DNA of 64,000 bases, from the NCBI RefSeq assembly GCF_004010195.1, contig NC_057753.1, positions 2,583,285 to 2,647,284 on the forward strand. Direction: 5' to 3'. Below, piece by piece: positions 1 to 64,000 of the stretch; the first letter of the stretch is position 1, and each line of letters starts with the position of its first letter. The translations under genes and the position numbers were made by a program. This stretch comes from Chiloscyllium plagiosum (taxonomy: Eukaryota). The notes under the pieces are model-generated. The model was given only the letters and a program-made list of their open reading frames with translations. It ran no database searches and was not told the origin of the DNA.

Positions 1-139
1 CTTTAAGAAATAAAGTTGTTAACTTTTATTTGAAATAGTTCTTGGCCACTAGTATTTTTTACAGATTACTGCACGGGATAAATCGTTTCTGTGTCACTGC
101 TTTCAAATTAAGCAGGAGGGTTTACCCCGTGTCGTACCA
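1..139 (+). mobile_element. 3' end of an LTR (Gypsy/ERV-type), truncated by the window edge; same family as the solo LTR at 15408
   Basis: 1-139 is the reverse complement of 15408-~15545 (aattaagcaggagggtttaccccg..tcgtacca vs tgttacaacgcggggtaaaccctcctgcttaattt). AATAAA at 9-14, ends in CA, and no TGG primer-binding site follows. Confidence 0.7.
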
Positions 140-342
140 TTGTGTAGTACATTATCTTTTATTGATTCATTCAGTCCATGAAGTCATTAAAGTTCTGATG
201 TTTATAATATCACCGTCTATCTCCTTTGTTTATTATTTTTAATATGATGAACAAGCATGAGTATTTGGCCATTTTTCACCACATTAGTTCATAACCAAGT
301 TGCGTTGCGACACCATGCCCAATTTAAAATGTGCCATAAAAA

Positions 343-642
343 CCCCTACAGCACGGAGACAGGCCATTTGGCTCAACAAGTCCACACTGAAGAGCAACCC
401 ACCTGAACCCACTCCCCTCTGACTAATGCACCTAACCTAAACACTATAGGCAATTTAGCATGGCCAACTCACATAACCCGCTAATCTTTACATTGTGGGA
501 GGCAACCAGATCACCTGGAGTAAACCCACGCAGACTCACGGAGAACATGCAATCCCCATACAGATTGTCGCCCGAGGCTGGAATTGAACGCAGGTCCCTA
601 GCACTACAAGGCAGCAGTGCTAACCACTGATCCACCATGCCA
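343..642 (-). mobile_element. tRNA-derived SINE (HE1/V-SINE-like)
   Basis: Minus strand has an A-box-like GTGGATCAGTGGTTAGCAC, a B-box-like GTTCAATTCC, the central domain ..GTCTGCGTGGGTTTACTCC.. and the CR1-like tail GGCCTGTCTCCGTGCTGTAG. It matches the other copies in the window. Confidence 0.85.
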
Positions 643-1079
643 CAGGCTACTTCACATTACAGAACAAATGTACGTAAACTCAGAATCAATAAATGAAGTA
701 CAAAATAATGATCAGCAAATAAATCATAAGAGTAATGCATATGTATAGAGAAATAAACGAACACAAAACAGAACAGAGTAATGGACATGCATTATGCATC
801 ACCCATTGCAGCGTTAATATTATCATGTCTTAACAAAATTAATTCCTTTCTCAACTGTTACATTTGTTCCTGACGCCAACACCAAAACATGATAGAAATA
901 AAAGCAAGATAATCCAAATACACAAAACAATTGGACCAACAAAATGTGAAATGGATGCAATCCCATGCAGCCATAGGCACGCCAATTTCCCAATTCCAGA
1001 TGTCATCCCACTGAGAATGTCCATTAATTTGTTTTACTATTTGTTATGAATTTCTCAATATTTTGCTGAACCTGAGACG

Positions 1080-1910
1080 ATAGGAGGTATAGTTAATAAG
1101 TTTGCAGACGACACCAAAATTGGAGGGGTAGTGGAGAACAAAGAAATACAAGGGGATCTTGATCTGATCGGCTGAGGACTGGTAGGTGGAATTTAATTTA
1201 GGTACATGTGAGGTGTTGCATTTTAGGAAGGCAAATCAGGGCAGGGCTTATACACATAATGGTAAGGCCCTGAGGAGTGTTCCTGAACAAAGAGACCTTG
1301 GAGTGCAGGTTCATAATTACTTGAAAGTTGATTCGCAGGTAGATTGGATAGAGAAGAAGGCATTTGATATGTTTTCCTTTATTGATCAGAGCAGTGAGTA
1401 TGAGAGTTGGCTGTCACGTTGCAGCTGTACACGACATTGATGAGGCCACTTTTGGAATGTTGTGCACAATTCTTGTCTGCCTCTTGTCGGAAGGATGTTG
1501 TGAAACTTGAAAGATTTCAGGAAAGATTTTCAAAGATGTTGCCAGTGCTGGAGGGTTTGAGCTCAATGGAATCGCTGAATAGGCTGGGGCTGTTTTCACT
1601 GGAGCATGGGAGGTTGAGGGGTAACCTTGTAGAGGTTTATAAAATCGTCAAAAGCATGGATAGGGTAAATAGACAAGGTATTTTCCCTTGGGTGAGGGAG
1701 TCCAGAACAAGAGGCATGAGTTTAGGGTGAGAGGGACAAGATTGAAATGGGACCTAAGCAGCAACGTTATCACACTGAGGGTGATTCATGTCCGGAATGA
1801 GATGCCAGAAGAAGTGGTGGAGGCTGGTAGAATTTGGATCGGCTCAGACTTGAAGGGCCGAAGGGCCTGTTCCTGGGCTGTAAACTTTCTTTGTTCTTTG
1901 TTCTTTGTTT
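1080..1910 (+). mobile_element. CR1 LINE 3' fragment (RT C-terminus + 3' tail), degenerate
   Basis: KFADDTK motif at ~1098; ORF-track peptides CEVLHF, RDLGVQVH, RPLLECC, GLFSLE..RLRG; (TTTGTTC)n tail. Confidence 0.9.
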
Positions 1911-2554
1911 AAACGATCGCTGAGTTGGATGAGCCCAATTTAATTCAATTCAAAGAGAATTAACGTGCTCTCCACACGGGGCCATCCTTTTAACGCCTGT
2001 GCGCAAAGGAGTAGATTAGAATATGAATTTATGGTCACGTGTTTACATGAAAGCTGCAATGAACATTTTTATGTCGTTACAACTACAGAAGCCATAGATA
2101 TTAAATGCGTAGTAAAATTAAGACAAAGATCACCACAGTTAATAGCTCCTGAGGTTAATAGCTCCTGAGATCGGGAAACGATGGAAGACTCGAAAGGTAC
2201 GGCCGGGAGAAGGGGGAAGTTCACCACTCCGGGCTGCAGGAACGCTGGGACAGAAGAAGACCACCACTCCAGGCTGAGGTCACTACTCTAGGTTGGGACC
2301 TGAATTACCTGAACACTGGAGACGAAGAAGACCGCCATGCTGGGCCGAGACCACCTTTGTCCTCCCTCAGGCGCCGGGCCCAGCTGTGGATCAGGAGCAT
2401 CAGGCTGGACTGTCACTCTGGGCCTGGGGAGCCAGCCTGGGACCTGTCCCTCACTTGCCAGGAGACACCAGAACGGGATGAAGCGTCTTCCGTTCATCCT
2501 GGCGTTAAAGCCGCTGCCACCGGAGGAAAAAGACAGGCAGACCATCCAACAAAA

Positions 2555-3185
2555 TCATAAATTGCTGGAAAACCTCGCAGATCTGGCAGCATCTGAGGAG
2601 AGAAGACTTTTGGGTCCAGTGATCCTTCTTCAGAACTAATTGTATCAAGGAAAACTGTACGTAAAATAAGCTAGAGAAGGGATGTGGGAGGAGAACAAGT
2701 AAATGACAGATGGAGATGTGATTCAGATAGGTAGAAAGACAGCTGGGCCGACAAGAGAGGGAGCAAAGGTTAGCCTGGAATAATTAATAGCTTCTGATGG
2801 GGACCTTTAGCGGCTGACAATGAGTTGTTTGTGGTAGCATTGAGATGACCAGGGGAAAGTGCAGACTGCAGCTGTTGGAGATCAGATTCGAGAATGTGGT
2901 GCTGGAAAAGCACCAGCAGGCCAGGCAGCATCCCAAGAACAGGAGAACTGATGTATGTCGATGACAAGGCCTGGTATGTGCGATTTGGGATATGGACATG
3001 GGAGAAGGTATTCATGCTCCGCAGTTATTTCCCTCGAGATTAAGTCCGGAAGGTTGCAGCGTCCACAAGCAGAAAATGAGGCACTACTACTTCAGCTTGC
3101 GTGGAGCTTCGCTGGAGTACTGTAGCATGCCTGAGACAGAGATGCCGGCCAGGGAACATGTGGTAGGCAATCCTGGAGCAGTTCA
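2555..3185 (-). mobile_element. Penelope-like element fragments (two families; terminal repeat and 3' ORF remnants)
   Basis: Contains GCTGGAAAA..GCAGATCTGGCAGCATCTG and GAAAGTGCAGACTGCAG..GGTGCTGGAAAAGCACCAGCAGG, matching PLE terminal repeats elsewhere in the window. A degenerate hammerhead-like core (CTGAAGA) lies on the minus strand near 2630. Confidence 0.65.
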
Positions 3186-3266
3186 GAAAGCTATTAACCA
3201 ATCAGAGTGAGAGCTGCGTGGACCTCGAGATTAGAACATGCCAAAATATGAGTGCACTTACCGGCA

Positions 3267-3465
3267 GGAGAAAGTGAGGACTGCAGATGCTGGAGATCAG
3301 AGTTGAGAGTGTGGTGCTGGAAAAGCAGAGCAGGTCAGGCAGTACCCGAGCAGCAGGACAATCGACATTTTGGGCATTCCTGATGAAGGGCTTATTACCG
3401 AAATGTCGATGTCTCCTGCTCCTTGGATGCTGCCTGAGTTGCTGTACTTTTCCAGCACCCCACAC
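3267..3465. mobile_element. Penelope-derived fold-back insertion with ~14-bp TSD
   Basis: Inverted arms (gtggtgctggaaaagcagagcagg..atcgacatttt / aaatgtcgat..gctgtacttttccagcacc). Flanks are tgcacttaccggca (3253-3266) and tgcacttattggca (3466-3479). Confidence 0.8.
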
Positions 3466-4559
3466 TGCACTTATTGGCAACCAATCTGTCCAAGACTATT
3501 TCCTGACATCAAGCCATGACTACTGATGAAGAAGTCCGAAAGTTGTGTATTTCCCCAAGGAGCATTTCTGCACCTGATGGATGGTGCAGATCTTTTTTTC
3601 TTCAGATTCACAGTCTGCAAATCAGTTTAAATAACAATGAATATAAATGAGTTCAGATTCAGTATTCGATACTTGAGGCTGACAAATCATGCCATGAAAT
3701 ACAACAACACTTCATCAACCATCACTTTTGAATCAGTTTTGATTTTGAAATAAAATGAAAAAAATTCGGCACTGAGTATGTGGCACTGCACAGTTTATTT
3801 CATTTAGTAAGACTTTAACAAAGCAATTACGAAGTGGAATGTGATAGACTCTGGCACATAAATGAAATACTTGTTTTTTTCTGAATTTCCGGTCCTGACT
3901 GAAGTTGTGATTTTGTATACTTGCAGGGTTCTGGAATGGGTAAGATGGAAAAAGGGGAAACTCAATAAAAACATCAAACGAAAAGCTCACAGTCACTTGA
4001 TCTGACAGCATGGATATGTCTTCTGCATCTGAATGTGGAAGGGTTGTTCCTTCTTTCTGTTGCAGTACGTGACTGTCAGGTGCTCTGAGATACATTAACC
4101 CCAGCAGGACACCGCTGGAGAACTCAATTCGAGTTGCAGTTGTATGAAGGCAATCGTTTCTATCCCTGACCAACCTGTCTGTACTTCCTTCTCTCCATCT
4201 CTCACCTGCAATTTTTAAAATCTGTCTCTTCCTGTTGAGGTCAGTATCTTATGTCAGTCGAGACTGGCTGTCAGGGTTCTTCTCCAAAATGGACATTTCT
4301 GAACAAGTTTTGGTTTCAAGACAATCCACTTAATTCTCTTGTCAGCCCCACAACCTACCAGATTCATTCAACTCAGTTTCACGACCTCTGTGTATTTATG
4401 CATTCCTCATTTTTAAAAAATGTCTTATTCCCTTTTCAAATATTTTGAACAGGATTACTAGACTGGAAGGATTTGCAGTTGGACAACTGAAAACAAACAC
4501 CATACTGAAATCTGAAAAAGATACACTATGTATCATAATTTACATATTCGCTCACTTTA

Positions 4560-7500
4560 TAGATTCATTGAGTGTACAAAATGCTTTTTGGGCCATTGAA
4601 TCTGCAGAGATATGACTACGCAACCAAATGTGTGTGAAGCCCAATTCCCTGCACTTGTCCCATATCTTTGAATGTTGTGATATTTGAAGTACTCATCCAA
4701 ATATTTCTTAAAGTCTGTAAAGTTTCCAACCTACGCTACCTTTCCAGGTAGTGCATTTTAGATTACCAGGACCTGAATGAAAAATCTGTTTTTTTTCCCA
4801 AATCCCCTGAATCACCTGCCTGTTATTGAAAAACCAAGCCCTCTTGGTTAAGACTAAAATTGTGCCCTTGAAGACAGAAACGGGTGAATTTATTGTGGAG
4901 AACAAGGTATTGGCAGAAGAGTTGAATACGTACTTTAGATCTGTCTTCGTTGGGGAAGACATAAGTAATCTCCCAGATGTAATAGTGGCTGAAGGACCTC
5001 GGGTAATGGATGAACTGAAGGGAATTTATATCCAACAGGAAATGGTGTTGGACAGACTGTTAGGTCTGAAGGCTAATAAGTCCCCTGGACCTGACGATTT
5101 ACATTCCAGGATACTTAAAGAGGTGGCTCTAGAAATTGTGGATGCATTGGTAATTATTTTCCAATGTTCTATAGATTCAGGATCAGTTACTGCGGATTGA
5201 AGGGTCACCAAAGTAGTCTCACTTTTCAAGAAAGGAGGGGGAAAGAAAACAGGGAATTATAGAACGGTTAGCCTGACATCAGTGGTTGGAAAGATGCTAG
5301 AGTCAATTTTAAAAGCTGAAATTACGACTCATTTAGATAGCAGTAACAGGATAGGTCAGAGTCAGCATGGATTTACGAAGGGGTAGTCGTGCTTGACTAA
5401 CCTTCTAGAATTTTTTGAGGATGTAAGTACGGAGATGGACAAGGGAGATCCAGTGGATGTAATATACCTGGACTTTCAGAAAACCTTTGATAGCGTCCCA
5501 CATTGGAGATAAGTGTGCAGAATTAGGGCACATGTTGTTGGGGGCAAAATACTGACTTGGATTGAAAATTGACTGGCTGAGAGGAAGCAAAGAGTAGTGA
5601 TAAATGGGTGCCTTTTAGAATGGCAGGCAGTGACCAGTGGGGTACCACAAGGTTTGGTGCTGGGACTGCAGCTGTTTACAATATACATTAATACAATAGA
5701 TGAATGTATTAAAAGTAATATTAGCAAATTTGCTGATGACACAAAGCTGGGTAAAATATGAGGAGGATATTATGAGAATACAGGGTGACTTAGACAGGCT
5801 AGGTGAGTGGGCAGATGCATGGCAGATGCAGTTTAATGTGGGTAAATGTGTGGTTATCCACTTTGGTGGCAAAAACAGGAAGGCAGATTACTATCTAAAT
5901 GGAGTCAAGTTAGGTGAAGGGGAAGTAAAACAATATCTACGTGTTCTTGTACACCAGTCAATGAGGGCAAGCATGCAGGTACAGCAGGCAGTGAAGAAAG
6001 CTAATGACATGCTGGCCTTCATGGCAAGAGGGATTGAGTATAGGAGCAAAGAGGTCCTTCTGCAGCTGTACAGGGACCTGGTGAGACTGCACCTGAAATA
6101 TTCTGTACAGTTTTGTTCTCCAAATTTGAGGAAGGACATTCTGGCTATCGAGGTTATGCAGTGTAGGTTCTCGAGGTCAGTTCCCAGAATGGCGGGATGA
6201 CCATATGTTGAAAGACTGGAGTGACTGGGCTTGTGTACACTTGAGTTTAGAAGGATGAGAGGGCATCTGATTGAGACATATATGATTATTAAAGAATTGG
6301 ACACTCTGGAGGCAGGAGGCATGTTGCCACTGATGGATGAGTCCAGAACCAGAGGACACAGTTTAAAAATAAGGGGTAGGCCATTTAGAACAGAGTTGAG
6401 GAGAAACTTCTTCACCCAGAGAGTGGTCGGCGTGTGGAATCTCTGCCCCAGAAGGCAGTGGAGGCCAGGTCTCTGTATACTTTCAAGAAAATGATGGATG
6501 GAGCTCTTAAAGATAGTGGAATCAAAGGTTATAGGGATAAGGCAGGAACAGGATACTGATTGTGGATGATCAACCATGATCATAATGAATGGTGGTGCTG
6601 GTTCGAAGGGCCAAAGGGCCTATTCCTGCACCTCTTTTATACTGTCTATTATCTATTAATGTCTTGTAATTTATCCCTCAACAAAGAGGAACAGCTGCTC
6701 TCTATTCACCTTATCAATACTCCACAATGTTTTCGACCTCAACCATATTCCTACTCAGTTATCTGCTCTCTTCTTATCGCTCAGTATCTCCATTCCAGGC
6801 AACATCCTGATGAACCTCTTCTGTGCCCTCTCCAGTGCTGTCACGTCCTTCCTGTGGTGAGGTGACCAGAACTTCGCTCAATACACCGGCTGTGGTCTTT
6901 CTAAAGCTCTGGACAATCCTTTGTCTTACACACTATGGCATGACTGATGAAAGTGAATGTCCCACACCCTATCTCAGCTGTCCGATGTACATGCTCTACC
7001 AACTTCAGGCATCTGTGAATAATTACCCCCACGTCCCTCTGTTCGCCTAAGCTACCCAATGTCCTGCCATTCATTAAATCTGCTCTCATCTTGTTGTTTC
7101 TTCCAAAGTGCATCATCTTGCACTTACCAGGATTAAATATCATCTGGTACTGGTCTGCCTATCTGGCCAATGTATCTATGTCTTCGTGTAACATAGAATG
7201 CTATTAACCATTCTGTCAATCTTAGTGTGATCTGCAAATTTGCCTAGTAGTCACCCCAACATTTTCATCGATATCATTTGTGTAAATGACAGAAAATGTG
7301 ACTCCCACTGCTGATCCTTATGGTGCACCACTGGATACTAGCCTCCAGTCATTCAAACAGCCTCCTACCACTTTGTGTCCAATACTAAGTCAGTTTCTGA
7401 TCCATCTCGCCAAGTTTCTTTCAGTTCCATGTGCCTTAACATTCTCAATTTATATCCCATGTGGGACCTTGCTTTGATGAAATCCATATAAACTATATCA

Positions 7501-7680
7501 ACTGAATTTTTGTCATCCACACACTTCATCACATTTCCAAGAAATATCGAACACGTTTATCTGACATGACTTCCCTCTGACAAAGCAACGCTGAGTATCC
7601 CTAATTAGCCCATGCCTTTCCAAGCAGGTATTAAATTGCTCCTTCAGAATTTTCTTCAATAGTCTCCCTACCACTGACAT
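4560..7680 (-). mobile_element. Old CR1 LINE (minus), split by a younger plus-strand CR1 at 4850-6655
   Basis: Minus-strand peptides CKMMHFGRNN..EQRDVGV (6901-7143) and [27 protein letters not shown] (7513-7710). The 3' end is at 4560-4850. Confidence 0.75.
4850..6655 (+). mobile_element. CR1 LINE, 5'-truncated ORF2 (RT domain) with stops and frameshifts
   Basis: KSPGPD, NYRxVSLTSVVGKMLE, SQHGF, YLDFQK, GVPQG, KFADDTK, RTRGHSLK motifs; ctattatctatt tail. Confidence 0.95.
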
Positions 7681-7714
7681 AGTAGTAAAACATTGTAGCA
7701 AAAAGCACACTCGG

Positions 7715-8100
7715 TCCAGTGGGTACTGTGGGAAGGGATTTGGTTACCTATCTGAGCTGGAAAACCATCAACGCAGTCACACAGTGAAGAGACTATTCAC
7801 TGACTCCGTGCGTGGGGAGGGATTCATTCATTCATTTTGGCCTACTGAGACACCATCGAGTTCAGTTTGACAGTCCTTTTTAATGCACAGTCTCCAGTGA
7901 GACTCAGATGTCCCACCAACATGTTTGCACTATTGAGATAGCATTCAGTTGCTCTCACTGTGAGCCTGGGTATGTGTGATCATCTGAACTCAACTGTACA
8001 GCAACAGGTAACACTGCTGAGAGACCTTTTAAACACAGTATAAGTTATAAAGTACTGAGTAATTTACGTGGTATCAGTGTTCACCTTTCGCAGACTCCTC
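7715..8100 (+). pseudogene. Degenerate C2H2 zinc-finger gene remnant
   Basis: tgtgggaagggatttggttacctatctgagctggaaaaccatcaacgcagtcacac reads [19 protein letters not shown], similar to finger 2 of the ZF pseudogene at 49440. Further decayed linker/finger traces follow, with no open frame. Confidence 0.7.
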
Positions 8101-8699
8101 CACACTCACCTCCAAAAACTAATGCAAGGTGATTGCCCGAGATATATTGTCAATATGATGGAGACAGTACAATCACCTCTTTTGCCGCTTCCCTTCCTTC
8201 CACAAGTTACTGCATCAAACTGCTTTATACTTGCTTTAGGCCCAAACTTACATAGATCTCTTGTTTCTCACTGATCTGTGGAGCGAGTAAGCATTGTGGC
8301 GGAGAAAATATTGATCCTCTTAGAATCACTTCGAATAATTTGTGTGGTTCTTTTCAGATGAAGCCACGGGAGGACTGTTCACTGTCTAACTCATGACAGA
8401 TAACCTAATCAGGCTTCTTGAATCTCTAACAACCTGAACAGTTTATTTCTGTCCAAGACCCCTCATTTCTCTCACTGTATATCTGGGGAGACACGACACA
8501 AATTCACTGTATGCATCATTGTCCAGCAGTGTCCATTTCAACTACCGATGTCAGTTTTACTATTGGATAGCAATGGGATTGTTGGTTCAACAAATATAAG
8601 TTCTGAACTAAACTCCCTCGGATATGAAGGCTCCCTATAGTTGTACATTGCTTCAGCTCTTCTCCCCATCCGTACTGACCACAGCAACGTGGACCAAAA

Positions 8700-8862
8700 A
8701 GGTGCAGGTCAGGTGAATTGGCCATGCTAAATTGCCCTTAGTGTTAGGTGAAGGGGTAAATGTAGGGGAATGGGTCTGGGAGGATTGCTCTTCGGCGGGT
8801 CGGTGTGGACCTGTTGGGCCAAAGGGCCTGTTTCCACACTGTAACTAATCTAATCTAATCTA
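8700..8862 (+). mobile_element. SINE 3' half with (TAATC)n tail
   Basis: GGTGAATTGGCCATGCTAAATTGCCC..GGGCCTGTTTCCACACTGTAA followed by ctaatctaatctaatc. Confidence 0.85.
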
Positions 8863-9085
8863 AACCCCTTCTGAGTTCACATTTCAAACTTCGAAAGTAC
8901 TAAATGCAATCTTCACGAAACAGTGTCGTGTTCATTTTTCTATTAGAATGTGTGGCAACCATTCTGACAGAACAAATAATGATGAAATTACCGCTGAGTG
9001 ATGCAACTCATTTGCCTGTTGAAAATATTTTTATTATTTTTGATGATATTCTTGCCTAATTGAATCAATGGGGAATTGCACACAG

Positions 9086-9091
9086 TATAAA
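9086..9091 (+). promoter_or_regulatory. Candidate TATA box of GPCR gene 1
   Basis: TATAAA about 80 nt upstream of the exon-1 ATG (9167). The paralog has TATATA about 55 nt upstream of its ATG. Confidence 0.45.
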
Positions 9092-9166
9092 GGGACCATT
9101 AATTGCTTGACACAGTCTAAACAGAGTCACGTCCACCCTCGAAGGATCTCTGAAGAAAATCAGGAA

Positions 9167-9236
9167 ATGCATGGACAAGTAACTGGTCCAGTATACGCCA
9201 TCTATTATCCTGTTCTTGCAGCCTTTGGTGTACCAG
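9167..9236 (+). CDS. GPR139/GPR142-like class A GPCR gene 1, coding exon 1 (MHGQVTGPVYAIYYPVLAAFGVP; N-terminus + most of TM1)
   Basis: ATG in gaaATGc context; 70 nt ending CCAG|GTGAGT (phase 1). Joins in frame to the acceptor at 17395 to give ..FGVP-A-NL-MTIVIL, restoring the TM1 Asn. The paralogous exon at 61660 has the same length and phase. Confidence 0.9.
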
Positions 9237-9349
9237 GTGAGTCACTATGACCAATAATCTATTTTATCCATCCTTTTTGACCTTTTCTTTGTTGTTGTTA
9301 TATTCTGAGCTATATCAATAGCGTCCACTTCTCTCCTCGTTCTCCACCA

Positions 9350-9760
9350 AAGCCATCAATGTATTGCAGACAGGCACAGCAAGCAATTCAGGAGGCAAAT
9401 AACATGTTATCCTTTGTCGAAATATTGTTTCAGTTTCAGAGCCAGTAAGTCTTTCTTTTATTATTTAGAAAATGGTGATGTGCACGTTTTATGTGCAGAT
9501 CTTTTCCTCTTGCTTAAATAATGCATTACTTGCAGCAGACAGTGCAGCATAAGTTCAGAACATTGGTTTCAGGAATAATGTGGCAATGAGGGGCGGATTG
9601 ATGAATTCAGGTTTGCATTCACATGATACTTAATGATGAGAGGTGACATTATAGAAAATGTTTATCACTAATAGAAGGAACAGAGTAGGTTCAAAAAGCA
9701 CGATTCCAATGGTGTTACCAACGGCATCAAAGCATATGCAAAACGCGAGAATAGCGCCTT
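9350..9760 (+). mobile_element. Very old CR1 3' remnant in the GPCR intron
   Basis: Faint matches to CR1 C-terminal DNA (gcaattcaggaggcaaataacatgttatcctt; gatgagaggtgacattatagaa). Confidence 0.4.
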
Positions 9761-10092
9761 AATAGAACATTGAACATAGAACAGTACAGCACAGAACAGG
9801 CCCTTCAGACCACGATGTTGTGCCGAGCATTGATCCACATGTATGCACCCTCAAATATCTGTGACCATATGCATGTCCAGCAGTCTCTTAAATGTCCCCA
9901 ATGACCTTGCTTTCACAACTGCTGCTGGCAACGCATCCCATGCTCTCACAACTCTCTGTGTAAAGAACTCGCCTCTGACATCCCCTCTATACTTTCCTCC
10001 AACCAGCTTAAAACTATGACCCCTCGTGTTAGCCATTTCTGCCCTGGGAAATAGTCTCTGGCTATCAACTCTATCTATGCCTCTCATTACCT

Positions 10093-10298
10093 TGATTTGG
10101 AGATGCTGGTGTTGAACTGGGGTGTACAAACATAAAAATCACACAGCACCAGGTTATAGTCCAACAGGTTTAATTGGAAGCACACCAGCTTTCGGAGCGA
10201 CACCTGACAATCACCTGATGAAGGAGCGTCGCTCCGAAAGCTAGTGGGCTCCCAATTAAACCTGTTAGACTATAACCTGGTGTTGGGTGATTTTTAAT
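10093..10298. mobile_element. Penelope-derived fold-back insertion (family 2) nested in CR1
   Basis: aaaaatcacacagcaccaggttatagtccaacaggtttaattgg.. pairs with ..ccaattaaacctgttagactataacctggtgttgggtgattttt. It interrupts CR1 between ctcattaccttg and tctcaattagg. Confidence 0.8.
10212..10246 (+). ncRNA. Minimal type-I hammerhead ribozyme motif (PLE family 2)
   Basis: CAC-CUGAUGA-A-GGAGC-GUC-GCUCC-GAAA-GCUA-GUG: stem I CAC/GUG, intact core, 5-bp stem II, palindromic AGCU mini stem III, NUH site CUA. Confidence 0.75.
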
Positions 10299-10371
10299 CT
10301 CAATTAGGTCCCCTCTCCTCCTCCTTTTCTCCAATGAAAAAAGTCCGAGCTCAGTCAACCTCTCTTCATAA

Positions 10372-10472
10372 GGTTAAAAATCACACAACACCAGGTTATA
10401 GACCAACAGGTTTAATTGGAAGCACACTAGCTTTCGGAGCGACGCTCCTTCATCAGGTGATTGTGGAGGGCT
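10372..10472 (-). mobile_element. Penelope family-2 terminal fragment with an intact hammerhead motif (10425-10459, minus)
   Basis: The reverse complement reads CACCTGATGAAGGAGCGTCGCTCCGAAAGCTAGTG. Flanked by ataag/ataag. Confidence 0.75.
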
Positions 10473-11292
10473 ATAAGATAAGCCCTCCAGTCCAGGCAGC
10501 ATCCTAGAAAACCTCCTCTGAACTCTCTCCAAAGCATCCACATCTTTCCTACAATAGGGCTAACAGAACTGGATGCAGTATTCCAAGTGCGGTCTAACCA
10601 AAGTTTTATAGAGCTGCAACAAGATCTCATGACTCTTAAACTAAATCCCCCTTTAATGAAAGCCAAAACACCATATGCTTTCTTAACAACCCTGTCCACT
10701 TGGGTGGCCATTTTGAGGGATCTATGTACCTGCACCCCAAGATCCCTCTGTTCCTCCACAATGCCAAGAATCCTATCCTTAATCCTGTACTCAGCTTTCA
10801 AACTCGACCTTCCAAGTCATTAATAAAATTACAAACAGGAAAGGCCTATGGACAGAGCCCTGTGGAACACCACTCACCACTGACTTCCAGGCAATTTTCT
10901 TTGCTTCTACTACCACTCGCTGTCTTCTGTTGACAGCCAATTCTGTATCCAGACAACTAAGTTCTCCTGTATCTAATTCCTCCTGACCTTCTGAATGAAC
11001 CTGCCAAAGGGGAACTTATCAAATGCCTTGCTGAAGTCCATATACACCACATCCACAGCTCGACCCTCATCAACGTTTCTAGTCACATCTTCAAAGAACT
11101 CGATAAGGTTTGTGAGGCATGACCTGCCCCTCACAAAGCCGCGTTGACTGCATTTAATCAAGCCATGCTCTTCCAGATGGTCATAAATCCTATCCCTCAG
11201 AATCCTTTCTAACACCTTGCAGACGACAGACGAGAGACTTAATGGTCTGTAATTGCCGCGGATTTCCCTATTTCCTTTCTTCAAGAGAGGAA

Positions 11293-14060
11293 TTACATTT
11301 GCCTCTCTCCAGTCCTCAGGTATGGCTCCAGTGGAGAGCGAGGATGCAAAGATCCTCGCAATTGCATTTCTCGTTTCCCAAAGCAGCTGAGGACAACTCT
11401 GGTCCGGGTCTGGCGACTTGTCAATCTTAATGTTTGACCAAGTTTTCAGCACATCAGCTTCCTCTTTCTCTATCCATTCCAGCATATACACCTGCTCTTC
11501 AAAGGTTTCATTCACTACAAAGTGCGTTTCTTTCGAAAAGACAAAGCAAAAAACTCATTTAGGGCTTCCCCTACCTCCTCAGACTCCACACACAAGTTCC
11601 CTATGCTATCTCTGATCGGCCCCACTCTTTCTTTGACCATTCTCTTATTCCTCACAAAATTGTAAAATGCCTTTGTGTTCTCCATAATCCGTTCTGCCAA
11701 GCCTTTCTAGTGCCCCCTCATGGCTCTCCTCAGACCATTTTTGAGCTCCTTCCTCGCCTGCCTGTAATCCTCTACAGCTGAGCTTGACCCTAGCTTCCTC
11801 CACCTTATGTAGACTACCTTCTTCCTTTTGACGGGAAGCTTCATCGTTCTCATCATCCAAGGTCCCTTTATTTTACCCCTTCTTGCCTGTCTCAGAGGGA
11901 CATGTTTATTCATCACTGCAACCACTGTTCCTTAAACAGTCTCCACATATTTATAGTGCCTTTACCAAGGAGCAATTGCTCCCACACCACGCTTCCTAAC
12001 TCATGTCTAATCGCATCATAGTTTCCTCTTCCCCAATTAAATATCCTCCCATTTTGCCTAATCTTCTCCTTCTCCATAGCTTTGTAGAATGTGAGGCAGT
12101 TGTGGTCACTATCACCAAAATGCTCTCCCACCACAAGATCTGATACCTGCCCCGGCTCGTTTCCGAGCACCAAGTCTAAAGTGGCCTCTCCCCTCGTCGG
12201 CCTGTCAACTACTGAGTTATGGACCCTTCTGAACACACCTTACAAAAACAGCTCCATTAAAATCTTCTTCTCGAAGGAGGTTCCAATCAATATTGGGAAA
12301 GTTAAAGTCACCCATTACAACAACCCTACTACGTCCACACTTTTCCAAAATCTGCCGACCAATGCTTTTTTCAATCTCCCTGCTGCTGCTCTTGGGGGGC
12401 CTGTAGTAAACCCCTAAAGAGGTGACTGCTCCCTTGCTGTTCCCTAATTTCCCCCCATACTGACTCGGTAGGCAGGTCTTCCTCGACAATGGGAGCTTCT
12501 GTAGCTGTGATACCCTCTCTGATTAGTAGCGCTATACCCCCTCCTCTTTTCCCCCCCCTCCCTATTCTTTTTAAATGTTCTAAACCCTGGAACATCCAGC
12601 AACCATTCCTGCCCTTGAGAAATCCATGTCTCTGTTATGGCCACAACATCATAGCACCAGGTACTGATCCATGCTTTACATTTGCCTCTCTCCAGTCCTC
12701 AGGTATGGCTCCAGTGGACAGCGAGGATGCAAAGATCTTCGCAAGTGGCGAAGCAATTGCATTTCTCGTTTCCCAAAGCAGCTGAGGACAACTCTGGTCC
12801 GGGTCTGGCGACTTGTCAATCTTAATGTTTGACAAAGTTTTCAGCACATCAGCTTCCTCTATCTCAATCCATTCCAGCATATACACCTGCTCTTCAAAGG
12901 TTTCGTTCACTACAAAGTGCGTTTCTTTCGAAAAGACAAAGCAAAAACTCATTTATGGCTTCCCCTACCTCCTCAGACTCCACACGCAAGTTCCCTATGC
13001 TATCTCTGATCGGTCCCACTCTTTCTTTGACCATTCTCTTATTCCTCACAAAATTGTAAAATGCCTTTGTGTTCTCCATAATCCGTTCTGCAAAGCCTTT
13101 CTAGTGTCCCCTCATGGCTCTCCTCAGACCATTTTTGAGCTCCTTCCTCGCCTGCCTGTAATCCTCTAAAACTGAGCTTGACCCTAGCTTCCTCCACCTT
13201 ATGTAAACTACCTTCTTCCTTTTGATGGGAAGCTTCATCGTTCTCATCATCCAAGGTCCCTTTATTTTACCCATTCTTGCCTGTCTCAGAGGGACATGTT
13301 TATTCATCACTGCAACCACTGTTCCTTAAACAGTCTTCACATATTTATAGTGTCTTTACCATGGAGCAATTGCTCCCACACCATGCTTCCTAACTCATGT
13401 CTAATCGCATCATAGTTTCCTCTTCCCCAATTAAATATCCTCCCATTTTGCCTAATCCTCTCCTTCTCCATAGCTTTGCAGAATGTGAGGCAGTTGTGGT
13501 CACTATCACCAAAATGCTCTCCCACCACAAGATCTGATACCTGCCCCGGCTCGTTTCCGAGCACCCAAGTCTAAAATGGCCTCTCCCCTCGTCGGCCTGT
13601 CAACTACTGAGTTATGAACCCTTCTGAACACACCTTACAAAAACAGCTCCATTCAAATCTTCTTCTCGAAGGAGGTTCCAATCAATATTGGGAAAGTTAA
13701 AGTCACCCATTACAACAACCCTACTACGTCCACACTTTTCCAAAATCTGCCGACCAATGCTTTTTTCAATTTTCCTGCTGCTGCTATTTGGGGGGGCCTG
13801 TAGTAAACCCCTAACGAGGTGACTGCTCCCTTGCTGTCCTTAATTTCCACCCATACTGACTCGGTAGGCAGATCTTCCTCGACAATGGAAGCTTCTGCAG
13901 CTGTGATACCCTTTCTGATTAGTAGTGCTACACCCCCTCCTCTTTCTCCCCCCTCCATATTCTTTTTAAATGCTCTAAACCCTGGAACATCCAGCAACCA
14001 TTCCTGCTATGATGGCCAAAACATCATAGCACCAGGTACTATTCCAGGTACTGCTCTAAG
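11293..14060. repeat. ~1.38-kb tandem duplication inside CR1 (copies 11293-12675 and 12676-~14060)
   Basis: Both copies start ttacatttgcctctctccagtcctcaggtatggctccagtgga. ORF-track peptides recur near-identically about 1.39 kb apart (11645/13039, 11707/13101). Confidence 0.9.
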
Positions 14061-14519
14061 TTCATCACTTTTATTCCTGATACTCCTTTGAGATAAATTG
14101 TCATCCTTGATCATCTTGGCAATGCAGGTACCAAAGTGCTGAACGGTCTACTCTTACTCAAATGGTCATATATTATTAATGCTGCAACAGAATTTATGTT
14201 TAATGATAATGTCCTCAATGACTTATGACAAGGACTTAGGTCACCGATCGTTCTGAAATAGTTGTTATTGACATTATTGGTTTTGTTAGGTTGAGATTAT
14301 ATCAGGTTAAATGTTCAAGTACCTCATAATAATTCCTACAGTCGTTGGTCAGTCATTAATATTTAGAACTGAGATGCCTCTTTGTTATTATTGTTACTTG
14401 AGGGCAGAGTGTTCAACATTTGCTTTCTCATTGCTACTGATGCCAATTTAGTTGGTCAAAATCACAAAGATATCAACAACTAGAAGAGTTTTCGAGATTG
14501 TCTATTAGGAAAGGAATAT

Positions 14520-15220
14520 ATAGTATATAGTACATAGTATATAGTACATAGAATATAAAACTGCATGGGACCACAGCCTTCGGCCCACGATGTTTGTGCC
14601 ATCGGTGATGCCATTCTAGCCTACTCCCTTCTGCCTGAACCTGATCTGTGCAACTCTATTTCTTGCCTGTGCTGGTCGAAATGCTTCTTAAACGTTGTTA
14701 TCCTATCTCTTTTCACTGGCTGCAATTCCGGGGATCTACAAGCCTCTGTGTTAACGAAAGCTCTTAAGTCTCATTTAAATGTTCCTTCTCTTACGTTCGA
14801 CCTATACCACCTGGGAGTAAGACTCCGACACCTATCCAAGCCCTAACAGGTTTAGATACTTCTATTAGGTTGCCATTCGCCTATAATATCATAGAGAAAA
14901 CCGTCTAAGTTTGCTCATCACCTTCTTACAGCTCAGACATTCCAAACCAGGTAACATATTCGTAAACATCTCTTATTCCCTTTTCAAAACCTCGGCATCC
15001 TTCTGATGTGCCAGAACTTCACACAATCCCCAAATTTGGCTGACTTAAACTCTTATAGATGTGCACTACGACTTACCATCATTTGTACTCATTGCCCCAA
15101 ACAATGAAGGTAAGCATGTAGTATGCCTTCTTTACCACTTTAGTCACTTATGTTGCGAATTGCAGGGACCTATGGAATTGCACCCCATGATCCCTCTGTC
15201 GATCATATCGTATAAAGATG
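14520..15220 (-). mobile_element. Degenerate CR1 3' fragment
   Basis: (tagtatatagtaca)-type tail, cagccttcggcccacgatg, and homology to the other minus-strand CR1 3' ends. Confidence 0.65.
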
Positions 15221-15407
15221 GCATTGTTAAAAATAAAACATTTTTAAATTGGGGGACGTGTCTGTGTTTGGAAATTCAAGATATGTATTGGCACTTATGA
15301 TCTGCTTACAAAATGCTGTAAATTTATTGCCATTATCCGAGAATACTGGGATTCCGACTTGTTATCATAATATGTAGAAGCACCTGAATGATATAATTTG
15401 AGGATAG

Positions 15408-16105
15408 TGTTACAACGCGGGGTAAACCCTCCTGCTTAATTTAAACCAACAACACAGAAAAAGATGTATCCCGTGCAGTAAACTGTGAAAATTTGAGAGG
15501 CCAGACCTATTTAAAGTAAAATTAATAACTTTATTCCTTAAAGTATAACAGACAGTAATTAACTCACAACTATTTACACCTCCTTCCTCGAACCTATCCC
15601 TTCTGTAATACCAGTCCAATAAAACCCCCAATTATGATTTAAATGAAATTTCAAAATTTTAAAACCAACCAGCAATCGAATCTTCTCTATATCTTTGTCG
15701 GTAGTTTGGTTCTCCAGGTCAGTGTTGGGAGTTTTCTCTTTGCAAACTCATTCTGTAGACAGGTACCCCTCAGAGAGTTCTGACGAGCTGTCGACAACTG
15801 TTAGTCTCGTGCCAGTTCTCCTCTCAACTGTTCAATTTTCCTCAGATTTATACCCCAAAGCATAGGATTATGTCATTGGCTTTTAAGATTGTCACTATAC
15901 TCAGTCCAAACTTGATTGGAATTTGCTATTATTCGGGCTATAATATACAATGATTTGCCTAATTCGAATCATTTGTCATTTCGAAGCAACTAGCTACCCC
16001 AGTGTCTGGAGCATGGGTTACATTGTGTCTTATTGAGAACACTTGGTGCTGTCACTTCTAGCTTTTACCCTCTTAAAGACAGAGTACACCCACATCTTCA
16101 GAAGA
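15408..16105 (-). mobile_element. Solo LTR (~700 bp) with 4-bp TSD ATAG
   Basis: Starts TGTTACA and ends ..cttcaGAAGA (decayed TAACA). ATAG at 15404-15407 and 16106-16109. AATAAA on the minus strand at ~15530. Homologous to 1-139. Confidence 0.75.
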
Positions 16106-16639
16106 ATAGGAAGGTATTTTCTGGTAGTTTCCTGTTTTGCATGAACGGACAAGACTGACAAGCTTCTGCAGTGATGAGCATATGCTACATTGTTGAAAAT
16201 ACTATTAACAGCTATACTTCATAACACCTAGAACACAATTGCGTATACTGACCGTATCTGAAGATTGTGAATCTTTATTATGTTTCATAAAAACACTTGA
16301 TTTCACACCAAACAATGGAATTGAAACAGCCAACTGCTTGATGTTCACAGGGAGGGGGTAATCAATATGTGCAGAAGTTGTGTTCATGCTTTCCCGAGTT
16401 AAATAAGGAGATCGATCAATTGGTTAGTAACTCGACAAATATATAAATGTATAGACAATTGGAAAAATAGAAACAGACATTAGATGTAAGTTCTTGAATT
16501 AATCTAATTTAATATTAATATCACCTGTTTGATGCAATACTTTAATGATCTATTCAGTTTGAAACTTGTTTAATAATTATGCTGATCAAGTGTTAATACC
16601 AGCAAATGTAAATTGGTGAAAACGTTTTAGACTTAATTT

Positions 16640-16945
16640 AGAGTCGTAGAGATGTATAGCATGGAAACAGATCCTTCGGTCCAATCTGTCCATGCCGACC
16701 AGATATCCTAACCCACTCTAGTCCCACATGCCAGCACCCGGCAAATATCCCTCCAAACCATTCCGATTTGTATACTCATCCATATGCCTCTTCAATGTTG
16801 CAATTGTACCAGCCACCACCACTTCCTCTGGCAGCTCATTCCATACCCATATCACCCTCTGTGTGAAAACGTTGCCCCTTAGGTCTCTTTTATATCTTTC
16901 CTCTCTCACCCTAAACCTATGCCGTCTAGTTCTGGACTCTTTCCA
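16640..16945 (-). mobile_element. CR1 3' fragment
   Basis: ORF 16718-16909 RDLRGNVFTQRVIWVWNELPEEVV, typical of the CR1 ORF2 C-terminus. Confidence 0.85.
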
Positions 16946-17394
16946 CTATTGCTAATTCTTCCTGAATTTTTAGTTGATCGTATGCTGTAAATATATTTTC
17001 AGAAGCTTGGACATAGTTTTGCTGATTAGTTCTGGCAACTTTTTTTCCTCATCAGCTTCCCTTCACTCATCTCTGCTGCACTCTTTATAAAATGTCAATC
17101 TCACACAGTTGCATTGTCAAGATGTTAACTGTTTTCTGAATTTAGCTTCCTCCATGAACTATAAGGATACGTTTCTGAAACCATACATGGATATATGCCT
17201 GGAACCATATATCCAATGATATTCATTCTGGATACTAGCATGAAGTCAGCTTCAAATCTGCCAATGAGAACAGAGCTGATAGAGAACATGTAAATAAGCT
17301 TTGATCACACAAACCAAGGATGGAGCCAATTAATTTCAGTTAACCAAGAATAAAATAAAGAGTTTTTATTAACTCATTTTTCATTCATCTGCAG

Positions 17395-18308
17395 CGAACT
17401 TAATGACTATTGTGATCTTGTCTGTTGGACGATGTGGTCTCTCAAGATGTATCACCCGATACTTGGTATGGATGGCTGTGACTGATCTTCTGGTTATTGT
17501 CACTGGAGTGATATTAAACCGTATCAGTGTAATTTATTTCCCAGTTCGTTTCCTATCTATGACGCCAGTTTGTAGCCTCAAAATTTATGCAACCTATGTA
17601 GCCAGAGATAGCTCAGTATGGTTAACAGTTGCTTTCTCTTTTGATCGATTTGTAGCCATTTGTTGTCAGAAGTTTAAAAGAAAATACTGCAGAGAATACA
17701 TGGCAGGTGTTGTTATAGGAACAGTCTGTACTCTGAGCTGTTTTAAAAACATTCCATGGTACTTTGTATACGAACCTTTGTATGTGATTAAAGGTGTCCC
17801 ATGGTACTGTAGCATTAAATCAACATTTTTTTCTGAACTCATTTGGGCAATGTTTGACTGGATCGATCGCCTGTTAAATCCCTTTATTCCATTCCTCCTG
17901 ATGCTAGCGTTCAATGCACTAACAGTCAGAAATATTCTTGCAACATTTCGCATCCGCAGACGACTCCGTAGCCAAAGTAATGGAGAGAAACAGAGTGATC
18001 CAGAGATGGAAAATCGGAAAAAGTCCATTATCCTATTGTTTACAATATCGAGCAGCTTTCTTTTATTGTGGATGACTTATCTTGTAAATTTTCTCTATGT
18101 CCGAATCACAGACACCTATCAGTTCTCAGGTTTCAATGATCCAAAGTTTATTCTCCAAGAAAGCGGAAACATGCTTCAGCTCCTGAGCTGCTGCACCAAC
18201 ACATGCATTTATGCAGCGACCCAGTCTAAATTCAGAGAACAATTCTTAAACATGTTAAAATATCCTTTGAATCTGATAATTAAAGCAGTAATACAAAGAA
18301 GACAATGA
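17395..18308 (+). CDS. GPR139/GPR142-like class A GPCR gene 1, coding exon 2 (end of TM1 through TM7; spliced protein 327 aa)
   Basis: Acceptor ttttcattcatctgCAG|CG AAC TTA ATG. Intact frame with TM2 MAVTDLL, TM3 Cys and FSFDRFVAIC, ECL2 WYC, TM5 NPFIPF, TM7 SCCTNTCIY and helix 8 SKFREQF. Stop TGA ends at 18308. Confidence 0.93.
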
Positions 18309-18430
18309 AGTAAGTTTCTGCAGAGTTGAGTGATATTTGATGGCTGATTCTGAACTGTTGTTTATCGCATGTCAGAACACTGGAACTCCACTGCAGACAC
18401 GTCCTTTACCCTGAACAGCAGTGCTATTGA

Positions 18431-18436
18431 AATAAA
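18431..18436 (+). terminator. Polyadenylation signal of GPCR gene 1
   Basis: AATAAA about 120 nt after the stop, followed by T-rich sequence. Confidence 0.55.
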
Positions 18437-19259
18437 AAACAACTTATTAACGTATTTCTATTCCCTTAAATTTTGATGCTAAATTACAAAATTTCGAGCC
18501 TTCTATTATTTATGATCATTTGTCCAAAAAATGCTTCTTGAACAGAAGGGATATGGTATCGACAACAGAAAATACATCGTGCGATATATTTAACTCTATT
18601 ACTGTTACTGGATCCACGTAAACAGATAATGAATATGATCAAATAGTATATCATGTCTCCAGCACTGCTCGGAAATGAATTTCCACCTCGACTTCACCTA
18701 ATTCCAACAACTTTTGTCGTTGCAAATCTTCCAAGAATTGATCTTATGATGACAGAACATTTGCTCAGAGCATCTCAAAGCATTTATCACAAAGAGAAGT
18801 AAATGATTTAGCACTTCATAACTTGACAGGGAGCAAATAGTCATCAAGCCTCAATACATGTCGTAGACCATAACTTTGTAATCTGTGCCTTTCAAGAACA
18901 ATCCAAATATATTCAATTAATGTAAGGTTTCTGTCTCTCCGAGCCTTTGGGCAGTACTATCGAGATGCTCATCCGTTTCTGCTTGTAAAAACCTGACATT
19001 AAAATCTTATGCAGCTTCTGCCTCTTCCTTCAATCTCTACCTCTGGTTTGGAGCCATGATTAAATAGACGTGTTAATTATCATGGGGATGTTGTGATTTT
19101 ATATTTGCGAATGTGGTCTCACCCCAATCTTAGTATGAGTCAGCCGTGCCAGTGCAAAATATGTATGTAGTTAGATAACCATTTCCATCATGGTAAGTTT
19201 TCGTTTGAATTACTTCATTGCGGGCTGAGCCATGTGGCTACATGATGAGCGGTCAGTTA

Positions 19260-22200
19260 GAGTCATAGTCATAGAGCCTTACAACATGGAGACTGGCCCT
19301 TTGGTGCAAACTGGTCCATGCCAATGAAAATGTCAATCCAGGTTAACCCCATTTATCTATGCTTCACCCATATCCTATGGAACATTTCCTGTCCATATAT
19401 TTATCCAAATGCCTTTTAAATACTAGTAATATATCCACCTCAACCAATTATGCTGGGAGCTCATTCCATATGAGTACCACCTTCTGTGCAAAACAATTGC
19501 ACCTCAGTTTCCCTTTTATTCTTTCTTCCCTAACCTTAAACTGATATTCTCTTGGACTCAATTATCCAACCCTGGGAAAAAGACAGAGTGCGTTGTCCCT
19601 GTCCATGCCTCTCATGACCTTGTACACTTTTATAAAATCTCGACCCCCACCCTATCAGTCTCTTATGCACTAAAGAAAAATATGCCAGCTTGCCAACTTC
19701 TCCCTGTAACACAGACCCTGGAGTCCTGACAACATCGTTGTAAAACTCTTCTGCACTCTTTCCAGTTTAATATCATTCTTCCTATAACAATGTGACCAAA
19801 ATTGAACACAATACTTCAAGTGCAGCCTCACCAATGTTGTGTAAAACTGCAACATAACGTTACAACTTCTATACTCAGTACCCTGATTGATTGAAGGCTG
19901 GTGTGCCAAAAGCATTCTTCACTGCCTTTTCTACCTGCCACTACACTTTCAGAGAACCATGGATCAAAACTCCAATGTCCCTCTGTTCCACTGCACTCAT
20001 TAAGGTCCTTCCATTCACCATGAAACCTTGATTTGACTTTTCAAAGTACATACTCCACACTTATCTATATTTAATTCCATTTACCATTGCTTCGCCCACT
20101 TCCCCATCTGATCAAGGTCCTGCTGCAATTTTCGATAACCTGCCTCACTGTCCAGGATACCGCCTATTTTAGTGTCATCAACAAACTTAATAATCATGCC
20201 CTGGACATTCTCATCCAAATCATTGATAGAGAAAACAAACAGTAATTTGCACAGCACTGACCCCTGAGGCACTCCTCTAGGCACAGGCCTCGAGTCCAAC
20301 AAGCATTCTTCCGCTATTACCCTCTGCTTCCTAACATCAAGACAATTGCGTATCCAATTTGCCAGCTCCCCCTGGATTCCATGCGATCTGACCATCCAGG
20401 GCACTTTTTCATGTGGAAAAGTATCAAAGACCTTGTTGAAATCCATATAGACTATGCCTACCGCTCTGATTGCAGCAATCTTCCTGGTCACTTTGTCAAA
20501 GAACTCTAACAAATTTGTTAAGCATGTCTCCCATGCACACAGCCATGTTGAGTATTCCTAATCAACAGCTGTCTTTCCGAACGAATGTAAATCTTATCTG
20601 TCAGAATGTTTCCAAACAGCTTACCAACCACAGATGTTAGGTTTACCCATCTATAGTTCCCAGGCTTTTCGTTGCAGCCCTTCTTGAATATTGGCACAAC
20701 ATTCACTATTCTCTGGTCTTCCAGGACATCACCCACAGCTAATGATAATGCAAAAAATATCAGCCAGGGCCGCCGCAATTTCTTGTCTAACCTCTTGCAG
20801 TGTTCTTGGATATATCTGATCGGGACCAGGAGATTTATTCAACTTCACCCATTCTAATACACCCAACACTTCCTCTACCAAGATATGGACAGTCCCCAAT
20901 ATATGACCACGAAGTTCTCCAAGTTCCTAAGTCTTTATGTCTGTCTCCACTGTAAACACAGCAATATTCATTGGAGATTTCACTGATCCACTGTAGTTCT
21001 ACGAATACATGTCCACTTTGGTCCTTGAGGGTTCCTATTCTCGCTATCCCCTATATATACCTCCAGGGATTCTCCTGATCAGTTACCTGTACCTGAGCCA
21101 TGTCTCCTTCATTTTTTTCCATTCAATGCCTTAGAGTCTCTTGTCATCCAGGGTTCCCTATTCCTATCAACCTTATCTTTTACTGTCACAGGAACATATA
21201 GACCTTGAACTCTAGCTATCCCACTTTTAAAAGCTTCTCAATTAACAGAGGTTCCTTTGCCTGCAAACAAACTACTCCAATCAACCCCTGCAAGTTCCTG
21301 TCTAATTCCAACAATATTTGCCTTGGCCCAGTGTAGAACTTGAACCTGTGGATCAGTTTTGTCCCTCTGCATAACTATTTTAAACTTAATAGAGCAGTCG
21401 TCCCAGGTGCTCCCCCACTGTCTCCTCTGTCATCTGTCCTGCCCTATTTCCCAAGAATAGGTAGGAGTTTTACCCCTCCCAGAGCAGGACTTGGTGCATG
21501 AAATATTCAAAAAACATTTCACTCCTGGTCATTGTGAGGGAGCTCCCATGGGGATAGGTTTGCATGTGGGTGTGCATGGGACTAGGGTTGTATGTGGGAG
21601 GGGGCGTGGGTGGGTGTGTGTTGGTTGGCGGCATGGATGTAGATATGAGGGTTTGTATGCGTCTTTATGTGGGCATGGATGTAGGTATGAGGGTATGTAT
21701 GTGTTCACACTGGTGCACACCTGGGCACATGGACACATTCCAACGTCCTGGACCCTGGCACATGATGCCAGTCACAGTCTATGTTAGAAAAATTAAAGTC
21801 TCCTATACGCCAAACCTATTGCTCCTGCAAGTCTCCCCAGTGTCCCGACATTTCTGTTCCTCTGATTCCCGTTAACTATATGGGGGCCTATAGTAAACCC
21901 CAATAAGGTCACCTTCTCCTTCTTATTTCTTAGCTCCACCCACAAAGTTTCACTGGATGATGCTCCAGTTGCTTCATCTTTGACTACTGCAGTGAGACAT
22001 ACCTTAATCAAAAGTGCTCCTCCCCTCTCCTCTATCCATCACCTCTGTCCCGCTAAAGCACCTGTACCCTGGCACATTAAGCTGCCAATCTTGTCCCTCC
22101 CTTAGCCATGTTGCTGTAATGGCTACAATATCCCAGTCCCACGTAGCTATCCACACCCTGAAATCACCGGCCATACCTGTCAGCCCTCTGGCGTGGAAAT

Positions 22201-22790
22201 AGATGCAATTTAATCCAACAGACATTCCTTGCTCTCTGTTGTGTTCCAGCCTGACCTATCTATTCACTTTAATATTTCTGATTAATGTATACTTTACCAG
22301 CCTCACACTTGCCTCCATGCTACTGAGGATCAATGTAATTTAAACCCTCCCTAGAAGCACTTGCAAACTTCACCGCCAAGATATTGGTCCCCCTCCAGTT
22401 CAGATGTAACCCATCCCTCTTGAATAGGTCACTTCTGCCCCAGAAAAGATCTAAATGACCTAAAACTCTGAATCCCTGCCCACCTGTACCAATTCTTTTG
22501 CCACGCATTCATCTGCCAGATCTTTCTGTACTTACCCTCACTAGCATGTGGCACTGGAAGTAATCCTGAAATTACCACTAACAAGGTCCTAGTCTTTAAA
22601 CTTTCATTCTAGCTCTCCGTGATCACTCTGCAGGACCTCTTCCCTATTTCTCACCATGTCCTTTGTGCCAACATGCACAATGAATTTTGACAGCCCACCC
22701 TTTCCCTTGAGAATTTCTGCAGCCGCTCCAAGACATCCCAGACCCTGGCACCAGCAGGCAACACTTCAGAGTGGATTCCCATTTGTGGAC
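19260..22790 (-). mobile_element. Long degenerate CR1 LINE (ORF1 esterase remnant + endonuclease + RT)
   Basis: FWGRSDLFKRDGLHLNWRGTNILA (CR1 ORF1 SGNH-like), YFHARGL..AITATWL (EN), [15 protein letters not shown] (RT), 3' tail at ~19260. Carries a GT-rich low-complexity insert at ~21530-21770. Confidence 0.9.
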
Positions 22791-22879
22791 ACTGAATAAA
22801 TAAAAGTGTCTGTGCAACAGCTCAGTACCTGAAGCATATTTGCAATTCCTCTGAGAATACACTTGGGGAGCTGAACCAT

Positions 22880-25290
22880 TTGATTTTATATCCATTTATG
22901 ATTCACCTCCTTTCGGGACTTTTTTGAAATTCATTAATGCTGAAAGCATACATTACTGACCCCCTTCAATCTGGATTGCACTCCTTTCTAGGTTTTTTGG
23001 TAATTCATCAATACTGAAAACGTATTATTAACACCCTTCTATCCTGATTGAGTTCCTTTCAGGGTTATTTTAAAATTCATCAATACTGAAAACATATATC
23101 ATTGAAAACATTCAATCTTGATTGAGTCCCTTTCAGGGTTATATTGGAATTCATCCATACTGAAAACATATATTTTGACCCCCTTCAATCCTGGTTGACC
23201 TTCTCTCATTGTTATTTTGCAATTCATCAATGCTGACAACATATATTATTGACTCCCTTTTTTGTAATTCATTGATACATAGAACATATACTATTGACCC
23301 CCTCCAATCCTGATTGAGCGCCTTTCAGGGTTTCCTTGTAATTCATTAATACAAAAAACATATGTTATTGACCCTCTTCATTATGAATTGACCTCCTTTC
23401 AGGTTTTTTTTTTGTAACTCGTCAATATTGAAAACATATCCTATTGATACCTGTCAATCATAATTGACCTCCTTTCAGGTTTTTGTTTTGTGGTTTATTA
23501 ATACTGAAAACATATGTCATTGACCCCCTTCAATCTTAACTGACCTCCTTTCAGGGTTTTTATTTTGTAATTCATCAATAATGAAAACTATATATTATTG
23601 ACACTCTTCAATCCTGATTGACATCCTTTCAGTGTTTTTTTGTAATTCATCAATGCTAAAAACATATTATTAACCACCTTCAATCTTGATTGAGGTCCTT
23701 CCAGTTTCTCTTTTGTGATCCATCAATACTGAAAACATATATTATTGACCCCTTTCTATCCTGATTCACCTCCCTTCAGGGCTTTTCTTGAAAATCATCA
23801 ATACCAAAAACATGTATTATTTACCCCCTTCAATCCTGAATCACCTCCTTTCAGGATTTTTGTAATTCATCATTACTAAAAAAAATTATCGACTCCCTTC
23901 AATCTTGATTTACCTCCTTTCAGTTATTTTTTGTAACTTATCAATACTGAAAACATACATTATTGACCCCCCCCCCCCCCTTTAATCTGGATTGACCTGC
24001 TGTCAGAGTTTTTTGTAAATCATTAATACAGAAAAAAAAATATTGACCCACTCCAATCCTGATTGAACTCTTTTCAGGGTTTTTTTTTGCAATTAATCTG
24101 TACTGAAAATTTCTATTATTGACCCCTTTCATTCCTGATTGACTTCCTTTCAGGTTATTTTATCATTCATCAATACTGAAAACATATTATTGACCCCTTT
24201 CTATCCTGATTCACCTCCCTTCAGGGCTTTTTTTGAAAATCATCAATACCAAAAACATGTATTATTTACCCCCTTCAATCCTGATCCACCTCCTTTCAGA
24301 GTTTTTTGTAATTCATCATTACTAAAAAAAATCACCTCGCTTCAAGCTTGATTTACCTCCTTTCAGTTTTATTTTGTAATTTAGCAATACTAAAAATATA
24401 TATTATTGATCCCCCCACACACACCACCTTTTAATCTTGATTGACCACCTGTCAGGGCTTTTTGTAAATCATTAATACTGAAATAAAATATTATTGACCC
24501 CCTCCAATCCTGATTGAACTCATTTCAGGGTTTTTTATTTGCATTTAATCTATACTGAAAACTTTTATTATTGACTTGCTCTAATCCTGATTGACTTCCT
24601 TTCAGGTTATTTTGTTATTCATCAATACTGAAAACATATAACTGACCCCTTTCTATCCTGATTCACCTCCCTTCAGGGCCTTTTTTGCAATTCATCAATA
24701 CTGAAAACATGAATTACTTACCCCCTTCAATCTTGATTTACCTCCTTTCAGAGTTTTTTGTAATTCATCCATACTGAAAACATGGATTATTTACTCCCTT
24801 CAATCTGAATATCCTCCTATCAGGATTTTTTGTAAATCATAAATATTGAAAAGTATATATTATTGACCCCCTCCAATCCTGATTGGACACATTTCAGGTC
24901 TTTTTCTTGGAATTCATCTATACTGAAAAATTATATTATTGACCCCCTCCAATCCTGATTGACTTCCTTTCAGGTTATTTTGTCATTCGTCAATATTGAA
25001 ACCACATTATTGACCCCTTTGTATCCTGATTCACCTCCTTCAGGACATTTTTGGCAATTCATCAATACTGAAAACATGGATTATTAACCCCCCCCCCCCC
25101 CCCACTTCAATCCTGATTTACATCCTTCCAGGATTTTTTGTAATTTATCAACACTGAAATATACTATTGCGCAACCCCCCACCCCCCACCAAAAATACTG
25201 ATTGACCTCCGGTCAGGGTTCTTTTGCAAATCATCAATGCTGAAAAAGTATATTATTGACGCCCTCCAAACCTGATTGACCTCCTTTCAA
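22880..25290. repeat. AT-rich tandem satellite, ~75-bp monomer, roughly 30 copies, with higher-order organisation
   Basis: Consensus approximately caatactgaaaacatatattattgacccccttcaatcctgattgacctcctttcagggttttttgtaattcat. A diagnostic variant, ctatcctgattcacctcccttcagggc, recurs at 23756, 24201 and 24653. Confidence 0.95.
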
Positions 25291-25295
25291 TTCTC

Positions 25296-25474
25296 AATAA
25301 ATAAAAGCAAATTACTGCGGATGAAGGAATCTGAAACCAAAAGAGAAAGTGCTGGAAAATCTCAGCAGGTCTGGCAGCATCTGTAAAGAGAGAAAAGAGC
25401 TGACGTTTCGAGTCTAACTGACCCACAGATGCTGCCAGAGCTGCTGAGATTTTCCAGCATTTTCTCTTTTGGTT
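25296..25474. mobile_element. Penelope-derived fold-back insertion (family 3) with exact 14-bp TSD
   Basis: Arms aaccaaaagagaaagtgctggaaaatctcagcagg..catctgt / acagatgctgccagagctgctgagattttccagcattttctcttttggtt. TSD tcctttcaattctc at 25282-25295 and 25475-25488. Confidence 0.85.
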
Positions 25475-25549
25475 TCCTTTCAATTCTCTGCTGTTCAGAG
25501 AGAGGACAATGTCCAACCCTGTTCATGCTTCAGTGCACCAACCTTTCAC

Positions 25550-26000
25550 TTTCCATTGGTTGGAATATCTGTCATTCAAAGCCGTCCTCCAGATTCTCTA
25601 TGTCTATTGGTGCGGATCTCCCGTCAACCATGCGTTGTGACGAACCCCCCGCGTCGAGCGTGACAGCGCATGCGCTGTCTCCACCTTTGTCACCAACGTT
25701 GTGCGTTGCTTGTGGCTGCTCACAAACGGTGAGAATCGACGGGATCAGAGGCGCGACAGACCGGGGGGGTGGGTGAGCGTAGTGGCGGGGTAGACCTCCT
25801 GTGTCGGTCGTAAACCCCGCGTAATTAGTTCCAGATGCCGCCTTTGCATCCAATGTGACTACGGCTGTTCCCAGTCTGCGGGCCCCGCGGGTGCGTCCGC
25901 CATATTTGTTGAGGGCATTGGGTCCGCCATATTTGTTGAGGGGCATTGGGTCCGCCATATTTGTTGTGGGCAAGGGACTGGGCGGAGCTTGCAGTTCATT
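25550..26000. promoter_or_regulatory. CpG-rich promoter-like island (NRF1, YY1 x3, CCAAT, GC box)
   Basis: High CpG density in an otherwise CpG-depleted window. GCGCATGCGC at 25666-25675; CCGCCATATT in three tandem repeats starting 25895, 25922 and 25950; ATTGG at ~25555 and ~25605; GGGCGGAG at 25980. Confidence 0.65.
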
Positions 26001-26214
26001 GTTCAGAATGGGGACAACTTGTCCATCATCAAGCAGAGTGGGAGATGGAGTTTGATTTGGATAAATGTGAGGTGTTACTTTTTGGTAAAACAACCAGTGC
26101 AGGACTTATATAATTAATGTTAGGGTAGCACTGTAGAACAGGGAGACTTTTGTGTTCAGTTGCACAATTGTTTGAAATTTGTTTCACATATACAGGAGGT
26201 GATGAACAAAGCAT

Positions 26215-26780
26215 TCAGTACTTTGAGTGTAAGAGCTGGAGTTTTGTGTTGATGGCGTGCAGGGCTTTGGTGAGACCTCTTTTAAAGTAGTACCTGCAGT
26301 TCTGGTCGCCCTGTTGAAGGGAGGATATTATTAAACTGGAGAGGGTTCAGAAAAGGTCTACTGGGGGATGTTGTTGGGAATGGAGCGTTTTAGTTGGGCT
26401 GGGTCTTTTTTCACTGGACTGTAAGAGGTAAAGGGATATAAAGATTATAAGGGTTTATAAAATCATGAGAGGCAAAGATAAGGTGAGTAGCAAAGGTTTT
26501 CTCCTGAAAGTGGGTGACTTCAAAACTAGGGGGCATATTTTTAAGGTGAGAGGGAAAAGATTTAAAAAGTCCTGAGTGACTTGTGTGCGGAATGAACTGT
26601 AAGATGAATTAGTGAATGCAGGTAGAGTTGCAACATTTAAAAGACAATTGGATAAGTACATGAATATGAGGTTTGGAGGTTTATGGGCCAAATGCAGACA
26701 GGTGAGGCTAGTTTAGTTTGAGAACATGGTCGGTTTGGACAAGTTGAACTGAAGGGTCTGTTTCCATGTAGTATGATTGT
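26215..26780 (+). mobile_element. CR1 3' fragment
   Basis: gtgcagggctttggtgagacc..cagttctggtcgccc..aaactagggggcatatttttaaggtgagaggg; tail gggtctgtttccatgtagtatgattgta. Confidence 0.8.
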
Positions 26781-27136
26781 AAGCTTTTCCCAGCCAATGT
26801 CATATTATTAAGGCAGAGCAGTAGCACAAAAGGAAAGAAGATGAAGCAAATTCTGATCTCCCATTTCCTCATGAAGAGCCAGAGCTGAAAGTCAAAATCC
26901 TGAGTCAATGTCATCCTCAAGTTAAGGTCATGCTGATCACAGTGAGGGGCAATGTGCAGCAGGCAGTGGTTATCCTCGGTCAGGAGGAGGGAACACTGTG
27001 AATTTCTGTCTTGAATTGACAGTGATGGAATTTGGAATATTCTTTTCCAGGATGTTTATTAGGATTCACAGATGAAAACCTCAAACCAAATATCACATCA
27101 AAATCTGACGAAAATCACTTGGTTAATCAGAAACTG

Positions 27137-28965
27137 GGGAGAAAGTGAGGTCTGCAGATGCTGGAGATCAGAGCTGGAAATGTGTTGCTGGAAAAGCGCA
27201 GCAGGTCAGGCAGCATCCAGGGAACAGGAGAATCGACGTTTCGGGCAAAAGCCCTTCATCAGGAATAAAGGCAGAGAGCCTGAAGCGTGGAGAGATAAGC
27301 TAGGGGAGGGTGGGGGTGGGGAGAGAGTAGCATAGAGTACAATGGGTGAGTGGGGGAGGAGATGAAGGTGATAGGTCAGGGAGGAGAGGGTGGAGTGGAT
27401 AGGTGGAAAAGGAGCTAGGCAGCATGTGTACAGGCAAATCATTTCGGGTCGAGGGATTCTTCCTCAGAATGACGGTATAGTGGTGCTAACCTCGCAGCGC
27501 TAGGGACCCTGGTTCGATTCCAGCCTCGGGCGACTGTCTGTGTGCAGCTGGCATTTTCTCCCTCTATTCCTGATGAAGGACATCTGCCCGAAACGTCGAT
27601 CCTCCTGCCCCTCGGACGCCACCCGGCCCGCTGCGCCCCCCCAGCACCACTCTAATCTTGACTCTGGTTTCCAGCATCTGCAGTCCTTGTTCTTCCCCCG
27701 TGTCAGCCTGGGTTTCCTCCCACAGTCTAAAGATGTGTAAGGTTAGAGTGAAGTGGCCATGCTAAATTGCCCATAGTGTCCATGGAGGTGAAGGTTAGGT
27801 GCATTAGTCAGGGGTAAATGGAGGGGAATGGGTCTGGGTGGATTACTGGTCGGTGTGCACTTGTTGGGCCCAATCCCCACACTGTGGGGGGGATTCAATG
27901 TAAAAAGAATGATTGGGCAAGGCTTGGAGGGTGGGAGTGAGTGACGCGTCTCCGCGATCGGTGATTGGATGGTCACCGCCCCTTCCCACCACTGTCCAAT
28001 CATCACGCTGACCCATGTGTCTATCAGCGTGGTCTTCCCGCCCCTCCAGGTGCGGTCTCACCAGGGCACATAATTCCAGGTGCGGTCTCACCAGGGCCCT
28101 GTACAGCTGCAGAAGGACCTCTTTGCTTCTATAAAAGGTAAAAACAATTACTGCAGATGCTGCATTGGAGTGGTGCCCGGAAAAGCACAGCAGTTCAGGC
28201 AGCATCCAAGAATTTGATTTTCCTGCTCCTCAGACGCTCGACCCTGGGCTGGCCCTGCCTTCAGGAATCCGGGAGGTGGGGGGCGGGGTGCAATGGTGTG
28301 GTTGGGCGGGCAGAGTAAGGGCTGAGGTGCAGCCGATTGGACGAGGGGCGGGAAGACCACGCTGATAGACACATGGGTCAGCGTGATGATTCTCCATTTA
28401 CCTGAATATTCTCCATTTACCTGGAACGACAGCAAACCCAACAATTTTCCAGATGCTCAACATCCCTCCAGCACAAATAGCAAACTTGACTGGTGTCACC
28501 TTGAACATTCACTTTCTTTACCTCAGATGCATAGTTACGGCACTGCGCCATCAACAAGATTAATTACATTAACTCACCAACACTTTTCTGACTGCCCTTT
28601 TCAAACTGACAAGCTGTACCAACTGATGAGGACAAGCAGAGCAAAGAGCAACAGCACCTGCAAGTACACTTCCAAGTCACATGCCATTCTAACCTGGGCT
28701 TATATCGCCTCCTTTTCTGTTGCAGGGCGAAATTTCCGGAACTCCTTTCTGAAGAACACTGCGGGACTACCTTCGTGAAGGTGCTTTCTCTCGTGGAAGA
28801 CAGGCAAGTGGGCAGAGAGGGTGGGGTGAGGTGGGGGTGGATCACTCCATCCTGGAGGCTCCCTGCCTCCATTCCTGATGAAGGACCTATGCCCAAAACA
28901 TCGAATTTCCTGCTCCTTGGATGCTGCCTGACCTGCTGTGCTTTTCCAGCACCACTCTAATCTAG
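27137..28965. mobile_element. Patchwork of short Penelope, SINE, CR1 and older LINE fragments in both orientations
   Basis: PLE termini at 27137-27420 (-), 27560-27695 (+), 28140-28235 and 28850-28963; SINE halves at 27470-27545 and 27695-27870; CR1 piece at 28047-28132; older LINE piece (EYSPFTW..) at 28400-28775. Confidence 0.7.
27231..27266 (-). ncRNA. Minimal type-I hammerhead ribozyme motif (PLE family 1)
   Basis: The reverse complement is AUUC-CUGAUGA-A-GGGC-UUUU-GCCC-GAAA-CGUC-GAUU: intact core, 4-bp stem II, palindromic ACGU mini stem III, GUC cleavage triplet. Confidence 0.75.
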
Positions 28966-30090
28966 AAGGGGTGGGGTTGCCTTGTTCATAAGAAACTAAA
29001 TTAGATCAGCAGCAATAAACAAAATAGGGTCAGAAGATGTAGAATGTGTATGGGTAGAGTTGAGGAACCACAAAGTTGAAAAAAGCCATAACTGCAATTA
29101 TTTACAGGCTTCCAAACAGAAGTCAGGATTTGGGGCACAAGATACACCAAGAGATAGAAAAGGTGTGTAAGGAAGGCAAGGTTACAGTGATCATGGCGGA
29201 TTTGATGATGCAGATGGGCTGGGAAACTCAGATTGGTAGTGGATCACAAGAAAATACTGATTGAGGATGATCAGCCATGATCATAATGAATGGTGGTGCT
29301 GGCTCGAAGGGCAGAATGGCCTACTCCTGCACCTATTCTCTATTGTCTATAAAATGCACTTGTGGAATGTCCGTGAGATGGCTTTTTGGAACAGCTTGTG
29401 GTGGAGCCCACGAGGGGACAGGCAATAGTGGATTTAGTGTTGTGCAATGAGGCAGACTTGATGAAGGAACCCTTAAAATGCAGTGACCGTAATATGACAG
29501 AATTTACTCTACAACTTGAGAGACTGTGGAATCAGATCCAATAGTTATTACAGTTGAATAAAAGAACCTACAGATACATGAGAGAGGAATCTGACAAGAA
29601 AGGCAGTGGCACAGCAATGGGAGGAGTTTCTGCGAATAATTCGGGTGATTAGATTCCCTACAGTGTGGAAACAGGTGCTTCAGCTCAACAAGTCCACACG
29701 GACCCTCCGAAGAGCAACCCACCCAGGCCCATTCCCCTACACTTATCCCTGACTAATGCACCTAATATTATGGGCAATTGAGCATGGCCAACGCAGCTCA
29801 CCTGCATATCTTTGGATTGTGGGAGGAAACCAGAGCACCCGGAGGAAACCCATGCAGACAGAGGGAGAATATGCGCACACCATACAGACAGTCACCCAAG
29901 GTGGGAATTGAACCCAGGTTCGTGGCGCTGTGAGGCTGCAGTGCTAACCACTGAGTCACCATGCCGCCAAAGGACATTCTGAAGAATGTCCCACCCAAAC
30001 CCCTTACTCTATATTTACCCCTGACACAGCAAAATTCATTCTGAGGAAAATGAAGCAGACAAAAGGGAGGGTGAGGTAACAATGGCTGCT
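28965..30090 (+). mobile_element. CR1 endonuclease-region fragments, with a nested CR1 tail (29265-29350) and a minus-strand SINE (29648-29968)
   Basis: WVELRN..IYRLPN peptide (29076 ORF). The SINE has A/B-box-like motifs on the minus strand (GTGACTCAGTGGTTAGCAC, GGTTCAATTCC). Confidence 0.75.
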
Positions 30091-30645
30091 GGGTAAGTCA
30101 GACGAGATATTAAACTGAGCAGGAATTATCCCTTGTATCCAGGTATTTATCTCTCAACCAAAATTACTGAGCAAAGCAGACTATCTAGTCAACAGGCTTG
30201 TGGGATCTTGCTGTGCAGATTTGCTGTGCTGATGCTATATGTTGCAAGTCTGTCTCTACTTCAAGAAGAGTTAATTAACTGTGAAGCTCCTTGGGACATC
30301 CTGAGGCTGTGAAAGGTTCCCCAAAGAGGGGAAAATCATTTGGATGGAACGAAAGGTTTTTCTGCCCATTATGCAGTGCCAGGCAAAAGAGCAATCCAGT
30401 CTGATCCCACAATCCAGTTCTTTGTCAGTAGCCTCTAAGGGAGGATACTATTGACAGATACTTTAACTGTGAGGAGAGTTTCTGCCTGTCAGTCTTGAAG
30501 GTAGTGATTTGCAGAATTTCTTAGTTCACTGGAGTAGAGGAATAGATATAGAATGATATAGATATAAAATCCCGACAGTGTGGAAACAGCCCTTCTGCCC
30601 AATAAGTCCACACTAACCCTCCAATGGGTAACTATACACAAGATA

Positions 30646-30966
30646 GGACGGCACGGTGGCTCAGTGGTTAGCACTGCTGCCTCACAGCACCAGGGTCCTG
30701 GGTTCGATTCCAGCCTCGGGCGACTCCCTGTGTGGAATTTGCACATTCTCCCCATGTCTGGGTGGGTTTCCTCCAGGTGCTCCAGTTTCCTCCCACGGTC
30801 CAAAGATGTCCAGGTTAAGGTGAATTAGCTATGTTAATTTGCCCATAGTGTTCGGTGCATTAGTCAGAGGGAAATGGGTCTGGGTGGGTTACTTTTCGGA
30901 GGGTCGATGTGAACTTGTTGGGCTGAAGGGCCTGTTTCCACACTGTAGGGAATCTAATAATCTAAT
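30646..30966 (+). mobile_element. Near-complete tRNA-derived SINE (HE1/V-SINE-like)
   Basis: GGCACGGTGGCTCAGTGGTTAGCAC (A box), GGTTCGATTCC (B box), central domain, and tail GGCCTGTTTCCACACTGTAGGGAATCTAATAATCTAAT. Confidence 0.92.
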
Positions 30967-31065
30967 ACTTACTTGCATAAACTCACCAATGCTTTTCAGA
31001 CTGCCCCTTTTAAACTGACAGGCTGTACCAACTGATGAGAACAAGGCACAGCACAAGGAACACAA

Positions 31066-31330
31066 CCCATCCAGACCCATTGCCTTACGTTTTTAGTCTA
31101 CATTTACCCCTAACTAATGCACCTAACCTGCACATCCCAGAACATTATCGGCAATTTAGCACGGCCGCTACTCCCTAACCTACGCGCCTTTAGACTGTGG
31201 GAGTAAACCAAAGCACCCAGAGAAAACCCACACAGACACGGGGAGAACTTGCAAACGCCACACAGACAGTAGCCGAGACTGGAATCGAACCCGGGTCTCT
31301 GGCGCTGTGAGGCGACCACTGAGCCACCCC
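31066..31330 (-). mobile_element. tRNA-derived SINE
   Basis: Reverse complement has GGTGGCTCAGTGGT..GGGTTCGATTCCAG and the same body as the copy at 30646. Confidence 0.85.
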
Positions 31331-31849
31331 AAAAGCTGATTACTCCTGAGCTCCCCTCCTCGTTGTCTCTTTTGTATCTATAGCCTGTGAGAATTAATAG
31401 AAAAGATTCTTCCCAACCAGTGTATGTAGACATAATCTTGATTATTTCGCACACATCAGTTAAATGTCCCCTCAGCCTCCTCGGTTCCAAATAAAACATT
31501 GTGCTTAGCCAGTCTTTCCTGATTGCTGCAAGTCCCCAATCTTTGCAATGTCCCTCTGACTTCTTTCTAGTATGATTATAGTTTTCCAGTGATGTGATAA
31601 TTAGAACCAAAGTTTTTCTGTCAAGGTTTTGTGTGAGACATGTTGCAGGAGCCACTTCAAGGTGAATGTGAAATGAATGGGCTGTTAAATTGAACTGAGG
31701 CCAGGTATGTGAAGGTTGTACAGGATCTTTGTGTCTTCATTGAAGTCAAACAGTTGCAGCTGATCCTGGAATGTGATTCAGCTTTATTAACCCTTCGCCC
31801 TTTTTCATTTTAATTTGAGTTCTACTGGGGAGAAGATGCCAGTGCACAA

Positions 31850-34340
31850 AAGCAAATGTGAAAGCATACAATGTGGCAAAGGGCAGTGGGAACCGCAACA
31901 GAGAAAGAAATAAGGAGGGAGAAGATTAAATGTGAGGGTAAGCTAGCCAATAATATTAGAAAAGATTGCAAGAGTTTCTTTAGATGGGCAAAGAGCAAAA
32001 CAGAAGCAAAAGTGGACATTGGACTGCTGGAAAATGACTAGAAGACATAGGAGCAGAAATTAGGCCATTCAGTCCATAAAGTTTGTTCTGCCAGTCAATC
32101 ATGGGAGAAAGTGAGGACCAATTCCACCTTAGAAAATCCCAGATGGCCTCCTTCTTCCAAGATCGCAATTTCTCTTCCTATGTAGTTGACGATGCCCTCC
32201 AGCAGATCTCCTCCTCTTCCTGCACCACCGCTCTTGAACCCCACCCCACCCAACGCAACAAGGACAGAACCCCCCTCCCCTTCACCTTCCACCCCGCCCT
32301 CCGCCACCTCCAAACAACCCCCACCACCGGAGATATATTTCCCTCCTCACCCCTATCTGTGTTCCGGAGAGGCCATGCTTTCCCAACAGCCCACCCCCTC
32401 CCACCACCCATTCGTGGCACCTTTTCCTGCCACAGCAGGAAGTGCAAAACCTGTGCCGACACCACGACCCCTCACCTCCATCCAAGGATCCTTACACATC
32501 CCACAGAAACTTACTTGCACCACTACCAATGTCATCGACTATATCCGTTGCAGACGATGTGGTCTCCTGCACATCGGGGAGACAGGACGCCTTCTTGCGG
32601 ATCGTTTCAGAGAACATCTCTGGGACACCCGCACCCGCTAACCCCACCGTCCTGTGGCTGAACACTTCAACTCCTCCCTCACACTCCGCCAAGGACATGC
32701 AGGTCCTGGGCCTCCTGCACCGCCAAACCGTGAGGTGGGGGAGGGAGAGGGGAGATGGGGGAAGTGGGGGTGTTGTTTGCAGAGCTGAGTATGGAGCCCA
32801 TCACCAAGGAGAATGTGCAACAAAAACTGCAAGGTCTGAAAGTGGATAAATCACCCAAACTAGATGAACTACACCCCAGAGTTCTGAAGGAGATAGCTGA
32901 AAAGATAGTGGAGGCTTTAGTGGTAATCTTTCAGGAATTATTGGCGTCAGGGAGAACCCCCTTCCCTCCCCGCAACCTCCATTTAAAAAGGGTGTGAGAT
33001 CAAACACTGAAAATCTTAGGCAGATTAGCCCGCACTCAGTCATTGGTAAAATTTTGGAGTCCATTGTGAAGGATGAGATTTCTAAATAATCGCAAGTGCA
33101 CCATTAAATATGGCAGAGTTAGCATGGTTTCATCGAGGGGAGCTCATGCCTGATAAAGCTGTTAGAATTCTTTGAGGAGGTAACCAGCAGGTTAGACCAA
33201 GGAGAGCCAATGGATATTATCTATCTGGAATTCCAGAAGGTCTTTTGGTAAGGCTCTGAGTAAGATAGGGGCCCATGGTGTTAGAGACGAGGTACTAGCA
33301 TGGATAGAAAATTGCCTTCATCCAGACAGCCAGCGAGTGAAGATAAGAGTTTTCAGGCTAGCATTCGGTGAGCAGTGCTGTTTCAGGGTCAGTGTTGGGA
33401 CCACAACTTTTCACTTTATACATTGATGATCTGGATGAGGGAACAGAGGGCATTCTGGCTACATTTGTTGATACAAAGATAGGTGGAAGGACAGGTAGCA
33501 TTGAGAAGGCGAGGAGGCTGCAGAAAGATTTAGACAGGTTCAGAGAGTGGGCAAAGAAATGGCAGCTGAAATACAATGTGGGAAAGTGTGAGGTCAGACA
33601 CATTGTTAGGAAGAATAGAGGCATGGACCAATTTTCTAAGTGGGGAGATAATTCAGAAATCTGAAGTGCAAAGGGACTTGGGAGTCCTAGTCCAGGTTTC
33701 TGAAGGTAAACTTGCAGGTTGAGTCGGTAGTTAGGAAGACAAATACCGATGTTGTCATTCATCTCGAGAGGGCGAGAATAGAAAAGCAGCGATGTCCTTC
33801 TGAGGCTTTATAAGGGTCTGGTCAGACCACATTGTGAGTATTGTGAGCAATTTTGGGCCCCATACCACAGAAAGGTTGTACTGACCCTGGAGTGGGTCCT
33901 TAGGAGGTTCATGGCAGTGATCCCAAGAATGAAAGGCCTAACATATATGAGGGACGTTTGAGGAGTCTGGGACTATACTCGATGGAGTTTAGAAGGATAT
34001 GGGAGGGACCTAGTTGAAACTTGGAGAATACTGAACGGCCTGGGCAGAGTGGATGTTGGGAAGATGTTTCCATTGGCAAGAGAGACAAGGACCCAAGGGC
34101 ACAGCCTTGGAGTAAAGGGAGGACCCTTAGAAGAGCGACAAGGAGAAACGTCTTCAGCCAGAGAATGGTGAACCTGTGGAATTCATTGCCACAGAAGGCT
34201 GTGGAGGCCAGGTCACTGAGTGTACTTAAAACAGAGACCGATAAGTTCTTGATTGCCAACGGAATGAAAGGTGACGGGGAAAATGGGCTTGAGAAACCTA
34301 TTAGCCATCATTGAGCCATTGAGCAGACCCGATGGGCCAA
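31850..34340 (+). mobile_element. CR1 LINE ORF2 (RT to 3' end), interrupted by a Penelope fragment
   Basis: KVDKSPKLDELHPRVLKE, GSVLGPQLFTLYIDDL, FVDTK, FSQRMVNLWNSLP peptides. Confidence 0.88.
32105..32770 (+). mobile_element. Penelope-like element ORF C-terminus with GIY-YIG endonuclease
   Basis: TCTTTNVIDYIRCRRCGLLHIGETGRLLADRFREHL: a GIY-YIG-type motif, preceded by CHSRKCKTC. Confidence 0.88.
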
Positions 34341-34992
34341 ATGGCCTAATGGTCTTGTAGTCCTGCCCCTTGGCTGAGATGTGACCCTCAGGTGAAACTC
34401 GCCGCAGTCCTCTTTCTCTCATGAGCGAGCAGCCCAACGACTCTCTTGGACTCTGGTGGCTTCTGACACCCCAAGCCATGCAGTGGTTTGAAGACAGGTA
34501 ACCACCAACGTCTTGAGCACATCGTTCAGGATGAGCATTAAATGCTGGCTCAGCCACTGATTACCATACTCCATTAATCAAAACCTAACCTGCAACTAAA
34601 ATTCCACAGCCCTTGAACACATTTGAATAAATCTCCTCTGCACCCCTCCGGGACCGTCGCATAGTTAATACTGTGTGTTGATCACTGGTTTGTATTGAGC
34701 CAGGTCTGTGTTGATTGCGTTCACCAGGTAGTTCCTCAACTGGGAGATGTTTTTTCTGACTCCACTGTGGTTTGATTTCGGCTCACTGTGTGAGATTTGT
34801 GTAATTATCATTTTTAGGGTGAGGATTTCGTGGCATGTAGATGCTGGTTATGTTTGTGAAAGGTTGATGGAAAAACTTGAGTCAGATGTCAGGTAACTGT
34901 AAACCAGCTGAACTGTCAATGGAAGTTCGCTGATGCTGCTGTTTGAAAGAGAGGGAGTGTGAAGATTGATGGGATCAGTTTGCTTTTTGCTT

Positions 34993-35472
34993 AGGAGAAA
35001 GTGAGGACTGCAGATGATGGAGATCAGAGTCAAAGAGTGTGGCGCTGTTAAAGCACAGCAGATCAGGCAGCATCTGAGGAGCAGGAGAATCGACGTTTCG
35101 GGCATCAGCTCTTCATCAGGAATGAGGCTTGTGGGCCAAGGGGGCTGAGAGATAAGTGGGAGGGGAGTGGGGCTGGGGGTGAAGGTAGCTCGGAATGCGA
35201 CAGGTAGATGAAAGTGGGGGCTGAAAGTGATAGGTTGGAGAGGTGGGTGGAGCAGATGGGTGGGAAAGAGTGGTGCTGAGTTGAAAGGTTGGGACTGGGA
35301 TAGGGTAAGGGGACATGGGGAACCTGGTGAAATCCATATTTCTCTCGTGTGGTTGAAGGGTCCCGAGGTGGAAATGAGGAGTTTTTCCTCCAGGCGTCGG
35401 GTGGCTAGTGTTCGGCGATGGAGCAGGCCCAGGACATGATGTCCTTGGGGTAGTAGGAGGGGGGAAATTAAA
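34993..35472 (-). mobile_element. Penelope family-1 3' fragment with hammerhead motif (35088-35123) and ~11-bp TSD
   Basis: Minus peptide VLGLLHRRTLATRRLEEKLLI; CTGATGAAGAGCTGATGCCCGAAACGTC. Flanks are gctttttgctt (34982-34992) and gctttttgttt (35473-35483). Confidence 0.85.
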
Positions 35473-35669
35473 GCTTTTTGTTTCGGGCAGCTTTTAGAGG
35501 AGACCTGGCTGGGCAAATATAATTTCTGTTCCAGAAAGGAGAATGGGAACATTCAAGGAACACCAACCGCTGTCTTATTGGTAAAGAAAACCTGCAGCCT
35601 CACATTCCTATATTTCAGTGAATGACTACTACAGTCTATTGAAAATATTTAATCTGTGAAGCTAAATTT

Positions 35670-37215
35670 CATTAGACTCCTACAGCACAGAAGCGAACCT
35701 TTGGCCCACTCTGCGCTGACCTAACTATTATAATCCCACTTTCCAGCACTTGGCCCCAAAATTTTGAAGCTGGGTGAAAACATTTGTTCCTCAAATCCCC
35801 TCTCAACCTCCTGCCCTTGAACTGAAAATTATGCCCCCTTGTTCTTGTTAATCCTACAACTCAGGGGAACAGCAGCTTCCTATCTACCCTTACATGCCGC
35901 ACAATCTTATACACCTCAGTCAGTTCATTTCTCAACCTTGTGTGCTCGAAAGAAAACAATTTTGGGTCTATCTACCGTCCCTCTGCTTGAAAATACTGCA
36001 CTTCAGGCAACATCCTGTTTAATCTCCTCTGCACCCCCTCCAGTGTAATCGCACCCTTCCTGTGGTTTGGTGACCAGAACTGCACTAAGTACTCCAGGTG
36101 TGGCCTAGCCAAAGTCCACATCCAACTCCACATGATTTCTTGGCTCTGTGCCCTGACTGATAAAGGCAATTGTCTTGTCTGCCTTCTTAACTACCCTATC
36201 AAGATATCTTGTTGCTTTCAAGAATTTGAAGACCCTTAACTTTCTATTAGAACATAGAACATTCCAGCGCTGTACAGGCCCTTCGGCCCTCGATGTTGCG
36301 CCTACCTGTGGAACCAATCTGAAGCCCATCTAACCTACACTATTCTATTTTCATCCATTTGTTTATCCGATGACCATTTAAATGCCCTTAAAGTTGGCGA
36401 GTCTACTACTGTTGCAGGCAGGGCATTTCACACCCCTACGCGTAAAGAAATATCTCTGACACCTATCTTATATGTAACACTCCTCAGTTTCAATCTATGT
36501 CCCCTCATGCTAGCCATCACCATCTGAGGAAAAGGTCTTTCACTGTCCACTCTATCTAACCCTCTGATTATCATTTGTATGTCTCAATTAAGTCACCTCT
36601 CAACCTTCTTCTCTGTAATGAAAACAGCCTTAAGTCTCTCAGCCTTTCCTCAAAAGACCTCCCCTCTATACCAGGCAACATCCAAGTAAATCTCCTCTGA
36701 ATCCTTTCCAAAGCTTCCACATCCTTCCTGTGATGCGGTGACCAGAACTGTACGCAATACTCCAAGTGGGGCTGCACCAGAGTTTTCATGTCTCCAGTAT
36801 GCCTTCTCTTGTTAATTCTTCCAAAGTGCATCATCTCATACTTCTCAGGGTTAAATACCATCTGCCACTGATCTGCACATCTGACCAATCCATTTCCATC
36901 ATCTTACAACCTAAGACTTGCTTCGCTATTAACCACCTGGTCAGCCTTTGTGTCATTCCCAAAATTGCACGTCATCCCTCACACACTCATCTCTATGATT
37001 AATATGTATAACACACAATAAGAGACCCAGCACTGATCCCTGTGGCATGCTACTGAACATGGGCCTCCAGTCACTTAAACAGCCTTCTTTACCAACCTCA
37101 GTCTTCTACCACTAAGCCAATTTTGTAGCAACTTGCCAAGTTTTCCTGAATCTCATGTGCGTTTTTATCCGTCTCCTGTGTGGGTCCATGTTAAAGGCTT
37201 TCGTGAAATTCATAT
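35670..37215 (-). mobile_element. Nested CR1 fragments (younger 3' end at 36245-36770 inside an older copy)
   Basis: Two RPHLEY/QPHLEY..QFWSP segments; agaacatagaac tail at ~36249. Confidence 0.8.
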
Positions 37216-38060
37216 AAACGGCCTCATTCTGGGTCTCACTTGTTCAGTAGGAACATGCGGGATCACGGGGGTTGCAAAGGTAGCGAGTCTGTTTCAGTAC
37301 ATGGTTGAAGAGCTTCAGGGCAGAGGAGATGACCTGGGGTTTGTAGTGAGAGAGAGACTCACTGAGATTCTTGTGGAGAGAGGAGAAGAACTTCTTCAAG
37401 GTAGGCGTCCTTGCAAGAGAATTCGCAGTAAGGTTAAAATCAACTTCGCAAAAGTGACGACTGCAGATGTTGAAAACCAGAGTCTAGATCAGTGTGGTGC
37501 TGGAAAAGCGCAGCAGGTCAGGCAGCATCCAAAGGAGCAGGAAAATCGATATTTCGGGCAAAGGCCCTTCATCATGAATAGAGGCAGGGAGCCTCCGGGG
37601 TGGAGAGATAAGTGGGGGGCAGCTGGGGAGAAGATAGCATAAAGTACAATAGGCGAATGGGGGTGGGGATGAAGGTGATAGGTCAGAGAGGAGGGTGGAG
37701 CAGATAGGTGGGAAGGAAGATTGGCAGGTTGGACAGGTCATGAGGACAGTGCTGAGCTGAAAGGTTGGAACTGAGGTAAGGTGGGGGGGGAGGGGAAATG
37801 AGGAAACTGGTGAAGTCCACATTGATGCCCTGGGGTTGAAGTGTCCTGAGGCGGAAGATGAGGCGTTCTTCCTCCAGGCGTCGGGTGGTGAGGGAGCAGC
37901 GGAGGAGGAGGCCCAGGACCGGCATGATCTCGGCAGAGTGGGAGGGGGAGTTGAAATTTTGGGCAATTGACTGGCTGATGAAGGGCCTTTGCCTGAAACA
38001 TCGATTTTCCTGCTTCTCGGATGCTGCCTGATCTGTGCTTTTCCAGCACCACTCTGATCT
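37216..38060 (-). mobile_element. Penelope family-1 element: 3' ORF, terminal repeat, start of ORF, and a short inverted terminal piece
   Basis: TTRRLEEERLIFRLRTLQPQGINVDF (GIY-YIG C-terminus); terminal repeat at 37450-37580; inverted copy at 37975-38060. Confidence 0.85.
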
Positions 38061-38239
38061 AAAAACATGTGGGATCATAGCAGGTTGTTTCTGATCTATT
38101 TTCAGTCGCAGGCTTTCGCAGGAGATTTTACAGTTGAAAACCGTAGAATTGTTTAAAATGTACTTGGTTATCTATAATTTTGAGCTCTTCTGTTGTTTTC
38201 TTTTGTCAGTTTTGTTTTAACTATGGGTTCATCAGTGTG

Positions 38240-38447
38240 TCAAAAATCGCACCACACCAGGTTATAGTCCAACAGGTTTATTTGGAAGCGCTAGCTTTCG
38301 GAGCGCTGCTCCTTCATCAGATGATTGTGGATGATGGAGCAGTGCCCGAAAGCTAGTGCCTCCAAATAAAATCTGCTTGACTACAACCTAGTGTTGTATG
38401 ATTTTTAAAGTTGTCCAACCCAATCCAACACCGGCACCTCCAAATCA
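38240..38447. mobile_element. Penelope family-2 fold-back insertion
   Basis: Inverted arms with hammerhead-like cores. Flanks ttcatcagtgtg (38228-38239) and ttcctcaatgtg (38448-38459). Confidence 0.75.
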
Positions 38448-39709
38448 TTCCTCAATGTGGTTCTGGATCGATGTGCATTTACTACTGTTCCACCTCTGTC
38501 CTCTCTGTTATTGTCTAAGTTCCAATGTCACTAGTAGTGGCATGTTTGAACGAGGGTTGGTATTTTACTGATAATTCTCCCCGCGTATGGGGTGGTGGGG
38601 GGAGCGGGTAGAGGGCGGGAGTCCTGGATGTTGCCGATGTCCCAGATGATTACATGTGCAGGAGGTGCACCCAGCTGCAGAAGTTGGAGTTCCGGGTCTC
38701 GGATTTTGAGCGGTGGGTGGGGACACTGTGGGGCCTCCGCGAGGTGAGGTGGGAGGTAAGTGGATGGCACGCTTTCAGGCAGGTGGTCACAATACAGCTC
38801 AAGTGACTGGAGGAAGGAACGGAATGGAAGACCAGCAGACAGTCCATAAAGAACAGGCAGGTAGTGCGGGAGGCTCCTGGGGTCCTACTCACTCGCCGGT
38901 TTTCCGATTTTTGGAAGCTGGTCACTCAGGGAATGCAGTCAAGCCTCTGGCACCACAAGAGCCTTGACTGTATCGGGTGGAGAGGTTAGGAAGAGCAATA
39001 GAGGGAGGGGATTCTTTAGTCAGGGAAGCAGGCAGATGTTTTTGCAACCGAAGACGGGACTCCAGGTTGGTGTTGCTTGCCTTGTGCCAGGGTCAAGTAT
39101 GACTGAACGGCTGCAGTGCATCCTGAAATGGGAGAGTGATGAGTCAGAGGTACAAGTCGGTGGTACCAATGACGTGGGCAAATTGAGGAATGAGTTACTG
39201 CACCGAGAGCTCAGGGAGCTAGGCGGCAGATCAAGAAGTAGGGGCTCAATGGTTGTTGTCTCTGGATTACGTCCGGAGCTAGCAAGTTTAGAAATAGGAA
39301 AATAAAACAGTTGAATGCACGGCTCAAGAGTTAGTGCAAGAGGGAGGGTTTCGGATGCCAAGATCACTGGGAATGTTTTTGGGGAAGGTGGTACTTGTAC
39401 AAGTGGCACAGTCTGGACCCGAATCACGTTGGGCCCAACATCCTTGCAGGTAGATTTGTTAATGCTGTGGGGAGGTGTGGAAACTAGTCTGGCGGGGTGG
39501 GTGGGGGACACAGAATACAAAGAGGTGTGTCACAGTGAGTTGAGCTGTGTTGAGAGTCAAGAGAGGAGGGCAAGACCAGATGGTCTTGACTTTAATACTC
39601 GGCGTGTAACGGGCAAGACTGATGAGTTAATGTGGTTTGACACATGGAAGCATCACGGGCACATGGTTGAGGGAAGGGCTGGACTAGTAACTCAGCATTC
39701 CAGCGTATA

Positions 39710-39916
39710 AAGTTTAAAAATCACACACAACCAGGTTATTGTCCAGCAGGTTTATTTGGAAGCACTAGCTTTCAGTGCACTGCTCTTTCATCGACAACCA
39801 CCTGACGAAGGAGCAGCGCTCCGAAAGCTAGTGCTTCCAAATAAACCTGTTGGACTGTAACCTGGTGATGTGTGATGTTTAACTTTGTCCACCCCACTCC
39901 AACACCGGCTCCTGCA
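39710..39916. mobile_element. Penelope family-2 fold-back with 13-bp TSD and an intact hammerhead motif (39799-39833, +)
   Basis: CACCTGACGAAGGAGCAGCGCTCCGAAAGCTAGTG. TSD attccagcgtata (39697-39709) / attccagggtata (39917-39929). Confidence 0.85.
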
Positions 39917-41677
39917 ATTCCAGGGTATAGGATCTTGGAGCGAGACAGAGGAGAGTGTAAAAAGGGTGGGGGTGTATCACTTTTAATTAACGAGTCAAAG
40001 TACTGCAATAAGTAGAGAAGATGCCTTGGAAGGGTCCTCCAACCAGGATTTATGGGCAGAAATTGGGAACGTTAAGCCAGCGGCTACTTTACTGGGAATG
40101 CATTATAGGCCACCAAAGAGTCAAAGAGAAATCGAGGAGCAAATATGGAGACCGTTCACTGAGGTGTGTAAGAGTATTAATTGGGTAAAGATACTGGGGA
40201 GTTTCAACTTTCCCAGTGTAACTTGGGATAATTACTGTGTTAAGGATTTGGCGGGGGTGGATTTCCTGAATTTCTTTTTTGTCAATGCGTAGATAGCCCA
40301 ATAAAGGACGGCGTAGTGCTGGATCTGGTTCTGGGGATAGAAGCTGAGCGAATGTTCAATGTGGTAATGGGGGAACAGTGAGGCGATAGTGCCAACAACA
40401 CAGCATGGTTCAAATTCCTTTCTGGACAAGGAAAAAGAGTAGCTTTTGACTGGGTGGGAAGGCAGATTTTATTTGAACTAAGCAGGACTCTAGCCACAGT
40501 ACATTGGGAACAGCCCCTTGTAGGTAATTCGACAATGGAACACTGGAGGACATTCAAATGGGAGCTGGGAAGAGGACAGATCCGGTGTATACCCTGTCAA
40601 CTGAAATGTAGGAGCAAAATGTTCAGAAAACCCTGCATGTCTAGGATAATTCAAGGCTGGATAAAGAAGAGCAGTAGGGCTTTTCGCAAAGCCAAAGAGG
40701 TCAGTTCAACTGCGGCCCTAGAGAAATAAAGGAAGTGCAAGAGGGATTTTAAGAAAGAGATTAGAACAGCAAGGAGGCATGAGAAAGGACTTGCAGACAG
40801 GTTGAGGGAGAATCCTAAGGTACTTTATAAATACACTGAAGGAAGAGGTTAGCCGGGGACAGAGTAGGGCCCATTCGGAACCAATGGGGCAACATGTGAG
40901 TGAACACACAGAATGTTGGAAGGATGTTGAATGAATACAGAACAACCTCGATTATCTGAATAAAACAGGCGGGAGTATTTTGTTTGGATAACTGATTGTC
41001 CGGATAAACAAGACCTTGAGATCTTGTGCGGATAATCGTAAATTTGGATAATTGATGTTCAGATAACTGAGGTCGTTCTGTACTTCTCCTTGGTCTTCAC
41101 TCTGGAAAAGGAGAATATCGGTTTGAAATTCAGGAAAAAGGGACAGTGAGGAGCTTGTGCAGTTTGACAGAGGAAATGGGCAGTGGAGGCAGTGTCGGGC
41201 TTAAAACAAGACAAAATCTCCGGCACAGATGAATTGCACCCCAGGTTGCTGTGGGAGCCAAGGCAGGAAATTGCAGTGGCTTTGACGCACAGTTTAACTC
41301 CTCTCAGGCCACAGGGGAAGTGTCAGAGGACCAGAGGATACCGAACATGATTCCACTTTTTTAGAGATGTAATAGGAAATTATAGTCGGTGTGAGGGGAA
41401 CTGTTGGCGAATTAATGCCTACTTGGAAAGGCATGGGTTGATTAGAGAGAGAATGGCTTTGTCAGAAGGAGGTTATGCCTGACAAACTTGGTAGAACTTA
41501 CTGAAAATGTGACCAAGTGCGTTGGTAAGGGGCACTCAGTCGATATAGTTTATATGGATTTTACAAGGTCCCCCAGATTGAAGATTGATTCAGAAGGTTA
41601 AAACACATGGAACTGAGTGAAACTTGGTGAGATGGATCAGAAACTGGCTTAGTAATAGGACACAAAGTGTAGTGGTA

Positions 41678-42424
41678 GAAGGCTTTACGTTTGTGTGACT
41701 GAAGGTTGGTGTACACTAGTGTACCACGAGGATCAGTACTGGGATCTGAATTGTTCGAACAACGAAAATTACAGCACAGGAACAGGCCCTTTGTCCCTCC
41801 ATGCCTGCGCCAATCCAGATCCTCTATCCAAACGTATTGCCTATTTTCTAAGGGTCTGTATCCCTTTGTTCCCTGCCCATTCAGTATTTATCTAGATATA
41901 TCTTAAGTGACGCTAACGTGCCCGCCTCTACCACTCTGCTGGCAACGCGTTCCAGGCTCCCATCACCCTCTACGTAAAGACCTTTCCACACATACCTCCC
42001 TTAAACTTTTCCCCTCTTGCCTTGAACTCGTGACCCCTAGTAATTGAGTCGAAGGCTTTACGTTTGTGTGACTGAAGATTGGTGTACACTAGTGTACCAC
42101 GAGGATCAGTACTGGGCTCTGAATTGTTCGAACAACGAAGATTACAGCACAGGAACAGGCCCTTTGGCCCTCCATGCCTGCGCCAATCCAGATCCTCTAT
42201 CCAAACCTATTGCCTATTTTCTAAGGGTCTGTATCCCTTTGTTCCCTGCCCATTCATGTATTTATCTCGATACATCTTAAGTGACGCTATCGTGCCTGCC
42301 TCTACCACCTCTGCTGGCAACGCGTTCCAGGCTCCCATCACCCTCTACGCAAAGACCTTTCCACACATACCTCCCTTAAACTTTTCCCCTCTTGCCTTGA
42401 ACTCGTGACCCCTAGTAATTGAGT
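41678..42424. repeat. 373-bp tandem duplication spanning a CR1(+)/CR1(-) junction
   Basis: Copies start gaaggctttacgtttgtgtgactgaag at 41678 and 42051, and both end ..cccctagtaattgagt. ORF-track peptides are duplicated. Confidence 0.92.
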
Positions 42425-42762
42425 TCCCCCACTCTGGGAAAAGGCTTCTTGCTATCCACTCTGTCTCATGATTTTGGAGACCTCATTTAGATCCCCCTCC
42501 AACCTCCGTCTTTCTCGTGGAAATAGTCCTTATCTACTCATCCTCTCTTCAGAGCTAGCACCCTCCATACCAGGCAACATCCTGGTGAACCTCCTCTTTG
42601 TTATATAAATGAAAATGCGGGGGAAATGGTAAGCAAATTTGCAAACACCAAGACTGAGAGAGTGATTCATAGTGAAGAAATTGGTTGTCGGTTACAGGAA
42701 GATATAGATGGGTTGGTCAGACAGGACCCAGTGTCAGATGGTCTTTAATCTTGATAAGTTAG

Positions 42763-43100
42763 CTCACGCTCAGTGGTTAGCACTGCTGCCTCACAGTGTT
42801 AGGGATCCGGGTTCGATTCCAGCCTCAGGCAACTGTCTGCATGGCGTTTCCACAGTCTGCGCGGGTTTCTTCCAGGTGCTCCGGTTTCTTCCCACAATCC
42901 AAACATCTGCAGTGAGGTAGATTGGCCATGCCAAATTGCACGTAGTGTCTGGGATTGTGCTGGCTAGGCGGATTTGCCATGAGGAATGCAGGGTTAAAGG
43001 GATGGGATTGAGGTCTTGGTGGGGTGCTGTGTGGAGGGTTGGTGTGGGCTTGATGGGCTGAATGGCCTGCGTCGATACTGTAGGAATTCTATGATTCTAA
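42763..43100 (+). mobile_element. tRNA-derived SINE
   Basis: GCTCAGTGGTTAGCACTGCTGCC..GGGTTCGATTCCAG..tail ctgtaggaattctatgattcta. Confidence 0.85.
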
Positions 43101-43278
43101 TGGCGAGGTGATGCACTTTGATAGAAGAAACAAGATGGCGGCACATTCAATGAATGGCAGCACACTGGGTAGCTGACAGGAACAGAGGGATCTTGGGGTA
43201 ATTAGTCACAGATCCCTGGAGTTGGCAGAGCGCGTGAATTGGACAGTTAAGTCATATGGGACACATGCTTTCATCAGT

Positions 43279-43493
43279 GAAGAGTGTGGTGCTGGAAAAG
43301 CACAACAAGTCAGGCAACATCCAAGGAGTAGGAGAGTCGATATTTCGGGCATAAGCCCTTCCTGATGAAGGGCTTATGCCCAAAAAGTCGATTCCCCTGC
43401 TCCTGAGATGCTGCCTGACATGCTGTGCCTTTCCAGCACCACACTCTCAACTCTGATCTCCAGCATCTGCAGTCCTCACTTTCCCCTCCTTGT
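43279..43493. mobile_element. Penelope family-1 fold-back with 10-bp TSD
   Basis: Inverted arms around gggcataagcccttcctgatgaagggcttatgccc. TSD tttcatcagt at 43269-43278 and 43494-43503. Confidence 0.85.
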
Positions 43494-44255
43494 TTTCATC
43501 AGTTGTGGCATAGAGTACAAGAGCAAAGGAGGTAATGCTAGAGTTGGACAGAGCATTGATCAGGTACTGCTGGAGTACTGTGTGCAGTCTGGTCACCTCA
43601 CTACAGGAAGGATGTGAGAGCACTGGAGAGGGTACAGAGAAGAATCATGGTGATGTTTCTTGGGAAGGAGAAATAGTGCTATATGGAAAGATAGGATAGG
43701 CTTGGATTGTTTTCTTGTGAGCAGAGAAGACTGATTGAGATGTACAAGGTTATGAGAGGTACGGGTGGGGTGAACAGAGAGCAGCTGTACCCCTTGGTTG
43801 AGGGATCAGTTACGAGAGGGCAAGCGTTTAAACTATGCGATAGGAGATTCACTCGGCGAGTGGTGGGAATCTGGAATGCATTGCCTGTGAAGATAGTGAA
43901 GGCTGTAAATCTTACAGTCTTTGAAAATAAAAATTTGGACACCTACTTCAAATTATGATAACATTCAAGGAAGTTTGACAAGTGCAGAAAATTGCATTAG
44001 CACACTTTTGGTGGTAATTACGTTGGGCCGAAGGGTATTTTCTGTGATGTCTGTGATTATGATCGTGTCTCAATTTTATCTTACCTTTCCGTCGGACCTT
44101 TGACAATCTTGAATTGTCTCGCCCGTCCATCATGCATTTCCCTTCCAGTGAATATTGAACATCAACTTCTGTGCCATTTTCTATTCACCATAAATAATTG
44201 TGTACATCTGAAGCATTCTCCTTACACAGACACCTGCAGATATTGCCAATCCCCA

Positions 44256-44638
44256 AAGTAAATCGAGATACTGCAGATGCTGCTTTCTGTTCAGAGGTGC
44301 TAAAAGACTGATAGATCAGGAGATGGGCAGTGGTGGAAACCTGACTGAGACACGATCATAATCTCAGACAACACAGAAAATACCCTTCGGCCCATCGTAA
44401 TTACCACCAAAAGTGTGCTAATGCAATTTCCTGCACTTGTCAAACTTCCTTGAAAGTTATCATAATTTGAAGTAGGTGTCCAAATTTTTCTTTTCAAAGA
44501 CTAAGATTTCTAGCCTTCACTCTCTTCCCAGGCAATGCTGTGACTTCACGATAATTTCTGGTTATGTTTCAGATTTCCAGCATCAGCAGTTCTTTTGGCT
44601 TTTATGCTGCTGGACCACCTGAGATTCTTCTGTTTGTC
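44256..44638. mobile_element. Composite Penelope insertion containing an inverted copy of nearby DNA; 13-bp TSD
   Basis: TSD ttgccaatcccca at 44243-44255 and 44639-44651. PLE-like ends (atactgcagatgctg; tcagatttccagcatcagcagt). The core 44346-44540 is the reverse complement of ~43877-44072. Confidence 0.75.
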
Positions 44639-45046
44639 TTGCCAATCCCCAGTTGCCTGTGGGGAAGATGATGATTGACCTCCTCGAACCACTGCTGTCT
44701 GTGCAGTGTTGTTGATCCCACAGTGCTATAAGGTAAGGAGTTTCAGGTTCGTCCCCTACTGATGATGAAGTGGTAAGTGTCTAAATTCGTAGCAACAACT
44801 TTACATCTATATAGCACCTTTAACATCATATAGTGTTCCAACTGGTTCACAGAAATGCTAAAAAGCAGCATTTGACAAGGAGATTTTGTTAAGTTTCCAG
44901 TTGTGTTGTCGTTTTGTAAAATCACACTCCCGTCTCTCTTTCCCCCTGACTAGCATGGAGCTTAGAGTGTAGTAAAAGCCTAGATTCAGTGGCAGGTCCC
45001 CTTTCCTGAAGGATATTAGTAAATCAGTTCGGTTTATATGACAATC

Positions 45047-48000
45047 GAACATAGAACAGTACAGCACACTACTGGCCCATCGGCCCACAATTTTGTGCTG
45101 AGCATTTATCAAAATCTAAGACCAACCTAAACTACACACTTTATTGCCATCCATGTGCTTGTCCAGCAGTCGCTTAAATGTCCCTAATGTCCCTGACTCT
45201 ACTCCCACACTGGCAGTGCATTACCCACCACTCTCTGTGTGTAAAGAACCTACCTCTGACACCTCCCCAATACCTTCCTCTAATCACCTTACAATTATGC
45301 CCCCTGTGATAGCCATTTCTGCCCTGGGAAAAAATCTCTGGCCATCTACTCTGTCTAAACCTCACATTATCTTGTACACCTCTGTTAAGTCACCTCTCTT
45401 CCTTCTTCTCTCCAGTGTGAAAAGCCCTAGCGCACACGACCCCTCTTCATAAGACAAGCCCTCCAATCTAGGCAGCATCCTGGCAAATCTCCTCTGCACC
45501 CTCTCTAATGCATCGACATCTTTCCTATCATGAGAATGAGGCAATCAGAACTGGACACCATATTCCAAATGTAATCTTACCAGTGTTTTATAGAGCTGCA
45601 GCAAAATCTCATGGCTCTTAAGCTCAATCCCCCTGTTAATGAAAATCAAAACACCATACGCCTTCTTAACAACCCAATCAACTTGGGTTGCAACTTCGAG
45701 GGATTGATATATATGAACACAAAGATCCCGCTGTTTCTCCGCACTGCCAAGCATCCATTCTTTAATCCTGTATTCAGCATTCAAATTGGAACTTCCAAAA
45801 TGAATCACTTCGCATTTATCCAGGTTGAACTCCATCTGCCACTTCTCAGCCCAGCTCTACAACCTGTCAATCTCTTGTAGCTTGCAACAGCCCTCGACAC
45901 TATCCACAACATCACCGACCTTTGTGTCACTGGCAAACTTCCTAACCCACCCTTCCACTTCATCCAAGTCATTTATAAAAACTGCAAAGATCAGAGACCC
46001 AAGGACAAATATCCCACGGGGCACGACTAGTCACCAACCTCCAGACAGAATACTTTTCATCCAATACCACTCGCTGTCTTCTTTCAGCCAGCCAATTCTG
46101 TATCCAGACAGCCACATTTCCCTGTATCCCATACCTGCTAACTTTCCGAATGAGCCTACTGTGGGGAATCTTATTAAATGCCTTACTGAAATCCATATAC
46201 ACCACATTCCCTGCTCGATTTTCATCAACTTGTCTCGCCACACCCTCAAAGAACTCAATAAGACTTGTGAGGCAAGACATGCCCCTCAGAAAGTCACGCT
46301 GTCTTTATTCAAACTATGTTTTCCAAAATAATCGTAAATCCTATCTCTCAGAGTACGTTCCAGTACCTTGCTTACAGACGTAAGACTGGCTGGTCTGTAT
46401 TTCCCAGGGATTTCCCTCTTCCCTTCCTTGACAGAGGACCAACATTCTCCTTCTGGTACTACTCCCATGAAGAGTGACAATGCAAAGATCATAACCAGAT
46501 GTGCAGCTATCTAATTCCTTGCTTCCTGTAGTAATAAATCTGGTCCAGCCAGGGACCTTCTCTACCTTGATGCTTTCCATAATTTCCAGCACATCCACTT
46601 TCTTAATATCAATCTGTTCAAGTCTATCAACCTGGTCTCACTATCAGCAAGGTCCTTCTCCCCAGTGAATACTGAAGCAAAAAATCTCATTTCCGGCCTC
46701 TTCAGACTCAGACTCAATTTCCCCACTATCCCTCACCAGCCCTACCCTCTCTCTAATCATTCTCTTATTCCTCACGTTAGGGTTTCCCTAATCCTTGCCG
46801 CCAAGGTCTTTTGGTGCCCACTCCTAGCTCTCCTCAGTCCAATTTTGAGTTCTTTCCTAGCTATCCTGTAATCCTGTAATGTTGTGCCAGAACCTTGTTT
46901 CCTCAACCTTAAATAAGCTTCCTTCCTCCTCTTGGTGAGTAACTCCTCTTCTCTTGTCATCCAAGGCTCCTTCACCTTACCATTCCTTGTCTGACTCAGT
47001 GGGACAAAGTTATCCAACACTCACAACAAGTGCTCCTTAAAAACATCCTCCACATTTCTGTACAACAATTGCATTTCCCATAGAACAATTGTTGCCAATC
47101 TATTCTCTGCAGCTCCTGTTTAATAGCAGTAAAGTTTCCCTTTCCCTAATTAAATCCCTTCCCACACTGTCTGTTCCTATCCCTCTCCATGGCTATGATA
47201 AAGGTGAGGCAGTTATGGTCACTGTCACAGAGAGATCTGACACCTGGCCTGGCTCGTTGCTGAGCACCAAATCCAATTCGGCCTACCTACATATTTAATC
47301 AGGGATCCTTCCTGGGATCACCTGACAAAACCATCTCGTTCGAGACCATCTGAACTAAGGAGGTTCCAATCGATATTGGGGAAGTTGAAGTCACCCCTAA
47401 AGACAACTCTTGTCCAAATTGCTCCTTCCCAAGACCTGCTGTCTGATCTGTTCTTCCATCTCTCTGCTGCTATTAGTGGGTCTGTCGATAGCACAGCGTA
47501 AAGTGGCTGTTCCTTTCCAGTTACTGACTTCCAGCCATGCTGACTCAGTAGCCAAACCCTCCTCAACAACCTCCTTTTCTACAGCAATAATGCACTCTCT
47601 AATTAACAATACTACTACCCTCATCTTTTACCCCCTCTCTGTTCTTTTTAAAAGATCTAAACCCTGTAACATCCAGCAACCATTGCTGCCCCTGTGAAAT
47701 CCATGCCTCCATTATGGCCACAACATCGTAGTTCCAAGTACTGGTCCATGCTCTAAATTCATCCCTCTTATTCCTGACACTCCGTGCATTGAAACAGACA
47801 CACTTTAACCCATTCCTTTGCCCTATCAACTGTGCATCCTTCCTGTCAGGATCTCTGCATTCTATTTCTGTCCTTTCAACAACTACCCTCTCCTCTGGTC
47901 TGTAGCTCTAGTTCCCATCCCCCTGCCAAACTAGTTTAAACCCTCCCGAAGTGCTCGAGCACATCTCCTGTCTGCGACATTGGTGCCCCTCCAATTTAAG

Positions 48001-49110
48001 TGCAACCCATCCTTCATGCACTGGTCCCACCTTCCCCAGAAGCTACCCCAATGACCTAAGTATCTGAAGCCCTCTCTCCTGTACCAGCCCTCTTGCCATG
48101 TGATAAACTGCACTCGCTCCTGATTCCTCACCTCACTAGCACGTGGCACCAGTAGTCATCCTGAGATTACTACTCTGCTCGTCCTGCGTTTTAGCTTCCT
48201 ACCTAACTCCCTGAAATCCCTTTTTAGATCCCTTTTCCGAGCTATGTCATTGGTGCCAATGTGTGCCATGACTTCTGGCTGCTCACCCTCCCACGTCAGA
48301 ATCTCGTAAACTCGTTCAAAGGCATCCCAGACCCGGGCACCTGGGAGGTAATGTACCTTCTGGGATTCCCGTGCGCCACCACAGAATCTCCTATTGGTTC
48401 CTCTAATTGAGTCTCCTGCCTCTAGTGCTTTTCTATTCTTCCCCCCCTTTCCCTTCTGAGCCACAAAGCTAGGCTCAGTGCCAGAGACCTGGCCTTTATG
48501 GCTTTCCCCTGGTAAGACGGTCCTCCCCAACAGTATCCAAAATGGTGTATTTATTATTGAGGGGAACGGCAATAGGGAATCCCTGCACTGTCACTCTGTT
48601 CCCTTTCTGTCCCCATACTGTCCCTGAGGTGAGACGACCTCCCTGTAACTCCACTCCATTACCCCCACGTCTTCTGAATGATCCGAAGTTCACCCAGCTC
48701 CAGCTCCAATTCCCTAACGCCGTTTCTGAAGAGCTGGAGTTGGGTGCGCTTCCCACAGATGACTCAGTGGCGACGCTAGTGGTGACCCTTACCTCACACG
48801 TTGTATGGGAGGAGCACGCAACTGCCCTAACATCCGTTCTGACTGTTCTGAATTCTCAAAGAGACTTTACCGAAAGAATAACCTTACCGAATCGGCACAC
48901 CGAACCTTTTTGTTTTGGTTAGGAGAGGAGGATGGGTGGGAGACACTGCCTAAGTAGTGTTTCAGGTAAAGCAACACTTTAATATATAACTTCATTTACT
49001 CAGCAGTCCTCTGTCCGCTCCTGCTCAGCGTGCACTCCACCCATTCATGAGATAAGTTATTAAAGGATTCATTCACCTTGCCAGCAACCTCCTGGTCCTC
49101 ACCCCCACCC
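45047..49110 (-). mobile_element. Near full-length decayed CR1 LINE
   Basis: ORF1 start DVRAVACSS (~48835), esterase AGDSIRGT..HIGTND..DGLHLNWRGT, EN CFNARSVRNK..GDFNFP, RT YMDFSKAF, 3' tail at ~45050. Confidence 0.92.
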
Positions 49111-49233
49111 TCCCCTTTGGAGGAATCTGTAAGCATTTATCGTCCATTTTTCCAAATACTGGCCTCCCCTGTGATTGTGTTTTTGTGGGTTCTCTCTGAC
49201 TCCCCTTCTCTGTTTTTTAAGTCAGTTTCACAG

Positions 49234-50349
49234 GGTCTGAAAAAGATCTCCGTGCAGGGAACTCCAAGGAAAGACTGCATCGGGTTCTAACATAATTGTC
49301 GTAATCCGAAATACCATCGGATTGTGGCCATGGAAGTTCTCAGTGGAGAGAAACTGCACACGTGTTCTGTGTGTGGACGAAGTTTCAGCCGATCAGCCGG
49401 TCTGTCAAGACACAAATGCACTGACAATTGTGAGAAACCGTGGGAATGTGGGGACTGTGGGAATAGATTCAAGTGCCCATCTGAACTGGAAACTCACCGT
49501 CGCAGTCACACTGGGGAGAGGCCGTTCACCTGCTCTGACTGTGGCAAGGAGTTAATCAATTCATCCAATCTGTTTAAACACCGGCAGGTTCACACTGGGG
49601 AAGGACTGTTCACTTGCTCCAGTTGTGAGAAGGGATTCACTTCGTCCTCTGGCCTGCTGACACACTAACGTGTTCACACTGACGAGAAACCTTTCGAATG
49701 CTCAAGTTGTGGGAAGTGCTACAAAAACTCCTGGGAACTGATCTCCCACCAACGTGTTCACACTGACGAGAGGCCGTTTAGCTGCTCGTGCTGCGGAACT
49801 GGGTTCAAGACGTCATCGGACCTCACTGTACACCGGAGAGAGGCCTTTCACCTGTCTGCAGTGTGGGATGAAGTTCACCCGGTCATCTAACCTGCGGAGA
49901 CACCAGCGCGTGCACTCTGGTGACCGGCCGTTCACCTGCACCCAGTATGGGAAGGGATTCACTCATTCGTCCAACATGCTGACACACCAAAGAACTCATA
50001 CCGGAGAGAGGCCAAACTCCTGCTCTGAGTGTGGGAAGGCTTTCGCCCAGTTGGTAGCTTACTGAAACACCACAGCGTTCACACTGGAGAGAGGTTGTTC
50101 ACCTGTTCCAAATGTGGGAAGGGATTCACTCAGTCATCCCACATGCTTGCACATCAGCGGGTTCACACCGGGGAGAGACCATTCACGTGTCTTGAGTGTG
50201 GGAAGGGATTCACCCAGCCATGCATCCTCCTGAAACACCAGCAAATCCACACTGGGGAGAGACCGTTCTCCTGTTCGCAGTGTGGGAAGAGGTTCACTCG
50301 GACATCCCATCTACTCCAACATAAGCAAATTCACAACTTACAACAGTGA
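49234..50349 (+). pseudogene. C2H2 (Kruppel-type) zinc-finger array pseudogene, ~12 fingers
   Basis: Acceptor gtcagtttcaCAG|G at 49233; repeated CxxC..H-xxx-H fingers with TGERPF linkers. Lesions: premature TAA at 49666-49668, a frameshifting deletion at ~49833, a frameshift at ~50058, and a Cys->Tyr loss (CTQYGK). Ends TGA at 50349; AATAAA at 50461. Confidence 0.9.
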
Positions 50350-50542
50350 TTTTTATTTGTGCTAATCACATTCAAGACTGAATGATAGACTTTGATTTGT
50401 CTCTGCTGATATTAGCAACTCCAAATGAGTTATAGTGTATAATATTTTCGCTCAAATTTAAATAAATCGGCTATATGTTCAACATATTGAGTGTTGAATG
50501 TTTATAATATCACAAACTTAGGTTACTTCCTTTTGAAGTGCG

Positions 50543-50615
50543 CTCCCTGTCCCCTGTCTCTCCCTGTCCCCTGTCTCTCCCTGTCCCCTGTCTCTCCCTG
50601 TCCCCTGTCTCTCCC
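50543..50615. repeat. 17-bp minisatellite (ctccctgtcccctgtct) x4
   Basis: Directly visible tandem copies. Confidence 0.9.
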
Positions 50616-50669
50616 ATCCCCACCACCACTAACAAATGTGAGGTATGAACAGAGCTTCTTTGATATTGT

Positions 50670-51070
50670 CTCATAGAGATGTACAGCACGGAAACAGGTC
50701 CTTCGGTTCAACCCAACCAATTATCCTAAATTAATCTAGTCCTATTTGCCAGCATTTGGCCTATATCCTTATAAACCCTTCCTATACAACTCCCCATCCA
50801 GATGCCTTTCAAATTTAAGTGTACCAGCCTCCACCACTTCCTCTGGTAGCTCATTCCATACACTCGCCACACTCTGTGTGAAGCAGTTGTCCCTCAGGTC
50901 CATTTTAAATCTTTCCCCTCTCTTGCTAAACCACACCTCCAAATTTGGACTCCCCTATGTTGGGGAGAAGGCCTTGTCTATTTAACCAATCCATGCCCCT
51001 CTTGATTTTATAATCCTCTGTAGGGACATCCCTCAGCCTCTGGTGCTCCAGGGAAAATAACCCCAGCTTA
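50670..51070 (-). mobile_element. CR1 3' fragment
   Basis: catagagatgtacagcacggaaacagg..gtaccagcctccaccacttcctctgg; same subfamily end as 16640-16945. Confidence 0.85.
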
Positions 51071-52247
51071 TTGATGAAGTAGAGCGGTGGATATGGTGTA
51101 TGAGGATTTTAGCAGGGTGTTTGATAAGGTCCCTGACTTTAGGCTCATTTAAATGGTAAGGAGGCACAGAGTAAGGAAAGTTTGGCTGTCTGGATACAAA
51201 ATTGGCTGGCCCATAGAACACAGAGGGTAGTAGTTAATGGAAAGTGTTCAGCCTGGAGCTCGGTGACCAGGGTATTCCGCAGGGATGTGTACTGGATCCT
51301 CTGTTCTTTGTGATTTTGATAAATGACTTGGATGAAGAAGTGGAAGAGTGCGTTAGTAAGTTTGCCAATTACACGAAGCTTGGTCGAGTGGGGATAGTGT
51401 AGAGGGCTGTTACAGGTTGAAAATTGACATTAACAGCATGCAGAACTGGTTAATGAATGGCAGGTTGAGTACAACCTGGAAAAGAGTGAAGTGATTCATT
51501 TTGGAAGGGATAATTTGAATGCAGAACACAGGAATAAATGTAGGATTCTAGACAGTGTGGAGGAACAGAGGGATGTTGTGGTCCATGTCCATAGATCCCT
51601 CAAAGTTGCCACTCAACTTCATAGTGTTGTTTAGAAGGCGTATGGTGTATTGGCTTTCATTAGCTGGGGGATTGCGTTGAAGAAGCCCAAGGTTATACTG
51701 GAGCTTTGTACAGTTCTGGTTAAACTACACGTGGAATATTGTGTTCAGTTCTGGTCACCTCACTGTAAAAAGGATGTTGAAGCTTTAGAGAGTGTGGAGA
51801 GGAGATTTACCAGGATGCTCCCTGGACTGGAGGGCATGTCTTATGAAGAAAGGTTGAGAGAGCTGAGGCTTTTCTCCCTGGAATGAGGAAGAGTGAGAGG
51901 CGACGTGACAGAGGTGTACAAGATGATGAGAGGTATAGAATTGGCAGAGGCCTTTTTCCGGGGTATCACAAGGGGCATAACTTGAAGGTAATGGAGGAAG
52001 GTCTAGGGGAGATATCAGAAATTGTTTCTTTGCATAGAGAGTGGTGGGTGCATTGAATTCACTGCCAGTAGTGGTGGTAGTAGAGTCAGATACATTAGGG
52101 ATATTTAAGCAACTCTTGTATAGGTGCATGATGTTAGCAAAATGAAGGGTATGTTCGTTAGTTTGATCATAGAGTCAGATAAAAGATTGGCACAACGAGG
52201 GCCGAAGGGCCTGTGCTGTGCTGTGCTGTGCTGTTCTATGTTCTATA
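51071..52247 (+). mobile_element. CR1 RT-to-3' fragment
   Basis: [26 protein letters not shown]; (ctgtg)n and ttctatgttctat tail. Confidence 0.88.
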
Positions 52248-52399
52248 ATCGAACGGATTGAAAAGCATATTAGTCATAATCTAATGGTGGAGCAGACAGA
52301 ATGGACTGAATTTTCTAGTTCTGCTCCTATATCTCATGATCTTATAGCGTAATAATTATCCAATCGACGTCAGAGCCTGTACAGGCAGAACCATTGAAT

Positions 52400-53060
52400 G
52401 GCTTCCTTCTGTGGTCTATCCCGTCATCCCCCATCCATACTTCAGAAAATCAGATCACAATGCTGTGTTCCTCTTCCAAGCTGACAGGTGGAAGCTGATC
52501 CTTCACAGACAGACGTATAATCCTGGTCCTAGGCAGTGGAACAGTGTCTCCAGGACTGCTGGGAATCAGTGGACTGGACCATATTTAAATACTCAGTGAA
52601 AAATCTAGATGAGAGCGCCACCTTTCGCACGGACTTTATCAGCAAGTGTGTGGAGGACTGCATGCCAAAGATATCAATCAAAAATCTTGGATGAATTGGG
52701 AAACTTACTCCCTTCTGAAAACCACACTTGCAGTGTTCAAGTCAGATGACACAGACCTGTACGGAAAATCCAGGAATGACCTCCGCAAAGCCATCAGAGA
52801 TGTTAAGTGGCAGTACCAGACCAAATTAGGTTCACAGAACAACAATCCAGACGCCAACAGACAGTGGCCGGACCTCAACCGTGTAATGGGATACAAAATC
52901 AAGCAGAGCATGATAGTACAAAAAGATACATGCCTCTCTGATGCACTGAACACTTCTCAGCTTCAAGCAAAATGCCAACAGGGTGGGGTCCCCTACCACA
53001 ACACAGCCCCAGGCACAGCTGTTCCTCTGTCCCTCCTGCAGAAATCAGATCATTTGGGGC
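52400..53060 (+). mobile_element. Rex1/Babar LINE fragment (end of endonuclease + linker)
   Basis: PYFRKSDHNAVFL; NQKSWMN..LLK....FKSDD..LYGKSRNDLRKAIRDVKWQYQTKL, characteristic of the Rex1-type ORF. Confidence 0.8.
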
Positions 53061-53099
53061 TGTGTCCACCTGAGCCTATTTCGAAACAGTGTTCTGGCA

Positions 53100-54540
53100 A
53101 AAAGGATAAATAGGGTGGTCACAAGGGCTTTAAACTAGTGAATTGCGGTGGGGGGGGGGGGTGTTAGTGGCGGGTTGAAAGAAAGGGGAAAACGACAGGA
53201 AGTATAATGTTCAATAGAAAAGAAAGCAGCAGGTCAGCACGAGGGCAGGGTAGTTTAACCACATCGTCTTCAATGTAAGAAGTTAAAAGGAATGAAAACG
53301 CAGGAGGTATTATTAATGGAGATGTTCAAATTCAAAAAGGTCTAAAAACTAGCATAAGTGAACTTTACCTGGATGCTCGTCAAATTTGAAACAATGTAGA
53401 CAAGTTAAAGGCATAAATCATTGCAAATGAGTATGTATTAGTAGCCATTATAGCGACATAGATGCAGGATGGTCATGACTGGGAATTAAATATCAGACTA
53501 TTCACAAAGGCAGATAGGAAGGGTAAGGGAGGTGGTGAAAGATGATATAAATTCCATGGTGAATAACGTTGAATTAATTGGTGTGGAAATTAGACATTAG
53601 AGAGTCATAGAGTCATTCTCCGAAGAAAAGGTTACTGATAGGCATAGTTTATTGGCCACCAAATAATAACATCACGTTAGGGCAGGCAATGAACAAAAAT
53701 ATAATCAGTGCCTGTAAAACCGTATGGAAGAAACAGGAGTGCACTTTGTGTCTTTCACTGTGTCTCACACCTGCACACACACACCACGGGTGCTGGGGAA
53801 AAAATAAGCACTACTGCACTTAGGTGGTAGTGTAGGGGTTAAAATAAAAACAAGAAAAAAAAAGAAGATAAACTAGAAAAAAAGAAAAAAACAAGAAACA
53901 AAAGAAGATAAAATAAAATAAAACCGTATGGCAATTAACATGGTGGGGGGGTTATTCTGCATGTCGATTGGTCGAACCAGGTGGTTGAAGGCAGCCTTGA
54001 GGATTGAATGTATCCACGATAGTTTTCTTGAGCAGTAAGCAATGGAACAGACGAGGGAGCAAGCTATCCTAGATCTGGCCCTGTGCAATGAGACAGAAAT
54101 AAGTAATGATGTCATAGTTAGGGATCCTCTTGCAAGGAGCAATCACAGTATGGTTGAATATAGAATATAGATTGAAACTGGTAAGACAAAATCGAATATC
54201 AATGGAATTTTGTCCTTCATTGCTTGAGGGATTGAGCTGAAAGCAAAGAGATTTTGTTACAGTTGTAGAGGGTGTTGGTAAGCCATACCTGGAGTACTGT
54301 GTGCAATTATGGTCTCCTTACTTGAGAAAGGATGTGTTGACACTGGAGGGGTACAGATTAAATTCATCCTGTTGATTCCTGAGTTGAAAGGTTGGCTTTT
54401 GAAGAGAGACTGAGTGACAGAGATTACATTCATTGAAATTTCGAAGAATGAGAGGGTGCTTATAGAAACACATAAAAGTGTGAAGGAAATGCATAAGATT
54501 CAAGCAGGCAGAATGTTTACACTGGTAGGTGAAACTAGAA
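53100..54540 (+). mobile_element. Decayed CR1 fragments (EN and C-terminal parts)
   Basis: ctttacctggatgctcg (YLNAR-like), agctatcctagatctggccctgtgcaatga (AILDL..CN), catacctggagtactgtgtgcaattatggtctcc. Confidence 0.7.
53728..53918 (+). mobile_element. Short poly(A)-tailed retroposon (probable L1/Tx1-type 3' end) with 13-bp TSD
   Basis: TSD taaaaccgtatgg at 53715-53727 and 53919-53931; ~80-nt A-rich tail; 3' stem-loop cactac..gtagtg. Confidence 0.75.
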
Positions 54541-57500
54541 TGATCAAGAAGACACAAAAATACCTCCTCTTCCTCAGGCGTCTGAGAGAATTTATTCTGT
54601 CCATAAGGGCCCTCACCAACTGTTACAGATGAGCAAAGAACAAAGAACGTTTACAGCCAAGAAACAGGCCATTCGGCCCTCCAAGCCTGAGCTGATCCAA
54701 ATCTACTGTCTAAACATGTCGCCCAATTCCTAAACATCTGTATCGCTCTGCTCCCTACCTACTCATGCATCTGTCCAGACACATCTTAAATGAATCCACC
54801 GTGCCTGCCTCTACTACCTCTGCTGGCAATGAGTTCCAGGCAACTACCACCCTTCGTGTAAAGTACTTGCCGCATGTACTCCCTTTAAACTTTTCACCTC
54901 TCACCTTGAAAGCGTGACCTCTCGTTACTGAATCCTTCACCTTGGGAAAAGGCGTATCTCTATCTACCATGTACACCCTTCATGATTTGTAGATCTCAAT
55001 CACGCCCCCCTCAATTTCTTTGTTTCTGATTAAAACGATCCTAACCTACTTAACCTCTCTTCATAACTAGCATCTTCCATACTAGGCAACACCTAGTACA
55101 CCTTCTCTGCACCATCTCCAAAGCGTGCACATTTTATTGGTAATGTGGTGGCCAGAACTGTACACAGTATTCTAAATGTGGCTGAACAAATGTCTTGTAC
55201 AATTTTAACATGATCTGCCATCACTTATACTCAATACCCTGTCTGATGAAGGCAAGTCTACCATATGCCGCCTTGTCCATTCCATCTACCTGTGCAGCCA
55301 CCTTCAGGGTACAATAGACCTCCACTCCCAGATTTCTCTGCTCATCAACTTTTCCCAAGGCACCTCCGTTTACAGTATAATTCGCTCTAGAATTAAACTT
55401 TCCAAATTGCATCACCTCACATTTGTTTGGATTGAACTCTATCTGCCATTTTTCTGCCCAACTCTCCAACCTATCTGTATCTTCCGGTATTCTTTTACAG
55501 TCCCCTATGCTTTATGCTACTCCACCAATCTTCGTGTCATCTGAAAACGTGCTGATCATACCAACAGTGCCCTCTTCCAGATCATTTATGTATATCACAA
55601 ACAACAGTGGCTCCAGCACTGATCCCTGTGGAACACCACTGGTCACCATTTAAAGAAACTCCCTTCAACTACTACTCTCTCTGTATCCTGTTGCTCAACA
55701 AGTTCTTTATCCATCTAGCTGGAACACCCTGCACACGATGTGACTTCATTTCTCTATTAGTTTACCATGAGGAACCTTATCAAATGCCTTACTAAAGTCT
55801 ACAGCCCTTCCTTCATTATCAACTTGGTTACTTCCTCAAAGAACTTTATTAAGTTGGTAAGGCACGATCTTACCCGCACAAATCTATGTTGGCTATCACT
55901 GATAAGCATGTTCTTTTCAAAATATAAATAGATTTTATCCCTCAGTACCTTCTCTAGCAACTTTTCCACCCCTGACGGCAGGCTCATTGGTCTGTAGTTA
56001 CCCAGAATATCCCTACTACACTTCTTGCACAGGGGAACAACGTGAGCAACCCTCCAGTCCTCTGGCACCACACCTGTGCTAAAGGATGTTACAAAGGTAT
56101 CTGTCAGGCCCCTAGCTATTTCTTCTCTTGTCTCCCTCAGCAACCTGGGATCGATCCCATCCGGTCCTGCAGATTTGTCCACCTTAATAACCTCTAGCCT
56201 ACCCAACATATCTTCCTATTAATGTCAACATGATTCAGAGTAATCAAATGTCTATCGCTGATCTCACCATTCATCATGTCCCTCTCATCAGTGAACACTG
56301 ATGCAAAGTAATCATTCAGAATCTCACCCATTTACTCAGGTTCGACACAGAGCCTTCCTTCCTTATCCTTTAGTGGACCAATCCTTTCTCTAGTTACCCG
56401 CTTGCTTCTTATAGAAGAATGAAATACTTTGCGATTCTCCTTAATTCTTCTCACTAAAGCTATTTCATGACCCCTTTTAGCCCGCTTGATTCCTCATTTA
56501 AGAATAGTTCTACTCTCCAGATATTCCTTCAGGGCCCATTATGTTCTTAGTTGCCTGGACCATATGTACGCTTCCCTTTTCACCTTGGCTAGTCGTACGA
56601 TTTCTCCTTTCACCCACAGGAGAAATAGGCTTTTCCTATCCTTTGCTTTCAACGCGACATGCCTATCCTGCACTATCTTTAGCTTATCTTTGAAAGCCTC
56701 CCACACATCAAATGTAGACTTCCCTTCAAATAGCTGTGTTCAATACACATTTCCCAGATCCTGCCTAATGTTGATATAATTGGCCTTGGCCTCGTTTAGT
56801 ACCCTTCCCTCAGGACCACTCTCATCTTTATCTATGAGTATTCTGAAACTTACAGAATTGTGGTCAGTGTTCCCAAAGAAATCCCCCACCGCAACCACTA
56901 CCACCTGGCCTGGCACATTCCCCAATACCAGGTCCTTCCCTCGTCGGAATATTGACATATTGCTCTAGAAAACTCTCCTGGACGCTTCTTACAAATTCAG
57001 ACCTCTGGCACTAAGTGTATCCCAATCAATGTTGGGAAATTAAATCTCCCATTGCCACTGCTCTGTTGCTTTCTACATCTTCCCATAATCTGTTTACCTA
57101 TTTGTTCTACTACCTCACGCTCACTGTTGGGAGGCCTGTAATACAGCCCCAATAATGTAACTGCACCCTTCTTATTTCTCAGCTCCACCCATAATGCCTC
57201 ACTACTCAATCCCTCCATCGTGTCCTCCTTTAGGACAGCTGTGATATTATCCCTGACGAGCAATGCAACTCCTCCCGTCCCCCTTTTACTTCCCTCCCTT
57301 TCCAGTCTGAAGCGTCTATATCCCAGAACATTTAGTTGTCAATCATGTCCTTCCTTCAAGAAAGTCTCTGTGATTGCAATAATGTTCCAGGCACCAATTC
57401 AAGCCCTAGATTCATCTGCCTTACCCATTATACTCCCTGCATTAAAGTGTATGCACTTCAGCCCACCAGTTCTTTTGTGCTCATCTACTCTCTGCCTACT

Positions 57501-58250
57501 TTCCCCCTTATTAATGTGTTCATTCTGCCTATTCTTTCATTTCTATGCTGACGAGCACTGGCACTGGTCGTAATCCCGAGATCACTAATTTTGAGGACCT
57601 CCTTTTTAACTTCTCTCCTAGCTCCCTGAATTCTGCTTTCAGGACCTCATCCCGTTTTTAGTTTTATCGTCGGTGCTTATATGCACCAAGACAACTGGCT
57701 ATTCACCCTCCCCTTTTAGAATGCTCTTCAGCCGATCTGTCGCATCCTTGACCCGAGCACCTGGTTACCTTAGAAATCATTCTGTCTGGGTGCATAACGA
57801 CGTGGTAAAGCAACTTGTCTGGCCAGGACGGTAAGAAACTATAGGAGGTCGTGAGCAGAGTCGAGATAATCACTCAAGCCAACCTTCAATCCATGGACTC
57901 CATTTACCTTTCTTGTAGCAGGTGAAAGGCTGCCAAAATCTCTAAAGATGCATATCACCACAGAAATGCTCTCATACAATCTCTTCCATCAGGCCGAAGA
58001 TGCAGAATCATGAACGCTGGTTGCATTTTCACGAAAAAGCTTCTTCCCTGCCGTTATGAGAGAGATGAATGGTCTCTCAGACTTCAAATATTATGGATGT
58101 CCTATAATGGTGTAATCTGTATGCTTCACTCTGTTCAATTTTTTTTTTACTCGATCTTTATGTCCTTGCTTACTGTAATCTACTTATATTTCTCACAAAG
58201 ATTTCATTGTACTTAGGTACATGCGACTAAACATCAAACCAAATCAATTC
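54540..58250 (+). mobile_element. Rex1/Babar 3' portion split by a CR1 insertion (pieces 54540-54631 and ~57767-58250)
   Basis: KKTQKYLLFLRRLRE..RALTNCYR resumes after the CR1 as TLEIILSGCIT..QD..LPSGRRCR. 3' tail ttcattgtacttaggtacatgcgac..aaatc. Confidence 0.8.
54632..57765 (-). mobile_element. CR1 LINE (ORF1 remnant, EN, RT, 3' tail)
   Basis: LWVELRNKKG..YYRPPN, TDHNSV, NYRPMSL..RSCLTNL, CEVMQFG; (aaagaac)n tail at ~54636. Confidence 0.92.
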
Positions 58251-58399
58251 ATTGTCATCACCAGAATGCTGTCGGGCGTCATAGTCTTTGCCATATTCAG
58301 TGCGCCAACCATTTCTTTGACAGACTTTGGACAACCTGAAAATGAAGGTATTTTAGTCAAAGTAAAATTTCCATTGTTACTTTCACCAGATGGCTTGTG

Positions 58400-58585
58400 A
58401 TGTCACGTGCCAGTCCCACCGAACCTGCACAACCTTGCGGGAGGAAATTGGGGCACCCGGACAAAAGCCATGCAGATTCGGGGTAAATGTGCACACTCCA
58501 TAAACATAAGTGTCCAAGGCTGGAATCAAAACGGGTCCCTAACGCTGTGACGTAACAGTGCTAACCACTGAGCCAGCGTGCCACA
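58400..58585 (-). mobile_element. Decayed tRNA SINE
   Basis: Reverse complement GCTGGCTCAGTGGTTAGCAC..GATTCCAGCCTTGGAC. Confidence 0.7.
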
Positions 58586-59295
58586 AGTTGATTCCATTTG
58601 CCGTGGAACATGGTGAGCTGTTTATCCACTTTAACGTGCTAGTAGAGGCGCTTGCCTCGTGGTACTATCGCTGGACTATTAATTCCCGGTTCCACTCTGA
58701 CATGGCATTTGAATTTGAATTTAATAAAAGTCTGGAATTAAGAGTCTAAGCATAACCGCGGATCCATGTTTCTTTTGGAAATTGTTTGGCAAAATCCGTC
58801 TGTCTCATTAATGTCTTTACGGAAGGAAACTACCATTCTTACTTGTTCTGGCCTAAATGGTTATTAGTATCTGGAAATCCGTCCATCTCTAAAGCAAGCA
58901 TATATATGCAATTGTAATGCATCAAGATGACACCTTCAGCGACGTTGAGCTGCTGTCTGCATGAACAAGACACTAATCTTAGGCGACAACTCATACAATT
59001 CTGTGATGAATTTTCGAGCAAAAAAAAAACAGAAATAGTAAAACTTACAGCAATTCGCTAAGGTCTGAATATGCACATGAATTTGTAATAAAATATTTAT
59101 GAAATTGGAGACTTAAACTTGAAAGAGGACAAAACGAGGATCACATAGATTTAGAACTTTTTCCACAAGCATTAAACAGTCTAGACGATTCGATTGTGTA
59201 TATACATGAATGGGCTCTGATTAAAAGTTGTTAAAATACATTTGCATCGCTCAAAAAAGAGGGTTAGAATAGAGTGGTGCTGGAAAAACATAGCA

Positions 59296-60695
59296 AGCAA
59301 AGAGGGAGTTTGACCCCACCCTACAGCTCACCAAAAGGATAAACATCACACTGAGGAACCTACCAAAAAACGGAGAGATAACCAGGTTTGACCTACAAAG
59401 AATGACACTGAAAGCAACAACACCCCCAGATTCTATGGACCACCTAAAATGCACAAACCAGACATCCCACTCAGACCAATAGTATCACTACTAGGGACAC
59501 CATCACACTAACTGGCTAAAGAACTAGAGCAGAAACTGAAACACCTGATCAGCGGATCCAGACACTCTATACAGTCAACACAGGAATTCTTGGACATCAT
59601 CAGAAATATACACATAGACAAGGAAGAAACTATGGTCTCATTTGTTGTAACGGCACTGTTCACCTCTATCGACAAAACCCTAGCCAGAGAAACAATAGCC
59701 AACCTGCTGGACATACAGAACAGACAACAGGACGGTGAACCTATCAACAAAGACGTCACACTCAAACTACTGGACCTGTGCCTCACAACACACTTCACAT
59801 TCAACAACCAAATATATGAACAAATCAAGGCACACCCATGGGCTCACCCATCTCTGGACTCAGCAGAAGCGGTAATGCAAAGATTAGAACAAACAGTCTT
59901 ACCGCAAATTCAACCCAAACTTTGGGTCAGATATGTAGATGACACCTTTTGTAATCATTAAAAACACAGAAATAGAGAACACACACCGGATCATCAACGC
60001 CANNNNNNNNNNNNNNNNNNNNNNNNNTACACCAGGACTGCAAAAAGAGGAAGAAGAACACCTATACAATGTATTCGCCAAAAACGGATACCCGCGCAAT
60101 TTCATCAACAGATGCCAAAGGGAAAGACAACGGAATGACGACATGCCACAACCAGAAGGACTAGCCACGCTACCATACAACAAGAGCATTTCCGAACTGA
60201 CAGCCAGACTACTGCGACCACTAGGACTCATAACAGCACACAAACCAACAGCCACTCTCAGACAACAACTCACCAGAACGAAGGACCCGATACCCAGCAT
60301 GAGCAAAACCAATGTAGTGCACAAATTCCCATGCAAGGACTGCACAAAACACTACATAGGACAAACAGGAAGACAGCTAACGATCCGCAACCCTGAACAC
60401 CAACCAGCCACGAAACGACACAACCAGCTATCTTTAGTAGCCACACACGCAGATGACAAGCAACATAAATTCGACTGGGACAACACAACTATTATAGGAN
60501 NNNNNNNNNNNNNNNNACCACTGCAGCGGACAGCTGGAACTGACAACCGGAAGCGGCAGATTCAAACCATTATAAATACCGGAGGATCACAGAAGCGCTT
60601 CACAGGAGGCTCCCAAGCACTGAGGATGTCACCTAGACAGGGGACGAAACGTCTGCAACACAAATTCCCAGCTCGGCGAACAAAACCACAACAAC
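59296..60695 (+). mobile_element. Penelope-like element (separate family): RT + GIY-YIG + terminal repeat, inserted into a family-1 PLE terminus; 8-bp TSD
   Basis: PRFYGPPKMHKPDIPLRPIVS, WVRYVDDTF, NGYPRNFI, NVVHKFPCKDCTKHYIGQTGR. TSD acatagca at 59288-59295 and 60696-60703. Contains two N gaps. Confidence 0.92.
60617..60656 (+). ncRNA. Minimal type-I hammerhead ribozyme motif in the PLE terminal repeat
   Basis: GCA-CUGAGGA-U-GUC-A-CC-UAGACAG-GG-GAC-GAAA-CGUC-UGC: stem I GCA/UGC, CUGANGA core, GAAA, GUC cleavage site. Confidence 0.72.
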
Positions 60696-60889
60696 ACATA
60701 GCAGGTCAGGCAGCATCCGAGGAATAGGAAAATCGACGTTTCGGGCAAAAGCCCTTCGTCAAAAAAAAGGTGTTGATGACTGAACAATGATTACCCTCTG
60801 CCTGCTTCTTGAAGCCTATAGACTGAAATTTGGAAAGGATACAGCAAAACACAATTTCACACATTTAAAACAGAATGATTATGGTGTTT

Positions 60890-61270
60890 GATGCTACAGT
60901 GCAACAAACGCTGGTGAAGGCAAATTGTATGCTGGCCCTCAAAGCGGAAGGGTAGAATACAGGAGCAAGGATCCCTTTCTCCTGTTGTACAGGGCCTTGG
61001 TGAGACCAGAAGGTATTTTGGCTATGGAGGGAGAGGAACAAATGATGACCAGACTGATTCCTGGAATGGCTGGACAAATATACAGAGAGGCACTGACTCA
61101 TTTAGAACTATATTTACTGGAGCTTGGAAGAATGAGGGGGAATCTCATATAAATCTATAAATCTCTGACAGGAGTAGAGAGCGTCAGCATAGAAAGAATG
61201 TTACCGATGACCAGAGAATTTAGGAGCAGGACAGTCTCCAAGAGCCGAGCTTCTATTTTCTATGTTTCTA
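60890..61270 (+). mobile_element. Old CR1 3' fragment
   Basis: VEYRSKD..LLLYRALVRP..TRLIPGM..LELGRMRGNLI. Confidence 0.7.
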
Positions 61271-61659
61271 TTGAGAGTCACAATTAGATTTGAGGCTACA
61301 TCACTTGCTCTGTGATCGCTTGTGCTGAAGAATTATCAGGAGGCAGACTTTGGCTCCGTTTTCCATGAAAGATTGATTTCTCATCGCAGGTTACTCTGCG
61401 GAGGGTCCGTGTGGACTTGTTGGGCCGAAGGGCCTGTTTCCACACTGTAGGGAATCTAATCTTAAAAAAGATACCATGAAGGAATATAATTTACCCATGG
61501 AAATATAAACACCACCTGAGCAACAGCTGCACGGATCTGTTTGTTGCAAGGACTTTCATAAAACTTAACGAACTAATAAGCTCCCTCGAGCCTGGAAGGA
61601 GGCATATATATCACAATTTTACACTGAAATACTGAACGAGCCCACAGCATCTGATAGAA

Positions 61660-61729
61660 ATGCATGAAGCACTAAAAGGTCTGCTGTTTGCCATTTACTA
61701 TCCCGTCATTGCACTCATCGGAGTTCCAA
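61660..61729 (+). CDS. GPR139/GPR142-like GPCR gene 2, coding exon 1 (MHEALKGLLFAIYYPVIALIGVP); the remainder lies beyond the window
   Basis: gaaATGc start; 70 nt; donor CCAA|GTAAGT (phase 1). Shares MH and AIYYPV.A..GVP with exon 1 of gene 1. TATATA at ~61605. Confidence 0.82.
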
Positions 61730-62436
61730 GTAAGTTACTGTGCCTAGTTAGTGATTGCACGAACAATTTCATTCGTATTACTTCTCCACTTTTCAGGTAC
61801 CCTGTCTGCTACTTAATGTCTTCTCATTTCCCCGTCACCAGGATACTGGATTTCGTTGAACTGCGATAAGTCTTTTGTCACCAAACACGCACTACTTCAG
61901 TATTTCAGCCTCATGTCCTCTCCCACGACTACATTTTGACAAAGATTGGCATGACAAATCTGTAATTTCTCCACGTTATCATGTTTATTTCGAATTCTTC
62001 ATTCTTTCCCAAAAATTTCATGTACAGCAGTATTCTGTCTACCAAGATAGATGCAATTTCATTTTTCTAATTATATGATACTTCCAGTTTCGTGCTTACA
62101 CCTAACCAAGTAAATGTAGTTCTAATGTGTAAATGGTCCTGTTGTTTTGGTGAATTGGCATAACGTTATCACGGCTCAGTTCCGTTATATTCTGATATTG
62201 ACCATGTTCTTGTGGGTGAATTAATGAAACCTGATTGTTGTGTAAATTGGTTCTGTGGTGGCACTGAAATTCACATATTGTTATCGCAGGTGCATATCAC
62301 GTTTTATTCTGTTATTAATTTCAGATATGGACAGGTTGTTCGCAGTATGAAATTATAAATTTATTGTGTTATTGACAAATACACAGAAGAAATGCGACGA
62401 ATTAGTAATTGAGATTTGTAACCCTCGAATAACATA

Positions 62437-62682
62437 TGATTAGATTAGATTACAGTGTGGAAACAGGCCCTTCTGCCCAACAAGTCCACACCGACCCGCC
62501 GAAGCGAAACCCACCCATGCCCCTACATTTACCCCTTACCTAACACTACGGGCAATTTAGCATGGCCAATTTACCTGACCTGCACATCTTTGGNNNNNNN
62601 GGTGTGGACTTGTTGGGCCGAAGGGCCTGTTTCCACACTGTAAGTAATCTAATCTATATCAATCTAATCTAATCTAATCTAA
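62437..62682. mobile_element. SINE 3' ends in opposite orientations either side of an N gap
   Basis: gattagattagattacagtgtggaaacaggccc (-) and gggcctgtttccacactgtaagtaatctaatc (+); N run at 62594-62600. Confidence 0.7.
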
Positions 62683-62928
62683 ATAAGGAAAATTCTAATG
62701 CTGCAATATATGTCACCGACATAATGACCAAATCTTTTTGTCAGTCTGGATATGTTTGATCACGTTTCCATGGCCATCATATCCTGAGACAGAACTTGAA
62801 CCCAAACATTCTCACCGGAGATGACGACATCCCTACAACAAAAATCTGAGTGACTTCTGCATTAACGTTGTTGTCATTACATTTTTTTAAAATGAATCAC
62901 TGATACATGTCAGTGTTTCTGTTCTCAG

Positions 62929-63528
62929 TGTTATAGACCAGACCAAACCCTCTCAAAACGTTTCAAGATTTTAGCCCAGACCCTAACTTCCTAGTTGTAT
63001 TAAGTCGATGTACGGTTGATATTCGAGGAGCGATGCAGTTGCTCGAACCACTCGGTTTTAAACGAACCCGAAATTCTTTGCACACGAACAAAAGAAAATT
63101 GACTTTAGAATAACCCAACTATTTGAAAGTACAACCAAAACAAGAACACAACTAAGCAAAGAGCTGTTCCGATTTCCCGCACCTTCCCATAACACACCAC
63201 TTGGCAAAGCGAGATATTCAAACATAGGTTCTGATAGGAGAGAGATTGCAGAGAGAGTCAGACAGAAAACCTCTGTTGAACCCGGGAAACTTCTCCCTCA
63301 GCTCCTTTCTTGATGAGTAGCTTCAAACAGATTGCTTGCTAAAACCAAACCAAAAAAGAAACACTGAACTGGGAGAATTGGACACCTCTTTAATTGTACT
63401 AGTTTTAAAAAAAGAGTAAAAGCCTTTTCAAGTTGATAGTTCAAAATATATCGGAAGGTCTGCCTTTTCGAATTCTCTCAATAAAAATAAGGGCGACATA
63501 AAGTTTTTCAAAGGACAACATCGCCATA
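62929..63528. mobile_element. Probable solo LTR (~600 bp) with 4-bp TSD TCAG, in intron 1 of GPCR gene 2
   Basis: Starts TGTTATAG and ends ..catcgccaTA (decayed CA). TCAG at 62925-62928 and 63529-63532; non-coding. Confidence 0.55.
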
Positions 63529-64000
63529 TCAGCCTCCACAGAGCTCAGTCCATCGGCAGGGTCATTCTCCAGCCCCCTTTTGCTTTTGCTAATGGTTCTT
63601 TAATGACTGATATCCTCTCTTTTCCTCTTTTCTTTTCACAACTCAGAAATGCTCAGATACCATGTTCACCATATTCTCTATGGATTTTTCATAAACATGG
63701 CGCTCATATTCTTTGTTCCAATGCCTGATGAACATGAGGTTAATTGTTAACCCAGATAGAGCAGCCCACGCTTTGCACTACATTTTCAGAGTACTTCTCA
63801 CTATTTGCATCTCACTGTCTGCAGTTGTAGTCCGTCCATTCGACACCTACAGATCCTAATTTACTCATCAGCGTTGCGGCTCAAACATACAACTGAGTTC
63901 TACCTAATATGTCCTTTTCAAAGTCGAAGATAAAATTATTCTCATTTCGCATTCATCCTGATCTTAATGTTTCTGAGCATTTTCACATTTCCAACACTGA

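What the first reader, a model, noticed from the sequence alone, without database searches (positions are those of the whole stretch)
9167..61729. Tandem cluster of two-exon GPR139/142-like receptors with almost no N-terminus: candidate lineage-expanded small-molecule or chemosensory family
Seen: exon 1 (9167-9236) splices in frame over an 8.2-kb intron to 17395-18308, giving an intact 327-aa 7TM protein. A second, diverged exon 1 with the same 70-nt length, phase-1 donor, gaaATGc start and upstream TATA-like motif lies 52 kb downstream on the same strand. Known: mammalian GPR139 and GPR142 are single-copy receptors activated by aromatic amino acids. Inference: this is part of a duplicated array of such receptors. 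The conserved AIYYPV-A--GVP beside a divergent N-terminal tip suggests purifying selection with ligand diversification, possibly an under-studied amino-acid or peptide sensing family.
Basis: partly seen in the sequence, partly recalled or inferred. Interest (0 to 1): 0.75.

Follow-up and report, generated by a model that had tools for sequence, protein, structure and literature searches.

The report
Expanded shark orphan receptor gene cluster
This shark DNA holds one intact receptor gene, the first exon of a second and a scrap of a third, all from a large receptor family of sharks, rays and chimaeras that databases label GPR139 though it is only a distant cousin, and which likely serves as an overlooked set of chemical sensors.

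Summary
Observation confirmed. Exons 9167-9236 and 17395-18308 join GT-AG into an open 327-aa class A GPCR; exon 1 encodes the same 23 residues as gene models from four other sharks. The second exon 1 (61660-61729) is well above chance; its exon 2 is not in the window.

The gene belongs to a clustered family of sharks, rays and a chimaera: at least 37 gene models in Heterodontus, 28 apparently on one contig. Its sister group is an apparently single-copy amphibian gene. It is not a GPR139/142 orthologue: identity to human GPR139 is 22-23%, two of the four key pocket residues differ, and a TM3-ECL2 cysteine pair is present. True GPR139/142 could not be put in the tree. The short N-terminus is shared back to amphioxus.

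Subfamily-specific residues are enriched in the predicted pocket, which fits ligand diversification. Ligand, tissue and splicing in RNA are unshown; a chemosensory role is my best guess (about 50%).

Ten literature searches found no account of the expansion. This scan noted the family twice before on other DNA.

The parts
9086..9093 (+). TATA-like box of gene 1, 81 nt before the ATG
   Evidence: consensus match only, start site not shown
9167..9236 (+). Gene 1 coding exon 1: 9-residue N-terminal tip and first half of TM1; phase-1 GT donor
   Evidence: same 23 residues in P0001-P0004 from four shark species
9237..17394 (+). Gene 1 intron, 8158 nt, GT-AG; 4745 nt have a similar copy elsewhere in the window; holds a 1.4-kb tandem duplication (11293-12671 / 12676-14046, 94%)
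17395..18308 (+). Gene 1 coding exon 2: rest of TM1 to TM7, helix 8, stop
18431..18436 (+). First AATAAA after the stop, candidate poly(A) signal
   Evidence: not shown by reads
22781..22867 (-). Relic of a third paralogue: 29 codons of TM7, wedged between a satellite array and other repeat-like DNA
61605..61610 (+). TATA-like box of gene 2, 55 nt before the ATG
   Evidence: consensus match only
61660..61729 (+). Gene 2 coding exon 1, 70 nt, phase-1 GTAAGT donor; exon 2 not in the window

Best explanation
Gene 1 is an intact two-exon class A GPCR from a large clustered family of sharks, rays and chimaeras, a separate branch of the GPR139-like orphan receptors, and the family likely works as an array of chemical sensors in which each paralogue would bind a different small charged molecule or short peptide. 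Shown: gene structure, fold, family, clustering in relatives, conserved orthologues across sharks, a decayed neighbour. Inferred: the 70-nt exon 1 plus one large exon 2 is the unit that duplicates in tandem, with births and deaths; a shared charged core (R94 at 3.36, D95, D178, D181, R182, E279) would anchor a common chemical group in place of the R6.51 anchor of GPR139, while rim positions (2.64, 3.28, 3.29, 3.32, 7x38, ECL2) would set specificity; signalling would run through Gq or Gi as for relatives; expression would be in sensory or barrier epithelia (nose, mouth, skin, gill, gut).
For: 117 of the best 120 of 1976 homologues carry a shark or ray name, 3 are unnamed; 37 are Heterodontus (28 with the same 59.5-Mb contig length), 20 Heptranchias, 9 of 9 Rhinoraja and 7 of 7 Narcine rows share one contig length each. 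A Callorhinchus member sits inside the clade. The family is one clade (99/94) with an amphibian gene as sister (95/91); that amphibian type appears once per species in 20 of 120 rows. Gene 1 has an orthologue group in five other sharks at 77-96% identity, so it is under constraint. Several subfamilies mix sharks and batoids. Positions conserved within and different between nine subfamilies are enriched at 27 canonical pocket positions (0.22 vs 0.10 for other TM positions, p=0.0007; 8 of the top 30). The nearest human protein senses Trp and Phe. Known chemoreceptor repertoires of sharks are small, 65 genes in catshark (PMC6368271). That vertebrate GPCR families of this size are mostly chemosensory, and that nematode srw chemoreceptors come from the same FMRFamide-receptor-like branch, is recalled knowledge; srw co-hits do appear among the Atlas neighbours.
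Against: No tissue, ligand or coupling evidence exists here. Against other outer-TM positions the pocket enrichment is weak (0.22 vs 0.15, p=0.07), and plain entropy at pocket positions is no higher than at other outer-TM positions (1.00 vs 1.08, p=0.61). The pocket list was written after I had seen the entropies, and pocket-facing orientation is taken from generic numbering, not from model coordinates. The paralogue sample is biased to the hits nearest the query. The top-50 list of the catshark brain plus olfactory library held no GPCR gene (PMC11979771), a weak point since single receptors are lowly expressed. The wider group is classed with neuropeptide receptors (PMC5207463; PMC8514136). 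The own genome could not be counted.
Confidence: 0.5

Rival explanations
1. The family serves immune or barrier cells and pain or itch neurons, sensing microbial, parasite or damage-derived peptides and acids; it would do the job that MRGPR, FPR and chemoattractant receptors do in bony vertebrates.
For: The MAS1-related GPCR family is reported absent from cartilaginous fishes (PMC8455134), which leaves that niche open. Arg at 3.36 is new in the core shark clade (94 of 104 rows, 0 of 46 non-chondrichthyan rows); R3.36 as carboxylate anchor in HCA and GPR35 receptors is recalled. A C2H2 zinc-finger relic lies between the two genes, and zinc-finger arrays surround MHC-Ia-like genes in sharks (PMC10751288), a loose link only.
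Against: No expression data; no sequence kinship with MRGPR or FPR (best profile hit among solved structures is GPR139); stable orthologues across sharks fit a pathogen arms race less well.
Confidence: 0.25
2. The receptors bind endogenous neuropeptides or hormones, perhaps a diversified pheromone-like or secreted peptide family of cartilaginous fishes, in brain, gut or reproductive tissue.
For: The wider clade groups with NTSR, TRHR, GHSR and protostome MIP, FMRFamide and sex-peptide receptors; the TM3-ECL2 cysteine pair and a beta-hairpin ECL2, typical of peptide receptors, are kept; the pocket holds several conserved acidic residues.
Against: Dozens of clustered paralogues with turnover are unusual for an endocrine system (recalled knowledge); no matching ligand family is known to me; the N-terminus is too short to help bind a large peptide.
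Confidence: 0.13
3. The expansion is largely neutral: a few conserved receptors such as gene 1 do the work, and most copies, including gene 2 and the relic, are by-products of duplication in repeat-rich DNA.
For: One of three traces in the window is a dead fragment next to a satellite; many 50%-cluster representatives are partial or oddly long gene models; gene 2 has no exon 2 in view.
Against: 95 of the best 120 homologues are full-length models of 315-335 aa that start with Met; several subfamilies persist in both sharks and batoids; exon 1 of gene 2 shows pN well below pS in its TM1 part.
Confidence: 0.1
4. These are true GPR139 or GPR142 duplicates that detect Trp and Phe as the mammalian receptors do.
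For: Human GPR139 is the best solved-structure hit of the family profile (E 1.7e-19, next 1.8e-11); W6.48, N7x38, Y1.39, an acidic 7x35 and the missing P7.50 are shared; both genes have two exons.
Against: 22-23% identity where zebrafish GPR139 keeps 70% to human; profile score below unnamed outgroup receptors; H5x43 and R6.51 replaced; cysteine pair present that the human chain lacks in the alignment.
Confidence: 0.03

Closest known systems
Automatic gene models named 'probable/putative G-protein coupled receptor 139' in sharks and rays (e.g. GCC37332.1 = P0001, Chiloscyllium punctatum, 96% identical)
   Same: Same protein family; P0001 has the same 327-aa length and the same first 23 residues.
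   Different: These are catalogue entries under a best-hit name (109 of 120 rows; others are called GPR15-like, capa receptor-like, vasopressin V2-like or NMUR2-like); I found no paper that treats them as a family.
Amphibian GPR139-like receptor (P0217 Pleurodeles, P0317 Xenopus tropicalis XP_031757816.1 and kin)
   Same: Sister group in both trees; 13-15 residues before Y1.39, cysteine pair, W6.48 and N7x38 shared.
   Different: 29-32% identical; one per species in the rows seen; keeps P6.50 and a basic 6.51, lacks R3.36 and E7x35. Function unknown to me.
'Orphan 139-like' and 'NMOGPR' (PMC5207463, Table 1) and 'GPR210A/B' (PMC6504862)
   Same: Non-mammalian orphan groups placed beside GPR139/142; they probably correspond to some of the bony-vertebrate clades found here.
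   Different: Described from coelacanth, gar and teleosts; PMC6504862 has no occurrence of 'shark'. I could not match their identifiers to my proteins, so the correspondence is untested.
Human GPR139 (PDB 7vug, 9m42) and GPR142
   Same: Nearest human protein with a solved structure by profile; class A fold, two exons, several shared TM motifs.
   Different: 22-23% identity; single-copy and brain-expressed; pocket differs at 3.32, 3.33, 5x43 and 6.51; N-terminus longer; no Cys opposite C83 or C162 in the alignment. GPR142 was not compared directly.
Vertebrate chemoreceptor families (OR, TAAR, V1R/ORA, V2R, T1R, T2R)
   Same: Works like them in genomic behaviour: clusters, many paralogues, dead copies, subfamily-specific pocket residues, very short N-terminus.
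   Different: No sequence membership: the only Pfam hit is 7tm_1 and the tree and profile point to the GPR139-like branch; sensory expression is not shown.

Membership tests
Class A (rhodopsin-like) GPCR | Seven TM helices with 7tm_1 profile | tested here: met
   Pfam E 1.3e-15; model with 7 helices plus helix 8; Foldseek hits all class A
Class A (rhodopsin-like) GPCR | Core motifs N1.50, D2.50, D/E-R-Y/F, P5.50, W6.48, N7.49-Y7.53 | tested here: met
   N25, D54, D107-R108-F109, P189, W249, N292, Y296; P6.50 and P7.50 are replaced by Thr
Chondrichthyan GPR139-like expansion | Placement inside the shark, ray and chimaera clade | tested here: met
   99/94 support in IQ-TREE on 35 rows; 59-96% identity to 103 core members
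Chondrichthyan GPR139-like expansion | Family signature: M-H start, 13 residues before Y1.39, C83/C162, E279 | tested here: met
GPR139/GPR142 orthologues | High identity to human GPR139 (70% for zebrafish, PMC7318219) | tested here: not met
   22-23% in structural alignment; single-sequence E 5.4e-5, no better than GPR15
GPR139/GPR142 orthologues | Trp/Phe pocket F3x33, H5x43, W6x48, N7x38, with R6x51 and E3x32 | tested here: not met
   Y91, D181, W249, N282, Y252, T90 by the alignment and tallies; residues from PMC5430874
GPR139/GPR142 orthologues | Tree placement with true GPR139 and GPR142 | not testable with these tools
   No true GPR139 or GPR142 sequence came back as a usable protein; only profile scores could be compared
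GPR139/GPR142 orthologues | Two coding exons with the intron at the same place in TM1 | tested here: inconclusive
   Two exons in both; the intron position of GPR139 was not seen in any call
GPR139/GPR142 orthologues | Activation by L-Trp and L-Phe | not testable with these tools
   needs a cell assay
Wider GPR139-like orphan group of chordates | GPR139 is the nearest human relative; groups with amphioxus and bony-vertebrate GPR139-like genes | tested here: met
   (profile searches); chordate rows form one side of a branch against four unnamed outgroup rows, 100/99; the outgroup is my assumption
Chemoreceptor family (functional class) | Many clustered paralogues with gene birth and death | tested here: met
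   clustering is read from shared contig lengths, not coordinates
Chemoreceptor family (functional class) | Pocket positions conserved in orthologues and different between paralogues | tested here: inconclusive
   p=0.0007 against all other TM positions, p=0.07 against outer-TM positions
Chemoreceptor family (functional class) | Sparse expression in sensory cells and response to external chemicals | not testable with these tools
   no usable RNA evidence

The most novel reading that the evidence does not exclude
Cartilaginous fishes, thought to have very few smell and taste receptors, built their own large chemoreceptor family from a neuropeptide-receptor-like orphan gene: a seventh vertebrate chemosensory GPCR family, present since before sharks and chimaeras split, larger than their known repertoire, and hidden in databases under the name GPR139.
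Probability: 0.4. Interest if true: 0.9.

Novelty: new variant of a known kind. Interest (0 to 1): 0.62.

Why it matters
Papers describe cartilaginous fishes as poor in GPCRs and chemoreceptors (65 genes in catshark, PMC6368271; 'relative paucity', PMC8455134). A clustered family with at least 37 models in one horn-shark genome, counted among only the 120 nearest of 1976 hits, sits badly with that picture. If it is expressed in sensory cells it would change the account of how sharks smell or taste; if in immune cells it would be a large unstudied arm of shark innate sensing. Either is testable now with existing tissue RNA-seq. The apparently single-copy amphibian sister gene gives a laboratory handle (Xenopus, axolotl) on the ancestral role. 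For annotation, the name 'GPR139' is misleading for these genes. The window itself is an ordinary member of the family.

Tried and rejected
Own-genome count: no whole genome is held for this window, so copy number and exon 2 of gene 2 remain open.

RNA: no RNA holder listed. Laying two single-cell raw runs and two contig sets on 9000-18900 gave no RNA coverage of either exon and no listed 9236-17395 joint (99 joints were not shown); X5 (about 2% read, tissue unknown) had 775 reads, all in intron repeats, and X6 (about 6% read) had none. This is uninformative on expression.

True GPR139/142 sequences for the tree: searches with exon 2, an amphioxus relative and a bony-vertebrate alignment and the profile search did not return them, so the trees lack them.

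Plain entropy as a sign of pocket diversification: not significant. In one search I mapped 5x43 one residue off (R182); corrected to D181. In one search one trial join used 17396 and was out of frame; one search has the right join.

Fold search did not separate GPR139 from other class A receptors. dN/dS across paralogues could not be run, since only proteins were returned.

Literature: searches found no paper on the shark expansion; the library is open-access only. Yun et al. 2015, cited in PMC5207463 for the clade scheme, could not be read, and the supplement of PMC11979771 (tissue expression sets) could not be read; both may bear on novelty and tissue. Term searches in PMC10620051, PMC7677710, PMC10751288 and PMC13113109 gave nothing on this family.

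Look-ups of earlier findings by sequence and by nearby place were blank.
Full report
1. Observation. The coordinates are right. Exon 1 (9167-9236, 70 nt) ends at a GT donor, the AG acceptor is at 17393-17394, and the join gives 984 nt encoding 327 aa with a single terminal stop. Exon 2 alone hits Pfam 7tm_1 at E 1.3e-15 and nothing else. Independent support for the join comes from gene models: four shark proteins (P0001-P0004: Chiloscyllium punctatum, Scyliorhinus torazame, Heptranchias, Mustelus) begin with exactly the same 23 residues and continue into the exon-2 sequence. These are predictions, not transcripts. The top hit is 96% identical, so the window comes from a close relative of bamboo sharks.

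The second exon 1 (61660-61729) has the same length and phase, 46 of 70 nt and 13 of 23 aa identical. It scores 72 against 29 for the next best site in the window and 24-36 in five shuffles, and E 2.4e-5 with a family HMM. Only 2.27 kb follow it, with no exon-2-like frame. So the window holds one intact gene, one half-seen gene and one relic.

2. What it is. The exon-2 search returned 1976 proteins at E up to 0.001 among 2969 candidates; of the 120 listed, 117 carry shark or ray names and 3 are unnamed. By my hand tally 37 are Heterodontus, 20 Heptranchias, 10 Pristiophorus, 9 Rhinoraja, 7 Mobula birostris and 7 Narcine. These are 90% clusters among the nearest hits only, so they are lower bounds on gene models. 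I read this as chromosomal clustering. 109 of 120 rows are named 'probable' or 'putative GPCR 139'; other members carry names such as GPR15-like, capa receptor-like, vasopressin V2-like or NMUR2-like, which shows the names are best-hit labels.

A profile of 40 members (A1) searched against 1.84 billion representatives found 135 clusters at E up to 1e-30. Naming 30 of the proteins by cluster look-up and a search with an alignment of 7 bony-vertebrate relatives (120 of 187 listed) resolved these groups: the chondrichthyan family, including a Callorhinchus member (P0146); an amphibian type seen once per species in 20 rows; a second type found from sharks and teleosts to turtles, lizards and snakes; one divergent teleost protein; and amphioxus proteins. 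FastTree on 165 rows and IQ-TREE with a mixture model on 35 of them agree: the chondrichthyan rows are one clade (99/94) and the amphibian type is its sister (95/91). The root rests on four or five unnamed proteins that I assumed to be invertebrate; long-branch warnings apply. Rows outside 300-345 aa and most partial representatives were left out. Gene 1 groups with one or two proteins each from Chiloscyllium, Scyliorhinus, Mustelus, Heterodontus and Heptranchias, and several other subfamilies hold both sharks and batoids, so much of the expansion is old.

3. Relation to GPR139. With the single sequence, human GPR139 scores E 5.4e-5, no better than GPR15. With the profile it is clearly the best solved chain (E 1.7e-19, 73 bits; next 47 bits), so it is the nearest human relative among solved structures. 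But the same profile gives 208 bits to the salamander protein, 189 to coelacanth, 136 to amphioxus and 100-111 to four unnamed outgroup receptors. Structural identity is 22-23%, while zebrafish GPR139 is 70% identical to human (PMC7318219, passages seen). The Trp/Phe site of GPR139 needs F109, H187, W241 and N271, with R244 as polar anchor in the model (PMC5430874, passages seen). By the alignment these face Y91, D181, W249, N282 and Y252. A basic residue at 6.51 is present in 41 of 41 amphioxus and bony-vertebrate rows but in only 4 (Arg) of 104 core chondrichthyan rows; Arg at 3.36 is present in 94 of 104 core rows and in none of the 46 non-chondrichthyan rows; E279 is invariant in 104 of 104. 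The TM3-ECL2 cysteines are invariant in the core family and in the chordate relatives and have no counterpart in the human chain as aligned. True GPR139 and GPR142 could not be added to the trees. Verdict: member of the wider GPR139-like orphan group, not a GPR139/142 orthologue.

The short N-terminus is ancestral to the group: 13 residues before Y1.39 in most core members, 13-15 in the amphibian type, 11-14 in amphioxus. None of 91 members has a glycosylation sequon in the first 12 residues. The tip varies between subfamilies but is fixed within the gene-1 group.

4. How it likely works. Shown: an intact, constrained receptor gene in a turning-over cluster. Between the two exons 1, pN is 0.14 and pS 0.66 in the TM1 part, and 0.43 and 0.49 in the tip (23 codons). 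In nine subfamilies (95 rows) I scored each position for conservation within minus between subfamilies. The 27 canonical pocket positions average 0.22, other TM positions 0.10 (p=0.0007) and other outer-TM positions 0.15 (p=0.07); 8 of the top 30 positions are pocket positions and 4 lie in the tip. Plain entropy shows no pocket excess (p=0.61), only the usual outside-over-inside difference. I had seen those entropies before fixing the list, and side-chain orientation comes from generic numbering. Inferred: a shared charged core anchors a common group, the rim tunes specificity, and the family samples many related ligands. Which cells use it is unknown. I put chemosensing at 0.5, immune or nociceptive sensing at 0.25, endogenous peptides at 0.13, a mostly neutral expansion at 0.1 and GPR139-like Trp/Phe sensing at 0.03.

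DNA run X1 covers both exons with near-identical pieces (0 differences in 179 nt and 1 in 395 nt over exon 2); it may be the source sample. Its summed depth is 922 in the bin 17606-17936, which holds the conserved TM3 motif, against 2-10 in neighbouring unique bins. That hints at many near-identical copies of the motif, but the tool states that such depth is no copy number.

5. What is in print. PMC5207463 (passages and the table section read) lists 'Orphan 139-like' and 'NMOGPR' with unclear members. PMC6504862 (passages) names GPR210A and B from coelacanth, gar and teleosts and never mentions sharks. PMC8514136 (passages) ties GPR139/142 to protostome MIP, FMRFamide and related receptors. 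PMC6368271 (passages) counts 65 chemoreceptor genes in catshark from the six known families. PMC8455134 (passages) speaks of a relative paucity of GPCRs in cartilaginous fishes and of missing MAS1 relatives. PMC11979771 (passages) has no 'GPR' term; its supplement could not be read and may hold tissue data. PMC10620051, PMC7677710, PMC10751288 and PMC13113109 (term searches) gave nothing on the family. Ten searches found no account of the expansion; subscription papers are mostly outside the library, and Yun et al. 2015 was not available.

Two earlier notes of this scan (e1-7813824, another genome; e1-9870320, this genome) describe the same family and give about a thousand copies. I read them after forming my view. 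I could confirm only a lower bound of dozens. One says the family is found only in chondrichthyans; my trees agree for the expansion and add an amphibian sister gene.

6. Verdict. The feature is real. The window is an ordinary member of a family that gene catalogues hold under a misleading name and that I could not find described. Novelty: new variant of a known kind. Interest 0.62, rising to about 0.9 if sensory expression is shown.

Noticed in passing
window 22891-25292: Satellite of about 74-nt units, roughly 30 copies about 70% alike, directly abutting the TM7 relic of the receptor family. Whether relic and satellite spread together elsewhere is untested.
   Followed up: partly
window 49291-50349, + strand: C2H2 zinc-finger array spread over two frames with an in-frame stop; likely a pseudogene between the two receptor genes.
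   Followed up: partly
window 9004-9788, run X1 record 1: A contig of depth 26 (unique pieces 3-9) matches exon 1 and the start of the intron closely but shows at least 21 substitutions and 5 indels in 9053-9162, just before the ATG (25 of its 34 substitutions were listed). It may be a recent duplicate or gene conversion with a different promoter.
   Followed up: no
window 17606-17936, run X1: Summed depth 922 against 2-10 in neighbouring unique bins, over the conserved TM3 motif; a hint of many near-identical copies, not a count.
   Followed up: no
window 9167-9172 and 61660-61665: Both genes start Met-His, as do 91 of 95 full-length homologues. An invariant His at the free N-terminus could be a metal site or lid; N-terminal His residues in zinc activation of GPR39 are recalled, not tested.
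   Followed up: no
window 11293-14046: Tandem duplication of a 1.4-kb repeat-derived segment (94% identical) inside the intron of gene 1.
   Followed up: no
P0224, P0307, P0359, P0404: A second GPR139-like type runs from sharks to snakes, apparently single-copy; two models are annotated as TMEM183A isoforms, which suggests it lies next to or inside that gene. No bird or mammal row was listed.
   Followed up: partly
window 59512-60727, + strand: Decayed frames that look like reverse transcriptase and GIY-YIG endonuclease parts of a Penelope-type element, with assembly gaps; label from recall, Pfam gave no hit for the piece tested.
   Followed up: no
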